Of a stretch of 64,000 nt of DNA, positions 1 through 64,000 are shown in pieces. The notes beneath the pieces are model-generated. The model was not told the origin of the DNA. It saw nothing but the letters and a program-made list of their open reading frames with translations, and made no database searches. Location: the NCBI GenBank assembly GCA_964187785.1, contig OZ076414.1, positions 68,882,001-68,946,000 on the forward strand. Direction: 5' to 3'. Made by a program: the position numbers and the translations under genes. Every line of letters begins with the position of its first letter. Within the stretch, counting starts at the first letter, position 1. The stretch is from Amphiscolops sp. MND2022 (Eukaryota).

Positions 1-305
1 ATAGAATGTACTTTGGCTGAACACCCTTTTGACCTCGGAAGTATGTAGAAGTCGCGGGAACACGTTAGAAACCTTAGGGTTTGTTTTTACAGGCTTGTGG
101 GGCGTGTCCAGACTTTGAGAGTGCCGGCACGTCGCCTCGGAGCTCTGACTAGAGGAGCCTCTTCAGACGAAAGAGATGTCCCCCTAGGAGACCATTTTGG
201 GAATAAAAACTAGTGCCTAGGGTTGTAGTAAGACAACGGTCTCCTGTTTAAGCACCCTAAGCGTTATCCCTTTTCCTAGATGTCCGCCGCTAGCCGGACG
301 TTACA
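1..305 (+). repeat. 5' LTR (3' part) of element A
   Basis: Colinear with 5440-5736, 13880-14143 and 31140-31402; ends GGACGTTACA. Confidence 0.85.
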
Positions 306-321
306 TCTGGAATAGTTTTTA

Positions 322-339
322 TGGCGACCACAGAGAGAT
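322..339 (+). promoter_or_regulatory. Primer-binding site, tRNA-Arg(UCG)-like
   Basis: TGGCGACCACAGAGAG resembles the complement of a metazoan tRNA-Arg(UCG) 3' end (TGGCGACCACGAAGGGA, recalled). It starts 16 nt after the LTR end. Confidence 0.7.
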
Positions 340-819
340 ATTTTTTTTATTTTCACGTCCCAGTAGGTGCAACTCATGCTTTCCAGCCCCGGAGGGTCCA
401 GATCTAGGAGAAGCTTTTTGGAGTGTCCTAGATTGTTTTTATTGCTTTTTTTGAGCTTACTAGGTTTTCTGCTAACGGAATTACCGCGTTTTCTGCATGT
501 TTCCGAGGTCTCGAACAAGAATTAGACAGTTTCAAACGGTGTACCCCCTTTCGCCTTAAGTGTACTTGTTGAAAAAGCTATTCCGGCCTATCCGGCACGT
601 GTTTTAAAGGGCTTTCAAGCTTCTTTTTAGCTAATTGGTAATGTACAGGGACTGAGAGAACACTGCTAGCTGAGTGCAAGACGTCAGGTCCTCCACGTCG
701 CACCCTTCACCTCCCCTTCAACTGCCGAATCTACGACGACAGCTGTGTTATTTCGTTCCCCTTGTATTTAACGGCCCAAAAAGCGTATTCCAAGGCCTAT
801 TCCTACATAAACTAACTGG

Positions 820-3803
820 AAAAAAACCCAGAGGGTGTTCGGACCGGTTTTTAAAAAATTTGAGCGCAAAAACATCGAAAATAACACCATATTAAGCTTA
901 AAAGCAGATTTTACCAATTTTGAAAGTCAAAATTTTGTAGAACTGAATACGGCCAGTGGGAATACTAGAAAAACGTTACAACAGACCTACAAGGTCAAGA
1001 ACAAAACCTTTTGTTTGGCTAAATTGTGAAAATCGCAAAAAATTCAGCAATTCTTGTTTGAAAATCGTCAAATTTGGCCGTTTCGACCAAATTTGGCAAA
1101 GGCGAAGCCTTGGTCATTAGTCAGCAAGTTTTTTGAGCAGCCTAAAAAACTGTTTGTCGACCTTGGTAGTAAAAAACACTACTACCAAGACGGTTTTTAG
1201 CGATCCCCCATATAAATTGAGACTTTGTCAGTGCTTTTCTTTTGTTACAAATGGAACTGAGTGGAGGACCCCCATAGGCCTGAGTGTCAATGAAACTAAA
1301 CTAATTATTGAAATCACCTCAGTCCCTTGAATAAAATTGTTACAAAGAAACAGCAAGTTCTTGGCGAAAATACATATTTTCAGTACTGTTGCGAGAGTGT
1401 AAGAATTGCAATCTGAAAAGATTTGAGAGACCTTGTTTGGAACCTACCAGGTTTCGCTTGCCTATTTTCTGGTAATGTAGGGGGTGACGTTGCAAACGCA
1501 GAAAACCGCGAGTGATTCCGAGCAGTGGTTGCCGAGAAAAAGTTAAAAACGCACTATTTTTGCGACATTTTAAGGATTCGGCAACCACGTTTTTCGACAA
1601 GTCGAAGTCTCTCCTAACAGGAAGAGCAAAAAACGGATTAAACCATCGTGTAGAGCGCCAAAAGTTACGCTAGTAGCGTGATTTTCGTAGCGCTAGTGTC
1701 AATACTCGCCAAGAGATCTTGAGAAATCTTAGCCGCATGTTTGCTCAGAAAGTGCACTAAGTTGCTGAAAAAACGGAAATTTAGTTGAGCACAGTGTGAT
1801 AGCTTCTGGGTATCACAGCACCTAATTTTTTGCATTTTCGCATACGTGGTACCAAATACCGACAATTTGTGCATTTTGAGCAGCCGGGTACTAGCCAAGG
1901 CTGAGAAATTGACACTTTTGTGAAATTTGATAGCAAAAAGTACCTCTGGTACATCAAGTTTTTTTCACATCGAATCACCATATATTAATCCAGTCGCCTC
2001 CGCGCGGTGTTTTTCCGTTACATGGGCAAAATTTACGCTCGCACACAAGATGTCAGGTAGCTAGGACGTGTAGAGGGCAAGTTTGACCACTTTTGTGATT
2101 TTCACGACATGGTCAATATTTTAGTGAACATTGTCAGGTGACCGTAACATCCACAGAATCAATTTTGGCGCAATCAGAGGTTAATTCCCCACGATTCAGC
2201 CCATATAGTAGACAGTGTGAATTTTTCAGGCCGCTTTTAGCAATAGAATTGATTTTCATTTTTCCCGCACGCTTTTTGTCCTTGTACACACCAGTGAAGG
2301 GCTCAAACGACCCGGACAAGTTTTTACAAAATTTGAGCGCGATAACTTTGATTATACTGCTCAATATAGCACAACAGTCGTTTTTATTAATTTTGACAGT
2401 CAAAAGTTTGTAGAAAAGAGTATGGCCAGTAGGAATACAATCAAAACGCTTCACTAGACCTGGTAGGTCAAGAACAAACCTTTTGATTGGCCTAATTGCA
2501 AAAATTGAGAAAAATTTAGCAATTTTTGTTACAAAACCGCCAACCTTGGCCGTTTTGACCAAATTTGGCAAGAGCGAAGCCTTGAGCGTTAGTTCCCAAG
2601 CTTTTCGAACAGCTCAAACGTTTTATTCTGGAGCTTGCAGTAGAAAACCCCACTGCAATGACTGTTTTAGGTCTCCCCTATACAAATCAAAACTTTATCA
2701 GTGCTTTGCTCTGGATATACATAGACCTGAATGCAGGACCCTCATAGGACTGAGCGGTGTAAAAACAAAACCAATAACTAAAATCACCAAAGCCCCTGAA
2801 TAAAGTTGTTATACTTTTTTACACTACTGTTGAAACCATTAGGAACGTCTGAGAACAGAGAAATAAGAGTTTCTTGGTAAAAACACGTAATTTCAACACT
2901 GTTCCGAGAGTGTGAAAAGTGCGAATTGAAAACATTTTGAGAAACCTTATTTGGAACCTGCCAGATTTCGCTTGCCTATTGCTTGTTAATACAGAGCGTA
3001 AAGTTGCAAACGAAGAAAACCGCGAGTGACTCCAACCAGTGGTTGTTGACAAATAGCCAAAAACGTGTTATTTTTGCTACATTTTGTGAACCCCGGAGTA
3101 GTGTCCCCAAGATAGTTCGAAATCTCCTCTAGTAGGAGTAGCCCTCAACGGGTTGCACAATCGTATAGACCGTTAAAAGTTAGGTTAGTGGTTCAGTTTT
3201 CGTAGTAATAGCATTACTAGTTATTGAGAAATCTCAGCTGCAGATTTGCTCAAAAATCGTATGAAAATGTCGAAAAAAAATCGAAGTTTAGTTGAGCATG
3301 GTGCAATACCTTGCAGGTTTCCCAGCACCTAAGTTCTTGCATTTTCGCATACGTGGTACTAAATCCCGAAGGTTTGGGCAATTTGAGCATTCGGCTGCTA
3401 GCCAAAGCTTGAGAAAATGAAAATTTTGTGATTTTTGACCCGAAAAAGTGGTACCTCGGCTACATCAACGTTTTGTCACTTCGAATTGCCAGATATTGAT
3501 ACAGGCACCTCGCTGCCGCGTTTTTATCTGTTTTGTGGGCATGAGCTACGCTCGCATACCAAATTTCATGTAGCTAGGACGCCGGGAAGGCGAGTTTGAC
3601 TAGCTTTTGTGAAATTCACGACGAAGTCAACTATTCAGTGAACATTGTTAAGTAGCCGTAACACTCACAGAGTCAATTTAGGCGCAATCGAAGAAAGTTA
3701 ATTCCCCACGATTCAGCCCATATAGTAGACGGTGTGAATTTTTCAGGTCGCTATTAGCAATAGAAGTGATTTTTATTTTCCCCGCACGCTTTTTGTCCTT
3801 GTA
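820..3803 (+). repeat. Diverged tandem duplication (~1.5 kb unit) in the leader of element A
   Basis: Anchors recur ~1.47-1.52 kb apart (TTTGAGCGC ~860/~2333; CCCACGATTCAGCCCATATAGTAGAC ~2188/~3705). A single homologous unit lies at ~14680-16170. Confidence 0.8.
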
Positions 3804-5179
3804 CCTTGTCAAACGACCCCAGCAGTACACCGAGCACCCTCAGCACGTCTTGTTGAGTCACTTTGGTTGGTGCTAAAGATTGCGGGTCTCCGAGAAAACT
3901 CTAAAAATCGAAATTCGCGTCCTGACTGCTATCAAAGTCCCCTAAGTGCAAGTTATTCGTTGTGAACGCGCATGCTTGGTACCCTGTGTTTTTTTGGGTG
4001 CTGGAGCAGGTTCATAGGCACTTTAAGAGATTTAGAGTTTGAACGCGGTGCGTGTCAAAACAGAACAACAATTACAGTAGTGGCTACCATAGTTGAGATT
4101 GTTTTTCTGATCTCACTTTTGTCTTCAGGCAAGAAATCACTTCAAGGTCCTTCCTCCTATTTACCTCCAAGGCCTATTCTCAGTCTCTAATCACATTTAC
4201 GTCTTTACTTATGTTCTCCAGAAACAGGGAAGCATGAACGACAAACGGACTTTTCAGACAATCCTGGCGTCTGTAGCGAAGCAGGCTTCTCAAAAAATCG
4301 GTGTTCGTTGCTCGATTCATGTCTAAGGTGTACCTCAGTTCTCGTTACCACAGTGGTGTGAACCATGTCGATGTGAAAACATCGGACAAGAGATACCTGT
4401 TCTCTCCCGAGAGAAATCAACACCAAGCATGATAAAACACCTGAGCTTCGAAGCTCTGAGAACTGCTTTGCCAGCGGCCGTGCTTTTGAACTTGAATGGT
4501 TGCTTGGAACTTGTTTTTAATGCCGGAGACTGTTTTCAAGATCTATCATGCCTGATTTTCGACTTTTATTGGATCTGATCTGTCATCGCTACTGACATAA
4601 TCATCATCTTGAGAAGCAGATTATTTCCATCTCTTACATATACACTGGTGCTTATACTACCTAGATGATACCTTTACCTTTACCTGAGCGTACACTGTTA
4701 ACACAATAGATTGAATGGGGTCTCACTTTTGGTGATAGTTTGAATTTTTGAGCTCTCTTTTTCCATTGGTGCTGGTTATTGTGCGGTTTCTGTTGGCCAT
4801 GAACCACGACACTTTTGCAATACCACTGATGCTACTTTTATTTTCACTTTTCAAGTCCTATTGTGCATTTTGTAACACCTAACCTATCAGGTGGGCCCCC
4901 GGCTAGTGTGGAACCTGTTTTGATGAGTGCTTTTCATACTTATAAATATGCGGTAACACGAAGTGCTAATTATTTTGTGCGAAAAGGAAAGTTGCGAAAC
5001 GTTTTGAACACAATGCTAAGTGTCTAAAGTTGCTAATGCTTTTCCAGTCCAAGAACCCATTGTTGGTATGGAATCCAAGGAAGCCTGCTAGGTTCGCGCC
5101 AAAACACTGGATGGTGGCAACCAAGGTGTGAACATCCTCTGTCGTTTGTCGAGGGCGACAAACAACGGCCCGGGGAGGA

Positions 5180-5736
5180 TTTAACGTACAGCAAAAGACG
5201 TTGCAAAGTTTCGATCAAAAATTCGAAATGTGCGGTATCAAATAAACACATTCAAGATGGCCGACCCACAGGTACAAGAATCGTAGAAGAACTCCAAAAG
5301 GACACAAGGAGAAGACCCAACCCCCACACCCTCAAGACGATCTCGAAAGCATGAAGACAGAGCCACAGGCAAGGAAGAGAGCGCCGTGTTGTGTCATTCT
5401 ACTCGAAAAGATGCCCCAGACACCCGAAAGAGGGATATTACCAAACAATGGTGTCTCCTTTTTGGACCTCGGAAGTATGTTGGAAGTCGCAGGAGCACGT
5501 TAGGAACATAGGATTCGTTTTTACAGGCTTGTGGGACGTGTCCTGACTTTGAGAGTGCCGGCGCGTCGCCTCAGAGCTCTAACGGATGAGCCTCCTTTAC
5601 GTCAGAATAGTCCACCTGGGAGACCATTTTGAGATAAAAACTAGGGTCTAGGGCTGTAGTAAGACAACGGTCTCCCGTTTAAGCATCCTAGGCATTATCC
5701 CAATTCTAGGATGTACGCTACTAGCTGGACGTTACA
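5180..5736 (+). repeat. 3' LTR of element A
   Basis: Follows PPT GGCCCGGGGAGGA; starts TTTAACG (TGTAACG variant) and ends CGTTACA. Confidence 0.75.
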
Positions 5737-7830
5737 AAACTTTTCCGTACAGAGAACTTGTTATCTCCGTCCGTTCTACAGTAATAAATCTGTGGTTCAG
5801 AACTAAATTCAAAAAACGACAAAGAAACTTTCTTCAAGAATGTGGCCATCAGCTTTGTCATCTAATAACGAAATATCTGAAAAGACTTTGTTGCAAGGCT
5901 AGTCTAGGGCAAGGTTGTTTCAAACATGAAGTCTTAGCTGATATGATTCACCCAAAAAGATAAGCTGTTCATTTTCTCCATAAAGCGTCAAAAGATACAA
6001 ATGCAAACTCCATTTCATCAAAATCTTGAAAACAACTCCAGGCATGGACGGAGACCGGATTATACCTATTGCTTTTCGTTTTATCCTCTCTGAATGAAAT
6101 TGTTTTCGAAAAACTACTTCAAGAGTTTAGCATGTTGAGGATAGAGACCTCACCAAGTTTCATATCTTGCTATTCTAAAATAGTGATATAATTATAAAAA
6201 TTCTCCTGAACATTTCGAATCTGACAATATTTTGTTCCAAAAATTTAGTAAGTTGTATTAGAATGAACTTGATTTAAGTTGTTAAGTTTCAAAGTCGTAT
6301 CTTAATACATGTATTTTTGAAAAGGCTTGATTTTACAGCCTATTTTTCTACATTTTTAAAATTAATTGTAAAAATCAAAACATATCAAGGCCTTCAGGAA
6401 ATATTGAGGGATCCATTGAACATGAAATTTTCCAAAAAAAATATACAAAAGCAGACCAAAGGTGAGAAAAACCTCATTTTGGCCTTAATTCGGCCAAAAC
6501 CTACAAAACGTCGCGACTCGGAGTTGCAGCCAAATTTCGAATGCATCTTATAGGCAGCTTGATGAAATTAAATTGAATCAGTGAAGTTTCATTGCATGGA
6601 AGTTTTCTAGAGAATTATATAAAATCATGGTAACCTACAGAAACCTGCTAAAAAGTTCAAGCAATTTCCACCAGGGAGCCTATCGTAGCTTTTAAAAATT
6701 TTCATTGCATAATTTTCAAGCACATATTTTTTCATCTTGTATAGAATGATTGCGCCACGAGTACATGAGCTCTTCTTGTTAGGTATTCACCTTGACATGG
6801 TGAAACTGCAATAGACAAAACAAAGTTGAATCGATAATCTCTTCAATTTTAGGATTCATGGGAAAAATTGAATGTTATTCATGATAGTTTACAACATGAA
6901 CGTTCATGATCCCAGCACTGGAGTATTCGTGTTCCTCTTGTTAGGAAACATTCACTGCCCCATTGACGCACCAAGCAAGAAGTGACGTCATTATTAACAC
7001 CATAGCGTTCTGTGTTTGGAAGTAAGACCCACTGTGCACCGTCTGAAAATGTACATTTTTGAAACAGTTATAAAGTTCTTCGGAATTTTATGCTTTTATA
7101 AGATGTTTTCGAATACTCAACTCTTATTTAATAGAAACTTTCGGATCTCTTTGACTATGTCCCCCCTATAGGAAAAAGGGAGGACAAAGTGAATCGCTCT
7201 TAAATTCAAAGTATCAAGATTGGCTGTGCAGGGACAATTTTAAATACATGTATGAAGTATCAACGCTTCTGATTGGCTGAGTAGGGATTTTGATAATAGC
7301 GCCAATAAAATGAAATGTTAGGGGAACATAGTGTAACGTGTCAGTCAACGGGGGGGGGTGGGGTGCAGAATCAAAGATATCCAAACTTTTTTTGAAATAA
7401 GTTTTTAAAGTTTTATATGTTCTAGGAGCACCAAATGAACCGTGCTGATGAATTGCTTTGATCGTTGTCAAAATCCAGCGTTTAGACAAACTTTGCGAAG
7501 GGGTATGACTGAATGATTCCAAACTACAGCACATAGAATGCTATGACTCTTTTCATTTTGCAGATTTTCACAGTTTTCAAATCATCAATTTCAACTGCAA
7601 AATACAACAGTCATCAACCGTATTATTTACCTGATAAACATTCTGACACTCAACTGTGGGGATAGACTTTGGAGAATTGCTCGCTGTCAGCGCTTCGTAC
7701 TGAAAGACAGCAACTGGCTGATACGATTTAAACCAAAACGTAATTAAGTAAACAAAACAACATTACTCCAAATGGCAGGTCGCTAAGAAAAGAAGACAAA
7801 ACTCTTGGAGTTCCTCATTTTAGAAGCTCT

Positions 7831-8281
7831 TCATAGACCCTTGCATAGAGGTTCAAGAGAAACTATTCTACTAACCACATCTTGTGTTATTCGGATTGAT
7901 ACGTCTCGATACAATTTGACGACTGATTCGGAGTCGTTGTCGTTTAGAAACTGATACACGAAAACTTGTTCAGAAGACGAAACGTCTCCAAATTTGTGAA
8001 ACTCAGTAAGATTGAGATCAACTGTTGAAACTGAAACAAGACACAAGCTATGCAGCGGGATATTTTCCGCCTTCAAGTAGCTTACAAAAGACACCTAATC
8101 GAACATTTAACTCATCCTTGGTAAAACCCAATTTACTCGAAACTCGGTTGTAGCGCAGTATTTTCGAACCTCCGCTTTCTCCGTAGTAAAATAAAATTAA
8201 CTTCGGATATAATGTCAAACGTTCGGATATAGCACGCTGGGACAAATGGGAGCGTCTGTTTTCGAAGCACCGCCTCCTCAT
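7831..8281 (-). pseudogene. Unidentified coding remnant (two overlapping ORFs, probable frameshift)
   Basis: ORFs 8048-8281 and 7831-8094 have protein-like composition but no recognisable motif. Confidence 0.25.
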
Positions 8282-8590
8282 CAGTAAAACGCAATAATAA
8301 AATCTAAAATATTTAAGTAACTAAAATACTCAATATATAAGTGAGGTCGATCAAGAAACTGGAGGAGATTTGGCAGAATTTGTAAAAAAAAACACAACAA
8401 AGATCATGAATTTCCTCCCCCAATATGTGGCGGAAAATAACAAGATGTGCTTGAACTTGCGGGTAGAAACCTCAACATAAGAAAACTCAACACTAAAACT
8501 CAACCTTTTTCATTGCATTTAATTAATTTCAGTTAACACCTCATTTTTCCCACCTTAAAATGTTTTCCATGTTGAAACGTTGTTTACATT

Positions 8591-8740
8591 CCCGGGTTGA
8601 TCCGCCATGCATATCTAAGTAAGATCTTGGCAAGATCTTGGTGAGGTATTGGAATGATCCTGGCTGAGCTCTTGCCAAGATCTTGCCATGGTTTTCATTT
8701 TGCCATGGTATGACCTAATCAAGAGAGTCATGTTCCAAGA
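8591..8740. repeat. CAAGATCTTGG short-repeat MITE-family fragment
   Basis: Repeated CAAGATCTTG(G/C) units, the same as at 59194-60004. Confidence 0.55.
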
Positions 8741-10612
8741 AATTGTAAAATCCTATTTGGCCAGAAAAAGTTTGAAAGGAAGTCAACATAAATCAACATC
8801 TATACTTATTTATATTGTTAGACATGACAATTTTCTGTTAGCAAGGTTTGAAATTTGAATTAGGAATCCTCAGGCTATTTATTTAGGGTGGCACTGAATA
8901 AATTGTTCTATCAATTTCAAAACAGTCTCCAACTACGGCGTCAGAAAAGCCTGGAGCTGAATTATTAACCAAACCAGGGCAATAATTGCCGTTATTCGCA
9001 GTAATCTTGCTGAGACAGGCTCGAAGAAAGCTGGAGATATGAGTTCATCATACTTTACGGATTTCTAAGTGTTCCATGTGTAACTTTGCGCTAGTTGCTC
9101 TGGACGTTCGAGAGCACTTTTCTGCGTCTCTGGAATCGACAGGAGTGAAAACTTACAAGTTTTCAAAAGCCCCTAAAAGGAGCGTTCATTTGGTACATTT
9201 GCATTTCTCAGTCCGGTGGGGAGTTATTATCATTCTCGTCAGAAGAATTTCGGAAGCCAGATAACGTTATCTTGATTTTTTGCGTGCAATTTTGATTCAG
9301 AAGGTTGAAGTATTTTGATTATGAGAACGAGTAGAAAGAGTTGTTGTTGGGTGCAATGAGCCTTTAGACTGAGTCTCGGTTGCTTGTAACGTAGGTATAG
9401 TGGTTTTTATAATCTTAGAATTTTGTCCATCGTGATACGATACGATTTTGGAGTATTGTATCAGCTTGGTAAGATCCTAATAAGAGTCCGTTATGGGTTC
9501 CGCGTTGAGTTTTCTTGTTTTGAGTTTTCTAGTAATCGAATTTGCAAACGAGTTTAGGAAGCTTAAGAAATCTGAGCAGTAATTTAGTGAATCATTCAAT
9601 TTCATTTTTCGTAGCCTGTAAAAAATGGAACAGTTTTCTAGTTTTCGGCAGCGCGTTGACAAAAGACAATTCTAGGAACTATCGCTTTTGTTAGATTGAT
9701 TCTGTATGTTTTCTGGTTGCAGTGACGACCAAAATTATTTGTTTTAAAGGTAAAGAGCAGAAGGAAACAAAACACTAACCATCGTTATCGCCCAAAACCT
9801 GCGCTGTAGCCAAGCTTATATCAGATTCCCCAGTTGTCTGAAAACAACGTTCGCGTTAAAACTGATTTCTGGTTAAATTTCCGTATTATGACAAATTGTA
9901 TCTGTTTCTTATCGATATTTCCTGCGAAGTTTCCAAACGACTATTGACGGGTCCATCACCCTCTTTACTTACTCTCATTTTAAAAACGGGGGACAAAACG
10001 AACAAAAATCATTTTTGAGAAACCTGGTGATAGGTTTTATTGGCTGAAAACAATCTAGCCTTGTAGCTGAATTATTATGATCAAAATTGGATCAAACTTG
10101 AGTTTTATTGCTTTTGGCGACTAATCTTGGCGTTGTTGATCTTATTATTTATCAAGGTTCGAAAATTTATTTATCCTTCAGCTGATAGCAAAATAGCTGT
10201 CTGAAAAATATTAAAAGTTGTTGTTGAGCAAATAAGTCATCCGAAATGTTTCTGTCTTTTTTCATAATAAGGGAAACATTTAAACTTGAAGCACTGACTT
10301 TTTCCAAAGGAAATATCACCGAAGTATCTTCTGTATTGATATAAATCTGAAACATAGATGAAATATGGATCTCTCAAACTGACAGTAAAGCCCAGAATAG
10401 TAACTAAACTTACAACGCCCCAAAGGTACGAGTCAGAAACTCGAATCCCGCATCCGTTAACATCGTCAAAACTCGGGGCCAAGTCAATTTTGATCGAGAA
10501 GACACTGCTGGCACTGCCATCAATGGGGCAACCTGCCTTGTCCTCGATTGTGAAGTTTGAGACTGACAACCTGTCTGCAAACATCAAAACGTTTCTTCAA
10601 GGTTCTTCCCAT

Positions 10613-11169
10613 GGTTACCAGTCACTTGGCTTAATACCATTTGGCTTAATTTTTTCGTCGAGTCATTTGGCTTAAAAATTTTGAGCCAAGTGACCATAAA
10701 ATTAAGCCAACTCCATTTCAACTCTAGGAATAAATATGTCAACTCCCGGAAATATCATAATGTGGGGCATATCCGGTGTATGCACGCTCGCCCTCACCGT
10801 CGCAAAGACCAGCTCCCACTACGATCGCTTCGCGATCTTCGTTCCCGCTAGGTCTTTGCTCCTGTTCGACCTCGCTTAGCAAGATGGGAATATAAGTGGC
10901 CCCAAGGGGCCGCAGGGCACTAGAGGAAATGGGGACATATCCGAGGGGTACTTGATATGACATGTTATAATAATACGCTGACTACGTTATAAAGATAAAT
11001 TCGACAAAATCTGCCACGTGTTTTCAGCTAACTGGTTTTAAGTCAAATGACTTTAAGCCAAGTGACCAATACCCGAGACACTTAGCTTAAAAAAATTAAG
11101 CCAAGTGACCAATTGTATTAAGCCAAATGACTTTAAGCCAAATGGCATTAAGCCAAGTGACCATTTACC
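10613..11169. mobile_element. MITE-1 with subterminal TTAAGCCAA(G/A)TG repeats
   Basis: Imperfect TIR GGTTACCAGTCACTTGGCTTAA / TTAAGCCAAGTGACCATTTACC; 8-bp TSD CTTCCCAT/TTTCCCAT. Confidence 0.8.
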
Positions 11170-12410
11170 TTTCCCATGAGTTGTGCGATTTTGAACGAAT
11201 TTTTGGTACATTGTTGAAAAACTCATCGAAAATTGTTGATATCGGCAGTTGCCGTTACAAGTGATTGGACATGTTTCGACACAATGAATCTATGAATTCT
11301 CACTTTGGCGTTTTCTTGCATTACTGTCCTGCGGAAACTATGTCTGGGTTTTGAAATGTGGCTTGAAAGATAATTTAATATTTAAGTATTAAGTTCGGTC
11401 AAATATACGCAAGGATGTGTTGAAGGTTTCTAACTTACAAAATCCGTTAATGAAAACTTTTCGAACTGATTGAATTCCTCCATCGCTGAAATCGTATCCA
11501 GATTTGCCTTGACACTGGATCTTTTCAGTTTGATTTGTGTTGAAACTCATGAAGGAATCTGGACTAAGATGCTAAAAGGAAATACATTTGAGATCGTTTT
11601 TCATATAGATTCGAAAAAAGTTTACATACTGTTCCAGTTAGTGGCTTCGCCTTTCATAGTGAAACCAAGTATGATGATCAGAAGTGTGCATTGCATCCCA
11701 AAGTTCACCATTATCGAAGTCTTGCTAGCCTGTGAAGAAAAAAGACTCGGTATCATAATTTGTTTGAACAAATATCTAAGCTGAATGAATTGTTTCAATT
11801 TCCCTAGGGCGAACACCTGATTTTTCAGCTGGCTTCTGCAAAACCAATGTTCAGAAGGACATTTAAAACTTTTTGTCAATTGATTGGACGACCATTGAGA
11901 AAAGTTGATACAGATGAAAAAGACTGAAAAACGAGTACTCACGTTTTTGGCAACAAAAATTGTTGAAATGATGGTTTTACGCAAATCCAATACCCTGATA
12001 GGAGAAGTTTGCGTTTCGGTCAAGTTGAACAATGCAAGAAATTAAATTGAGATCACTTATATACCTTGAAGAATTCTTCGATAAATTTGAGGTGATCATT
12101 CATAAGATGTTTTGGAATTTTCCTGCCTCCGGATTCCGGCGGAAATTCAGGCGAAAACAACATTTTATTTTAGGCCATGACCAATTATGGCTCTCAGTTG
12201 ATACTGTTGCATGAAATACTGATTCCAAGAGATCAAAGTTCGAATCAATTCACATCAATGTACCACAAAAGAACGGAAGCAATGAGAAAACCAATAAGAT
12301 TCACAACATAACATTTGTTTTAGTGCCTAGTTGGGGCGAGATGTTTTAAAGTTCGTGGAGACTTTGTATTCATTGTAAATACAGCAGTGAAGCATCATAC
12401 TAGTACCATC

Positions 12411-13243
12411 TTTTTAGTCGGCGCTTTTAAAAATACAAGAGCCTGACGGTGCCGTTGTAAGTTCGCCATATTTAAGTTTGCCACGTATAAGTTAGCCCGT
12501 AAAACTTAGCCACGTTTAAGTTAGCCACCATATAAGATCCCCACGTTTATTTTAGCCACATTTCAGCTGATGAAAGAATTCCATATCAGCGATTATTTGC
12601 ATTTGGTTATATTTAGTGGCGATTAGCATACTTGTTGTATGGCTCGGTCGCTTCGCTCCCTTCGCCAAGTAGCAACATTGAGGCATGGCCATATGGCACG
12701 TCGCTCCGCTTCGCTTCGCTCCTGCATTTAGGGCACTAGGGGTATGTGAACATATCTGACTACGTTATCGTAATTTTGAATGCTCGAATTTGATTGGCCG
12801 AAAATGTGGCGAACTTGTATGTGGCGAACATATATGGTGGCTAAATTAAATATGGCTAAGATTTACGGGCTAACTTAAATGTGGCGAACTTAAAAGTGGC
12901 GAACTTAAACGGACACGGAGCCCGACTATTACAGTCATTTCTTTTTTTCTTTTTTTTTAGTATAGACTCGAAGCGACGAACGTTAACGTTCAGTATGTTA
13001 ATATGTCAAATGAAGGAAGCTAAACGAATACCGAGAAACGCATCTAAATTATTCCAAAGGGTCCTTCCTTTTGGTTTTTTACTTTTTAAACGTAGCCTAC
13101 AAAACTGGATGAGTGTAAAGGTCCCCTTTTCAATTTTTTTCAACATTGTGCGGCTTTTTTCGATTTTTTTTGTCTCCAAAGGGTCCCTTCCATTTTATTT
13201 GACCTTTAGATACAGCGCGGACTTGAGACGTTCCAGTCTTTTT
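12411..13243 (+). mobile_element. Decayed Helentron-associated element (HINE/DINE-1-like) interrupted by MITE-2
   Basis: 5' TTTTTAGTCGGCGC, degenerate 3' GCGCGGACTTGAGACGTTCCAGTCTTTTT; colinear with 53082-53570. Confidence 0.6.
12447..12917. mobile_element. MITE-2 with ~120-bp TIRs built of AAGTT(C/A)GCCAC units
   Basis: Long imperfect TIRs 12447-12565 / 12795-12917; 8-bp TSD GAGCCTGA/GAGCCCGA. Confidence 0.8.
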
Positions 13244-13438
13244 AATTCTTCATGGAACTCATAGCTACTGTTTAACCACTTCACGTAACCAGAGGGTTAG
13301 GTCTCCCGGAAAACAATGTTCGGACCTGTCGACCGATTCTAAATAGTACCTGTTCTTTAATTTGACAAGTGCTGAATTCACACTTGCCTGAACTTGGATG
13401 AAAGTATCTCGGAACATATTATCTTAAACCTCACACAT

Positions 13439-14143
13439 CGTAACGTCCACCAGTCGACACCAAAAATTCAATCAAGGACCAAAAAATGTGCGAATCAAAA
13501 TGGCCGACCTAGCAGGTCGTTGAAATCAAAAAAGAACAACAGAAAACGCAAAAAAGAGACCCGCGCAAGACGAAAAAGACGAGAAGACAACATACCAATA
13601 GAGAGACACGTAGTGGGACTCGGAATTGTGCCATCTCACTCAGAAATTGCGAGTTCTTTACGAGGAAATGGCCCGGGATCCAAATATCCCATATTGGAAG
13701 AAAACTCGAAAATTGTGGAATCAATGAGAGAACGTTGGAAGTGTCGATTTTGATTGATTGTCATATTATTATTGTTCATTTGCAGATTTATGGAAATGCA
13801 GGATCTGCTAGATCCTTGTGCTGGAACTTTTGAAGGTTATTTTCATAATAGAATGCTTTCAGACTAAAACCCTGTTTTAGGAACTTGGAGATATGAAGAA
13901 CCGCAAGAACACTTTAGGATACGTTTTTACGTGCTTGTGGGACGTGTCCGGACTTTGAGTGTGCCGGCACGTCGCCACAGAGCTCTAATATGAGGAGTAT
14001 CCACAGCGTCTTGGAAAAGTCCCTACTGAGACCTTTTAGGGATGAAAAGCTGATGTTTAGGTTGTTATAAGACACTGGTCTCTTGTTAAGACATCCTGAG
14101 CATTATCCCAGTTCTAGAATGTAGCTGCTAGCTTGACGTTACA
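13439..14143 (+). repeat. 5' LTR
   Basis: CGTAACG...CGTTACA, 705 bp, ~95% identical by eye to 30697-31402. Confidence 0.95.
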
Positions 14144-14159
14144 TCTAGGAGAGTTTTTA

Positions 14160-14177
14160 TGGCGCCCCGCAAGGGAC
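14160..14177 (+). promoter_or_regulatory. Primer-binding site, tRNA-Arg-like
   Basis: TGGCGCCCCGCAAGGGAC, 14/18 to TGGCGACCACGAAGGGAC; 16 nt after the LTR. Confidence 0.65.
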
Positions 14178-17100
14178 ATTTTCCATCTTTTCGCCATAAT
14201 AGGAGTTTTTCCTGCTTTCCGGCCCTGTTAGGTCTGGATATAGGAAAACTTTCTGGAGAGTCCTAGATTGTTTTTTTATTGCCCTATTTTAGCCTTACAG
14301 GCTTTGTATTAGTGTTTTTCCTGCGTTTCCTGCATGTTTCCAGGGTCTGAAATGAGAAATAACCGATTTATAACAGAGTACCGAATGAAAACCGTTCCTG
14401 TCTGTTGAAATCGAACATCCGGCCTCACCGGATTCTGTTTTAAAGGGTTCTGTAGCCTCATTTCACCTTATTTGCAATGTATGGGGACCGAGAGGACGAA
14501 CGCTGAAGGTTTCCACCAGCTGCGATGACGTGGTGACGTCCTACACGACGACTCCTCCTGTACCCTCGTGATTGCAATGTACCCTCGTCAAACGGGTGAA
14601 ATCACCAATTTTCTTAATTTTGAAGCCCAAAAAGCATATTCCCAGGCCTATTCCCACAAAAACTAGCTGAGAAAAATACCCAGCGGGTGTTTGGACCGTT
14701 TGTGAAAAAGTTTGAGCGCGAAAACCCAGAAAATCATCTTATCTATAGCTCAAACCTCAATTTTACAAATTTTGAGAGTCAAAAATTTGTAGAATAGAAT
14801 ACGGCAGGTGGGAATAGAATGAAAACGTTTCATTAGACCTGTTAGGTCACGAACAGAAAAATTTGCTGGGCTGAATGTCTGAAAAAACGAAAATTTTAGC
14901 AGTTTTTGTTGAAAAAACATCAAATATTGGCCTAAAAGACCAAAATTGGTGAGGGCGAAGCCTTAGGCGTTTATTCCCAAGCTTTTAGATCGGCTCAAAA
15001 ACGTTGTTCCCGAGCTTGGTGGTACGGAACATTACTGCCAAGACAATTTTTAGCATTCCCCTATATAAATTGAAACTTTAACCCCTGGTTTTCTTTGATA
15101 TACATAGACCTGAGTAGATGACCCCATAGACCTGAGAGTTATAACATCAAAACTAATAATTGAAATAATCCCAATCCCCCGAATAAAGTTATTACACCTT
15201 CCTACTGTACTATTAGAACTATACCGAACATCTGGTAACCGAGAAATAAAAAGTTCCTAGGGAAAACACGTGTTTTCATAAGTGTTCCCAGAGTGTAAAA
15301 GGTGTAACATGAAAAATTTTTGAGAGACCTTATTTGGAACCTGCCAGTTTTTGCTTGCCCATTTTCTGTTAGTTTAGAGTATAAAGTTGCAAACGCAGAA
15401 AATCGCGATTGATTCCAACCAGTGGTTGCCGAGAAATAGCCAAAAACCTGTTATTCCAGTGACAATATCGGTACACTGGAATAGCGTTCCTGAGACAGGT
15501 CGAAATCTCTCCCAGCAGGAATAGCCCAAAACGGACTGCACCATCGTATAGACCATAAAAAGTTACGTTAGTGGTGTACTTTTCGTAGCGCTACCATTAT
15601 TAGTGATTGAGAAATCTTAGCCGCACTTTTGCTCGAAATTTGTACGAAATTGTCGAAAAAATCGAATTATAGTTGAGCATAGTGCTATACCTTCGGAGTA
15701 CCCCAGCACTAAAGTTCTTGCATTTTCGTACGTACGGCAGTAGATCCCGACGATTTGTGCATTTTGAGCAGCTTTATACTGTCCAACTTGGAGAAATTGA
15801 CAATTTTGTGAATTCTGACCCCAAAAGGTGACACATAGGGTACATCATAGTTTTGTCAACTCGGATTGCAGAATACTGAACTCGGCACCCTGCTAAACTG
15901 TTTTTCTGTTACGTGGGTAAACTTCACGCTCGCATCCAAAATTTCAAGTAGCTAGGAAGCCTAGAAGGCGAGTTTGACGGACTTGTGTGAATTTCACAAT
16001 ATAGCCAATTTTCGTAACAACATTGTTAAACGATCCCAAGTCACATATTATCAATTTTGGTGCAATCGGCGGTAATTTTCCCACGATTTGGCCACTATAG
16101 TATACCGCGTTATATTATCAGGTCAATAGCAGCTCTAGAAGTGATTTTCACCCTTCCCAGACGTGCAAATTGGTGACAAAATTACCGATTTGATGAAATT
16201 CTACGAAAAATACCAAATCTTTCGTAGACGTAGTCGCAAGGGAAGACTCAAGCGACTCTAGTTCCACACTATACACCCATAGCACGTCCAGTTGAAACAA
16301 TTAGAATAGAGCTAGCCAAACCCTAAAATCTTGGGTTTGTCAAAAAACTGTCTGCGAGACATAGAAGTGAAAAACACCAAAATCGTGCTTTTTCCACCTA
16401 CGGCCATCAAAGTCATCTAATTACGAATTAATAGCTGCAGCCACGTACATTTCAAGTGGGAAGTACCGTGTGAAAGCTAGAAAGCATTTAGTAGCTTCCC
16501 AAGAAACTTGACTTTGAACGCGGCGCGTCTCGAGACAGAATATCAAGAACAAAAGCATTGAGATGTGTTAAGATTCAAGTTTCCAAGGATCGCACGGCAA
16601 TCAGAATAGTAAAACACCCTCGCTAGCTAATGTCCCAGCACCTACTCACCCCAAGGTCTACTTCTCGAATCCCCTTCAGCAGTAACCCTACTTGTACTCC
16701 CCAGAAATAAGGCAGTGCGAGTGACATAGAGTACGTTCGGAGAAGTGCAGTGTGACGATTCGCGGGAAATATCTCCTGGAAGTCCAGCCAACGTACTAAA
16801 ACCTCTTTGTTCATTCCAATCAAATAGTCTGCGGCTGGATAAAACCCAATTTAAAGTGAGTTAGCCTTAGCGTCCTCCAAGTAGTATCTCAAAAAAAACT
16901 TGTGTTTGATCTTAGTAGAATAACTATCTCCAGTTAACCTTTCTGTTCTGATTAATGGTGATTAGCACCAATGCATGTAACCGGGAGTCTCGAGTTTGTG
17001 AGAGTCAACTAGTCCTAATTTAGAACATAGAAGACAATCACGAGCTACTAGCCCCAAAACCCAAAAACACAGTAGTTTAGTTAAAATATTAGAGGAAGCG

Positions 17101-17217
17101 TAATTCAACCTTCGAGTTTAGTTAACTGTTGTTCCAATTTGTGAAGGGGAAGGATTGAGTAGAAAGTCAAAGAAAAGTTTAATTGAGTGAAAAAGCAAAA
17201 GATCGAACGAACGAAAA

Positions 17218-19700
17218 TGAGTTGGAATGAATGGGAATACTCTATGCCATCGAATGAAACACTTCGGGAAACCAATAGCATCCACGCCACCAACCCAATC
17301 GCAAGCGACATAGAGGATTGGTATAGGCTCAGCAAACAAGTAGAAGTAGCACCACCAGACACGGTCACTAACATATTTTTAGACGACGAAATGTCGGATA
17401 ACGTATCTAACGCCAAGCAAAACTTACGCATCGCGCAAGCAAACCAATCCAATTCCTCGCAAGCGTCACCAGATAGCGCTGAAATTGCCAACCAGACTCC
17501 CATAAACAACGGCAATGTGTGGCCGCCTCTGAATGCCTCCGTGATTGCTACCGGGGACTGGCCGAACTCAAACAGAAAAGTAGCGACGAGCTCAAACATT
17601 AACAAATGGGTGAAAAACATGAATGTGGGCATGACTTTAGGAGAGATTACAGCTCATTCAGTCACAAACGCGGACCTGCTGGGTTCTGGAATCCCGATAT
17701 TTGAAGCTAGCAGAAACACTTTGGGCAACACCGCGAACTTCCCTCCAGAAAGCAAGCTGGGAAAAGACCAGAAAAGAAGTGGCACTCCAAAATTATACCT
17801 TCGCAACACCACCATTGCTGGGTCCCAACACATTGCGACTCGAATGTACAGCAACATCTCAGCATTCCGATGCCGGCAATGTAGCATCTCCTAATTCGAC
17901 CATTACCAGAGGCATGAAAGAAACTGAAGCCATAAGGAAAGAATTTGGACACGGTATGGAGCAATTGAAACAGGTCCAAACAAAGCTGACCAAAGAGAAC
18001 AGCGACCATGTCCAAAGAGCAGAAGTCTTAATGATGGAAATGGACGAGTTGCGAAAGGAAGTAAAAGAAATAAAGTTGGAAGGCCGCGTTAACCAAGGCA
18101 AGATAGAGATGACCATGGCAACCGTCAAGGACCTGACCGAGAGACGAATATCAGAGATAACAGCAATAATGGCACAACGAGATAAACAAGCCGACGAACG
18201 TCTAAAATGTATGTCTGAAATGATGCATCGCAGGGACTTGGATGTTGACAAACGCATGATAGACCTCATGACTACGGTCCAAGACCTAACCCTAGGGGTG
18301 AAAACCGTAGCAGCAAGAGTGCCAAACAGCCCCGCACCAGTGCCGCTGGCACTAGACCCTGCGAACATACCATCCTCAAGCGCACCTCCAACGCAACGAA
18401 CAACCTATCGCGAAGTCGCCCAACGCCAGATGAATATCAAACCCAGCTATTCGAAACAACCAAAACTGCAAACACCAGCAATGTACAAAAAGGTGCCAGA
18501 CGAACCCAAGTCTTGACAGCAAGTGATAATGAAATACGTCACTGTGACATATCTGGCCCTCCCTCATTGGACCCCTACGCTAAAGGTGCTTCAACGACTG
18601 GAGATTATTATTCCCCGACCAGTGCTCAAATGCCCATAGACATGAGGACAACATCTGGTGATTCTGAATAACAAACCGCTGTCTCCTCGAACCCCGGTAT
18701 GAAACGCTCAGCACTATCCTACTTTAACAATCCACCACGGCCGTTGGCCTCTAGCACGCAAAGAAAAACTGTTTCAAGAAGGAATCTGAACCCTGTGACA
18801 ACTGAAGGAGTCACTAAAGATAATATTCCGAACGCAATACACAACCAAGCGTTAGCCGAAGCAATAACCACAGCAATGTCAAAAGGTCTGGAACCGCTGT
18901 TAACCACAAAAGCCACCAAGAATAAACCAACCAAATACCGCGGTACGCGAGATGGCATAGTGGACGGTTGGCTCATGCTGATGAAGCGTTATCTAGAAAA
19001 AGTTCATGCTAAGGACATCCCACTAGACAAAGCATGGACTACTGTGGAATTTCTAGAAAACGAAGCAAGGGATTAAATCAGAAGCAGAACGCGATACAGA
19101 CAAAAAAGTCTTCGCATTACTAGCGAGAAGATTCGGAACGGGATCCAACAAGATCCAAATACAACAACAGTTCCGCACGCGTAACCAATCCCCTGACGAA
19201 GACTACATGCAATATTTGGATGCATTGGAAGGCTTGCGCAGCCAAGGTTTTCCCCATGAGGAGGTTGCGGTGAGACGCTACGAAATCATGCAAAGATTTA
19301 TTGAAGGAGTACGCAGTTTTGAGCAACCTCGCACTCATGTATGCGCAAGAGCAGTATGTGGATACACCCCCAACGGTGTAAGCCCTACGATTCACAGTAC
19401 AACAGTACCTGCGCACGCGTGGTTCGGCCCGTTCGGAGACCTTTCCTGCACCTCCACAACAACAACTACAACAACCTGCCTCAGCCAATCCACAAAACCA
19501 GGTACAGGCACCAGCCGCTCAAGTGCCATCCAATGCCCAACAATTCCTGCAACGACCCGCAACCTTCAGACAACAACCGCAGCGAACGTGTTTCAACTGT
19601 GGAGACCCCTCGCACTTCGTGGCTGATTGTCCCATGAAGGACCGAGCACGGAAGCCCGTACAGCAGGTAGTCACTTCCTGTCGAACGAACATGACCGGAG
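17218..19700 (+). pseudogene. gag: gag (disrupted): low-complexity N-terminus, coiled coil, capsid-like region, CCHC zinc knuckle
   Basis: ORF pieces 17187-17894, 17701-18516 (heptad-rich) and 18699-19076 (KYRGTRDGIVDGWLMLMKRYL). Knuckle CFNCGDPSHFVADC at 19589-19630. Confidence 0.85.
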
Positions 19701-19782
19701 AATGGGTATGCCTATCGAACCCACGTGGTATGAATGACAATATGACGCCCGCAGCCTTACCAGAACAAGGAACAACACCATT

Positions 19783-20750
19783 TTGTATCAACACCATTTT
19801 TGTATGGCATCTGACTGTATGGTGCCTGAAAATGCAGTAACAGAAGAACAAGTACAAGCGGCGTCGTACGCCTCAGTCAGGAGTTCAGCAGACTTTGCAA
19901 ACACTGACAATCAAATACGGGTAATATCAACATCTGAAGAAGGAGGCCCCTCACGTCCTGTGGTTGTGACCTGTGGTGAAAAACAAGTTCTCACAACGCT
20001 TGAAGCACCAGCACCCAATTGCACCGAAACGCTTATATCTATCCACTTGCTATTGTCCGCCGAACAGAAAGCATCTCCCGAACTCACATTGGCTCAATTG
20101 AAGGAAGAACTGTGTCGCAATACGAATCTTACAATAGCTTCGAGACCCTTGCCACACTTCACCAGAAGTGACGAGACCAAGCTAGCCCAAGTACAAAAGG
20201 TCAAGACAATCGCGCCGGTCGCCATAGCAATCACGATTGACGGAGTGGACATGAGGTTCGATGCGATTGTAGTCCTGGAAGGACACTTCCCTCAAGGCCT
20301 ATATTTGGGTAGGCAAGAACTCCGCTGTTACAACATTGGAGTGCAAGATGCACAAGGAGAAGCACAAATTGATGAGCGAGCCTCGCTAGTCGTTGCATTC
20401 GGCACTCCTTTACAAAAACCGATGCCACTTTTCGGCATGATAGACACCGGCTCGGGAGCCTCCATTCTTTCACTGAGTGCATACAAGAAGATGAGCTTAA
20501 CCAACATGAACTGAATCTATCACCATACAACATTGAACTATTCGCTGCTAATGGCAAGAGTATCACCACCGTTGGCGTCGCAGAAGATGTGAACTTTCAG
20601 CTCGACGGACATACTCTGAAAACCAACTTCGTAGTCATAGCTGATCACATTGGATCAGAGGACTTCCTCCTAGGTAGAAATTTCTTGCGCATATACAACG
20701 TATTGGTGGACCTCACGGCAATGAAGGTGACAATTCGTGATCCCTAAACG
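19783..20750 (+). pseudogene. pol: Aspartic protease region of pol
   Basis: MIDTGSGASILS (DTG at 20443), then IELFAANGKSITTVG and DFLLGRNFL after a frameshift. Confidence 0.9.
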
Positions 20751-21419
20751 CCTAGAACATTTAAAACCTTCATGAGGTAAGTGACAAAGAACCATCGTTT
20801 GTCATTTCCACTGAAGAAGTTCTAGGGACTTTCGAAAGAAAAGTGGTACGCGCGAAAATCATCACACAACAACCGGATGAATTTCACTTCCTTAAAGTAA
20901 TGGTCCATTCATGTAGCATGAAATCCAGTTCAGTCTTTGTTTCAGAAGATATACTAACTTCCATGGGGAAAGGGGGTATAGTATTCATAGCCCTGCGAAA
21001 TCAAACTGACAAAGAACGGGTAAGAATCAAAAAACAAACTGTAATTGGAAAAGCAAAGCTTACTACTTTTGTGTTAAATTCTGTTCCTATGCAAAGTATC
21101 TGTGAAGCTTCGAAGCTCACGAAGGAATTTGTAAATCGAATACATAAAGATATTGATTTGGACACTAGTTCAGAATACAGTTCTTTCGCCCAAAACTTCT
21201 TATCTTCAACGGAACCGTCTGAGATAGGCTTGTCAGAAAATGAAAAGAGAAAAAGTACAGATCCTCAATTGCTAAAAGCAATCCCAGGGCCCGACCTTTC
21301 CTCTGTCCTTTCTTCATGGGGGGAAGAGGCGAGAGACAAATTAGAAGTCATTTTAACTGAGTACGAAGCTTTATTTCTGAACAACAAGTCTGACATAGGC
21401 AAGTGTAAAATAGCAAAAC

Positions 21420-22110
21420 ATAGAATAGAGTTAGAGCCGGAGGCTATACCCCATCGGGAAGGAGCTAGACGAATGTCTCCTGATAAAGCGGCAAAAGCCA
21501 ATCAGGAAGTGCAAAACCTGCTGGCTCATGGTCTGATTCAACCCTCTTACTCTCCGTGGGCCAGTGGCATAGTCATGGTAAAAAAGAAATCAAGCGAGCT
21601 TCGCTTTTGCTGTGACTTCCGCCCGCTAAATGATGTAACTTTGAAAGATGCGTGCCCAGGATAGATGAAAGCTTCTCGAGGATTGGAAATGCAAAAATCT
21701 TTACCAGCATTGATTTAGCGTGGGCCTTTTGGCAGATTTCATTGAAAAAGTGTGACCGCAGAAAGACCGCATTTGCATGTGAGCTTGGCCTATTCGAATG
21801 GCGACGAATGCCCTTTGGGTTATGCAATGCATCAGCCACCTTTCAATGATCAATCACAAGAGCTCTTCAAAAGATCCAACAACGACATGGAAGTGTCATC
21901 ATGGCATACATCGATGACATAGTGATAGCAACCGCAACTATTGAACACCATTTGGAAAGAATCAGAGAAGTATTTGAATGTCTCAGAGAGGCCGGCTTCA
22001 AGATGCGAGCCGAGAAATGCGACTTTATGCGCATCGAGACTAAATACCTCGGAAGAGTGGTTTCCTCCGAAGGCATAAAGCCAGACCCGGCTTCAGTAGG
22101 CAAAATCTAA
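21420..22110 (+). pseudogene. pol: Reverse transcriptase domain (disrupted)
   Basis: SPWASGIVMVKKK, RFCCDFRPLN, IDLAWAFWQI, MPFGLCNASATFQ, YIDD, YLGRVV. Confidence 0.97.
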
Positions 22111-22116
22111 GAGTGG

Positions 22117-22600
22117 ATGCCCCCGAGAAATAGAGAGGAGCGACAGAGCTTCCTTGGATTTGCGAACTACCGAGACTTCATTCCTTTCCATGCCGCCAAG
22201 GTACAGCCTATGCAAGAACTGTTGAGGAAGGATCAACACTTCTACTGGAACGAGAAGCAGCAGGAAGCATTTGATTTAGTGAAACAAGCACTAGCTGACG
22301 CCACAGACTTAGCAGCACCAAACGATGAAGGACGTTTCGTTTTGGACACAGACGCCAGCGCGGTCGCTATAGCCGGCATACTGCACCAAGAACAAGAATA
22401 TCAGGAAAAGACCATCCTTCGTCCCATCGTTTTTGGTAGCAAATCACTGACTCGAACACAATTGAAATATGTTGCCCCAAGTCTAGTGATGTATGCTGTT
22501 TTCTATTTCATTGAGAAATCTTATTCCTACCTTGCGGGTGGGGAATTCACGCTGCGCGTGGATAACGAGGCTCTCTTGTGGCTGAAAACATATCCGACGG
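22117..22600 (+). pseudogene. pol: RT connection and RNase H (C-terminally deleted)
   Basis: FLGFANY, FVLDTDASAVAIAGILHQ, FTLRVDNEALLWL. Confidence 0.9.
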
Positions 22601-22649
22601 ACGATGCATGTAAGACCGTGTATGATTGTCATGCCTCAATTGTACCAAC

Positions 22650-23670
22650 ACGAGATTTTATACCGAGCACATGATGAATCAGGACACCAAGGTGTTGGCA
22701 AAGTGCTGGCAAGGATCCAGGACGGCCACACTTGGCCAGACATCAAACGTAATGTCGTCAATCACATTACGCACTGCTTAACGTGCCAACAGACAAAACA
22801 CCCAGCTGGAAATCCCTGCTACCCCCTACAAAGTATCAACAGCAGCAATTTCAACAACCTAGTGCAGTTTGACCACTTGAAACTGTGCAAAACAACGTCA
22901 GGAAACAATGGACTGCTAGTCATTATCGACCATTTTACTAAATTTGCAGAGGCAATTCCATGTGCACATGATGAATACGATGCCCAGACAACTGCAAAGA
23001 TCATTTTGAATAAATGGTTTGCAAGACATGCACTCCCGCCAGGATACAATCAGACAACGCCACCAACCACTGCCGAAAAAGCACAGGAACTGATGAAAGC
23101 CTCGCAAGTAACTAAGGTGACATCGACTCCAGCACACCCAAGAGGCAATGGTGGAACGACAAAACAGAACATTGCTCACTCTGCTCCGAGTCTACACTTC
23201 TCGCAGAATGCTCGACTGGGACGAGCACATAGATGGAGTCCTAGGTGCCTAAAATTCAACCAGACATGCTTCAACTGGGTTCTCTCCGTACATGCTCCAA
23301 CATGGAAAAGTTCCGCTCTCGTTCATATATCCCGAGTTTGCAGCACGAGAAGTTGAGTCTAAGGAAGAATTTGTAGAACACCCACTCGCCAGACAACAGG
23401 AAATCTACGAGCTTGTTCGCAGAAACACGCACCAGGCACAAGTACGACAGAAACAAAAATTTGATCTACACTTGAAAGCAAAAGCACACGCCATAGGCGA
23501 CGCTGTTTGGGTTTTCTGCCATATAATTCCCAAGGGCGGTACCCGCAAGCTCCTCCGCGCCTGGCGCGGGCCTCATAAGGTCATAGACGTGCTACAAGAT
23601 GGACGACTGTACGTATTAGATACAGGCCAAAAAGTCCATTTTGAGCGATTGAAAAAGCACATGCCTGCAC
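22650..23670 (+). pseudogene. pol: Integrase (HHCC, DDE core, GPY/F)
   Basis: HDESGH...HCLTCQQ; VQFDHL...IIDHFTKFAEAIP; TPAHPRGNG; WRGPHKVIDV. Confidence 0.95.
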
Positions 23671-23899
23671 CCTGGGATTGGGCAACACACCAACCATTTG
23701 GACCTGACCAGAACGTCACCATCATTGCAGACCCATATGCAGAAGAAAGCAATGAGGAAATTACATTCGAAATGGAACCAACTGCACCCGTTCCACCTCG
23801 CAAAATTCAAACACGCACTCAATCCGCTTTGCAACAAGGAATCCCACGCAGGCGATTTAGCCACTTTGGATATTCATCCAAATCAGAATCTGACCAAAA

Positions 23900-25916
23900 A
23901 CCAATAGCCCCCCTTCTGCAGAAACATAGCAACCACTGGTTTTCCCTGACATTGACGATCTGGAACCATTATTCTCAGATCAAGAAGAAGTCTTGCCCGA
24001 ACAACTACAGAGCCTAATACCCTCACCATCAGGAACGTCGGCACCACTACTGTCAAACCCAGCCCTAACCGACACTTTGAGTAACTTTCCATTTTACAGT
24101 TCTCAAAATGGTAGCTCGGCAAGACTCGAACTCACACAGGAAGCCGAACCCCAAGAAGAAAACAATGGAGAAATCCAGGAACCTGACCGAAACATAGCAA
24201 CATTACCAACACCTGGGAGAACTGCAAGCAGGAGGCGCAAACCAAGAGGTAGACCTCCAGGTCGTAGAAGAGGAAGCACCACTTCATCAAGCAGAGCACT
24301 CACACGACCGAACAGACCATGCACTCGATCGAGAGGAAGAACAGAAACTAGGGTTCAATCACAAACCTTAGAACGCGCAATGACACTACCCGACATTGCG
24401 GAGAGTATATCACCAGAAGAGCGAGAAGTACAACCAACAACACCTTCACAAGCCCCACCTTACCAACTACGACGTAACAGGGCACCACGATACCGGTGCG
24501 GAACCTGTGGTTCCCGCTACTGTAGTTGCGTCAACCTAATCGAACGAAAGCCACCGGACGATCAACTGGCCCGGGGAGTGGACGCTCTGACACCCATTTT
24601 AGCTGAAGAGGACACTTTTGAAGACCATGAACAACGCACAATCTGGGCCATACAGACTAACAATCAGGATGGTCCACAAGTACACCATATTCACATCACG
24701 GTAGAAAAGACATACTCGACATTGAAGCAGGTGTGATCCCACCATTGGAAACCACATTGAAAGCCATGCACGAGACATTACCTTCAGACTGTCCTGTCTA
24801 TCGGTTCAAAGAGTGGACGCGGCACGACAAGAGTGGACTAGAATTTACTTTAACCGCTATAATTCCTCCACTCCCACCATCGATGGTATTCGGAGAAATT
24901 GGACCAGAAGACACGATTATAGCAATGATACGCTGTATCACCGCGCAGAAGCTTTCGCAACAATTTGGCGTGACCTCCCCCGGGAGATGTGTATCACCCA
25001 TCAACCGGCTGTTGGCTAGACACCTCCTTGGATGAAGTATCACCAGTGACTCCAGGAACTCTGCTAATTTGCCTAGAAAACTTACGTACCCTAGTAGAAT
25101 TTGAGGACACACTCTGTTTCCATCTAACAGACATAACCGCGGAAAATTCCTTAGTCAACATTGGTTACAACTACTAGCTATCATCTTATGTCGCCAAGCC
25201 AAAATACGTTTAATGGACAAATACATGTATCATTCGAAAATCCAACGACCGTGCTTGAAGCACTCTCCGTAGTTCACGATTGGTCCTGCAAAAACTTGAG
25301 AGACCGTCCCTTACGCATAACAGTATGGCAAGACCGCAAAGCCATCCTGGATCATCTAGCACCAAATCAATACAATCAAAGCACACTCACAGGAAAATTA
25401 TTAGCAACACACCCGAAAGTCAAGCCCAATTACTTACCCTGGATAACCTACGCTGAAACTGATATACTGCAAGCACGCGGTACCGTAGTAATATGCTGTC
25501 CGGCTGACCTGCTCTCCTATTCAGCAATGGCACGCTATGTCATCAGGGAATATGGTCAAGAGAAGATTTTCAAATTACGACCTGCCGTAGGGAAGGCCAT
25601 ACACCTCCCTAAGTCACCCGACGCGCCATGGAACAACAGCATGTTTCTACTATTTACAAGAGCCTCCAACAAACATCCCATGTTGCATGATGTACTACAT
25701 CTGTGCCTGCTAGATCTAGTGCAAAAACTCACGCAAGCCCAAGTCACCCGAATTCACCTTCCCATCTATGATCCTGAAAGGTCAATCAACATACTACCAA
25801 CTTGGTATTCAATGTTACGATATCATTTCATCGATTCAAAAGTCGACATAGTGCTCCACGACAGGGTGTGTGTATGTATCGATCGCATCCGTCAAAATGC
25901 ACCCTATCCGGACTAA
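23900..25916 (+). pseudogene. Pol C-terminal extension: AT-hook, Cys cluster, TARG1/OARD1-like macrodomain
   Basis: ORFs 23993-24736, 24733-25035, 24989-25177 and 25161-25916 abut or overlap. RKPRGRPPGR at ~24235-24265; CGTCGSRYCSC at 24497-24530; macro-like at 25443-25859. Confidence 0.7.
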
Positions 25917-26103
25917 GCACAAATTAGCTTGAGTCATTGTAGCAATTAGCAATAATCATTGGATGGACTTTTCTTCTTCTTAAGCGTTCGTGTAAATTGA
26001 GCAACCCTTCAAAAAAATTTTTGACGCCGACTGTTTAATCAATCTTGCTGAATTTTTTTAACTATATCTTGTTTGAGTTCACGTAACACCATTTTAGCCT
26101 ACA

Positions 26104-26127
26104 ATTGACGCCTGTTGTTTCTTTCAG
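26104..26127 (+). promoter_or_regulatory. Putative splice acceptor upstream of ORF3
   Basis: ATTGAC, then CCTGTTGTTTCTTTCAG in a T-rich gap between the pol stop (25916) and the ATG at 26233. Confidence 0.45.
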
Positions 26128-26232
26128 TTCAGTCCTGTTCATTCACTTGCGCCTACCACCGCCAGCATTGCTATCACTCATTTGCAGTTTGTAAACGTTC
26201 ACATTCCAATAAAGGTGCTACCATTTTCGCCA

Positions 26233-29200
26233 ATGGACCAATCATCTAGAAACCGACTACCATGTCCACTCGGGCCAGTATCTTCTATGTCCTCGCTGCC
26301 TGTCGCAGAGCCCCAAACCCACACTGACCAGCCTGGTCTGACCCAGGCAAATCTTCAATCTGATGTCTCACCAACACTGGCCACCAGGATAGCCATGCTA
26401 ACCGCCCAAATGCAGACATTAGAAACACACCCTGATTTCACGCTCTCCAGTTCCATTGGAATTGGCTCCTACCGTCGCACAGCTGAACTCCACAACGGAA
26501 CATGGCAGGGCCATGACCTGAATCAACACTTTGATGACAACTGATCAAGCTTGCGTTACAGTGAGCCTGCTAGGCCTTCCCCCATGGCACCCCTTCGATC
26601 AGACCTGCGACAAACATCTCAGCCGCCAAACTCTGCAGCTTCCGTCAACACTGGAACCGAACCGCCAACGTCTACTGCCACAACACAACTAATTACATGT
26701 CTACTACCAGCCATGCCTCCACCGATGCTAACATACACCTCAGCTTCTGCCTCCACATGTATACGACGTCTTCACGACAACGACCCTCATCTCATACGCC
26801 CTTCAACTTTCAGGGGGGAAGGGGTAGAGGAAGCAAGCACCAGCACATAAAACACAGTCAATGCTACCGAAAACACTACGACAAACTTAACGCAAAGAAC
26901 AGTAGTAATGCGAAACCCATTCGATGTGCCCATCATGAAAGATGTAGTTGGATGCCTGGACTCATATGTTGCTTTATTGCCACAACCACCAACGGACCCA
27001 CAGCACCTGAAAGGCTTCCAAACTAATCCGGAACTACAAGAACAACAAAAGATACAGGAAAAAAACAGAGACAAGCTCCCATCGATCTCAGAAACGTGTT
27101 GAACCAAAAGGAGCAAAACATAATAGAACAATTGGCCCAAAAGAACAGAGCAAGAGAACTAGCCAATGCAAACACGCCTAGCTCCAGTTCAAGCCTCTCC
27201 CCAGTACAACAACCAGAGGCCAGACGAGTACGATTTTCCGACGAACTCCTCTCGCAGACAGAGGCACGACAATTCGACATTGCCACTAGAGACGCGGTGC
27301 GTCTGCAAAGAGAAGCCAAACCAGGAAATCCAAACTCTGGCATAGATGAACAAAAATTCGATACTGGTACTAGCAAAGGAGACCCAGAGAATGTGCAAAA
27401 TTTAGAAAAGGCTTCAATTGGAATGCACTATCTACGGCCCATGAACAAACCAACTTTGCTACTAGACCGCATTCCCCAATGGTTCGAAAGAGTAGAAGAG
27501 GACCTTCGCAAGGATATGTCTTCACTCACGAGACCATTGTCATCAAGGACAAAGCTAGATATACAACGACCAGCAAGATACGACGAACAACTGCTGCGAG
27601 GCAAGGACTTCAAAAGGGACCTATCAGCATTACTACCCATGGGCAAAAAAGTACTTCAAAAAACAAGCATCGCCTTATTCATAGACTCGACAATGAAAGC
27701 AACGGCCATTATGAACAACACTTTAATGGATGTTCGAGTGATGAATCTCCCCTGCTCATCGTTAGAGGAAATGGCCGAGGTGACGTGCAAGGTCTTCGGT
27801 CCCACCGCAAATCACTCTGAAACAATAAAATTTCCCCCAATACGGATCTACATCAATATAATTGACCAACTGGCCCTTCGAGGAACACTGAAACACTTTG
27901 AAGGAGGAAATCGAAGGCTAACAGAAGCAGTGATGACTGGCGAAGTAGTGGCCTACATTGAAACCATGAGGAATGTGATTGGAAAAGTACAGAGAAAGAA
28001 GCCCACAGTAGGCGTAATCTTCGTGTCACCCCCAGGATATATATATATATATATATATATCTACCATTACCACTCCAACATTGCTGTACCTACTATCTGA
28101 AGCCGCCCACGCCCAGAACCTTCATTTCTACCTTGTAGCCTCAAACCTAAGGTTCAGTGCCAAGACCTGGCGCCCATGTGAGAATTCATACTCTGCACTC
28201 TGGGCTGAAATATCAAAGGCTCTACAAGCCTATATTGGATACAAAGGAAACTCGCAATTTACAGCCGATGATGCCACCGCCTTCGACTTTGGGATGCAAA
28301 TGGCACACCGCACCTTTGACAATAATGGGATGCGCCGCAACAGGGACCCAAACGAACACGAGAGAGCGAACATGATTGACAACATATGGTTCGAAAAAAG
28401 AGACGAGTCAACTCTGGACGAAAAGACGCACAACGCGAAATTCCATATAGAGCTGGTAGCTCTCTCCATGAAAACAGAGGAGATCTGACAAACTCGCACT
28501 GAAGTGACTGTTTTCCGAGTAGCGACACAAGCAATTGACTCAAAACCAAACATTGTCTCTCCAACCTTAGTGCTACTATCAATATTAGCCCAGAAAACAG
28601 CACAGGAAAACCAAACCAACCCACGACACTCATACCAATCATGGCACCTAGAACTACAGCAAACCCTAGCCGAAATGGCCGAACGTCATGGAATCCCATT
28701 CCCGATATTCCTGTATAATATCTCACCTTTCTGGGTACCCAAAATAGTACAGCGCAAGAACAATTTAGATGATCAACAAAATGTATGTAGAAGCCATGCA
28801 ACGGGCCAAGATCAGTAAAATCCTCGCCTACCTGATGGCCGCTGGCCTGAGCTTGTTCTATAAAGGCCCAACACACCTGGTACAAGAATTAGTTCTGAGC
28901 AAAGCCAACTCTTGCCTGCTTAGCTTCTTGATATTTGCAAAAAACCAACGAGGCTGGATCAACGCAATTCTGAAAACACTGGATCCCGCGGGCGCTCTGA
29001 AGCTCAATGCCCAACTAGCAGAAAACATCGAATCGATGCTGGCCTGGATCTTTTCAGCGTGGATGAACGTCTCAGGCATCATGATCACCATAGACAACCC
29101 TGACACGCTGAACCAGCAAAATAACGATAAAAACGTGCCAGGTTTCTTCTTCCCCTCGCAACTTGCCAGCCTAATGCTAGTGGAAACTGAAGATCTAATC

Positions 29201-30301
29201 CCAGTGATTGCCCCGATAGTCTGGCCTATAATTGATCCCATGATGGCTCTCAGATACCCTACACAACCACTCAGAGTAGCTGCTAGTTCACCCACACTAT
29301 CCATACTGCACTTTGTGGATCCTCAGGACGATGCCAGACCACCTGGATTTCAGACGCTAGTACGCGACTTTGCCAAGTTTCGACCCCCAATGGCGTACAC
29401 CATTATCAAAGACAAAAAGCAAGTCGAGCACAACTTCGTAACTCTGATCCGAGCCAGAGCGCGGTGCGCAATACCAACGCTGTACTTGACTAACGCTGTA
29501 CAACGTCTGGGAGGACGAAGAAAAGGTACAACGCCAGAAAAGCTTCAATATCAAAATATTCAAGACACCTCCCGCATGTATAACCCCCGGACGAGACCAT
29601 TGGATAGCACCGCAGTAGCCTTGACTAACATCACATGCTGGACAAATCCGCCGATAGTAGACCAGACTATCTATCGCAATTACCAAATGCTAAATGCAAC
29701 CATACCTAAAATCGCAAAAGAACCGAAACGAAAAATCTTGCCCATCAACACAGAAGCCCCAAGCAACCCAAAAATGGCGATGGAAATTTTCATGAAGCTG
29801 GTAACTAACCAACAAGAGGAAAACAGCTCAGTGTGCACAGGCTATCTAACTGCAATAGAAACCTATAAAGACACTTCCAAGAGATATAGACGCCAAGACC
29901 TTGCCAACAAGCTGCCAGAGCAATGCCCGGTGGGCTCCTCCACAGAAAGACAGGCAGTGGGACAAGAAGAAAACTCTACCAGTGGCAGCACAACATCTGT
30001 GTTATCTACCATCACTCCAGAAGATACCCCGCAAGTTATCACAGCAGCGAACATGGATACATCCACTAATGATACTAGTCAAGCCAATCGGATGTCAGAA
30101 GACAATATAATTGTTCCAGACAATAACGTAACGATGCCACCATACAGTCCAGAAAACATACCAGTATTTATATCCCAGTCGGAGGTGGCTGATATAGAAT
30201 CAGAACTCAATGAATTGCCCAGCGTGAACCCCCAAGAACTGCTGTCAATGGATATGCTACCAGAAACATTAAACGAAGCGCCACATGAACAAACTGATTG
30301 A
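26233..30301 (+). pseudogene. ORF3 (~1350 codons, disrupted) in env position, with SGNH-like domain
   Basis: Pieces 26182-27102 share one frame, separated by single stops. They continue via frameshifts through 27096-28100, 28081-28818 and 28769-30301. IALFIDST...FVSPPGY...WRPCENSYSALWAEISKAL pattern at 27660-28240. Confidence 0.7.
28037..28060. repeat. (AT)12 microsatellite
   Basis: Directly read; lies at an ORF3 frameshift region. Confidence 0.95.
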
Positions 30302-30696
30302 ATAAAAGACGCCAACAGTGAACAGTCCCAGCATGGAACTGAACCAATCAAACCCAAACTCACCAAATACAACATTAACCCCACTCAGTGCAATTATTAA
30401 AATACCATGCGCTATTTTAGTTACCAAATTTTGAATGCACTCTTATTGATGCAATTACCTAGCAGGTATGTCCCAGCTTGGTGCCTTCCTGCCCATTAAC
30501 AAAGAAGTGCAATTAAAGTCTTGCATTGAAATATTCTTAATTTTGCTGGTAGGAGACGTGAGAGTGCTACCACTCCCCAAAAGAAGTAAAATTCAAAAAA
30601 AGGAGGTTGAAAAATGATGTTGCTAAAATTTACTAAATGAATAAGAATGCGCCCTTCTCCGTTTGCCGAGGACGACAAACAACAGCCCGGGGAGGA

Positions 30697-31402
30697 TGTA
30701 ACGTCCACCAGTTGACACCAAAAATTCAATCAAAGGCCAAAAAATGTGCGAATCAAAATGGCCGACCTAGCAGGTCGTTGAAATCAAAAAAGAACAACAG
30801 AAAACGCAAAAAAGAGACCCGCGCAAGACTAAAACGACGAGAAGACGACATACCAATAGAGAGACACGTAGTGGGACTCGGAATTGTGCCATCTCACTCA
30901 GAAATTGCTAGTTCTTTTTGAGGAAATGGCCCGGGATCCAAATATCCCATATTCGAAGAAAAACTGGAAAATTGTGGAATCAATGAGAGAACGTTGGAAG
31001 TGTCGATTTTGATTGATTGTCATATTATTATTGTTCATTCGCAGATTTATGGAAATGCAGGATCTGCTAGATCCTTGTGCTGGAACTTTTGAAGGTTATT
31101 CTTATAATAGAATGCTTTCAGACTAAAAACCTGTTTTCGGACCTTGGAGATATGTAGAACCGCAGGATTTCTTTAGGATACGTTTTTACGTGCTTGTGGG
31201 ACGTGTCCGGACTTTGAGTGTGCCGGCACGTCGCCACGGAGCTTTAATATGAGGAGTCTCCTCGGCGTTTTGGAAAAGTCCCTACTGAGACCTTTCAGGG
31301 ATGAAAAACTGATGTTTAGGTTGTTATAAGACACTGGTCTCTTGTTAAGACATCCTGAGCATTATCCCAGTTCTAGAATGTAGCTGCTAGCTTGACGTTA
31401 CA
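30697..31402 (+). repeat. 3' LTR, preceded by PPT GCCCGGGGAGGA
   Basis: TGTAACG...CGTTACA, 706 bp. Confidence 0.95.
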
Positions 31403-32649
31403 CATTTTTTCCTGAAGGAAATCAAAATTAACAATTGTACTGTACTCTAGAGCTTTGAAATAAATAGCTCTGCTTCGAGCTAAAGTCTCTCGTTGTGTTT
31501 ATGACTGGTGCCAACTGAGGTCGCTTTGGTAAAATTAATAAGAGGCCCAGCGGCAGTAAATCTTGACAAAAACTGATTCCGAAAAATTTGGGTTTTTCCA
31601 GCTAAAGTGTGAGCAGCCAGAGTTGGCAATCTGACTAAATTCACAGAGAGAGAAGTCTCCGAATCATGCCCAAGTACCATATTTGAAAAGTTTCTATAAA
31701 ACCTCGTAGTGCCAAAAAACTTCATTGAGGGGACCTATGAGGCTGATGAAAACTATTTTTGCTGACTAAAAAATAAAACATACCCCAGAGCACACATTTT
31801 AGTGAGCGACAACGTTTTTATAAAAGTCGAACATTGTCAAAAAAACCCAAAAAGGTCTGGTATATAGCATGAAAGCGAAAGATTACAAAAGTGTATACGA
31901 GGAGAATGAAGAAAACAATTGTTTTGACTAAATTGCTTTTTCGATGTTATCAAGAGAGATCAAGTCATCAAACTTATGCTATCCTATATCAAAAAAGCAA
32001 GCCACGAACAGCTCAAGCGAAGCTCCGATTTGATCAAATCGGAGCGTCGGTCATGTTTCAAAAAGAGCAAATTGTTTCGATTATGCGAAAGGACACTTTT
32101 GTGAAAATCTTTATCAGAATTGCAGAGCCGAAAACAAATCCAAAGTATACACTAAGACTCGAAAACCGCTATTTCAGAAAATTTAAAAAAAATGTTTCTC
32201 GTTACAAAAGTCCGTAGTGTGGGAAAAACCCAGATCGCAAAACGCTTATTCCAAGCAAAAAATTTCCTTTGAGTGAAGGTGGGTATCCTTCGACCAAACG
32301 AAATATTTTCATAAACGCCAAAAAAGCGATTGTCACAGGTGCTAATGAAACTCTCATTCGGACCACATGACGTAAATATATCCAAAGGTGTCACTCCTAA
32401 GATCCGAGAAAAATATACCTCACACAAATTTCCGAAAACAAAACACTTTGTGACGTTGTGAGGTTTTTGAACTGTTTCCAAAATCTGTATCAAAGAATAA
32501 TTTCTAAAAGTACCATTGTGCCAAAACAATTGTAAGGAGGCCCTTTAGCCCAGAAAATGCTTCGTTTTAGTTTGCTTGACTTTTCTCATCGATCGGTTCA
32601 ATTGCTTTCTGTGACAGTGTGAAATCTAACCATTCAGTTAGGGCTTGCG

Positions 32650-34800
32650 CAAATTTACACTTCTAATTTCAGTCGAAATCCAACTTCGTCGAGCGTCCTT
32701 AACACTTTTTCGACCTTCTACATTGTTGCTCCTTGCGTCCCTTCGTTACTATCAGAATATCGTCAACGAAAACGAAAGTGTTTTGTACAGAAAATTCTCT
32801 GTGATCTTCTTGAACTCTGGTGGCATTATTTTTAGCCCATAGTATACTGTGTTGAACGCATATTTTCCTGATGCCCTTCCACCAATTATCTGGAAATTGC
32901 AGAGCTTTGCTGTCCCTAGGTGGATTTCTGTTTGGCCGTACGCACAACATATCCAGTGATGTAAACATCAATGTAGCTTCTTCGTTGGTGTTGATTAATT
33001 CCGCGATTTATTCCATTGTTATTCAAATTGGGCAATTGGTACTTCTCCTTCTGGAAGGCATTCTTCAGAGATCTGGCATCTAATGCTATCTTGACGCTTT
33101 TGTCTTTCTTGACAAGTATATAGAATTCATTACAAAATTTTTCCACCCGTCGTAGGTGCCCATCTGCTAGCAGTTTTCTATTTCTTGTTCTACCGATTCT
33201 TGTAGTTAAAGTGACACTATTCTTACCTTCTTTTGCGTGTTTTTCGCATCATTCTTGAACTCGATTTTTATTGATGCCTTTTAATTTTTTTTTCGTGTAA
33301 ACAAATTTGGAATTGTTTCTTTCTCTTTTGCATTGTTATGACTCATTGTTAATGTTGTTAATGTTGACGTTGTCAAACTGGCTGTTTTTGTTCGCTTCCC
33401 CTACTCGAAAAATCAGTCGAGCTAGACAGTCTCTCCCGAATAATGGTCTTTTCCCTCTCTCGTTATGACAATACGCGCAAATTTGATTTTGTTGCTCCCC
33501 ACTTTCACAATTTCTGTGATAAATCCCACTAAATTCAACGGGTTGTTATTGTTATTTACGCAATTCTCATTTTGTGGCATCGGTCTGGCAAAAACGACAT
33601 CCACTACAAATTCTTTCCGTAAGCCTGCTTGGGTGAATATCGTAACTAGTGCGCCGGAATTAATCAGTGCAGTGAATGTTTCTTTATATACTTTACCTTT
33701 CATTACGAAAAATCAGTCGAGCTAGACAGTCTCTCCCGAATAATGATCTTTTCCCCTCCCTCGTTATGACAATACGCGCAAATTTGATTTTGTTGCTCCC
33801 CACTTTCACACTCTCTGTGATAAATCCCACTAAATTCAACGGGTTGTTATTGTTATATACGCAATTCTCGTTTTGTGGCATCGGTCTGGTAAAAACGACA
33901 TCCACTTTATTTTCTTTCCGTAAGCCTGCTTGGGTGAATATCGGAATTCGTGCGCCGGAATCGATCAGTGCAGTGAATGTTTCTTTATTGACTTTAAGTT
34001 GAACTTCTAAGTTGATAAGCACTACCGTTCACGTGGAGTACCAAGTTGTCTTCTTCTGTCTCACTGCCGGTTTCTGATTGTCTACTCTCGTCTAAATAAA
34101 TTAACCCGTCGCATTGTGGCACAATTGTTGTTTTTGCTTCTTCCTCTGAAGTTGCCATATTTTTTTGTTTTGCACATTCTTGCGAAATGTCCAGCCATTC
34201 CACAGCTCCTGCATTGTTCGTTCGTTGCTTCACAGCTAGCCAAGTGATATTTTGTGAACTCGAATCTACATCTTGCAAACGTAATTTTTACTCATTCACA
34301 AGAATACGGTCTTTCTTGTACGGTTTTATTATCCATGTTTTGTATGAACGCATCCATTATGAGGACTTCTGTTTGTTCCCAAAATTACAAGTTCCTGCCA
34401 TGCCTGTTAATGAATGCCAAAACTGACGCAGATTTTCGTTGTCTTTTTGTTCTCTGGAAAAGAACTTGTAACGTTCTAATGTTCGGTTTCTCGGTTTCAT
34501 GAAGCTTTTTGCCGCAGTTTTCTTTTATTTCCTCCAACGACACTGTTGCTATTATGATGTGTGGAAATTCATCAGGCAGGCTTTTTCTTGCTGCTGTTTT
34601 CCAACGATAAGAATAGGATAATAACAAGTTTCTCTTGTAGTGCCTGCTCATTCAAATGATTGTGTGGTCTGTTTTCAGTAACGTTCTGTAGTATTTCGTC
34701 TACGAATATTAAATATTTTGCAGTTTTGCAACCATAAACAAGTTCCACCACTCCTCCCATTCCATTTTAGCTGCAGTTTCTGACAAAGCCTAGTAAGCTT
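32650..34800 (-). pseudogene. Decayed Gypsy gag-PR-RT remnant
   Basis: Gag-like EWEEWWNLFMVA (~34770), protease LIDSG...SLFGRDCLARL (33400-34000), RT VKKDKSVKIALDARSL...KYQLPNL (~33030-33120). Confidence 0.75.
33406..33990 (-). repeat. Exact 300-bp-period tandem duplication of the protease segment
   Basis: CGAAAAATCAGTCGAGCTAGACAG at 33406 and 33706; ~90% identical. Confidence 0.9.
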
Positions 34801-37349
34801 GCAATCCTGTCGCTGCACCAGGTTATTGCTAATGTTTCCCAGATAAAACCATTGAAATTCGGATAACTGTGTTTTGAATTCAGACCATATGGTAATGATT
34901 CTGGTTTTTTTTGAGACAACGCTTGTGTTGTTACACAACCTGTAAATGTTTTCATCTTTTTTTTGATCATATGTAGCGACGGCAGTGCTCTGCCACACAC
35001 ATATAAACTAAATTGATGTATCAAAACGTTAAAAATGATGGTTGATAAGCTTTAGGAACTTTAGAAAATTTCGGTTTTGATTCCCCTGAGGTTTATATCG
35101 ATTCAAGTGTGTTTTTTTCTGTGTTCGCTTAGTTACTTTTAAACTTTTTGAAAATATTCAACTCAGCTGAAAGTTTTATGAAACAACTCTTGAGTGAAGC
35201 ATTTGTTTGGAAAATTGAACTCTGAACGACAAGGAAAAGTTTTACACGACTGAGATCTAAATTTTCCGCCAACCAAAACGAAGTTTTTCATAAAACGATT
35301 TCAATTTTAAACTTATTGGAAATGAGCACTAGTGCCTGAAACAGAAGATGGTGAAAAAATGATGAAGTGTTTATTCTGCAGTTTTTTAAAGTCATTGAAA
35401 AAACTGGATAAAACCACTGCCTGTAAGTATAAAATACTTCTGCACAAATACGTTTTTCTGACTTTTCCTCAAAAATACGAGCTCCGAAGAACTGAATCAA
35501 CGTTGCAACAGATAATTTTTCATTTCTAACAGCCTTTTTAAACTGTTTAACTGATGGGCCTCCAGTAATACTTTTTACTGAAAAAATTCGTTTCTTCTTT
35601 TTTTCTTATTTTTCAGATCCACTTACATTTTTTAAAGTAGGCTTGGATGTGATAAATTGAGTTTGACTAAACCAAAAAAAATGTGTTTGGCTCAATAATT
35701 TCAAAAAGAGATTCCTTCATATGCGAGAAGAAAACGTAATCATAAAAGTACTTAGCAAACGTCGTGTTTTTCTTGAAACAGTAGAGCACTTTCAATTCCT
35801 TTAATTCCAATTCATATTTCACATTCTCTATATATGGAAAAAGGGAGATTGAACTTTCAGTAGAGTTTCGAAAAAAAAACAACTTTTGCAGTCTTCTATT
35901 CTTCTATTTTCATGCTCAAAAACTCAGTATTGAACTGGAAACTTCAGATGGTTGCATATTAATTCATGTTAAATTTTTAACAATAGCTTTTCCACAAAGT
36001 TCTAATGTAACTAAGCGGCGATCTTCATTTCATTTTTCAATTTTTTTTTCAGAAAAAAAACTGTTCATTTTTCGAATGGAATATTTTTGTCGGCAAAATA
36101 TCCACAAAATTAAACGACAAGGATCTAGCTCCAAAGGAAATTTGACGAGTGGAGCAACAAAAACGTTTCAAAATTGACTTGTGTGAAGTGTTCTCTGAAA
36201 TGCTTTCTGGCAGGTTCGAACAACATTATTAGCATACGTTTATTGGTAGTTCTCAAACCCAAGTTTCGAAATGACCAAAAACTGCAAAGGTTTCAAAGTA
36301 TTGATAAATTTATTTACATTTTTTCCAAGTTTGAGACGTTCTTGCGAGTACTACGATACAAGTTCGAAGACAATAAACGTACCGAGTAAGCAACCTTTTG
36401 ATATAGAATTACGTGGTTTGCCGTTGAAAAATGCCTCAAAATGTGCTACGTGTAGCAAAAACAGCTAAAACTGGGTTTGAGAACAAACGTGAAATATTGA
36501 ACGTTTGAGTACTTAGCACGTTTTTCAATAGGTAGATGACTAGTTTTTCCAAAAAAACTTAAATGAAATCAAAAAGGTTATGAACGTTTATTGCAGTTTA
36601 TGTGTAAGTTTTGGAAGATCCTGAGAGTTGTAAAGAAAACCAGTGGCTACACCGGTATTCCAACACAGATTTTGATTTTTTGAGTTTTTTTTACCAAAAT
36701 AGTAAAAACTGTCACAAAAGGTACGGACAATTATAGGTTTTCAGGATCATGAAGCATCAGGCGCCTGTTGGAAGGGTTTTAAAATCGCACTGAGCTCTTG
36801 GAATTAAACAATGCCTTCGCCTTTTACGCATGGGTATCGTCAATGGGAAAACCCTATTTGACGAAGAAAACAACAAGCCGGAACCGTAAAAAGAGGGCAC
36901 CCCGCTCAATTTTGTTGATTATGCAAAGGACACAGGTTGTTCTTGCCAGAGTGTGGCGCTCAGTCCTTTCGTACTAGCAACTGTGGTTATTAAAGTTGGA
37001 TAGTTCGAGTCATAGTGTGCCAAACACAGTACTTCCGTGTTTTTGTGTTCCATGTTTTCAAACGCTTTCGTGTCCTCTTCGGTCCAGTTCCGCCATAGAA
37101 GACAGTGAAGACCAATCAGAAAACGGAAATTTGCTTCATGGTTTTGATTTCAAGCAAAAAAATTATCACACGAATCCTGTAACGCCCAAATCTGCAACAC
37201 GTGTGGACCATATTATGTCCAGCTATCACTACCTCTAATGAAAACATAATTAAACAAAACAATCATGAGTGATAAAGTTACACTGATATCGCATGTGCTC
37301 TTTGTTTTTGACCAAGTTCACTTTGGTAACGAAGCAAAATCTATGGCCA

Positions 37350-37833
37350 GAAATCTACAGAAACTTAAAACCGACAAAAATTCTTGAACGCTTACAAAAT
37401 AGAAAGTGAGAACGTATTAACGTGATATAATTCGAGATCTTCAAAACGAAAATGTTTTGTGTTGATCGATTTGCTCCTAAAAAGAAAACCAAGACTGGAT
37501 TACAAACAAAATAAAAAACGCGAAAAAAGCGAAGTAAACTATCTTCTTTCAAACAAGGATAACAGATCCCAACGAAAAAAAAACACATTTAACTATCGTC
37601 GTCGAAGACATTTGGTCTTCCAAAAATATCGAGCTGCAAAACATGAAGCAAATTATCCTGAGCTAGGGGAAAAACCATCATATGAGAGTATTCAGAGAAC
37701 ACTGAAAGGCCATATGAGAGCAACCCAGGCCATCCCAATCAGTTCTGATGTTGAAAATTGGACTCTTTCATCTCATCCATTGGACCCAATCTATTTGCCA
37801 TTACATCAAATTAATCGATTAAGGAAAGATTAG
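37350..37833 (+). pseudogene. Possible LINE (CR1/L2-like) ORF2 linker remnant
   Basis: K/R-rich ORF with ANYPELGEKPSYESIQRTLK, reminiscent of EN-RT linkers; no catalytic motif seen. Confidence 0.3.
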
Positions 37834-38898
37834 AGCCATAAGTTTTACGCAACGACAAAATGATGGTGCTAACTTTTTAAAATGATGGAGTAATCATGAA
37901 AGGGAGAACTGTCACGATATCATCGCAAAAAATGTCAGAAGTGATTGCAAATTTAGAAAATTTCGGTTAGTTATCAATTGGTCCGTTGAGCTGGCAACGG
38001 TGACAATTAGGAGTGTAGAAAATTGTATTTAAAAATCTTTTTTCAAAAAATGAATATATTTATCAGTATCTAGCTAACAATAAATATATTAATATATAAA
38101 TATATTGTTTGAAGAAAAAATTATTTTGTTCGTTTTACTGAGATGTTAATGACTTGAATGATGTTCAGTTTTAGTTCTTTTAAAGAGTACATAAGAAGTT
38201 TTGAAGTCTTAACATAATATCGTCTGAATTGCTAGCTAGTTCTAGATTCACAGTTCTCTGAGATCTCAGTTAGGTCTTTTCTATTTTCTTCAAGGAAGAC
38301 TATTCAACAGATCAGAATCCAATTTTCTTCTTTGATTATATATCATCAGCAATTCTATCAATGATTATAGAGATTAAATATTTTAACAAATCTTCCTAAA
38401 TCGAATTATCCACATTACTAGTAACTGAAACCGAATACTTTATAACAGTTGGCTGAGAAGATGGTTTGAGTTTCGTGCATACCGTGTATACGATCATAAT
38501 AGTACATTTGTGGGAGTACTTGCAAACAATAAATGAATATCAAAATGAATTGGCACAAAACACAAATAAATTAGAACAAAAATTACATATATTGTATTGT
38601 ACAAAACTGGAAAATATGAAATTTTCAGTTATTCGTTGTCAATGTATTTAGGTAAAAAATTTTTTACATCCCTGGTTACAATTGCACAGGTTAAAATGCG
38701 TTCAACAGTGGGCCCTGCAACCAATCATACATAACCCGGATCCAACGCGACATGTCAATCCTTGAAATTCCATGCATGGAACCATATGGCTTCATGCGAT
38801 AATTTTATGTCGTTTCCATGTATGGAATGATGACATAATTCACAAAATTTCTTCCCAGGCGTAACTCCTATATAAACCTACAATTCTATCCAATGATA

Positions 38899-39115
38899 TG
38901 TAACGATAAGCTCTCACCATGTCGTCATTTCGTCAAAGAGTGGTCGAGGTACCTACAGTATGGGTATATGCCCGGGACAGGCTCCCATGACCATAGGCCC
39001 ATTTTGCCTCCTTCGGGTAAAAGTTGTCCCGTCAGGGGGGATTTCGCCTCGTGTGGAGTACTCGCCCACTTGAACTAGTCTTTTATTGCTATCGGTAGTG
39101 TGAATTACACTTTTG
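38899..39115 (-). repeat. Truncated LTR fragment of family C
   Basis: Reverse complement of the 3' end of the 43116-43889 LTR (TGTAACGATAAGCTCTCACCAT...GCCCGGGACAGG). Confidence 0.8.
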
Positions 39116-40014
39116 CATTGAAATTACCACTCAGATAGCTTTTAAAAATGTGGATGGGGACAAAGATAAATTCTCGTTCCAGATTCCATAGTGAAATCAG
39201 TACCTCACCAGCTAAACATTCCAACAAATTAGTAATTTACTGCATTACTCGCATGGCAAGGTGACAATCAAGGGGGGGCGCAAGCACGAGTGCTTGTTTA
39301 GGCAATGATGGGACGCATTTCAGATTATTTCAACACTAAGAAGCAACATGCTAAAGGAAAAGTAGATAAGGGTATGAAAAGAGTCTATTTAATTATTGAG
39401 TTTGAGTCAATTTCAGCGTTTCTTCAACATACGTTCATTCTTGTTCTTCTCGTTCTTCTCGCAAATGGATCTCTGCCACTATTTGCCGTTCTGGCTCTAT
39501 TCAATTCGTCGGGCAGGTACTTGATAAAGACAGGGAGTCTTTCAGCGGAATATGACGAAATCGCCACATTCTAGTTCCCAGTCCAATGCTTGAACGAAAT
39601 TTTTAAAATTCGAAAATTTTTGTCGGTAAGAGGTCATCGTTACAATAACGAAACGACAATACTTGCCAATAGAACAAATTTTGTCACTAGAATTGTGATT
39701 TTAGTTGAAGCGGCCAAGAATCCTAATCTTTGTTTAAATTTGACGTTTGAAACAACCGTTAGTGACTATCATGTCTGAACTTGTCTTGAAATTGAGCCGC
39801 CGTTCGAAACATCTAACAATTTGTTCAGGAAAATCTTGTTATAAAATTTCAAAAATCATCAGCTTTGACAATGGGTACAACTTTTGACTACGTTATCATA
39901 ATTTATATCTACAGCTTTCATTAGGTTCATATGATTCCTAAATGATGCAACACACCCTATAGTTCCATACGTTTCCATGTATTGAACCAAATGAGTAAAT
40001 GATGACAAACACAA

Positions 40015-40786
40015 TGTAACGGCAAGCTGTTATCGGTCGCTTAACGCGTTAACAGAGGTGGAGGAACCTGCAGGAATGGGTGATTCGCTCGTGACAGTCG
40101 CCCATCGCCACAGATCCATTTTGCCTCCAGGGGTGAAATACGTCCCGGGGCCGCGGGTGCTTCGACGAATACTGTCCAACCGGTCCTAGTCTTTGATTGC
40201 TAATAGTAACGGGCATCTTTCTGGCTCTCTAAAGACCACCGCTTAACTAGCATATAAAAACAATGCCAAGAATAAGGTAAATTTCCAGTTCCAGGGTGAC
40301 ATGTGAATAAGATCTAAAATTGGGGAATAAGATCTAAACTAGCGCTAACGCTACTGAATACAGCCAAAATCACTGAAAATACATGAAAACAGGCACGAAT
40401 ATGGCAAACCACACAGCTACAAGCTGGGGCGCAAGGGCTCCAAGCACCAAACAAGGATCTTTAGGCGAAAAGACTCATTTTTACGGTTTCCGCTACATAG
40501 GGTAGCATAATACTGAAAATCGATAAAACCGGTGTTAGCACCTCAAAAAGAATCTATTTTCGGATGTTCTTGCCGTCTCTGGCTTCTGTCATGGCGGCGC
40601 GCCCGTCTTTTTGCTCGTTCTTGCTCTTTGTTGTCGAAGTACCTGCCAATTTCGTGGAAACAGCGAAAAGAGCAATCACATGCTCAGTGCCACGTCACAC
40701 ATCGGATTAGAATTTTTGACAAAATTTCTGGACATGTCAAAGTTGCAAAATCGGTTGATATTGCTGTACCAGAGCTTGCCGTTACA
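40015..40786 (-). mobile_element. Solo LTR (772 bp), diverged subfamily of family C
   Basis: Perfect 14-bp terminal IR TGTAACGGCAAGCT/AGCTTGCCGTTACA; strong homology to 43116-43889 (GTGGCACTGAGCATGTGATTGCTCTTTTCGCTG); flanks CAA/CAA. Confidence 0.9.
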
Positions 40787-41571
40787 CAAGGAAGACATTG
40801 GTGTCATGGTTCCATGTATGGATCCCATGGATTTGAGATGAGCTCCTTGTATGGAGTTGCATGAAAGCCTGGTAGATTTGGATTTGGATCCATAAATAGC
40901 ACCGCTGTGATCGGTAAGTGTTTGGAGGTCAAATCACCCTCAGTTTACAGAGAGCCAACAACTTGAGACAGTTTTTGTTGAGGACAATTTTTGTTGATAG
41001 TAGTTTGTCAACAAACAGTTTTTCATCGTCACTACAATTTTGCAAATACGAAACTCAGCGGTCGAAAGAGTAACGCTGTTTTCATTCCGTGGACTGATCG
41101 CAATTACTTTTTGTATCAAAAACGCTCAGGCAAATGCAAGCTATAGCAGTTACCATTCTTTTCGTTTCGTGCTTTCTTGGATCAACTGAATCAACTATCC
41201 GAGAGAAGATGAAAAACCACTTTGCTTCTCCCGCGCACAGGTGGGTGAACAAAAGATCGAATTACGCAAAACTCTTTTAAAAAGCGACAAGTTTTATGAT
41301 TTGTGAAAGATTGGAAATTTAGATATGTCTGAAAAAGGCATAAAAAACTTGCATTGAGTTTTATAAATTGTTCATAGGCTTTGAATGATTTCGCTGTCAT
41401 TAGCATTATCCCGGGTTGACCCCCATAGAAATGATATCTATATGATAAAAAGTCATATATTATGGGTGATGTATGAAAAGATACAATGATCTTAAGAAGA
41501 TCATGCAGTGAAGTTTTGCATCAAACTGCAGTTTCAAAAGATTTGCAGTTTCAAATTGCATCAGCTCTAGA

Positions 41572-41962
41572 GGGAGTGGCTCACTATGCAGACGGTTCAC
41601 TAAGCCGACCAAATAAATTCATTCTCAGCGCGTTTTAAATTCATTCTGAACGCGCATTCGATTAAATTCATTCTCGAATTTGATTGGATAAATACACATT
41701 CCAAATAATAATACATGTAAACAAAAAAGTGTCACAATGACGTAGTCAGCTATGGTCACATACCTCTAGTGCCTAAAATCAGGAGCGAAGCGAAACGGAG
41801 TGACGTGCCATATGGCCATGCCTCGATGTTGCTACTTGGCGAAGGGAATGAAGCGACCGAGCCCTACAACAGATATGCTAAACTCTTTAAGGAAATGGAT
41901 TTATTTAATGACCTTTTTTGGTCGGCTTAGTGAACCGTCGGCTTAGTGCACCGCCCGCCCCC
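41572..41962. mobile_element. MITE-3 with CACTAAGCCGAC-repeat TIRs
   Basis: GGGAGTGGCTCACTATGCAGACGGTTCACTAAGCCGACCAAA versus its inverted copy at 41915-41962; TSD GCTCTAGA/GTTCTAAA (6/8). Confidence 0.75.
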
Positions 41963-42866
41963 GTTCTAAATTTAAATACAGCTGAGGCTACTTTGATGTG
42001 AAGTAACTTCAGTCACGCTATAAACTCCAAAGCACGGTCATCTTCGATGTGCCACTCGAGAAGCTTTGATTACATCACTTAAGTGCCTGAGAGGTCGAAA
42101 TGTGAGTACTATATGATCGTTATAGTAACTGATTAGCGAATATTTAGCTTATTTGGCAACAAATAAAAACCAAAAATTGCTGTAAATTTCTAAATAAGTA
42201 TATTCATAGAAAGTTACCTTTCACCAACCATACTGCTCATGTTGTCCGAAAGCTAAAGAAATTTTCCGGTTTGATGTACAAAAGGAGCCGATTGTAACTA
42301 ATAAGATACCATCTATCATCTCATACGGTCTATCAGTGTCTGGGAGTGCGGTGAAAACAAACATCGAATTGAGGAATTGATTGAAAAAGCTCTTCAGCGA
42401 ACGCTAAGTCTGAAGGCGAAATAAAACATCGTGAACGGCAAACTTCTAAGGCTCAAGGGGCGATTAAGTACTCCGTATCGTTAAGTCGCTATTTTTTATC
42501 AATTTATCAAAATCTCAATGTCCTTTGGCTTCAAAAAAATTCGAGCTAGATTTCTTCTGTGAAAAGCTTTTTTCAAACCAAATGTTCCACAGTGCCGAAA
42601 ACACCTGTAATATAGTATAGTTCTTCGAATCGAACAAAACTGTTAGGAAATAGAAATTACGTGGAGGACCTTTCAATTATTTCAACCCTTCCAAGAATCC
42701 TCTCATCCTTTTTAGCCCGATATTTCACTTCAAAAGTCGCCTTTTAGTTCATAGAAACTGGCTCATACGGTGCATGTGTTTCAAGATTAACTTATCAATT
42801 ATTGAAACTTGTTCCCGCAAACTCCCTTCTTGTTTTTTGTCCGCAATTATTTTGCCCACCTTCCAG

Positions 42867-43115
42867 TGAAGTTGTTTATCAACATTTGAAACAAGGACTC
42901 AGCAAGTGCTTTCCTTCATGCTTCGATGGCATCTGCTTCGGTTGCCCCACAAGAAACAGTGTGAAAACAGCGGATGAAAACCCGGCTAAACTGGATGGTA
43001 GCCCATCTGGCTCTAGAAGTTCCAGAGGCAGCGTGTTCAAAATTGAAACTGTCAATCACAGAAATATCAAGCGAAAAATTAAGAAACAACAACAACTGCC
43101 CGTTTTTCAATGTTT
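42867..43115 (+). other. Exon-like Cys-motif coding segment, interrupted by element C
   Basis: Acceptor-like CACCTTCCAG|TGAA; encodes QHLKQGLSKCFPSCFDGICFGC; paralogous to 61153-61375. Confidence 0.4.
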
Positions 43116-43905
43116 TGTAATGGCACCCTCTGAGACAGCAAAATTAGTCGATATTGGAATTTTGGATTTGAACATGTTCAGAAAACTTCTGAAAAATTCT
43201 AATTCGAGATTTGACGTGGCACTGAGCATGTGATTGCTCTTTTCGCTGTTTCAACGAAATTGGCAGGTACTTCGACAACAAGAGCGAAGATCGAGAAAAA
43301 AACATAAGGCCAGCCGCCCGCACAGACGCCAGAGACTGCAAAAATCTCTGAAATTAGACTCTTTTGAAAGTGCTAACCTTGATTTCAGCAGTATGCTACC
43401 TTACGTAGTGAAAACCGTAAAAATGAGTCTTTTCGTCTAATTCACAAATCTGTGCCTGTGGTGCCCCAGCTTGCGAGCTGAATGTGGATGTTGCCAAATC
43501 GCTGTTGTGGACGAGATTGCTGTACATTGTTGTAAGTTTATGGCTACTTTGACAATTTTAGATCTTATTTCGTAATTTTAGATATTATTCCCAAAGTCAC
43601 CCTGAATAACGAAAATTTAACATAACTTCCTTTCGGAACGTTTTTAAAGACTGTCTAAGTGATGGTTTCGAAGAAAAAGCGTAATTCGCGCTACTGACAG
43701 CAGTTAAAGACTGGATCAGGCCGGCGAGCACTTCACAAGAAGCGGAATCCTCCCCTGACGGGACAGTTTTTACCCGAAAGAGGCAAAATGAGCTCATGGT
43801 CATGGGCGCCTGTCCCGGGCAAATACCCATATCATGTGTTCCTCTGACTCTTATGGTTACGGCGACAATGGTGAGAGCTTGTCGTTACATAGAGACACCA
43901 TTTTT

Positions 43906-43923
43906 TGGCGACCACAGAGGGAT
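43906..43923 (+). promoter_or_regulatory. Primer-binding site, tRNA-Arg(UCG)-like
   Basis: TGGCGACCACAGAGGGAT, 16 nt after the LTR end. Confidence 0.75.
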
Positions 43924-44706
43924 CGCTTCGAAGTGCTTCCCTTAATGGTTTTAAAAGAGCCGACCCTCTGGTGATTAACGCCAAGTACGACCTGGCTCTG
44001 GTTGGAGATGTTAACGCAGAGTTTTCCTTCAATTTTTAAAGTTTGATGTATTGACAGGTTTACTGTGGCAGATTTTCTGTCCGTTTTTCAGGTGACTTTC
44101 CCGAGTACCGATGGTATATTAGTAAACGGTATTTGTTGACAGGTATCGTCTAAAATTGCAAGGTTCCCATCAGCGGGTCCTCTTTTTAGAAGCGTAGTGG
44201 ACAGTAGCACGTCGCTACTGGTGTTTAACAGGTTTTTCTAGCTGTTTTCAGTGATTTGCGCTTATGTACGAGAGGTGAAGTTGATGGTTGAACCATGTTC
44301 CATCCGACTGATAGATGAGCTGAAACGAGTGTTCCCGACTCTCCTTTCCCATTTCTCGTGGAGACGTCGTAGAGGGATGGTTTTTGATGGAAAGGTAGAA
44401 CAAGTGTTGACATTGCCGACGGTTCAAACTGTTTCTCTCTAGCTGGTCTGAGTGTTGAGAAAAAAGACGACGGAGGTACCACCCCTCATTCTAGAAGTAT
44501 CAGTTTTTCGGAGTATGGTATAAAAAAATTTTTCGATTGTGCATTTTTTGATGGGGAATCGTTTTTTTCATGCTAGTTTTTCCTTGTTGCAACTTAGTGT
44601 GTGCTTTTGCAGCCGTTTTCAGTGAGAAAAGTCCAATTTTAGGTGCAAAAGTAGCAAAAACGTCATTTTTGGCATTTTTGAGTGTTTTTCTTGGTACGAG
44701 CGCGAG

Positions 44707-47068
44707 CGCTCTAGGTGTTAGTCACAACAGTTGCAAAAAGGTATGGGAAATAGCCCAAAACCTCTAGGGTACTGCCACATAATGTATTGTCCACTAGAAA
44801 AGGCGTTGGAGTCTCTTTTTGGACGCATTTTGTACGAAAAATCCCGATTTTTGGCGAAATTGACAAAAAACTACTATGAAATGCTACCGGAAGAATGCTG
44901 GATAGCACTGCAATCGCCTCTTCCGTGCTGCTAAAAACTTGGGGCACCTTTCACGGCACAGAAATTAACGTTTGAGTAGTTTGTTTAGGTTTTCGTAACA
45001 AGAAAGGTTTGACTTGATTTTTAGTCAGTTTCAGGAGTGTCTGAGTACACAAACAAAACCCCCTGGGCACTCTGTCTTTTTGTTAGCTAGGAGCTTCCGA
45101 GCTCCCATTTTCTGTTTTTACAATAAAAGTAACGCATGGTGGTGAAAACCGCGTGCAAAAAAATTTTTTCGGTGTTGAGAAAAGTTGAAAAACGCACTGA
45201 ATTCAACCAAATTTCCATAAAACCGGACTGTCCAATTGCTAAGGTCGGGTCATTGATTTTTCAACCCTAGCTAAAAACTGGTTGCATTTTCGTAACCACC
45301 ACAAAAATTGATACTAGTGCCAAACATTTGGTGAGCCTAGCGCTAACCAAAGTTGAGAAAAGCTCTCTGACGTTTTGACATCAGAACGAGCTAAAGTAGC
45401 CGAAAATTTCCAAAACTGTAGGACCTACAGTGCCTCATACCTAACGGGCACGGCTGATTGAGGGCTTTTGGCAGTGCTGTGAGTAGTGGGGCAACACGTT
45501 GACCCTATTTTGCCTGCCGTCGACCCTCTTAGCCAATTTATGAAAAAAGTGTCAAAAAAAGAATGTTTTTGCTGAAATAGTGTCTGTACTCAGTCGAAAC
45601 CCTAGGAAAGCTCGCGAGCTTTCATCGAACCATTGAACCAGCAATTTGAGTGCCCACTGGCAGCGCCTGCCAAGTTTCAAGCCGATTGGTGCAATAATCG
45701 TTAAGGAATTGGCAAAAACGTACTGCACAAAAAGAGGTGCAAAAAGGCAATTTTTTTGAACTTTTTTTGGAAAGCCTGATAATCTTAATCGAGAAGTGGG
45801 GACAAATTGTAGCCCACCGTCGTAATTTGTGCTACTTGGTGCATTGTTAGAGAGAATACCGAACCGCTAACTCATACCGCTCTAGGTGTTAGTCACAACA
45901 GTTGCAAAAATGTGTGGGAAGTAGCCCAAAACCTCTAGGGTACTGCCACATAATGTATTGTCCACTAGAAAAGGCGTTGGAGTCTCTTTTTGGACGCATT
46001 TTGTATGAAAAATCCCGATTTTTGGCGCAATTGACAAAAAACCACTATGAAATGCTACCGGAAGAATGCTGGATAGCACTGCAATCGCCTCTTCCGTGCT
46101 GCTAAAAACTTGGGGCACCTTTCACGGCACAGAAATTAACGTTTGAGTAGTTTGTTTAGGTTTTCGTAACAAGAAAGATTTGAAAAACCTTGATTTTTAG
46201 TCAGTTTCAGGAGTGTCTGAGTACACAATCAAAACCCCCTGGGCACTCTGTCTTTATGTTAGCTAGGAGCTTCCGAGCTCCCATTTTCTGTTTTTACAAT
46301 AAAAATAACGCATGGTGGTGAAAACCGCGTGCAAAAATTCCTTTTCAGTGTTGAGAAAAGTTGAAAAACGCACTGAATTCAACCAAATTTTCATAAAATC
46401 GGACTGTCCAATTGCTAAGGTCGGGTCATTGATTCTTCAACCCTAGCTAAAAACTGGTTGCATTTTTGTAACCACCATAAAAATTGATACTAGTGCCAAA
46501 AATTTGGTGAACCTAGCGCTAACCAAAGTTGAGAAAAACTCTCTGACGTTTTGACATCAGAACGAGCTAAAGTAGCCGAAAACTTCCAAAACTGTAGGAC
46601 CGACAGTGCCTCATACCTAACGGGCACGGCTGATTGAGGGCTTTTGGCAGTGCTGTGAGTAGTGGGGCAACACGTTGACCCTATTTTGCCTGCCGTAACA
46701 TTTTTAGTGTCGACCCTCTTAGCCAATTTATGAAAAAAGTGTCAAAAAAAGAATGTTTTTGCTGAAATAGTGTCTGTACTCAGTCGAAACCCTAGGAAAA
46801 CTCGCGAGCTTTCATCGAACCATTGAACCAGCATTTTGAGTGCCCAGTGGCAGCGCCCGCCAAGTTTCAAGCCGATTGGTGCAATAATCGTTAAGAAACT
46901 GGCAAAAACATACTGCACAAAAAGAGGTGCTAAAAGGCAATTTTTTGGAACTTTTTTTGGAAAGCCTGATAATCTTAATCGAGAAGTTGGGACAAATTGT
47001 AGCCCACCGTCGTAATTTGTGCTACTTGGTGCATTGTTAGAGATAATACCGAACCGCTAACTCATACC
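44707..47068 (+). repeat. Tandem duplication, 1171-bp period, in the leader of element C
   Basis: CGCTCTAGGTGTTAGTCACAAC at 44707 and 45878; near-identical copies. Confidence 0.95.
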
Positions 47069-48244
47069 AGTGCTTAGAAATTGTATAATAAGCGTGCATT
47101 TTGACTCCTACTGAGACATAGGTGTACCGCACGTCTGTACCGAAGGGAAGTCGTGTACAAGTATCAGAAACCAAATCGGTGCTCAATTCCGTGTACCTAC
47201 GTGTGTGTAAGATCCTCTGGTCATTTTTGAGCCAGATCTGACTCTTCAGTGACGAATTCGAGCCACTTGTCTTTTTTTGTACTCTCCGAAAATTTCAAAA
47301 TTTGTTGTAAACGTCGCGTGATTGTCTTAGCGAAAGTTTAGCTGCAAACCAAACTCATCTTCTAAGCTTGTGGATTGATAACAACTGCGTGAGTGATTTT
47401 GAACTCGCTACGACCTCTAGATGTGATTTCGACCCATTTGAGACGTGCATATCCTTATTCTGGCTTAAGTCGTCACCGAGACGAAAACTTGGAAAGTGGG
47501 ACAAAACCCAGATTTACGTGTTGGAAACTTGTGAAAACCCCCTGGTATGAACTCCTATTTGTGAATTCATTGCTGTACGTGCAATTTGTGGTCAATATGG
47601 AATGTGCTGCTTTGCTGGAACATAGCATTTTGTTACTCACAGTTGTGATATCCTGTGTATTGTAACGAGTTGGACCATTTTTGGGAGTCGTCGCCGCACC
47701 TAATCGGAACGTTGGGACTACATTGCTCTGGACCATTGTTGTCAGTGTCGTTTGGTGCACTGTTGCTGAAAAAGTGAGCTTGCGAGCTCATCACTGTGGA
47801 CAAGAGTCTCTGGTTGCACGTGAAAAATCGTATCCCCATAAGATACGGTGATACGGAAAGCCTGTACAGCATCTGCAACTCATTCAATAGTCTAAGCCCC
47901 AACTCGTGCTTGTCACAGTGTACCGGGCTATAGGTGGGGCCGCGTGGCTAATTTTGAGCCCGATCTTACGTTTCCAGTCCTGTATCAAGCAGCACAAGCA
48001 CCGAATTATACGTCAAATTTGCAGAGAACTCTTTTGGGTAATCATAATATACCCAAATCCATTGAGGTTGAGAGGTCAATAAACCGCTCGACTGTCTGTT
48101 TGGTGCGCACTATCCAACTTGGCTGCAGCAATTTGCTCGAGAGCAACATTTTTTAGTCCTTTGAGCAGCTTGTAATGCGTTGAACAGTTTTCAGCACGCT
48201 GTGATTGTTAGAACATCTCTTGACTTTGACCCTGACACTAAATT

Positions 48245-49591
48245 TTGGATACACTGGTGGTTCTAGTCAAGCAGTTGGAAACCTCTGAAGCTGAAATGAA
48301 ACGTTGGAAAGTTTTCCACCGCCTCCGTTCCTTTTTTAAAGGGGAAGAGGGTGTCAGTGCAGCACAACCAATTGATGTTCATGATGTTCAACCTCAAAAT
48401 GAATCCCAAATGGTAGATGAACCTGACCGATCGACGAAGTTAAACGATTTGAACTTGGAAGATTGGCCTTTGGAGGATAGTTTCAAAATTGTCTCCGATT
48501 TTTTAGACTCAATGCCATCTAACACACAGGAAACCCAGCCGGAGAGGAGCATTAGGACTCCCAGTCCTAGTTCAGTATCGTCGTCGGACAGATCTTCTCG
48601 CCAAAAAACCACCATTCAGATTTATCAGAAACAGGATCAACAATTAGAGGCCCTGGAGCAGCAGATGGATGAGATATCAGTCTTGTTGGCACAAAGCGGA
48701 CTTCGCAAGGAGAAATTGTTAGCACGAGTGCTAGCACAAATGCAGTCGATAAATGCAGATGTGCAAATACACCTCAGAAGTGCCACTATCAATATTCCAA
48801 GCGACGCTGAAGCAGAACCAATGACACCGCCAACAAAAGACATGGGGGTTGACCCAATATCTTTGAACACTTCAACCATGATTATTGTTGAAACTTTGCC
48901 AAAATATCACGCCGGTGACAATAGGTTGCGCGAGCGCAACCTCCACTCAAGTGATACGACAAATGAACGAATATCAATCTCATCCTCCATTTCCTTATCG
49001 CAGGATTCTGTAAGCAACTCTCACTCCCCTGGAACAAAGTCCCTATTGTTCACTTTGCAGTTGCTGCGGAGTTTGCTGAAATATTCTATTGAGCCAACTT
49101 CTGCCGAAGTATGGAATTATATTCAGGTGGACCAGCCAATGATTATCAAATGGTTGCATAGTGGTTCAACCGAATCTCGACCGACTGGACATAGACGTGG
49201 TCGACCACCGCGGACTTCTGGTGACTTCTCGTGGCATAAAGTTCTGCTTTCGCTTCCTCGTAGACGTCGCCGTGGCCGTCCACCACGCTCAATTCTCTTA
49301 CTACCATGGTCGCATCGACCGAGGGGACCTAGGCGTGGCCGTCCTCCGAACAATTATCACAGTCTTGAGACAGACCCAGCCTCAGTTTTCTTCTTTATTG
49401 GATGTCCTGATATTTCATGCTTTTTGTATGTCCTGCTGCTATCGAATAAGGATGCCCATCCACAGCCCAAGCTACACTCCATTTCTTTTCAAGGGGGAGG
49501 AGGTGTCGTCAAAGCTCAACTTTTTCTGCAAGTTTTGTGTCGGACATTCAAATTTGTCTATTCCTGGCTATCCTCATATGAAAAAGAATGA
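48245..49591 (+). CDS. Uncharacterised 448-aa ORF with coiled coil and three RRGRPP AT-hook-like motifs
   Basis: Uninterrupted long ORF. The RGRP codons differ only at synonymous positions (cgt ggt cga cca / cgt ggc cgt cca / cgt ggc cgt cct). Confidence 0.55.
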   Translation: MDTLVVLVKQLETSEAEMKRWKVFHRLRSFFKGEEGVSAAQPIDVHDVQPQNESQMVDEPDRSTKLNDLNLEDWPLEDSFKIVSDFLDSMPSNTQETQPERSIRTPSPSSVSSSDRSSRQKTTIQIYQKQDQQLEALEQQMDEISVLLAQSGLRKEKLLARVLAQMQSINADVQIHLRSATINIPSDAEAEPMTPPTKDMGVDPISLNTSTMIIVETLPKYHAGDNRLRERNLHSSDTTNERISISSSISLSQDSVSNSHSPGTKSLLFTLQLLRSLLKYSIEPTSAEVWNYIQVDQPMIIKWLHSGSTESRPTGHRRGRPPRTSGDFSWHKVLLSLPRRRRRGRPPRSILLLPWSHRPRGPRRGRPPNNYHSLETDPASVFFFIGCPDISCFLYVLLLSNKDAHPQPKLHSISFQGGGGVVKAQLFLQVLCRTFKFVYSWLSSYEKE

Positions 49592-50141
49592 TCAACGATT
49601 AAGGTCCGGGGAGTTTTCTAAGGTCCGGGGAGTCCCATGGGAGACAACACTCTAATTCTCTACATTCCTTGCTGACTACCCAAGGAATTTGCCACAATCT
49701 AAAGTAATGAAATCCCGACTGCACATTACTCTCAATCGATTCCGATGTATACAACCACAGCTTGATATAAAAACTTTGTATTTGTTTCTCGTAAAATGTA
49801 TTTGATATAACATTTTCAAAGTTATCAGCGGGGCTTGGCAGAAAAAATAAAAAAAAAACAAAAAAAACATGAAAGTCCTCGTTAGGTCAGATGCTTTCTT
49901 TTATAGTTTCTTCTTTAGTTTCGTTATCTCTATAGTTATACTCCTTGAAGTTCGATGTCAATTTTCCTTTGAATCAGTGGCTTTTCTACGGAACAACTTG
50001 TTTAATGGAACTCATTTTCCCCGGAATTTTCAATTACAGAATCTTGTCTATTTTTGTCTCAGTGCTAAATCTCACATGCAGTCAATTGGTAAATCGCCTT
50101 TCATTCTCTCCTCAACGGATGCTACTGATTTTTGTTTTGGT

Positions 50142-50572
50142 ATGGAGCTGCACATCAGTGCGTGCTGCCCAAACCTAGTCAAACTTTGAACAAAGAATAT
50201 CAGAAACTACCTGTTTTCCTTTTAAACAGTGATCTTTCCGCTGAAAAGAAGTTTTACTGAAAACAAGTTTTAACTTTTCTGCAAACTGAATTTTTACTGG
50301 CGTGGAAAAGTAGTTTTTAAAAGAAACCGCGCCAGGGAGCCCCAGGGCTCCAAAAAATGGAGCTGCACATCAGTGCGTGCTGCCCAAACCTAGTCAAACT
50401 TTGAACAAAGAATATCAGAAACTACCTGTTTTCCTTTTAAACAGTGATCTTTCCGCTGAAAAGAAGTTTTACTGAAAACAAGTTTTAACTTTTCTGCAAA
50501 CTGAATTTTTACTGGCGTGGAAAAGTAGTTTTTGAAAGAAACCGCGCCAGGGAGCCCCAGGGCTCCAAAAAA
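50142..50572 (+). repeat. Tandem duplication, 215-bp period
   Basis: TGGAGCTGCACATCAGTGCG at 50143 and 50358; about one mismatch; each unit ends in hairpin GGAGCCC-CA-GGGCTCC. Confidence 0.95.
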
Positions 50573-53081
50573 TTTCTTAAACAACATAAACATCAGTGCT
50601 ATCAAGATCCTATCCAAACATTGTGCAGAAAACTTTTGCCAAACTAATGATGCTCTCAGATTGATATATAGAATAAAGATTTTGATTTGCTTGACGGTGC
50701 ATTTTTGAGTGCTCGTTATTTAGCCCCAGGGCTTGCTCCAGTAACAGCAGTCAGAGGATGATGCAGGCTCGATATATTGCAAGAAGCAAGACCTCAAGGT
50801 TGCCCAATCAGCGAAAGATGACAGTGCCACTGGACCCTTGCAACATCACCAGTTTGAGATCCCAGTGGATTGCAAAGATGATGTGGAGATGTTTTCAATG
50901 CCAGCTTCGCCACATGACAGGGACGTCATGCATAAGGTCCGGGGAGTATGTAATGTCACCCTCTGAGACAGCAAAATTAGTCGATATTGGAATTTTGGAT
51001 TTGAACACGTTCAGAAAATTTCTGAAAAAGTCTAATTCGAGATTAGACGTGGCACTGAGCATGTGATTGCTCTTTTCGCTGTTTCAACGAAATTGGCAGG
51101 TACTTCGACAACAAGAGCGAAGATCTAGAAAAAACATAAGACCAGCCGTCCGAACAGACGCCAGAGACTGCAAAAATCTCTGAAATTAGACTCTTTTGAA
51201 GGTGCTAACCTTGATTTCAGCAGTATGCTACCTTACGTAGTGAAAACCGTAAAAATGAGTCTTTTCGTCTAATTCACAAAGCTGTGCCTGTGGTGCCCCA
51301 GCTTGCGAGCTGAATGTGGATGTTGCCAAATCGCTGTTGTGGACGAGATTGCTGTACATTGTTGTAAGTTTATGGCTGCTTTGACAATTTTAGATATTAT
51401 TTCGTAATTTTAGATATTATTCCCAAAGTCACCCTGAATAACGAAAATTTAACATAATTTCCTTTCGGAACGTTTTTAAAGGCTGTCTAAGTGATGGTTT
51501 CGAGGAAAAAGCGTAATTCGCGCTACTGACAGCAGTTAAAGACTGGATCAGGCCGGCGAGCACTTCACAAGAAGCGGAATCCTCCTCTGACGGGACAGTT
51601 TTTACCCGAAAGAGGCAAAATGAGCTCATGGTCATGGGCGCCTGTCCCGGGCAAATACCCATATCATGTGTTCCTCTGACTCTTATGGTTACGGCGACAA
51701 TGGTGAGAGCTTGTCGTTACATTTTGTGAAATTTAATTGCCATAAAGCGTTGTAGCGGATGTTGTTGAACATGGAACATCAAAAATATACCTTTTGATTT
51801 AGGCTTCTTGTAGAATTATTGCTTTTTATTGGGAAAGTACAAATTTCTATTCTATTCTGATTCTGATTGGTAATAAAAAGCACTTTTTTGCGTTTGAAGT
51901 TCGATTTTTGTTGAAATCAGTAAAAATGAAGGTTAGTGAAATGTTAAGTTTCTGCTTCCCAGACATGAAAATTGAACGAAAAATATAAACGCAACTTACG
52001 AGATAGATTACGTTTTTCGATATTACGTCAGCTGAAACTATGTATTCCAATTTGAGACATCTTAGATTGTATCAACGACAGTAAAAACGCAAAAAACTAA
52101 AAAAAACAGGCTCGATTCCATGAAATATACTGCTAATTAATCGTATAACTGATACTTCATTTGTATTTTATGCCATTAAAATGCTCAATTTTTCTGTATA
52201 AACAAGTAGCTTGTAATACTGCTGTTGAAATAAATGAACACTGCTGATCTCAGGTATTGGGTTTCCTTTCAAACTTCCTCGAATTGGGGCCAAAGAGCAG
52301 AAGTACCCTGACGAAGATTGGCAGCATATTTACTTGGGGATGGCATTCGAAGAAGAATCGCCGACTCCTGAGGAGATATATTAATTCTACTGACTCTCTA
52401 GAAAAAATTTTACTGCTCAAACAAAGAATTAGAATATAGCTGAATAAACTGTGAGTGAAATTCGACTGGAAAATGGCTCTGCAAACGTGCGTTTTGATAG
52501 TTTGCTCAAGTTATTCAATCATTGTATCTTCAATTTTTCATTTTAAAAAAGTTTATAGTTGAATAAGTTTTCGTTATCCTAAAAATTAAAAGTCCTAGCT
52601 ATCGCCGGGGATGTTTCCATTCATATCGTCCACCAGCTACTACAATCATATAACTTCACTTCAATTCATATGCCACTTAGCCTGAAGGTTAACACGAGTT
52701 ACTACCTAGGGTGAGTAAGTTAATCTGCGTGTATGTGGGTTCGGATACCGAAGTATACGAAAAAAAATTCGCTCGCGAAAGTTTAGGAAAGATCCAAGCA
52801 ACCTTTTTGGGATATTTCTGGCACTGCGCGAATTAGCGAAGACCTTTTTCTCGAAAAAAAAAAACTTTAGAGGAAGGAAAGCAATGAACTGCTTTTTTAG
52901 AGAAAAAAAAATATTTTTTTTGGGTTTTGAGGGATTTTGTTCCAAATCTTGATGTTTATCCATATCGTTATTTTTTGGTCCCATGGGATTGATGAGAGTT
53001 TTTCATTGGTTGTGGGCCTACTTTTTTAGCAGTAAGCCAGTTTGCGCAAAACCAATTTTTACAAGAGGTTCGGTGCCTTGG

Positions 53082-53570
53082 TTTTTAGTCGGCGCTTTTC
53101 TAAAGATAAGAGTCGACTATAGTCATGGCTCTTTGTCAGTGTTTTTTTTTCGATACACCTGAACTGACCAGAATAGTTCTACCAAAAGTTCTACAAAATT
53201 TTAAGAAGACGCCAAATTGTACCTTTTGACCCAGGGAGCTGGACAATAAGCGTTGTTCCTTTTTTAGCATAACATACAAAACTGGACGAGACTAAAGGGT
53301 CCCCCTTTCATTTTTTTTCAGCATTGTGAGTTTTTTCAATTTTTCACTAAAGTGTTCCCTTCAATTTTTTTGATGATTTGCGACAGAATGGATGAAAAGT
53401 CTCAAAGGGGCGCCAATTCGGTCCAACTTTTGGGTTTTGGGTTTTTGGGTACTATGAAAGAGTGGTAGAGGTACTATGATAGAGGTACTATGAAACTTTA
53501 ACACTTTGAAGTCTTTTTGCTACTTTTGAGCCTTAGAAATGGCGCCGACTTGGGCCGTTCCCGGCTTTTT
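53082..53570 (+). mobile_element. Helentron-associated element (HINE/DINE-1-like)
   Basis: T-run plus subTIR AGTCGGCGC; 3' subTIR GCGCCGACT followed by hairpin GCCG-TTCC-CGGC and a T-run. Confidence 0.75.
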
Positions 53571-53942
53571 AAATGCAAGTTTAGAGAATTAGTTTTTAAT
53601 AGATTAACTTTACCTGGACCAGTGTGCTCAAATGGCACAGCAAGAAAAATAACTATAACGTCGCTGTTTCATGTATTGGATTGGTAGTGTTACATAGCTT
53701 CAATATGATTGGTTACCATATGAAAACATCGTCCTTTTGTCATTTTATCAACCTTATACTCGTTTAAACAGTGAGTTTGAATTCTTGAAGCCCTGGACGT
53801 TTTTTTGACAAATTTGAGTATGGTTGTTGCATCGTAATTCCTTCAAATTTTTACAAAAAGTAGATTATTAGACGCTCTAATCAAGTATCTAGTTAAATTT
53901 AAGATAGCAATAGTTCCCCGAAATTTATTCACCTTATTATCA

Positions 53943-54089
53943 AAAGTGCCGAATTTGGGACATTGGTCGAATCCGATAAAATATAACCTATTTTTTTGTT
54001 CCAAAATTAGCATTATATTGCTAATTTTGGAACACAAAAATAGGTTAGTTTTCACCGGATTCGACCAATGTCCCATATTCGGCAATTTC
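53943..54089. repeat. ~145-bp foldback palindrome
   Basis: ~70-bp arms around a TTATAT centre; both strands translate to near-identical peptides. Confidence 0.9.
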
Positions 54090-54097
54090 GTGAAACT

Positions 54098-54290
54098 CTA
54101 TAACGCACAGTCATCAGAGCTCTCATCAGTATTGGGTGCGGCGGCAATTGCACTTTCGGTAGTCCAACCAGACTTGGTAGAGATTTCAGAGTCTTCCAAA
54201 TGATTGGTTTTGAACTCGAGACCGGAATATCCTATCTCGATGGTATTTTCGTCTACTCGGTCGTTTGGTTTCATATTTATTGCAAACTTT
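54098..54290 (-). other. Possible terminal coding exon of an unidentified host gene
   Basis: ORF ends ...EDSEISTKSGWTTESAIAAAPNTDESSDDCAL*; protein-like, no homology recognised. Confidence 0.3.
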
Positions 54291-56151
54291 GAATATTTTT
54301 CCTTGAGATGGCCTTTCGGAACCAACATGTTATTTTTACCAGGATAATAATTTACCCAGTGTATTTTGTCAGCTCAAAATATTGTAACAGTATTGCGAAC
54401 ATTAAAGGCCATTTATTGCCCCAGAAAAGAGTTGAGTCGTTGAGGCGGAATTTAAGGCGTAATGCTGTTTATTATGACTTAGTGTCATATATCTTGAAAA
54501 AAGTGAAAAAATGAGCGATTCTTTGGCAGTTAAGGTAGAAGAGTCAAACTGTGAGGTAATTTTGTCACTGTACAATTATTTTTGAGGAAGTTGAAAATTC
54601 GGGATTTTGAGCTTTACCATTTTTAGAACTTTTCTAACGTGACGGTGTATGAAAAAATGGCAAGGACACTGTGCCTCTTGGAAAACTTTGCTCAGCAGGA
54701 ATTCATTCTAAGAAACCTTAAAAGTATTAGCTGAGATTCAGGCCCCTAACAATTCAAAACAAACTTTACCGTCTTTTCCTCACCAAAAGCGTCTTCGATC
54801 CGGTTAGACCCTCTACCCGGTTTGTCGTAGCTACGATTACAACTACATTTTAGCTGTGGTCGTTTCACGATTGGTACAACAGTTGGCGTGGAGTCGTATT
54901 AGATCGTACTACAGAAACGCATGATGGTCTGACACGTCTTACCACGAAACGCACAATAGAACTGGTATACAGTGTCCGCAACGCACGCCCGCAGCTCCAG
55001 AAATTACCTTCATGTTTTTGCCTAAATCATAGCACAAGCTTGCAATGTATCAGCGTAGACTCATCAACTAGAAAGTGGTTTTCACGCAGAGAAGGCAAAG
55101 CCACTGGTTGATGCTATACGAAGAATTTGTCTACTAGTCTGAATAATTGTCTATTAAAGTGTCAAACTCTTCACTACCAATTATCGTACCAAAACTTCGG
55201 ATGAATTCATCTATTTTAGACACTTTCAATTTACTGAAAAAAAATCATAATCATAAAATATTGTGCTCCAAGTCACAAAAACGCTATTGCAAAAAAAAGG
55301 AATGTGACAAATCAGTGAAATGATTAAATTACGTCATATGGTTACCAGGCGTTTATTGTTTTTTCAAAAGGAATCTTAGAAGACATGTGTTTCCTTGTAC
55401 GACATACTGCATGGTTGGTACGATCGTACAACGATCTTAATACGATATGCGTGAACGTGCTTTGAGAGTCAAAATGGGCAAACATGGGAAGAAAGTATCA
55501 ACTCCTAATACAAGTTCGAACCAGTTTAACACTTAGCTCAAACAGCTGACTTACTTGGTCGAAAAGCCGTGACTAATCAGTGTTAATCAATATCACAATC
55601 TCATGCCAATGCAAACGATGTCACAGCCCGCTCTCGGTCTGGGATGCTGCTGTAAACGCATGCATTAGGACCGGGAGAGGACACGGCTGCAACTTGCGGT
55701 TCCCCAGGTGGTACTTAAATTGTTAACTTCAAACATTAGTACTCACTTTCGAAATAGACTGTGACTAAAAAAAGTACGTCTATTTTTGCGCCGATCGCAA
55801 ATGAAAATGAAAACAGGAAACTAAATACGTTAAAATGATTTCACACATTTCCGGCCAGACGCTTTTGTCACGTCAAAATAGAAACATTCCGACACCTGAA
55901 AATTGAACCAAAACTACGTCTACGGATCGAGATCATAATCCAATCTAAATAGTTATGAAACTTATCAGTTATCCTCGAAAAAGGCACATAACCAGATCTA
56001 AACCAGGAAAACACTCGGAAAGAGAGCTTCAAAGCGTTTACGCTTCGTCAAAATGAGGCAAACTAATTGCGTTCGAACAGCAATTAGTGTGATTTGGAGC
56101 GACGATATAGCGCTAAGTAAACAAAGGCGGCGGTGAGAACAAACTTATATT

Positions 56152-56311
56152 TGACGTCACAAGGCCGCAGATAGGTTTTGGAAATATTTAATGTGACGTC
56201 ACAACTCCGTCCATGCATACCAAAAAATCTTTCCGATAATCCGCCTGTACTACGTCACTGAACTTACGGTAATATTAGAAATCATTCCAATTATCCGCCA
56301 GTGTGACGTCA
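56152..56311. promoter_or_regulatory. Cluster of CRE/ATF palindromes (TGACGTCA)
   Basis: Perfect sites at 56152, 56194 and 56304; TACGTCA half-sites at 56251 and 56481. Confidence 0.5.
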
Positions 56312-57288
56312 CGGCCTTGGCAACTAGCTAGAAGTTCGTTCTAAATATTCGTCAGCATAGCATCCAACTAGTCAAGATCTTATTTCTGCCAAGAAAACTC
56401 GTCAACATGAGGTTGACAAGTTTATGAAATTAGATAAAAAAAGTAAATCTGCCAAACTAGCTGGGAAAACTTCTCAACACTACGTCACAAAATAGCTGCT
56501 CTAATCCACCTAAAAGCATGGAATGAATACTTAGCCGATGAATCTGGTTCAAGGAATATGTATAAAGTATGTTTAATCTAACTAGGGAAATTAGGAAATT
56601 TCGTCAACCTTCCGTCTGACAAGTTGTTATTAACCTAAACGCGCTCTAGAAAATAATTTGAAGGAAATTCTGCCTAATATATGAGTGAAAGTCACAGTTT
56701 ATTATTGAAGTTGAAGCAAGCTAAATGTATTTCATACTGGAAACATATTTTTATATGCTTGTACTTTTAGGCTCAGTTTTTAAATTTATGCATCATAACC
56801 TTAACTTTGGCTATATTTGCGCAAACATGTCGTTACTTAACTCGTAAGTTTAGTGTGAATCAGCACCAAAAAGTGCGGTTGATTGAATATGATGCTCTCG
56901 AATTTGTAGCCTTGTCGCAATTGTCGTGACAGACCAAAACTACTACTAATGTGTTGATTTATATGTTGATGTTTGTGAATGTTATTCTGTTGCTAATCCA
57001 ATATCCTTTTTGCAGTCTGTTCAAAATATCTTCCTAGCATCGCTCAAAAAACCATGACTCAAAAACTAGTCATAGCGTTTGTTCAAATTTAAATTCAAAA
57101 TCAGCTATTAGTTGTTCACGTCAGCGTCATCTCTGCGTCACTTTTTCCTACAAACCAACGCAGTAAAACAGGGAATCAATTCCGGTTTGACAGATTGAAG
57201 TAATATCTACTTCCTGCTTGTGAGGAAACAAAAGGACGCTGGAATGAAATGATATGATCATGGTTGATGACTAATAATAGATATATAT

Positions 57289-57944
57289 TGTCGTGTCCTA
57301 AAATTTTCATCGGAAATACAGGAAATGACTAATTGTTCAAGAAAAATTAAGGAATTACTCGTGATCAAATGATGCTAGTAGGGTATAAATATGATGCTCT
57401 TGAATGATTAAGGGACTCAGTCCTTTTTCACTTGTGAAAATCAGCTGTATTTGCAATTCTTCTGCTACTGAACTTAATTCTCAACTTTACTAGAAAAACG
57501 TCAATAATCAATTGAAAATTGAAATTGAATCTCTACTAATAAAAATGTCTACAACGAGAAGTCAGAAAAGACGAAATAACCATCAGGAAAGCACCGACAA
57601 TGTCAGTTTGTATTCAGTTTCACCAATTGTAACTGGTAGCGATCGTTCTTTAGGTCACGACGTGAGTTCTCCTGGACCTTCGGGAGCGAAATCTCCCACG
57701 ATTGAAAATAGCGCTTTGGAGAAGCTGAGAAATTTTAAAAGACGGGATAACATCTGAGCTCAGAAGTCTCTTGGCAGATCCTCAGAGGAGGAGATATTGA
57801 AGTTACTAAAGGCTAAAACTGGAACAAATGTCAGAGAAGAACTAGAAGACGATACTGAAAATGAAACTAGGAGCTTCTACACTCCTACAAAAGCCTTTAG
57901 AATAAATTCCACTCAAAATAACGACCCATGTACTAGTCGTTACA
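57289..57944 (+). repeat. Probable solo LTR with an internal gag-like ORF start
   Basis: TGTCGTG start, TATAAAT at ~57384, ORF MSTTRSQKRR... running to a GTCGTTACA end; no TSD found. Confidence 0.4.
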
Positions 57945-58960
57945 AACGATATGAAAATGATTTGGAACAAAGGTATATTACGATAAAACAAACCAACTTC
58001 TGCCTTTTTCCAGTTCGTTGTTCGAACAATCACTTGGGCATTGACTTTTTCAGTGCTAATGAGTTTCGTTCACCAAATTCGAAACTATTACAAAATCAAG
58101 CAACGTGAGATAATGTTCTGTGTTCCAACTACAGTATATTCAGCGTTTATGTACGTCCTTTGATGTGGGTTGTTGTTTCATTTTCGGTTTTTGGAGGACG
58201 AAGTATCGGCCTTCGTTGTTAAAACTCCCACCTCAAAGGTATCATTTTTGAATGTCGACGATGATTTCCTTTTTCGTGATGCTTCCATTTCCTTTTGTTT
58301 TCTTAGTCTGAACTAATAACAAACTAGTTTTCTCCCAAGTTTCCGAACTTCAAAAAACATGCGAAGAAAACTGGGTTTCCCGACCACACCGATCATAATC
58401 TGACCATATTATGGAACCATACAAATCATACAAATTTCCTTACTATGATCTTGCCATGATCAGCCTGGAATCATATATGATCCAGAGTATGATCGGCCTG
58501 GAACTAAATAAGGTCCAGAGTAAGATCAGCCTGGAATCATAAATTTCTGTTCCAAACGCGGATTGACGTGACATGCAACCGAAACAAAAATGTTCAAATA
58601 TTGAGAACAGCCAGCTTTATAGGCTGAGGGCAATGGAGCCACATTCGACCTTTTCTATCTGCGAACGATACATTTCAGAACAGAACTCTTAGCGAAGTTA
58701 AAAACAAGCTCTACTCACTCAAATTGTTCTCAGCTACTCCTTAGTTAATAACTAACTCTTTTGTTAGAGCAGTACCCACTTTGTAGTCGTATTTTCAATT
58801 ATTTCGAGAAAAATTACCAATAATTCAACAAAAGATGCCAAAAATTGATGATTGCTACCTTATTTTCAATTTGGCGATTGTATTGGACCTTTGGTTGAGG
58901 GATATCTTCTATTTTCATCAGTGTATGCGTTAATTGACTATATTATCCTAATTTTCTTTT

Positions 58961-59182
58961 CATGGCTCCAGGCTCACCATTCTATGGGCCATAAAGGTTT
59001 ATGGTTCCAGGCTGACCATAGACTGAACCAAATATGGCCCAAAATATGGTCAGGCTGGAACCATAAACTTTGCTTTTTATGGAACATGGCGTATCATAGA
59101 CTGGACCATATATGGTCCAGAGTATGGTCAGTCAGTAACCATAAACCTTTATGGTCCAGAGTATGATCAGCCTGGAATCATG
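58961..59182. repeat. Foldback element built of CCAGAGTATGATCAGCCTGGAATCAT-type units
   Basis: ~75-bp inverted arms; related units at 58450-58530. Confidence 0.75.
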
Positions 59183-59193
59183 CTGTATGATAT

Positions 59194-60004
59194 CACGAAT
59201 CTTGGTAGCCTTGCCAAGATCTTGGAAAAACATGGAAACGCATGGTAGGCTTACCAAGACGCATGGAAAAACATGATGCATGCTACGCTTGGTAAGATCT
59301 TGGCAAGATCTTGACAAGCGTTCCATGTGGAAATGCTTGCCAAGATCATGGCAAGATCATGGCAAGATCTTGACAAGATAACCATGGTAAGACATGTAAG
59401 CTGGTATTAATTGTGCATAATTTATTCTTTTCGCAAAAATTCTTTGTCGTCTGCAATTTTTGAATTAGCCATTGTAATAACTTTGGACATAATATTTATT
59501 GATTGAAAATAGTTTTTAATTGAAAATTATCCAAAATTTGCTCAATAATTTGCTGCACTTATTGACCGAGTTTTGTTACTTGAGAGCACGGCATTGTTAC
59601 TACTAACATGACTTATCATACCAAGCAAACTCCGAATCAAGTTATTGCAACTTGCGGGTTTGCGATATCGGTGTGAAAACCAACTTTTCTAGCTATTATT
59701 TGTTTAAAATTAGCTATTACCTGATCTATTGAGATAACGGGTTCTAATTACTGAAAAATGCATGAAAAAATCCTGGTTGGTTTGGCAAGATGGATAGAAA
59801 AATCTTGGTATGCTTGGCAAGACACATGGAAAAGCTTGGTAAGATACATGGAAAATCTTGGTACGCTTGGTAAGACGCATGGTCAGCCTTGCCATGATCT
59901 TGCATGATCATGGTAGCCTTGGTAAGATCTTGGCAAGATCTTGCCAAGATCTTGGCAAGCATACCCATGCATCTTGGCAAGCGTGCCAAGATTCGTGTCT
60001 CTGG
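59194..60004. mobile_element. MITE with CACGAATCTTGG inverted ends and CAAGATCTTGG arrays
   Basis: CACGAATCTTGG at 59194 and CCAAGATTCGTG at ~59986; repeat arrays at both ends. Confidence 0.6.
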
Positions 60005-61152
60005 GATGGAAGAGTATGATTGACCTGTTTTTGTATCGGAGGGAAACCCGGGACTATGATCACTTCAGAATGATTTGTGAATGTCAAAAAGTCAATAGAT
60101 AATATTTGTTATTTATCCAACAAAATGATGAACTTTTGTAACCTGCAAAGTTCAATTTTCTGAGGGTAAAAAGTGACCTTGCTCATATTACTTTTGATGC
60201 TTTTACGAATCGGTTGTTCCCAAAATGGTCAAACAGATGGTTGCATTGATTACAATACAGCTTCTTGTTTCGGGTTTGAATGGAAGACCGCAATCAAGTA
60301 CCCGAGAGACGAGTTACCCTTTGACTTCTCGACATCCCAGGTGAAAAAAAAACATTAAGACGTAGTCTACTCAAAATTTGATAACCACCAAAACCAAGGT
60401 TGTTACGTAATTTTATTTAAACACGAGCAAGGCAAATTTAACTGTTTATTGGGAAGTAAATACGACTTAAACTGTCGTAACTTTGTCCCAAGAAAATGCT
60501 GTAATCAGAGAAGATGTTTTGAGTTTTAGCTTGAGCCACAAAAATTCCACTGCGCTTCTAGGTCAATGAACTCTTTCCTGAGTAGGTTACTTCTAATTAT
60601 GAGGTTTTGTTGACATTCAAGAGATGCATGCAAAACATCTGTCTGAATTGAAGCATCAGAACTATTGAAAGTTCCATGGTCAAAAAAAAATTGGCAAAAC
60701 TATGAAATTAATTTATTTCAACCTTTTTATATCTTGTCTGTTCAAACAATCTAAGTCGAGATATTTTCACGAAATTTGAAAAAAAATCCCAAAAAACGGC
60801 AAAAAAATATTTTAGGCGGCATCGAATAATGTTAATATCACCTTGCCTACCGGTTTTTTGTTTAAATTCTCAAAAATACGCCAGCAATGCATGAAATTGA
60901 CTGAAATTGTTTTTTTTACCTAAGTACGCCCAGTGATAATCGACCTCTTAGTAACTCTACTAAATCATTAATTGTAAACTGACTTTGAAACAGCCTGATT
61001 CTTGTTTCACGAAGTGCTTTCTGGCCATGCTAGCTGTGGCTGTATCAACCAAAAAAGGGTGTGTGGTTGCGTTTTGTACTTGTCTCGATTAGAAGAAAAT
61101 GATTCGAAATGATTTATGGATTTATCTGGATAAATGTTTTTTCACCTTCCAG

Positions 61153-61375
61153 TGAACCGGACGTTGGCATCCAGCCATTCAAACGGGTATTTAGCGATTG
61201 CATCCCCTCATGCTTTAATGGGATCTGCGTTCATTGTCTTGGAAGAAGCAAGGTGCAATCATTTGGAAATGACCTTTTCTATCCGGACCATTTTTTATTT
61301 GATCCGGACAGACCAGAGAGTGGTGCGTTCAAAAAGAAAAGTTCTGGAATTGTGGGCCATTACCAAATTGATTGA
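61153..61375 (+). other. Exon-like Cys-motif coding segment (paralog of 42867-43115)
   Basis: CACCTTCCAG|TGAA; encodes QPFKRVFSDCIPSCFNGICVHC. Confidence 0.4.
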
Positions 61376-62369
61376 ACTTTTAGTCGGCAATTATAATAAT
61401 AAATTAATTTACTATCATACCCCAAATGCTTCTGCCACCTGATGCAAAAAATCCCGCGTTAGAGTTCTCAGGTGTCTGCATCTTTGCTCCCCGAGAGCAT
61501 TGAAGACTCCTGGGCTTGTAAAGTCGGGCATCGGGTGCGCAGAAGCCGTAAATTGAAACTATATCAGCAGGGGTACGAGAAGCGAGTTTTCAGGGAATTT
61601 CATTGGAACTTCATCTTTACTTCCGGTTTTTTCCAGCTGTCTTAATACACTGTAGAGTGTCTGTGCCTAAAATTGATAGCACATGAGCTCTCACTGTTTC
61701 ACACGCGCATTGAAACCCTCCAAAACGTTCTGGGCTTATTTTTTTCCTGATGTTCCGTTTTTTCTTCTTTTTTTTGTTTTTCCCCATGTCAACTTCTGAG
61801 GAATGACTTCAAATTTCACAATTATCAAGAGGCTCCCTTCAACCGGGCAACCGCCTTTTGGGAGTCTTTTCTGGCATCGATTTATTCTTCTGGTGTTTTT
61901 AATTTGATGATATTGATTGTAATGTTGCCAGATAAATTAATTTATTATAATTAGGGGAATAAAACGCATCTTGTGTAGTGGTTTTTTGTCGCAATAAAAA
62001 CGTGCCGAATGCCGAAATCAGTGCCGAATGCCGGCATCGGTCAAAGCGTCCTCCTGATCTTTTTATACCAATCTTTTTCAAATTTCATGTCATTTGTGGG
62101 TTTTTCTCGTAAACTGGCCATTTTGTTTTTTTTTATACTTATTAGTTAAATTTTCTGGGTACTATGAGACTTTCTTTCAGAAAATTTCAAATTCTACGAA
62201 GGAGACCCCATTTGTTTTTTTGATACATTTTCTTCGACAGACTGTTGAAATTGTCCAAAGTGTTCACTTTTTAAACACTTTTTTCATGCCGCCTGTTGGG
62301 TCCGCCATCAAAAAAATCGAATTGCCACTGCAATTCTTGTGTTTATATTTCACTCACGGACGCTATATG

Positions 62370-62746
62370 AACAAGCCGGGAACGGCCCAAGTCGGCGCCA
62401 TATCTAAGGCTCAAAAAGACTCGAAAACCACTTTTTCTACAACTGGAGACAACAAAAGCTCTCAAAAAACTAAAAATTAAAAAAAAATTCCGATTTTTTT
62501 TTGAATTTTTTTTCGAAGTTTCCGGTAAGTCGCATATTGCCGAAAAATGTAAAAGGTTGGACGCTTTTTATCTCATGTTAGACGCTTTGGATGCGTTGAA
62601 AATGAAGTACTAAGTACATATGGTAAAAGTTGGTAAATGTGCATTAATTGGATTAAGGCACAAAAAGTGGACGTACGCGTTGAACTGACGAAAAAAAACT
62701 AGCCACATTAAGAGTCGGGATTTTCTTCGAAAACGCCGACTAAAAA
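62370..62746 (-). mobile_element. HINE/DINE-1-like element
   Basis: AACAAGCCGGGAACGGCCCAAGTCGGCGCCA...ACGCCGACTAAAAA, the reverse complement of the termini at 53082-53570. Confidence 0.75.
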
Positions 62747-63465
62747 TATGCGAGAGCTGGATTTCAGATCATTAGAGGCCTATTATTTGAGACTTGCTTT
62801 TCCGTTTTGAACTAATTGAGTTTTTTAAGTGTCCTATTTTTCCACAAAAACTTTGGGACAGTATACCAGAAAATTTCGCAGTGCCACTGCGCCCCTTAAT
62901 TATTATAATTTCAATGACCGTACCAATTATCCACTCGATTCCATCAATGATACCCTAGTTGAAACTGCAGGAACTTTTTACATGCTGCAGACCTGCAAGC
63001 AGGACAATTATTTATAAAACACAGAAAATGCAAAGAACTTCGGGTGGTAAATCATGTAGAGTCACCCAACCTTTTCCACTACTGCAATTAAACTTGAGAA
63101 TAAACTCATTGTTCTTTACCGACACGACAACTTTCTATTCTCTCTTTTTTTCTCAACTACTCATCTGCTGATGTGATCACCGTTTCTCAAATTACACGCT
63201 AAACATGACGCTATTTTGCAGTTTATCACACGACTGAAGTTATTCTGCATCAAATTAGCGGTAAAACTGATAGCGACTTATTCGCGTTTAAAGTTATAGA
63301 TGCTGCTCAATGAAACCGGCAAAACTTCACGACTCAAAATTGCCGTCAAACTTTGATAAAACTTTCAAACATCTTGATGAAAAAAGGTGAATAAAACAGG
63401 AATAGATTTTTGCATGAAGGTTTCTGTATGAGATTTAGAAAACCATAACAAAAGTTGCTGGCAAC

Positions 63466-64000
63466 TGTGATAATCCTCTCCTGTGCGGTCCTCATTTATG
63501 ACCACAGAGTCATTCAAATCTATGTTTTGGATGTTTGAATGTTGCATCGGTGTTCTGAGTTCATCATTATTTGATGGCCTGAAAGGATTACCCTGTGTTC
63601 TGTTTTCTCGATTTTCGATATCAGATGCGTTTAATTCATCGTCGCCGTTGTTTACATTTTTTGAAGTCCATGCTTTTGGGGTGTTTTGCTCTTGAAATTT
63701 CTTGCCAGGTACAAAGTGTGTTCTTATGTTATTTTTCATCACCTTCAGCATTTTCTCTAGTTTCTCATGCATTTCTTTTCTTAAGTCTACTACTTTATTT
63801 GTTTTGTCACATATTCTTTGGGTCCAAAGTTGCATTTCATTTTCATTCTTCTGTGAACCGCTAGTTAATGCTCTTTCTTCGTCCCTAACTGAACTAAAAT
63901 TTTCAAAATAACTAAGAGTTTCAATAACAGTGTCATAACCTTGTGATGTCTCTACTTCGGATGTGCTCAACTCTCTCTCTCAAGTGCGTGTGATTGCGCT
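63466..64000 (-). repeat. Probable LTR 3' part carrying a gag-like coiled-coil ORF (continues beyond window)
   Basis: ORF ...WTQRICDKTNKVVDLRKEMHEKLE...NPFRPS...INEDRTGEDYH reaches GGATTATCACA at 63466, a candidate terminal CA; the ORF runs on to 63365. Confidence 0.4.

Follow-up and report, generated by a model that had tools for sequence, protein, structure and literature searches.

We find that a long spacer separating the end of the 5′ LTR from the primer-binding site (PBS) represents a real, lineage-wide trait of one Gypsy lineage with thousands of copies in the genome of Amphiscolops sp. MND2022. The same clade has a second oddity, a target-site duplication (TSD) of 3 bp, which is better measured than the first and had been missed by an earlier, sequence-only reading of this DNA. 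We consider it probable that these elements are primed normally by a host tRNA, that the spacer is copied into the cDNA, and that the element's own integrase drops the resulting 15–16-nt flap and inserts with a 3-bp stagger.

Elements in the analysed window

The window is a 64,000-nt stretch of assembly GCA_964187785.1 (contig OZ076414.1, positions 68,882,001–68,946,000, forward strand). It contains the following features, given in window coordinates with their strand.

1..305, +, element 1 5′ LTR (709 nt overall, starting ~400 nt upstream of the window)
273..312, +, element 1 predicted RNA hairpin, U5-IR-like (base-pairing of U5 to the end of the LTR and ~7 initial bases of the spacer; a prediction with weak covariation)
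306..321, +, element 1 spacer, 16 nt, with a T-run at its end
322..339, +, element 1 PBS, 17/18 to the 3′ end of host tRNA-Arg(TCG)
5172..5179, +, element 1 polypurine tract (PPT), immediately upstream of the 3′ LTR
5180..5736, +, element 1 3′ LTR, internally shortened, 83% identity to the 5′ LTR; non-coding element
13436..13438, +, element 2 3-bp TSD, left copy
13439..14143, +, element 2 5′ LTR, 705 nt
14144..14159, +, element 2 spacer, 16 nt
14160..14177, +, element 2 PBS, 17/18 to the 3′ end of host tRNA-Lys(TTT)
17187..25035, +, element 2 gag-pol, interrupted by frameshifts and stop codons; CX2CX4HX4C knuckle, protease, reverse transcriptase (RT), RNase H and integrase, in Gypsy order
30689..30696, +, element 2 PPT, immediately upstream of the 3′ LTR
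30697..31402, +, element 2 3′ LTR, 95.6% identity to the 5′ LTR
31403..31405, +, element 2 3-bp TSD, right copy
38899..39644, −, same-clade solo LTR flanked by a 3-bp TSD
40015..40786, +, same-clade solo LTR flanked by a 3-bp TSD
43113..43115, +, element 3 3-bp TSD, left copy
43116..43889, +, element 3 5′ LTR, 774 nt
43890..43905, +, element 3 spacer, 16 nt
43906..43923, +, element 3 PBS, 18/18 to the 3′ end of host tRNA-Arg(TCG)
50941..50948, +, element 3 PPT, immediately upstream of the 3′ LTR
50949..51721, +, element 3 3′ LTR, 97.7% identity to the 5′ LTR; element without pol
51722..51724, +, element 3 3-bp TSD, right copy

Re-reading the window confirmed the three 16-nt spacers at the positions first reported, each followed by TGGCG(A/C)CC. 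The accompanying claim that the spacer does not belong to the LTR is equally sound: the 3′ LTRs close with the same heptamer as the 5′ LTRs (at 5736, 31402 and 51721) and run into unrelated DNA. A spacer that is part of the LTR is ruled out more widely, as none of the 46 3′ or solo LTR copies examined continues into the first 5 nt of its family's spacer. Element 1 is a poor specimen, with an LTR pair of just 83% identity and no exact TSD in its flanks.

Spacer length is constant within families

A genome search for the LTR-end heptamer followed by 0–30 nt and the start of the PBS yielded 3,769 matches, against 24 for a reversed-pattern control. Among the first 100 matches listed, all from contig C1, the spacer measured 16 nt in 57 and 15 nt in 39, and lengths of 11, 13, 18 and 23 nt occurred once apiece. 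Within a family the length is constant (element 3 family, 13 copies with 16 nt and one with 17 nt; element 2 family, 11 copies with 16 nt; a third family, 14 copies with 15 nt). The value of exactly 16 nt put forward by the sequence-only reading is therefore correct for the three elements of the window, whereas genome-wide the spacer is 15 or 16 nt long (96 of the first 100 matches listed), set by family and inherited, and does not vary freely. Calling the three elements independent was an overstatement, because the long-spacer families make up one Gypsy clade, in which all pol-bearing families group; elements 1 and 2 share 70–80% of their DNA sequence.

The copies with 11- and 13-nt spacers are 70–75% identical to each other and look old, and no partner LTR was found for them within the next 10 kb. 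In the Arg families the spacer itself contains a CA, which swamped a search for short-spacer users of both PBSs. Integration does not take place at this internal CA, which the other family group lacks. The sole match in that search with a PBS apparently adjacent to the LTR turned out to be a mutated 16-nt spacer.

The displaced PBS matches host tRNAs

Matching the PBS to host tRNAs, a check named in the earlier reading, gave 17, 17 and 18 of 18 positions complementary to tRNA 3′ ends at offset 16 (elements 1, 2 and 3, respectively); no other offset gave more than 9 of 18 for the same tRNA. Host genes for both tRNA-Arg(TCG) and tRNA-Lys(TTT) are present in arrays. For these two tRNAs we found no better PBS adjoining the LTR and no closer match (best 6–8 of 12), and there was no strong self-primer within the element's own LTR (best 11-mer complement, 8–9 of 11). 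The non-standard tRNA geometry once offered as an explanation for the displacement finds no support here: the PBS complements a tRNA 3′ end over the canonical 18 nt, at offset 16 and nowhere closer for the two tRNAs compared. This also distinguishes the elements from the self-priming Tf1/sushi chromoviruses, whose PBS complements the 5′ end of their own RNA.

Insertions are flanked by 3-bp target-site duplications

In the long-spacer clade, 36 of 38 insertions show a TSD of exactly 3 bp, where 1.3 would be expected from mismatched flank pairs. The two others differ by one base each, and none of the 38 has a TSD of 4–8 bp. All seven young copies, with LTRs 99.6–100% identical, carry the 3-bp TSD. 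The target bias is symmetric: relative to the centre of the 3 bp, A occupies the third base before it in 24/36 and T the third base after it in 20/36. A symmetric integrase that cuts with a 3-bp stagger would be expected to give this pattern. A 5-bp TSD combined with LTRs shortened by one base on each side fits just one of 36 sites. As controls from the same genome, we used seven other LTR pairs with TGG 0–3 nt from the LTR; none had a 3-bp TSD (5 bp in five, four of them exact and one with a mismatch; 4 bp in one; none found in one), and one of the seven carries the same end heptamer as the long-spacer clade.

Coding capacity and placement within Ty3/Gypsy

Judged by their sequences, the elements belong to Ty3/Gypsy (Metaviridae). 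Pfam domains on a natural copy follow the order protease (331–452), RT (733–893), RNase H (959–1091) and integrase (1347–1516), without a tether, and a zf-CCHC domain with a CX2CX4HX4C knuckle scores above the cut-off. With solved structures as the only named references for the Pol comparison, Ty3 RT-RNase H was the best among reverse transcriptases (E 2e-77 over one stretch), and Ty3 was also closest to the integrase, both by sequence and by predicted fold. This integrase has HHCC and DDE signatures and a GP-containing C-terminal motif of the GPF/Y type, which aligns to the GPF motif of Ty3 with H in the third place. Yeast Ty3 (PDB 4OL8, 7Q5B) is thus the closest solved relative, and the elements share with Ty3/Gypsy the TG...CA LTR termini (in the four families examined), the tRNA PBS, the PPT adjoining the 3′ LTR, the knuckle and the Pol order without a tether. 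Unlike typical Ty3/Gypsy members, they have a PBS 15–16 nt from the LTR, long leaders, an LTR-to-LTR distance of 7–18 kb in most pairs and a 3-bp instead of a 4–6-bp TSD, the latter being typical of the group and not a formal criterion. LTRs measure about 690–775 bp, and internal parts reach 17 kb.

LTRs that are 100% identical and reading frames of near 3,000 codons are signs of recent activity. Proteins of the sister clade (P0113 group) reach at most 56% identity to anything in this genome and therefore come from other genomes; we found no relatives of the sister clade among viral contigs.

An LTR–LTR junction retains the spacer

Across 80 loci and stretches tested, we found four LTR–LTR contacts, one of them clean. 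This junction (G000:C5:22090499-22090531) reads from the end of U5 through 15 of the 16 bases of the spacer and the final two bases of the PPT into the start of U3; its LTRs are identical at 711 of 713 positions, and the entire unit lies between 3-bp TSD copies. Such a signature would be expected of cDNA with the spacer on its U5 end and 2 nt on its U3 end. The junction shows the spacer to have been present on the minus strand, not which agent removes it. Two rearranged copies are broken at the spacer/PBS boundary (G000:C9:30064687 and G000:C11:18400799), versus none at the one control position, ten bases into the spacer, in one family group. A second, ambiguous junction of 7 nt (G000:C7:17446049) links two subfamilies through a microhomology of 4 nt. 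In a metagenome scan for the junction pattern, the spacer lengths of the 117 stretches returned were evenly spread; we took them for chance matches, and the scan yielded no junction from another species. A search of sequencing runs for the LTR–PBS stretch listed none, which weighs neither for nor against the overhang.

The fossil junction and the two boundary breaks thus support the earlier suggestion of a cDNA overhang, and the unusual processing it called for would fall to a cutting step that we ascribe, with due caution, to the integrase. Since 15–16 extra bases occur together with a 3-bp TSD, the integrase likely trims a long overhang, five to eight times the 2–3 bases of retroviruses. A host tRNA would prime in the ordinary way at a PBS lying 15–16 nt beyond the LTR end, with the spacer likely being copied onto the right cDNA end; the element's integrase would then likely cut after the terminal CA with loss of the 15–16-nt flap, while the left end would lose about 2 nt, and the processed ends would join the target with a 3-bp stagger. 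Against a flap of this length stands the description of retroviral integrase processing as 2–3 nt only (PMC12789967).

That known activity would suffice if a host or particle nuclease first removed all but a few bases of the spacer end and the integrase then carried out ordinary 2–3-nt processing. The 7-nt junction could represent such a part-trimmed end, and the T-run may fray readily at the terminus. We nevertheless regard prior trimming as unlikely: the clean junction misses at most 1 nt, no breaks occur ten bases into the spacer, the Pol stretches scanned (the RNase H–integrase linker and the C-terminal 769 residues) contain no extra nuclease domain, and an exonuclease would not need a length fixed at 15–16 nt.

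A different substrate is also conceivable, namely a two-LTR circle: once the ends had been joined, the integrase would cut after both CAs, discard a 17–18-nt junction piece and carry out insertion at a 3-bp stagger. The genome does hold one junction with just this structure. The scheme follows one proposed for foamy virus and resembles that of IS3-family insertion sequences, which transpose via circle junctions and generate TSDs of about 3 bp. It would amount to a bacterial IS3-like pathway operating inside a retrotransposon, which strikes us as quite improbable. Foamy virus integrase is described as cutting its own LTR–LTR junction in vitro, but circle junctions are by-products in ordinary retroviruses (PMC1180852), and therefore one fossil does not favour the circle route. 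Moreover, a short palindrome makes up the junction of foamy virus, whereas here the CAs lie 17 nt apart around a non-palindromic filler, and the integrase itself is of an ordinary Ty3-like kind.

Least probable, in our view, is that the spacer never reaches a cDNA end, owing to odd LTR-adjacent priming or to RT skipping a hairpin, and that the clean junction arose by chance deletion. Tandem arrangements with a shared LTR are frequent here (5 of 85 LTR hits), so deletions between such copies can occur and could mimic the junction; the comparison for closer matches, moreover, covered two host tRNAs. However, both breakpoints of such a deletion would have to fall within 1–2 nt of the predicted cDNA ends, and two further copies are broken at the spacer/PBS boundary. 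Inheritance of the spacer requires that it be copied, and neither a closer tRNA match nor a strong LTR self-primer emerged from the comparisons described above.

Trimming of a long flap by the element's own integrase, the reading we prefer, has a counterpart in prototype foamy virus, whose integrase likewise treats the two cDNA ends unequally and for which an LTR–LTR junction likewise serves as a record of the ends. The asymmetry described there is 2 versus 0 nt (PMC1180852); here it would be about 16 versus 2 nt.

Predicted pairing between U5 and the spacer

Pairing in the RNA between U5 and the first half of the spacer is the likely reason why the spacer is retained, a role suggested by folding predictions; the T-run would remain open beside the primer. 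Support for this pairing is modest. In the hairpin alignment 95% of cells pair, with just one pair changing on both sides, probably in one event. The observed hairpin scores were reached by 9–12 of 500 shuffles, and for 5 of 12 copies, 10–71% of spacer shuffles fold at least as well. The LTR–PBS distance of Tf1 is about 9 nt, and Tf1 is a self-primer, whereas these elements would use a full tRNA primer at a distance of 15–16 nt. Structured 5′ regions are described for the Tf1 RNA (the 'pretzel'; bioRxiv 10.1101/2022.12.06.519325) and for retroviruses (the U5-IR stem; PMC3601003). In the U5-IR stem of Rous sarcoma virus, U5 pairs with PBS-adjacent bases, while here the pairing is predicted only.

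Relation to known elements and significance

Published LTR–PBS arrangements include a distance of 5 bp for Diaspora/Calypso (PMC1142308) and a 1-nt overlap of PBS and LTR for the gypsy lineage (PMC3286476). We found no case of a long LTR–PBS spacer or of long-overhang processing, and Troyka as the only LTR elements with a 3-bp TSD, in a literature search that covered few subscription papers and Repbase reports. Gypsy TSDs are described as typically 4–6 bp, and the 3-bp TSD was among the grounds for proposing Troyka as a superfamily (Kojima 2025, PMC12440569). In that account, Troyka shares with our elements the 3-bp TSD and a Gag-Pol in PR-RT-RH-IN order without a tether. It differs in its termini (CG...CG, against TG...CA in four families examined here), its dimensions (LTRs of 100–400 bp and internal parts of 1.5–7.7 kb, against 690–775 bp and up to 17 kb), its finger (CX2CX8-10HX4C, against CX2CX4HX4C) and its described lack of a GPF/Y motif, against a GP-containing motif here. 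In the text consulted, the distance from LTR to PBS is not stated for Troyka. The published description of Troyka thus sets our elements apart, as they lack its defining features.

A 3-bp TSD is accordingly not limited to Troyka, and the consequences extend to annotation as well as to mechanism. LTR finders whose default settings demand TSDs of at least 4 bp would miss this clade with its thousands of copies. The clade provides an abundant, recently active natural case for two integrase parameters thought to be tightly bounded, namely the length of DNA tolerated past the terminal CA, which is 2–3 nt in retroviruses, and the stagger of the cut in the target, 4–6 bp.

A family-specific spacer between LTR and PBS

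The window holds three LTR elements, whose spacers lie between the 5' LTR end and the PBS:

1..5736 (+), element 1; spacer 306-321; tRNA-Arg(TCG)-type PBS
13439..31402 (+), element 2; spacer 14144-14159; tRNA-Lys(TTT)-type PBS
within 13439..31402, broken gag-pol of element 2: CX2CX4HX4C knuckle, protease, RT, RNase H, integrase
43116..51721 (+), element 3; spacer 43890-43905; tRNA-Arg(TCG)-type PBS

The sequence-only reading had placed exactly 16 nt between the terminal heptamer CGTTACA and the PBS in each element, and we indeed found 16-nt spacers at all three places, each followed by TGGCG(A/C)CC. As it had also held, the spacer lies outside the LTR: the partner LTRs stop at the same heptamer and then run into unrelated DNA. 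The spacer sequence follows none of 46 3' or solo LTR ends, ruling out that it is a piece of the LTR.

Across the 1.07-Gb genome of the species, the heptamer followed by 0-30 nt and the PBS start yielded 3,769 matches, compared to 24 for a reversed control. The first 100 matches, which all come from contig C1, include 57 with a 16-nt and 39 with a 15-nt spacer (96 of 100, set by family), plus one each of 11, 13, 18 and 23 nt. Spacer length is family-specific: the element 3 family shows thirteen spacers of 16 nt and one of 17, the element 2 family eleven of 16, and a third family fourteen of 15; odd lengths, where inspected, occur in old, diverged copies. "Exactly 16 nt" thus describes the three window elements, whereas genome-wide the length is 15 or 16 nt by family, rarely another.

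In seven control LTR pairs from other families of this genome (TGG judged by position; three rows without a clean LTR pair set aside), TGG lies 0, 0, 0, 0, 1, 2 and 3 nt from the LTR. Their TSDs are 5 bp in five pairs (four exact, one mismatched) and 4 bp in one, with none found in the last; one pair has the same terminal heptamer as the long-spacer elements. The Tf1 distance is reportedly ~9 nt. Accessible text of published descriptions gives a distance of 5 bp (PMC1142308) and a 1-nt overlap (PMC3286476).

Primer tRNAs and a predicted hairpin

Host tRNA-Arg(TCG) and tRNA-Lys(TTT) genes were located via the PBS complement, and all primer comparisons cover these two tRNAs. At offset 16, elements 1, 2 and 3 match the tRNA 3' ends at 17, 17 and 18 of 18 positions. 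No better PBS was found nearer the LTR (at most 9 of 18 at other offsets, matching tRNA); internal segments of the two tRNAs reach 6-8 of 12 there, and the best self-primer candidate within an element just 9 of 11. Because closely related LTRs and spacers carry either an Arg or a Lys PBS (stretches L013, L024 and L015; window 306-339), primers would seem to have been switched inside the clade, spacer length unchanged.

In the element 3 family only, 8 bases shortly downstream of the PBS (window 43927-43934) are complementary to the anticodon loop of the same tRNA-Arg, either by chance or because the contact with the primer may extend this far. Both primer tRNA genes form long tandem arrays (L036, G000:C9:57.54-57.58 Mb; L032, G000:C7:5.30 Mb), in which some Arg copies have an anticodon reading TCA.

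The first 4-9 spacer bases are predicted to pair with U5 in most of 12 folded copies, leaving the T-run unpaired, and 7 of these copies outdo 93 or more of 100 spacer shuffles in folding. When 16 copies from one family group are aligned, a predicted 13-pair hairpin spans the LTR end, with 95% of cells pairing; two-sided change occurs at one pair only, and 9-12 of 500 shuffles score at least as high. This putative hairpin resembles the retroviral U5-IR stem as described in the accessible text of PMC3601003.

Three-base-pair target-site duplications

From 90 LTR hits, we dropped five without a terminus and one duplicated locus, unpaired 5' or 3' LTRs being unscorable; seven young pairs (nine fetched, two without a matching pair) and two window solo LTRs brought the set to 38 insertions. 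An exact 3-bp TSD flanks 36 of them (1.3 expected from mismatched flank pairs), including L080 and L081, probably one duplicated insertion, and one LTR pair accepted only by allowing a mutated last LTR base. The other two differ by one base each, and no flanks share 4-8 bp. Four further copies met later also have a 3-bp TSD, and it accompanies the long spacer in every family scored. Target preference is symmetric: of the 36 sites, 24 have A three bases upstream (p 3e-5), 20 have T three bases downstream (p 0.003) and 32 have A/T at the centre. Twice (G000:C1:92082984 and G000:C4:68788570), a second clade element has landed at a distance of exactly 3 bp from an older LTR end, which may reflect only this bias towards an upstream A.

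Affiliation of the elements

The Pol domain order is that of Gypsy. Among solved structures, RT-RH and integrase are nearest to Ty3; a model of the integrase fold (mean pLDDT 77.5) likewise agrees with the integrases of Ty3 and foamy virus. Open frames of close to 3,000 codons and identical LTRs are found in many copies across the genome, while elements 1 and 3 lack pol. The three elements had been taken as independent, a view that the tree contradicts: in a quick build of 30 RT-RH rows, the long-spacer families group together (SH-aLRT 100), alongside three proteins represented only by database entries. The other LTR elements of this genome fall outside (23-34% identity). The long spacer is thus a single inherited state rather than three independent events.

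Troyka also has a 3-bp TSD, called unique among LTR retrotransposons in the accessible text of PMC12440569. Since the termini, size, zinc finger and GPF/Y features given there for Troyka are absent here, the elements are Gypsy with a Troyka-like stagger, set apart from Troyka by its published description. Our search, which left out Repbase reports and most subscription papers, found no published account of a long spacer combined with 3-bp TSDs; Repbase may hold such families.

Several further features accompany these elements. In element 2, a frame 3' of integrase (25155-25916) shows a weak likeness to a macro domain found in a related Pol (21% identity, pairwise E 3e-5), and two long frames (357 and 510 aa) without a convincing Pfam match lie between pol and the 3' LTR (27027-30301). 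Element 3 contains a 449-aa frame of unknown kind (48242-49591) and a 1.17-kb tandem duplication (44707-47068). Leaders are long (840-3804 and 14692-16179), with a 1.5-kb unit doubled in element 1 and also present in element 2. In L154:3254-4060, ~250 residues extend from RNase H to the integrase zinc finger; their helical part is predicted confidently, and look-alikes are pieces of other retrotransposon Pol. Tandem copies with one common LTR (PPT-LTR-spacer-PBS) account for 5 of 85 LTR hits (L076, L083, L084, L206, L208), and PBS hits spaced ~14 kb at G000:C1:34.04-34.10 Mb point to at least five elements in one array.

Probable fate of the spacer at the cDNA end

By retroviral logic, all bases from the PBS to the LTR end belong to the right cDNA end. 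The PPT adjoins the 3' LTR in all three families tallied and the PBS lies 15-16 nt off, so the predicted cDNA is lopsided; as integrated copies end at CA, 15-16 nt would be lost at the right end and ~2 at the left. We favour, as the probable route, a single cut by the element's own integrase that would drop the 15-16-nt spacer flap. Prior trimming by another nuclease seems rather unlikely; the Pol stretches scanned contain no extra nuclease domain. In accessible text, processing by retroviral integrases takes off a di- or trinucleotide and their target duplications span 4-6 nt (PMC12789967), and in foamy virus the two ends are already known to be processed unequally and the junction to be cleaved (PMC1180852); use of a circle junction as the integration substrate is here an improbable route.

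Least probable of all is a cDNA without the spacer, on which fossil junctions bear. Two pattern searches for LTRs in head-to-tail contact matched 145 sites (100 listed; control 125) and 81 sites (all listed; control 42), mostly unrelated, and 4 sites among 80 loci and stretches tested have LTRs on both sides. At G000:C5:22090499, the order is U5 end, 15 of 16 spacer bases, the last two PPT bases and U3. Its LTRs differ from each other at only 2 of 713 positions (711 identical), normal spacer and PBS follow the second, and a 3-bp TSD bounds the whole unit. Such a structure would be expected of joined unprocessed cDNA ends, fixed later by recombination or dimer integration. The C7 site, a 7-nt junction of two subfamilies across microhomology, is ambiguous in origin, and the remaining two are separate insertions 3 bp apart.

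In one family group, a full spacer lacks the following TG at four sites, two being mutated PBSs and two breaks at the boundary. On C11, the spacer joins leader sequence ~900 nt further on; on C9, a chimeric copy begins at its left end with an inverted 133-nt U5 piece plus the entire spacer, and a duplication of 3-4 bp lies one or two bases away. No breaks were found ten bases into the spacer. These few junctions and breaks support, and do not prove, a spacer-bearing cDNA end. The 16-nt overhang first proposed would be 15-16 nt by family, with backing from one fossil junction, that on C5 with its 15 spacer bases. The elements themselves are a real, well-measured Gypsy clade, from one genome so far, that combines a 15-16-nt LTR-PBS spacer with 3-bp TSDs.

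What the first reader, a model, noticed from the sequence alone, without database searches (positions are those of the whole stretch)
25443..25859. TARG1/OARD1-like (Poa1p-class) macrodomain at the end of Pol
Seen: ITYAETDIL-x5-VVICCPADL..SAMARYVIREYG..KLRPAVGKAIHL..MFLLFTRA..HDVLHLCLLDL..QAQVTRIHLPIY..WYSMLRYHFIDSKVDIVLH. This aligns motif by motif with human TARG1 as recalled (ITYVKGDLF / LAHCISED / GIAVLFKKKFG / GEVAVL / IYYLITKK / YENLQKSLEAM / GVTDLSMPRIG / EEVFEATDIKITVY). The GCGLD loop (catalytic Asp125) reads DPERS and Lys84 reads Arg. Established: macrodomains bind or remove ADP-ribose, viral ones antagonise PARP defence, and some retroelements are known to carry macrodomains. Inference: a degenerate ADP-ribose reader or eraser that could tether the intasome to PARylated (damaged) chromatin or blunt ADP-ribosyl defence.
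Basis: partly seen in the sequence, partly recalled or inferred. Interest (0 to 1): 0.85.

Follow-up and report, generated by a model that had tools for sequence, protein, structure and literature searches.

The report
Retrotransposon carries paired disabled TARG1 macrodomains
A high-copy jumping gene ends its polyprotein with a conserved relative of the human ADP-ribose-removing enzyme TARG1, preceded by a likely second, more decayed copy; the binding pocket has been rewired, so it probably no longer binds or removes ADP-ribose and likely serves as a docking module on the integrase tail.

Summary
Window 25440-25865 encodes a TARG1/OARD1-class macrodomain. A profile of 56 homologues hits only human TARG1 among PDB sequences (E about 1e-11). 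A confident model has TARG1 as its best fold match (Foldseek E 2.6e-8, Z 16.1). The domain ends the ~3,100-residue Gag-Pol of a large LTR-retrotransposon lineage and is under purifying selection (dN/dS 0.05-0.12); the window copy is broken.

The proposed function is doubtful. Lys84 is Arg and Asp125 is lost. Gly123 is Glu in 84 of 84 copies, the change that abolishes ADP-ribose binding in TARG1 (PMC5928194). A new Asp/Arg set is conserved instead, and a probable second, more decayed macrodomain lies just upstream.

Best reading: a tandem pseudo-macrodomain acting as a partner-binding module on the integrase tail (inferred). Other LTR families in this genome carry intact-looking TARG1 domains at three positions in Pol. 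Macrodomains in retroelements are known, and this scan noted a different one in another gypsy family (e1-7470572). The lineage also makes unusual 3-bp target duplications. Verdict: new variant of a known kind.

The parts
25440..25865 (+). TARG1-class macrodomain with a rewired pocket (macro 2), the finding itself. TARG1 equivalents: D20 kept (25461), D37 kept (25506), G43 reads A (25524), K84 reads R (25659), G121 reads D (25770), G123 reads E (25776), L124 reads R (25779), D125 reads S (25782).
24895..25225 (+). Probable second, more decayed macrodomain (macro 1), sharing the D-x-x-R loop; interrupted by frameshifts and a stop in this copy
   Evidence: hhalign against macro 2: probability 94.4, E 8.7e-8, score 46 against at most 14.9 in 30 column shuffles; alpha/beta order in the model; PARP14 macro1+2 aligns over model residues 73-408. 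Direct match to canonical macrodomains is not significant.
24230..24274 (+). Basic R-G-R-P-type segment resembling an AT-hook (motif label recalled; no Pfam hit) in the low-complexity linker after integrase
   Evidence: Seen in the printed linker of 7 of 8 intact frames, including a family only 34% identical in this linker; the printed stretch of the eighth did not reach it; no Pfam hit
24461..24529 (+). Basic R/Y motif followed by C-x2-C-x4-C-x-C, a possible small zinc-binding site just before the macrodomain pair
   Evidence: Present in 8 of 8 intact frames examined; zinc binding is inferred
17211..25926 (+). Broken single gag-pol gene (Gag with CCHC knuckle, protease, RT, RNase H, integrase, tail); many stops and frameshifts, and about 254 codons missing between RNase H and integrase
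   Evidence: intact natural copies 2,997-3,300 aa
22634..23600 (+). Integrase remains (H2C2 zinc domain, core, C-terminal part); approximate limits
   Evidence: PF17921 E 1.1e-14; mapping to an intact copy
26098..30301 (+). Broken second ORF; about 1,400 aa in intact relatives; no family assigned
13439..14143 (+). 5' LTR (705 nt), preceded by a 3-nt target duplication at 13436-13438
   Evidence: 95.6% identical to the 3' LTR
30697..31402 (+). 3' LTR, followed by the same 3-nt duplication at 31403-31405

Best explanation
This is a TARG1-class macrodomain kept under purifying selection at the very end of an LTR retrotransposon's Gag-Pol, probably the second of a tandem pair, whose rewired pocket likely neither binds nor removes ADP-ribose and which likely works as a partner-binding (tethering) module on the integrase tail. 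Shown: homology and fold, position after integrase, selection, the pocket substitutions, and a distinct deep clade with its own conserved residues. Inferred, with my odds: hydrolase-dead 0.9; no ADP-ribose binding 0.75; upstream domain is a duplicate 0.8. Proposed mechanism (inferred): an ancestor captured a TARG1-type domain, as several other LTR lineages in this genome did, and duplicated it. The glycine-rich phosphate loop was replaced by D-x-(E)-R, in which Asp121 would pair with Arg124 and Arg84 and close the pocket. The fold was kept as a surface for a host or element protein. The tail order is integrase, linker with an AT-hook-like segment, cysteine motif, macro 1, macro 2. That would hold the integration complex on chromatin or on a partner, in the slot where chromoviruses carry a chromodomain.
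For: Fold and class; against canonical element-borne macrodomains hhalign probability 97.8, E 8.5e-13. Selection: macro 2 dN/dS 0.05-0.12 in the 7 of 11 pairs with measurable dS; RT and integrase core 0.01-0.04; linker 0.12-0.34. Pocket, in 22 clade rows against 12 canonical-like rows: G43 1/22 vs 10/12; K84 1/22 vs 10/12; G121 0/22 vs 12/12; G123 4/22 vs 10/12; D125 0/22 vs 10/12. TARG1 G123E and G43E lose binding and activity (PMC5928194); K84A is inactive (PMC8501950). Residues conserved in the clade but rare or absent in canonical rows (window-query numbering, 25428 = 1): E41 20/22, F48 21/22, R40 21/22, P52 18/22, Y127 18/21, H144 16/19, plus D115 and R118 22/22. The D-x-x-R loop is also kept in macro 1, which has lost the Arg84 equivalent; this suits a structural role for the loop. 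The domain is neutral to acidic (median net charge -1 vs +9 in canonical rows), which fits protein better than nucleic-acid binding. Precedents: tandem ADP-ribose-blind macrodomains in SARS SUD (PMC2674928); chromodomain tethering in gypsy elements (10.1101/2021.11.30.470311; PMC12440569).
Against: No binding, partner or integration-site preference was measured. Asp20 (19/20) and Asp37 (19/21), which line the TARG1 pocket region, are conserved, and Asp20 more so than in canonical rows (3/12), as a still-used pocket would give. Four of 22 rows keep Gly123, and a G123E result in human TARG1 need not carry over to a remodelled loop. Clade rows were retrieved with a profile of this family, which inflates conservation of its motifs. 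Macro 1 does not match canonical macrodomains directly (probability 1.2, score 17.1 vs shuffle maximum 16.7) and was not folded alone; pTM of the two-lobe model is 0.55. Whether the tail stays on integrase after protease cleavage is unknown.
Confidence: 0.45

Rival explanations
1. The pocket is re-specified, not dead: Asp20, Asp37, Arg84, Asp121 and Arg124 together bind a different phosphate-bearing ligand (another nucleotide, a nucleic-acid end or a modified peptide).
For: These five residues are among the most conserved in the clade (19/20, 19/21, 21/22, 22/22, 22/22) and all map to the TARG1 pocket region. Dead pockets would be expected to drift.
Against: D-x-x-R is also kept in macro 1, which lacks the Arg84 equivalent and most of the first loop. 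Glu at 123 (16/22) blocks the pyrophosphate site in TARG1. Retrieval bias inflates the conservation.
Confidence: 0.2
2. It is an ADP-ribose or PAR reader that brings the integration complex to PARylated chromatin.
For: TARG1 fold; Asp20 kept; C-terminal position on integrase; tandem macrodomains are readers in PARP14, which aligns over both lobes.
Against: G123 reads E in 84 of 84 own-genome loci, G121 reads D in 83 and G43 reads A in 80. TARG1-G123E is not recruited to damage sites, and PAR competes poorly for it. The surface is not basic.
Confidence: 0.12
3. It binds RNA or DNA through surface patches, like SARS SUD or TARG1-G123E, and helps package or chaperone the element's genome.
For: Both precedents are ADP-ribose-blind yet bind nucleic acid; several arginines are conserved.
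Against: Net charge is -4 for macro 2 and -3 for macro 1 in an intact copy; the clade median is -1 against +9 for canonical rows. Net charge is a crude test and does not exclude a local patch.
Confidence: 0.12
4. The pair is a purely structural part of the polyprotein or particle (stability, spacing, assembly) with no host partner.
For: Both lobes and the linker are under similar selection (dN/dS 0.05-0.16 for the lobes).
Against: Most LTR elements work without such a tail (established knowledge). Conserved polar residues look like a binding surface, though their exposure was not measured.
Confidence: 0.07
5. It is an active ADP-ribosyl hydrolase that counters a PARP-type host defence.
For: Viral macrodomains do this (established knowledge), and other LTR families in this genome keep the Lys84 and GCGLD motifs.
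Against: Lys84 is kept in 1 of 22 and Asp125 in 0 of 22 rows; K84A kills TARG1. An arginine is not expected to form the lysyl adduct (inference).
Confidence: 0.04

Closest known systems
Human TARG1/OARD1 (C6orf130), ALC1-like/Poa1p class macrodomain (PDB 4J5S, 4J5R, 4J5Q, 2L8R)
   Same: Best sequence-profile and fold match, whole domain, about 15% identity, TM 0.82; D20, D37, T83 and P118 equivalents kept
   Different: K84 reads R, D125 lost, G43, G121 and G123 replaced, L124 reads R; probably tandem; part of a retrotransposon polyprotein; extra conserved C-terminal strand
Canonical TARG1-like macrodomains of other LTR families in the same genome (loci L139/L141, L166-L183)
   Same: Same macrodomain class; seven of the nine RT-tree rows carry it after integrase
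   Different: Mostly keep K84, G121, G123 and D125 (10-12 of 12); single copy; their RTs are 21-39% identical to this family's; separate side of a 100/100 branch
SARS-unique domain (SUD-N + SUD-M) of sarbecovirus nsp3 (PMC2674928)
   Same: Two tandem macrodomains in a viral polyprotein that have lost the glycine loop and ADP-ribose binding
   Different: Much weaker fold match (Z 6.5-7.3); lysine patches that bind G-quadruplexes, whereas this domain is neutral to acidic; an analogue, not a relative
Macro-domain ORFs of fish epsilon-like endogenous retroviruses (Basta et al. 2009, seen only as cited in PMC4977317)
   Same: A macrodomain carried by an LTR retroelement
   Different: Retroviridae and described as an extra ORF; class and pocket state not seen, as the primary paper was not held
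Chromoviruses (gypsy elements with a chromodomain at the Pol C-terminus; MAGGY)
   Same: A captured chromatin-type module in the same slot
   Different: Different fold; targeting is reported for MAGGY and only inferred here
Troyka LTR retrotransposons (PMC12440569)
   Same: 3-bp target duplications and a single Gag-Pol
   Different: TG..CA termini not CG..CG, standard CCHC knuckle, 705-nt LTRs, about 16.5-kb interior and an extra ORF; not a Troyka

Membership tests
Macrodomain superfamily | alpha/beta/alpha macro fold over about 130-190 residues | tested here: met
   pLDDT about 90 over the domain; 130 Foldseek matches at E <= 0.001, the listed ones led by macrodomains; Z 16.1
Macrodomain superfamily | Pfam Macro PF01661 above cut-off | tested here: not met
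   0 of 33 and 0 of 84 proteins; a genome-wide PF01661 search gave 6 other places. This is a limit of the model's reach, since the profile and fold tests pass.
TARG1/OARD1 (ALC1-like, Poa1p) class | Closest to TARG1 by sequence profile and structure | tested here: met
TARG1-type hydrolase | Catalytic Lys84 | tested here: not met
   Arg in 83 of 84 own loci and 21 of 22 clade rows; K84A inactive
TARG1-type hydrolase | Asp125 (catalytic role recalled; not seen in a paper read here) | tested here: not met
   0 of 84; 0 of 22
ADP-ribose-binding macrodomain | Glycines G43, G121 and G123 lining the pyrophosphate site | tested here: not met
   A, D and E in 80, 83 and 84 of 84 loci; G43E and G123E abolish binding in TARG1
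ADP-ribose-binding macrodomain | Adenine-side Asp20 (role recalled) | tested here: met
   80 of 84 loci; 19 of 20 clade rows
ADP-ribose-binding macrodomain | Measured binding or hydrolysis | not testable with these tools
   needs bench assays
Tandem macrodomain | Upstream lobe is itself a macrodomain | tested here: inconclusive
   matches macro 2 and has the expected secondary-structure order, but not canonical profiles; not folded alone
Ty3/Gypsy (Metaviridae) LTR retrotransposon | LTRs with TG..CA ends and order Gag-PR-RT-RH-IN | tested here: met
   (the window's 5' LTR begins CG)
Ty3/Gypsy (Metaviridae) LTR retrotransposon | 4-6 bp target-site duplication | tested here: not met
   3 bp in 6 of 6 paired elements and 7 of 9 full-length solo-LTR loci; none of 4-7 bp
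Ty3/Gypsy (Metaviridae) LTR retrotransposon | RT placed within Metaviridae against reference clades | not tested
   the RT tree held only own-genome families
Troyka | CG..CG termini and CX2CX8-10HX4C knuckle | tested here: not met
   TG..CA; zf-CCHC with standard spacing; definition

The most novel reading that the evidence does not exclude
LTR retrotransposons have repeatedly captured TARG1-type ADP-ribose erasers, pointing to an unrecognised ADP-ribosylation defence against retrotransposons. One deep lineage, possibly a new LTR group given its 3-bp target duplications with TG..CA ends, turned the domain into a tandem reader with a new Arg/Asp pocket that steers integration by a new chromatin signal.
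Probability: 0.2. Interest if true: 0.85.

Novelty: new variant of a known kind. Interest (0 to 1): 0.6.

Why it matters
It adds a fold to the short list of captured modules on retrotransposon integrase tails and shows a pseudo-enzyme kept by strong selection across families as little as 38-45% identical in this domain. One genome holds both intact-looking and pocket-rewired TARG1 domains in separate LTR lineages and at different positions in Pol. That gives a natural paired test of whether ADP-ribosylation acts against retrotransposons, and of what macrodomains do once they lose ADP-ribose. Pfam does not detect the clade, so it is invisible to routine annotation. The idea of a macrodomain in a retroelement is not new, and the function remains unmeasured.

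Tried and rejected
Blank or weak tests: Pfam on the window ORFs, 33 close and 84 distant homologues gave no Macro hit (one ThsA_Macro row at E 0.04). PDB sequence searches with the single sequence and the shallow profile gave nothing relevant. ESM Atlas gave unnamed viral clusters at 0.90-0.92, one with PF01661 in 14% of members, a lead only. A phage search with a distant homologue found nothing.

Homodimer prediction for the tandem region returned no verdict, score 0.00 in two runs, and is no evidence either way. No RNA holder was listed, so expression is untested. Host range could not be set: all 10 distant homologues looked up are unnamed or 'hypothetical' ENA/JGI records, and the search for longer proteins returned only 15 close relatives.

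Failed script steps: one search stopped on an error and was redone. The hhalign part failed and printed stale output; it was redone, and only the residue counts and LTR-end listing are used. One search had a 2-nt offset, corrected. The motif positions printed for the AT-hook were mis-indexed; only the printed segments are used.

Rejected: Troyka membership (termini, knuckle, sizes); neutral decay; an SGNH-esterase label for ORF2 (recalled resemblance; no support).

Literature: ten searches listed no paper describing a TARG1-class or tandem macrodomain in an LTR retrotransposon. I saw most hits only as listings, and the library lacks most subscription journals and Repbase Reports. PMC3642678, PMC2748043 and PMC3195580 were not held. 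No supplements were read; those of PMC5928194 hold the G123E binding data.

Full report
**Setting.** The finding lies in an 18-kb LTR retrotransposon. Its LTRs are at 13439-14143 and 30697-31402 and are 95.6% identical. Remains of a CCHC knuckle, protease, RT, RNase H and integrase lie in Ty3/Gypsy order. This copy is dead: gag-pol is split over many frames and lacks about 254 codons between RNase H and integrase. The window comes from a 1.07-Gb eukaryotic assembly whose organism I was not told and did not identify. A search with the segment gave 3,476 candidates, of which 150 were scored. All 150 matched at 81-100% identity, and about 48 of them (hand count) lie in open frames of about 3,000 residues or more. 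In one natural intact frame of 3,115 aa, Pfam places the knuckle at 711, protease at 976-1097, RT at 1379-1539, RNase H at 1605-1737 and integrase at 1993-2205. The segment is at 2954-3095, about 20 residues before the stop.

**Is it a macrodomain?** All quoted motifs are present. Shallow tests failed, apart from weak leads: an Atlas cluster with PF01661 in 14% of members and DarG/TARG1 near the top of Foldseek at E >= 0.037. A profile search of 1.84 billion representatives returned 149 proteins, some only about 25% identical. A 56-row profile matched 6 PDB sequences at E <= 10, five of them human TARG1 at E about 1e-11 over 136 residues. A 106-row model of the last 426 residues of an intact copy has pLDDT 86.1. 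TARG1 is first in Foldseek (E 2.6e-8, TM 0.82) and VIA-align (Z 16.1, rmsd 4.1, 143 aligned; DarG 14.9, Poa1p 12.2). The class assignment is secure.

**Is it under selection?** Pairwise dN/dS between natural frames is 0.05-0.12 for macro 2 in the 7 of 11 pairs where dS could be measured; the other 4 were saturated. RT and the integrase core give 0.01-0.04 and the low-complexity linker 0.12-0.34. Own-genome families as little as 38-45% identical in this domain all keep it at the C-terminus. Two distant homologues match this genome at only 31% and 44%, so they probably come from other genomes; their hosts are unnamed.

**The pocket.** The alignment to TARG1 is ungapped through both pocket loops, and the numbering agrees with G43, I44 and G123 in PMC5928194. 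In 84 of 84 own-genome loci examined, D20 is kept in 80 and D37 in 83. G43 reads A in 80, K84 reads R in 83, G121 reads D in 83, G123 reads E in 84 and L124 reads R in 83, and D125 is kept in none. These loci were the top hits of four searches, not a random sample. In 22 more diverse rows the counts are D121 22/22, R124 22/22, R84 21/22, D125 0/22, and position 123 E16, G4, N2. PMC5928194 (passages) reports that TARG1-G123E and -G43E are not stabilised by ADP-ribose and are inactive, and that G123E is not recruited to damage sites. PMC8501950 (passages) shows that K84A is inactive. So an eraser is very unlikely and a reader unlikely. Against this, D20 and D37 are well kept and the new Arg/Asp residues sit at pocket positions, so a changed ligand stays open. 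The rows were found with a profile of this family, which favours its motifs.

**A probable second copy.** The 112 residues upstream (intact 2770-2881; window about 24895-25225, broken) match macro 2 by profile: probability 94.4, E 8.7e-8, score 46 against at most 14.9 in 30 shuffles and 12.5 reversed. They share the D-x-x-R loop (D 37/40, R 38/40) and evolve at dN/dS 0.05-0.16. The model shows the same strand-helix order, and PARP14 macro1+2 aligns over residues 73-408, though at rmsd 16. They do not match canonical macrodomains directly (score 17.1 vs shuffle maximum 16.7) and were not folded alone, so I put the duplication at 0.8. Further upstream are a C-x2-C-x4-C-x-C motif (8 of 8 frames) and an AT-hook-like basic segment (7 of 8 printed; label recalled).

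**Context in the genome.** A PF01661 search found 6 places, three of them in one other LTR family. The two read show the domain after integrase-like sequence with Lys84 and GCGLD intact. Searching with that domain gave 1,553 candidates, 150 scored. In 22 fetched stretches the domain sits after integrase, between RNase H and integrase, between protease and RT, or in an 834-aa ORF. Among 12 such rows, 10 keep K84, G123 and D125. On a tree of 34 domains the 22 rewired rows and the 12 canonical-like rows fall on either side of a 100/100 branch (no root; 12 of the 21 canonical-like matches were used, chosen by hand to limit near-copies). A quick RT tree of 15 rows shows four far-apart lineages (long branches, so their order is unsure). 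Repeated capture or exchange of the module is the simplest reading (inference). Net charge differs: median +9 in canonical rows and -1 in the rewired clade (rows are related, so the test's P value overstates the case).

**Mechanism.** I favour a pocket-closed tandem pseudo-macrodomain used as a partner-binding module on the integrase tail (0.45). It sits in the slot where chromoviruses carry a chromodomain (10.1101/2021.11.30.470311, passages; PMC12440569). It follows DNA-binding-like motifs, has clade-specific conserved residues outside the TARG1 catalytic set, and is not basic. SARS SUD is the working analogue of ADP-ribose-blind tandem macrodomains (PMC2674928, passages). Rivals are a re-specified pocket (0.2), an ADP-ribose/PAR reader (0.12), nucleic-acid binding (0.12), a purely structural role (0.07) and an active eraser (0.04). 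No partner, ligand, expression or targeting was shown.

**Known versus new.** A review notes macro-domain ORFs in fish epsilon-like endogenous retroviruses (PMC4977317, passages; primary paper not held). This scan earlier noted a bacterial-type macrodomain between gag and protease in another gypsy family (e1-7470572; not checked here). I recall that database annotations list Poa1p-like macrodomains in insect gypsy polyproteins; this comes from no call. Ten literature searches listed no description of a TARG1-class, tandem or pocket-rewired macrodomain in an LTR retrotransposon. PMC4695847 (passages) and PMC5408684 (passages) had none; of PMC12440569 I read parts 1-3 of 5, and a word search of its text found no 'macro'. 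The lineage's 3-bp target duplications with TG..CA ends fit neither the usual 4-6 bp rule nor Troyka, so its filing under Ty3/Gypsy rests on domain order alone.

**Verdict.** Observation confirmed; interpretation partly supported; new variant of a known kind; interest 0.6.

Noticed in passing
window 13436-13438 and 31403-31405; loci L186-L215, L097/L098, L133/L134: The lineage makes 3-bp target-site duplications with TG..CA termini: 6 of 6 paired elements and 7 of 9 full-length solo-LTR loci (5 of 7 after removing two duplicated loci), none of 4-7 bp. PMC12440569 gives 4-6 bp for LTR elements other than Troyka, which has CG..CG ends.
   Followed up: partly
L139:1441-1875, L141, L166-L185: Other LTR families in this genome carry a TARG1-like macrodomain with mostly intact motifs: after integrase, between RNase H and integrase (L179), between protease and RT (L180), or after a protease-like region in an 834-aa ORF with no RT match within the 10-kb stretch (L181, L183). 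150 of 1,553 candidates were scored.
   Followed up: partly
L166, L173: A second, independent decay of the TARG1 pocket: these canonical-branch rows have lost Lys84 and Asp125 and also show Glu at the Gly123 position.
   Followed up: no
window 26098-30301; L133:92-4384; L099:55-4266: A second ORF of about 1,400 aa after pol is conserved between families (30-38% identity) with no Pfam, PDB or Atlas assignment. One copy with an intact Gag-Pol lacks it.
   Followed up: partly
window 14160-14177: The primer-binding-site-like motif starts 16 nt after the 5' LTR end, further than usual (recalled); the same spacing is seen in other copies. The priming tRNA was not identified.
   Followed up: no
window 19807-20765: About 150 conserved residues precede the protease and look like a second, degenerate protease-like unit (visual impression only; 75-99% identity among most copies).
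   Followed up: no
window 14144-17200: About 3 kb of non-coding leader lies between the 5' LTR and gag; similar stretches recur at 1-5,700, suggesting a second related element fragment in the window.
   Followed up: no
window 48242-49591: A 449-aa open frame outside the element with no significant Pfam hit.
   Followed up: no
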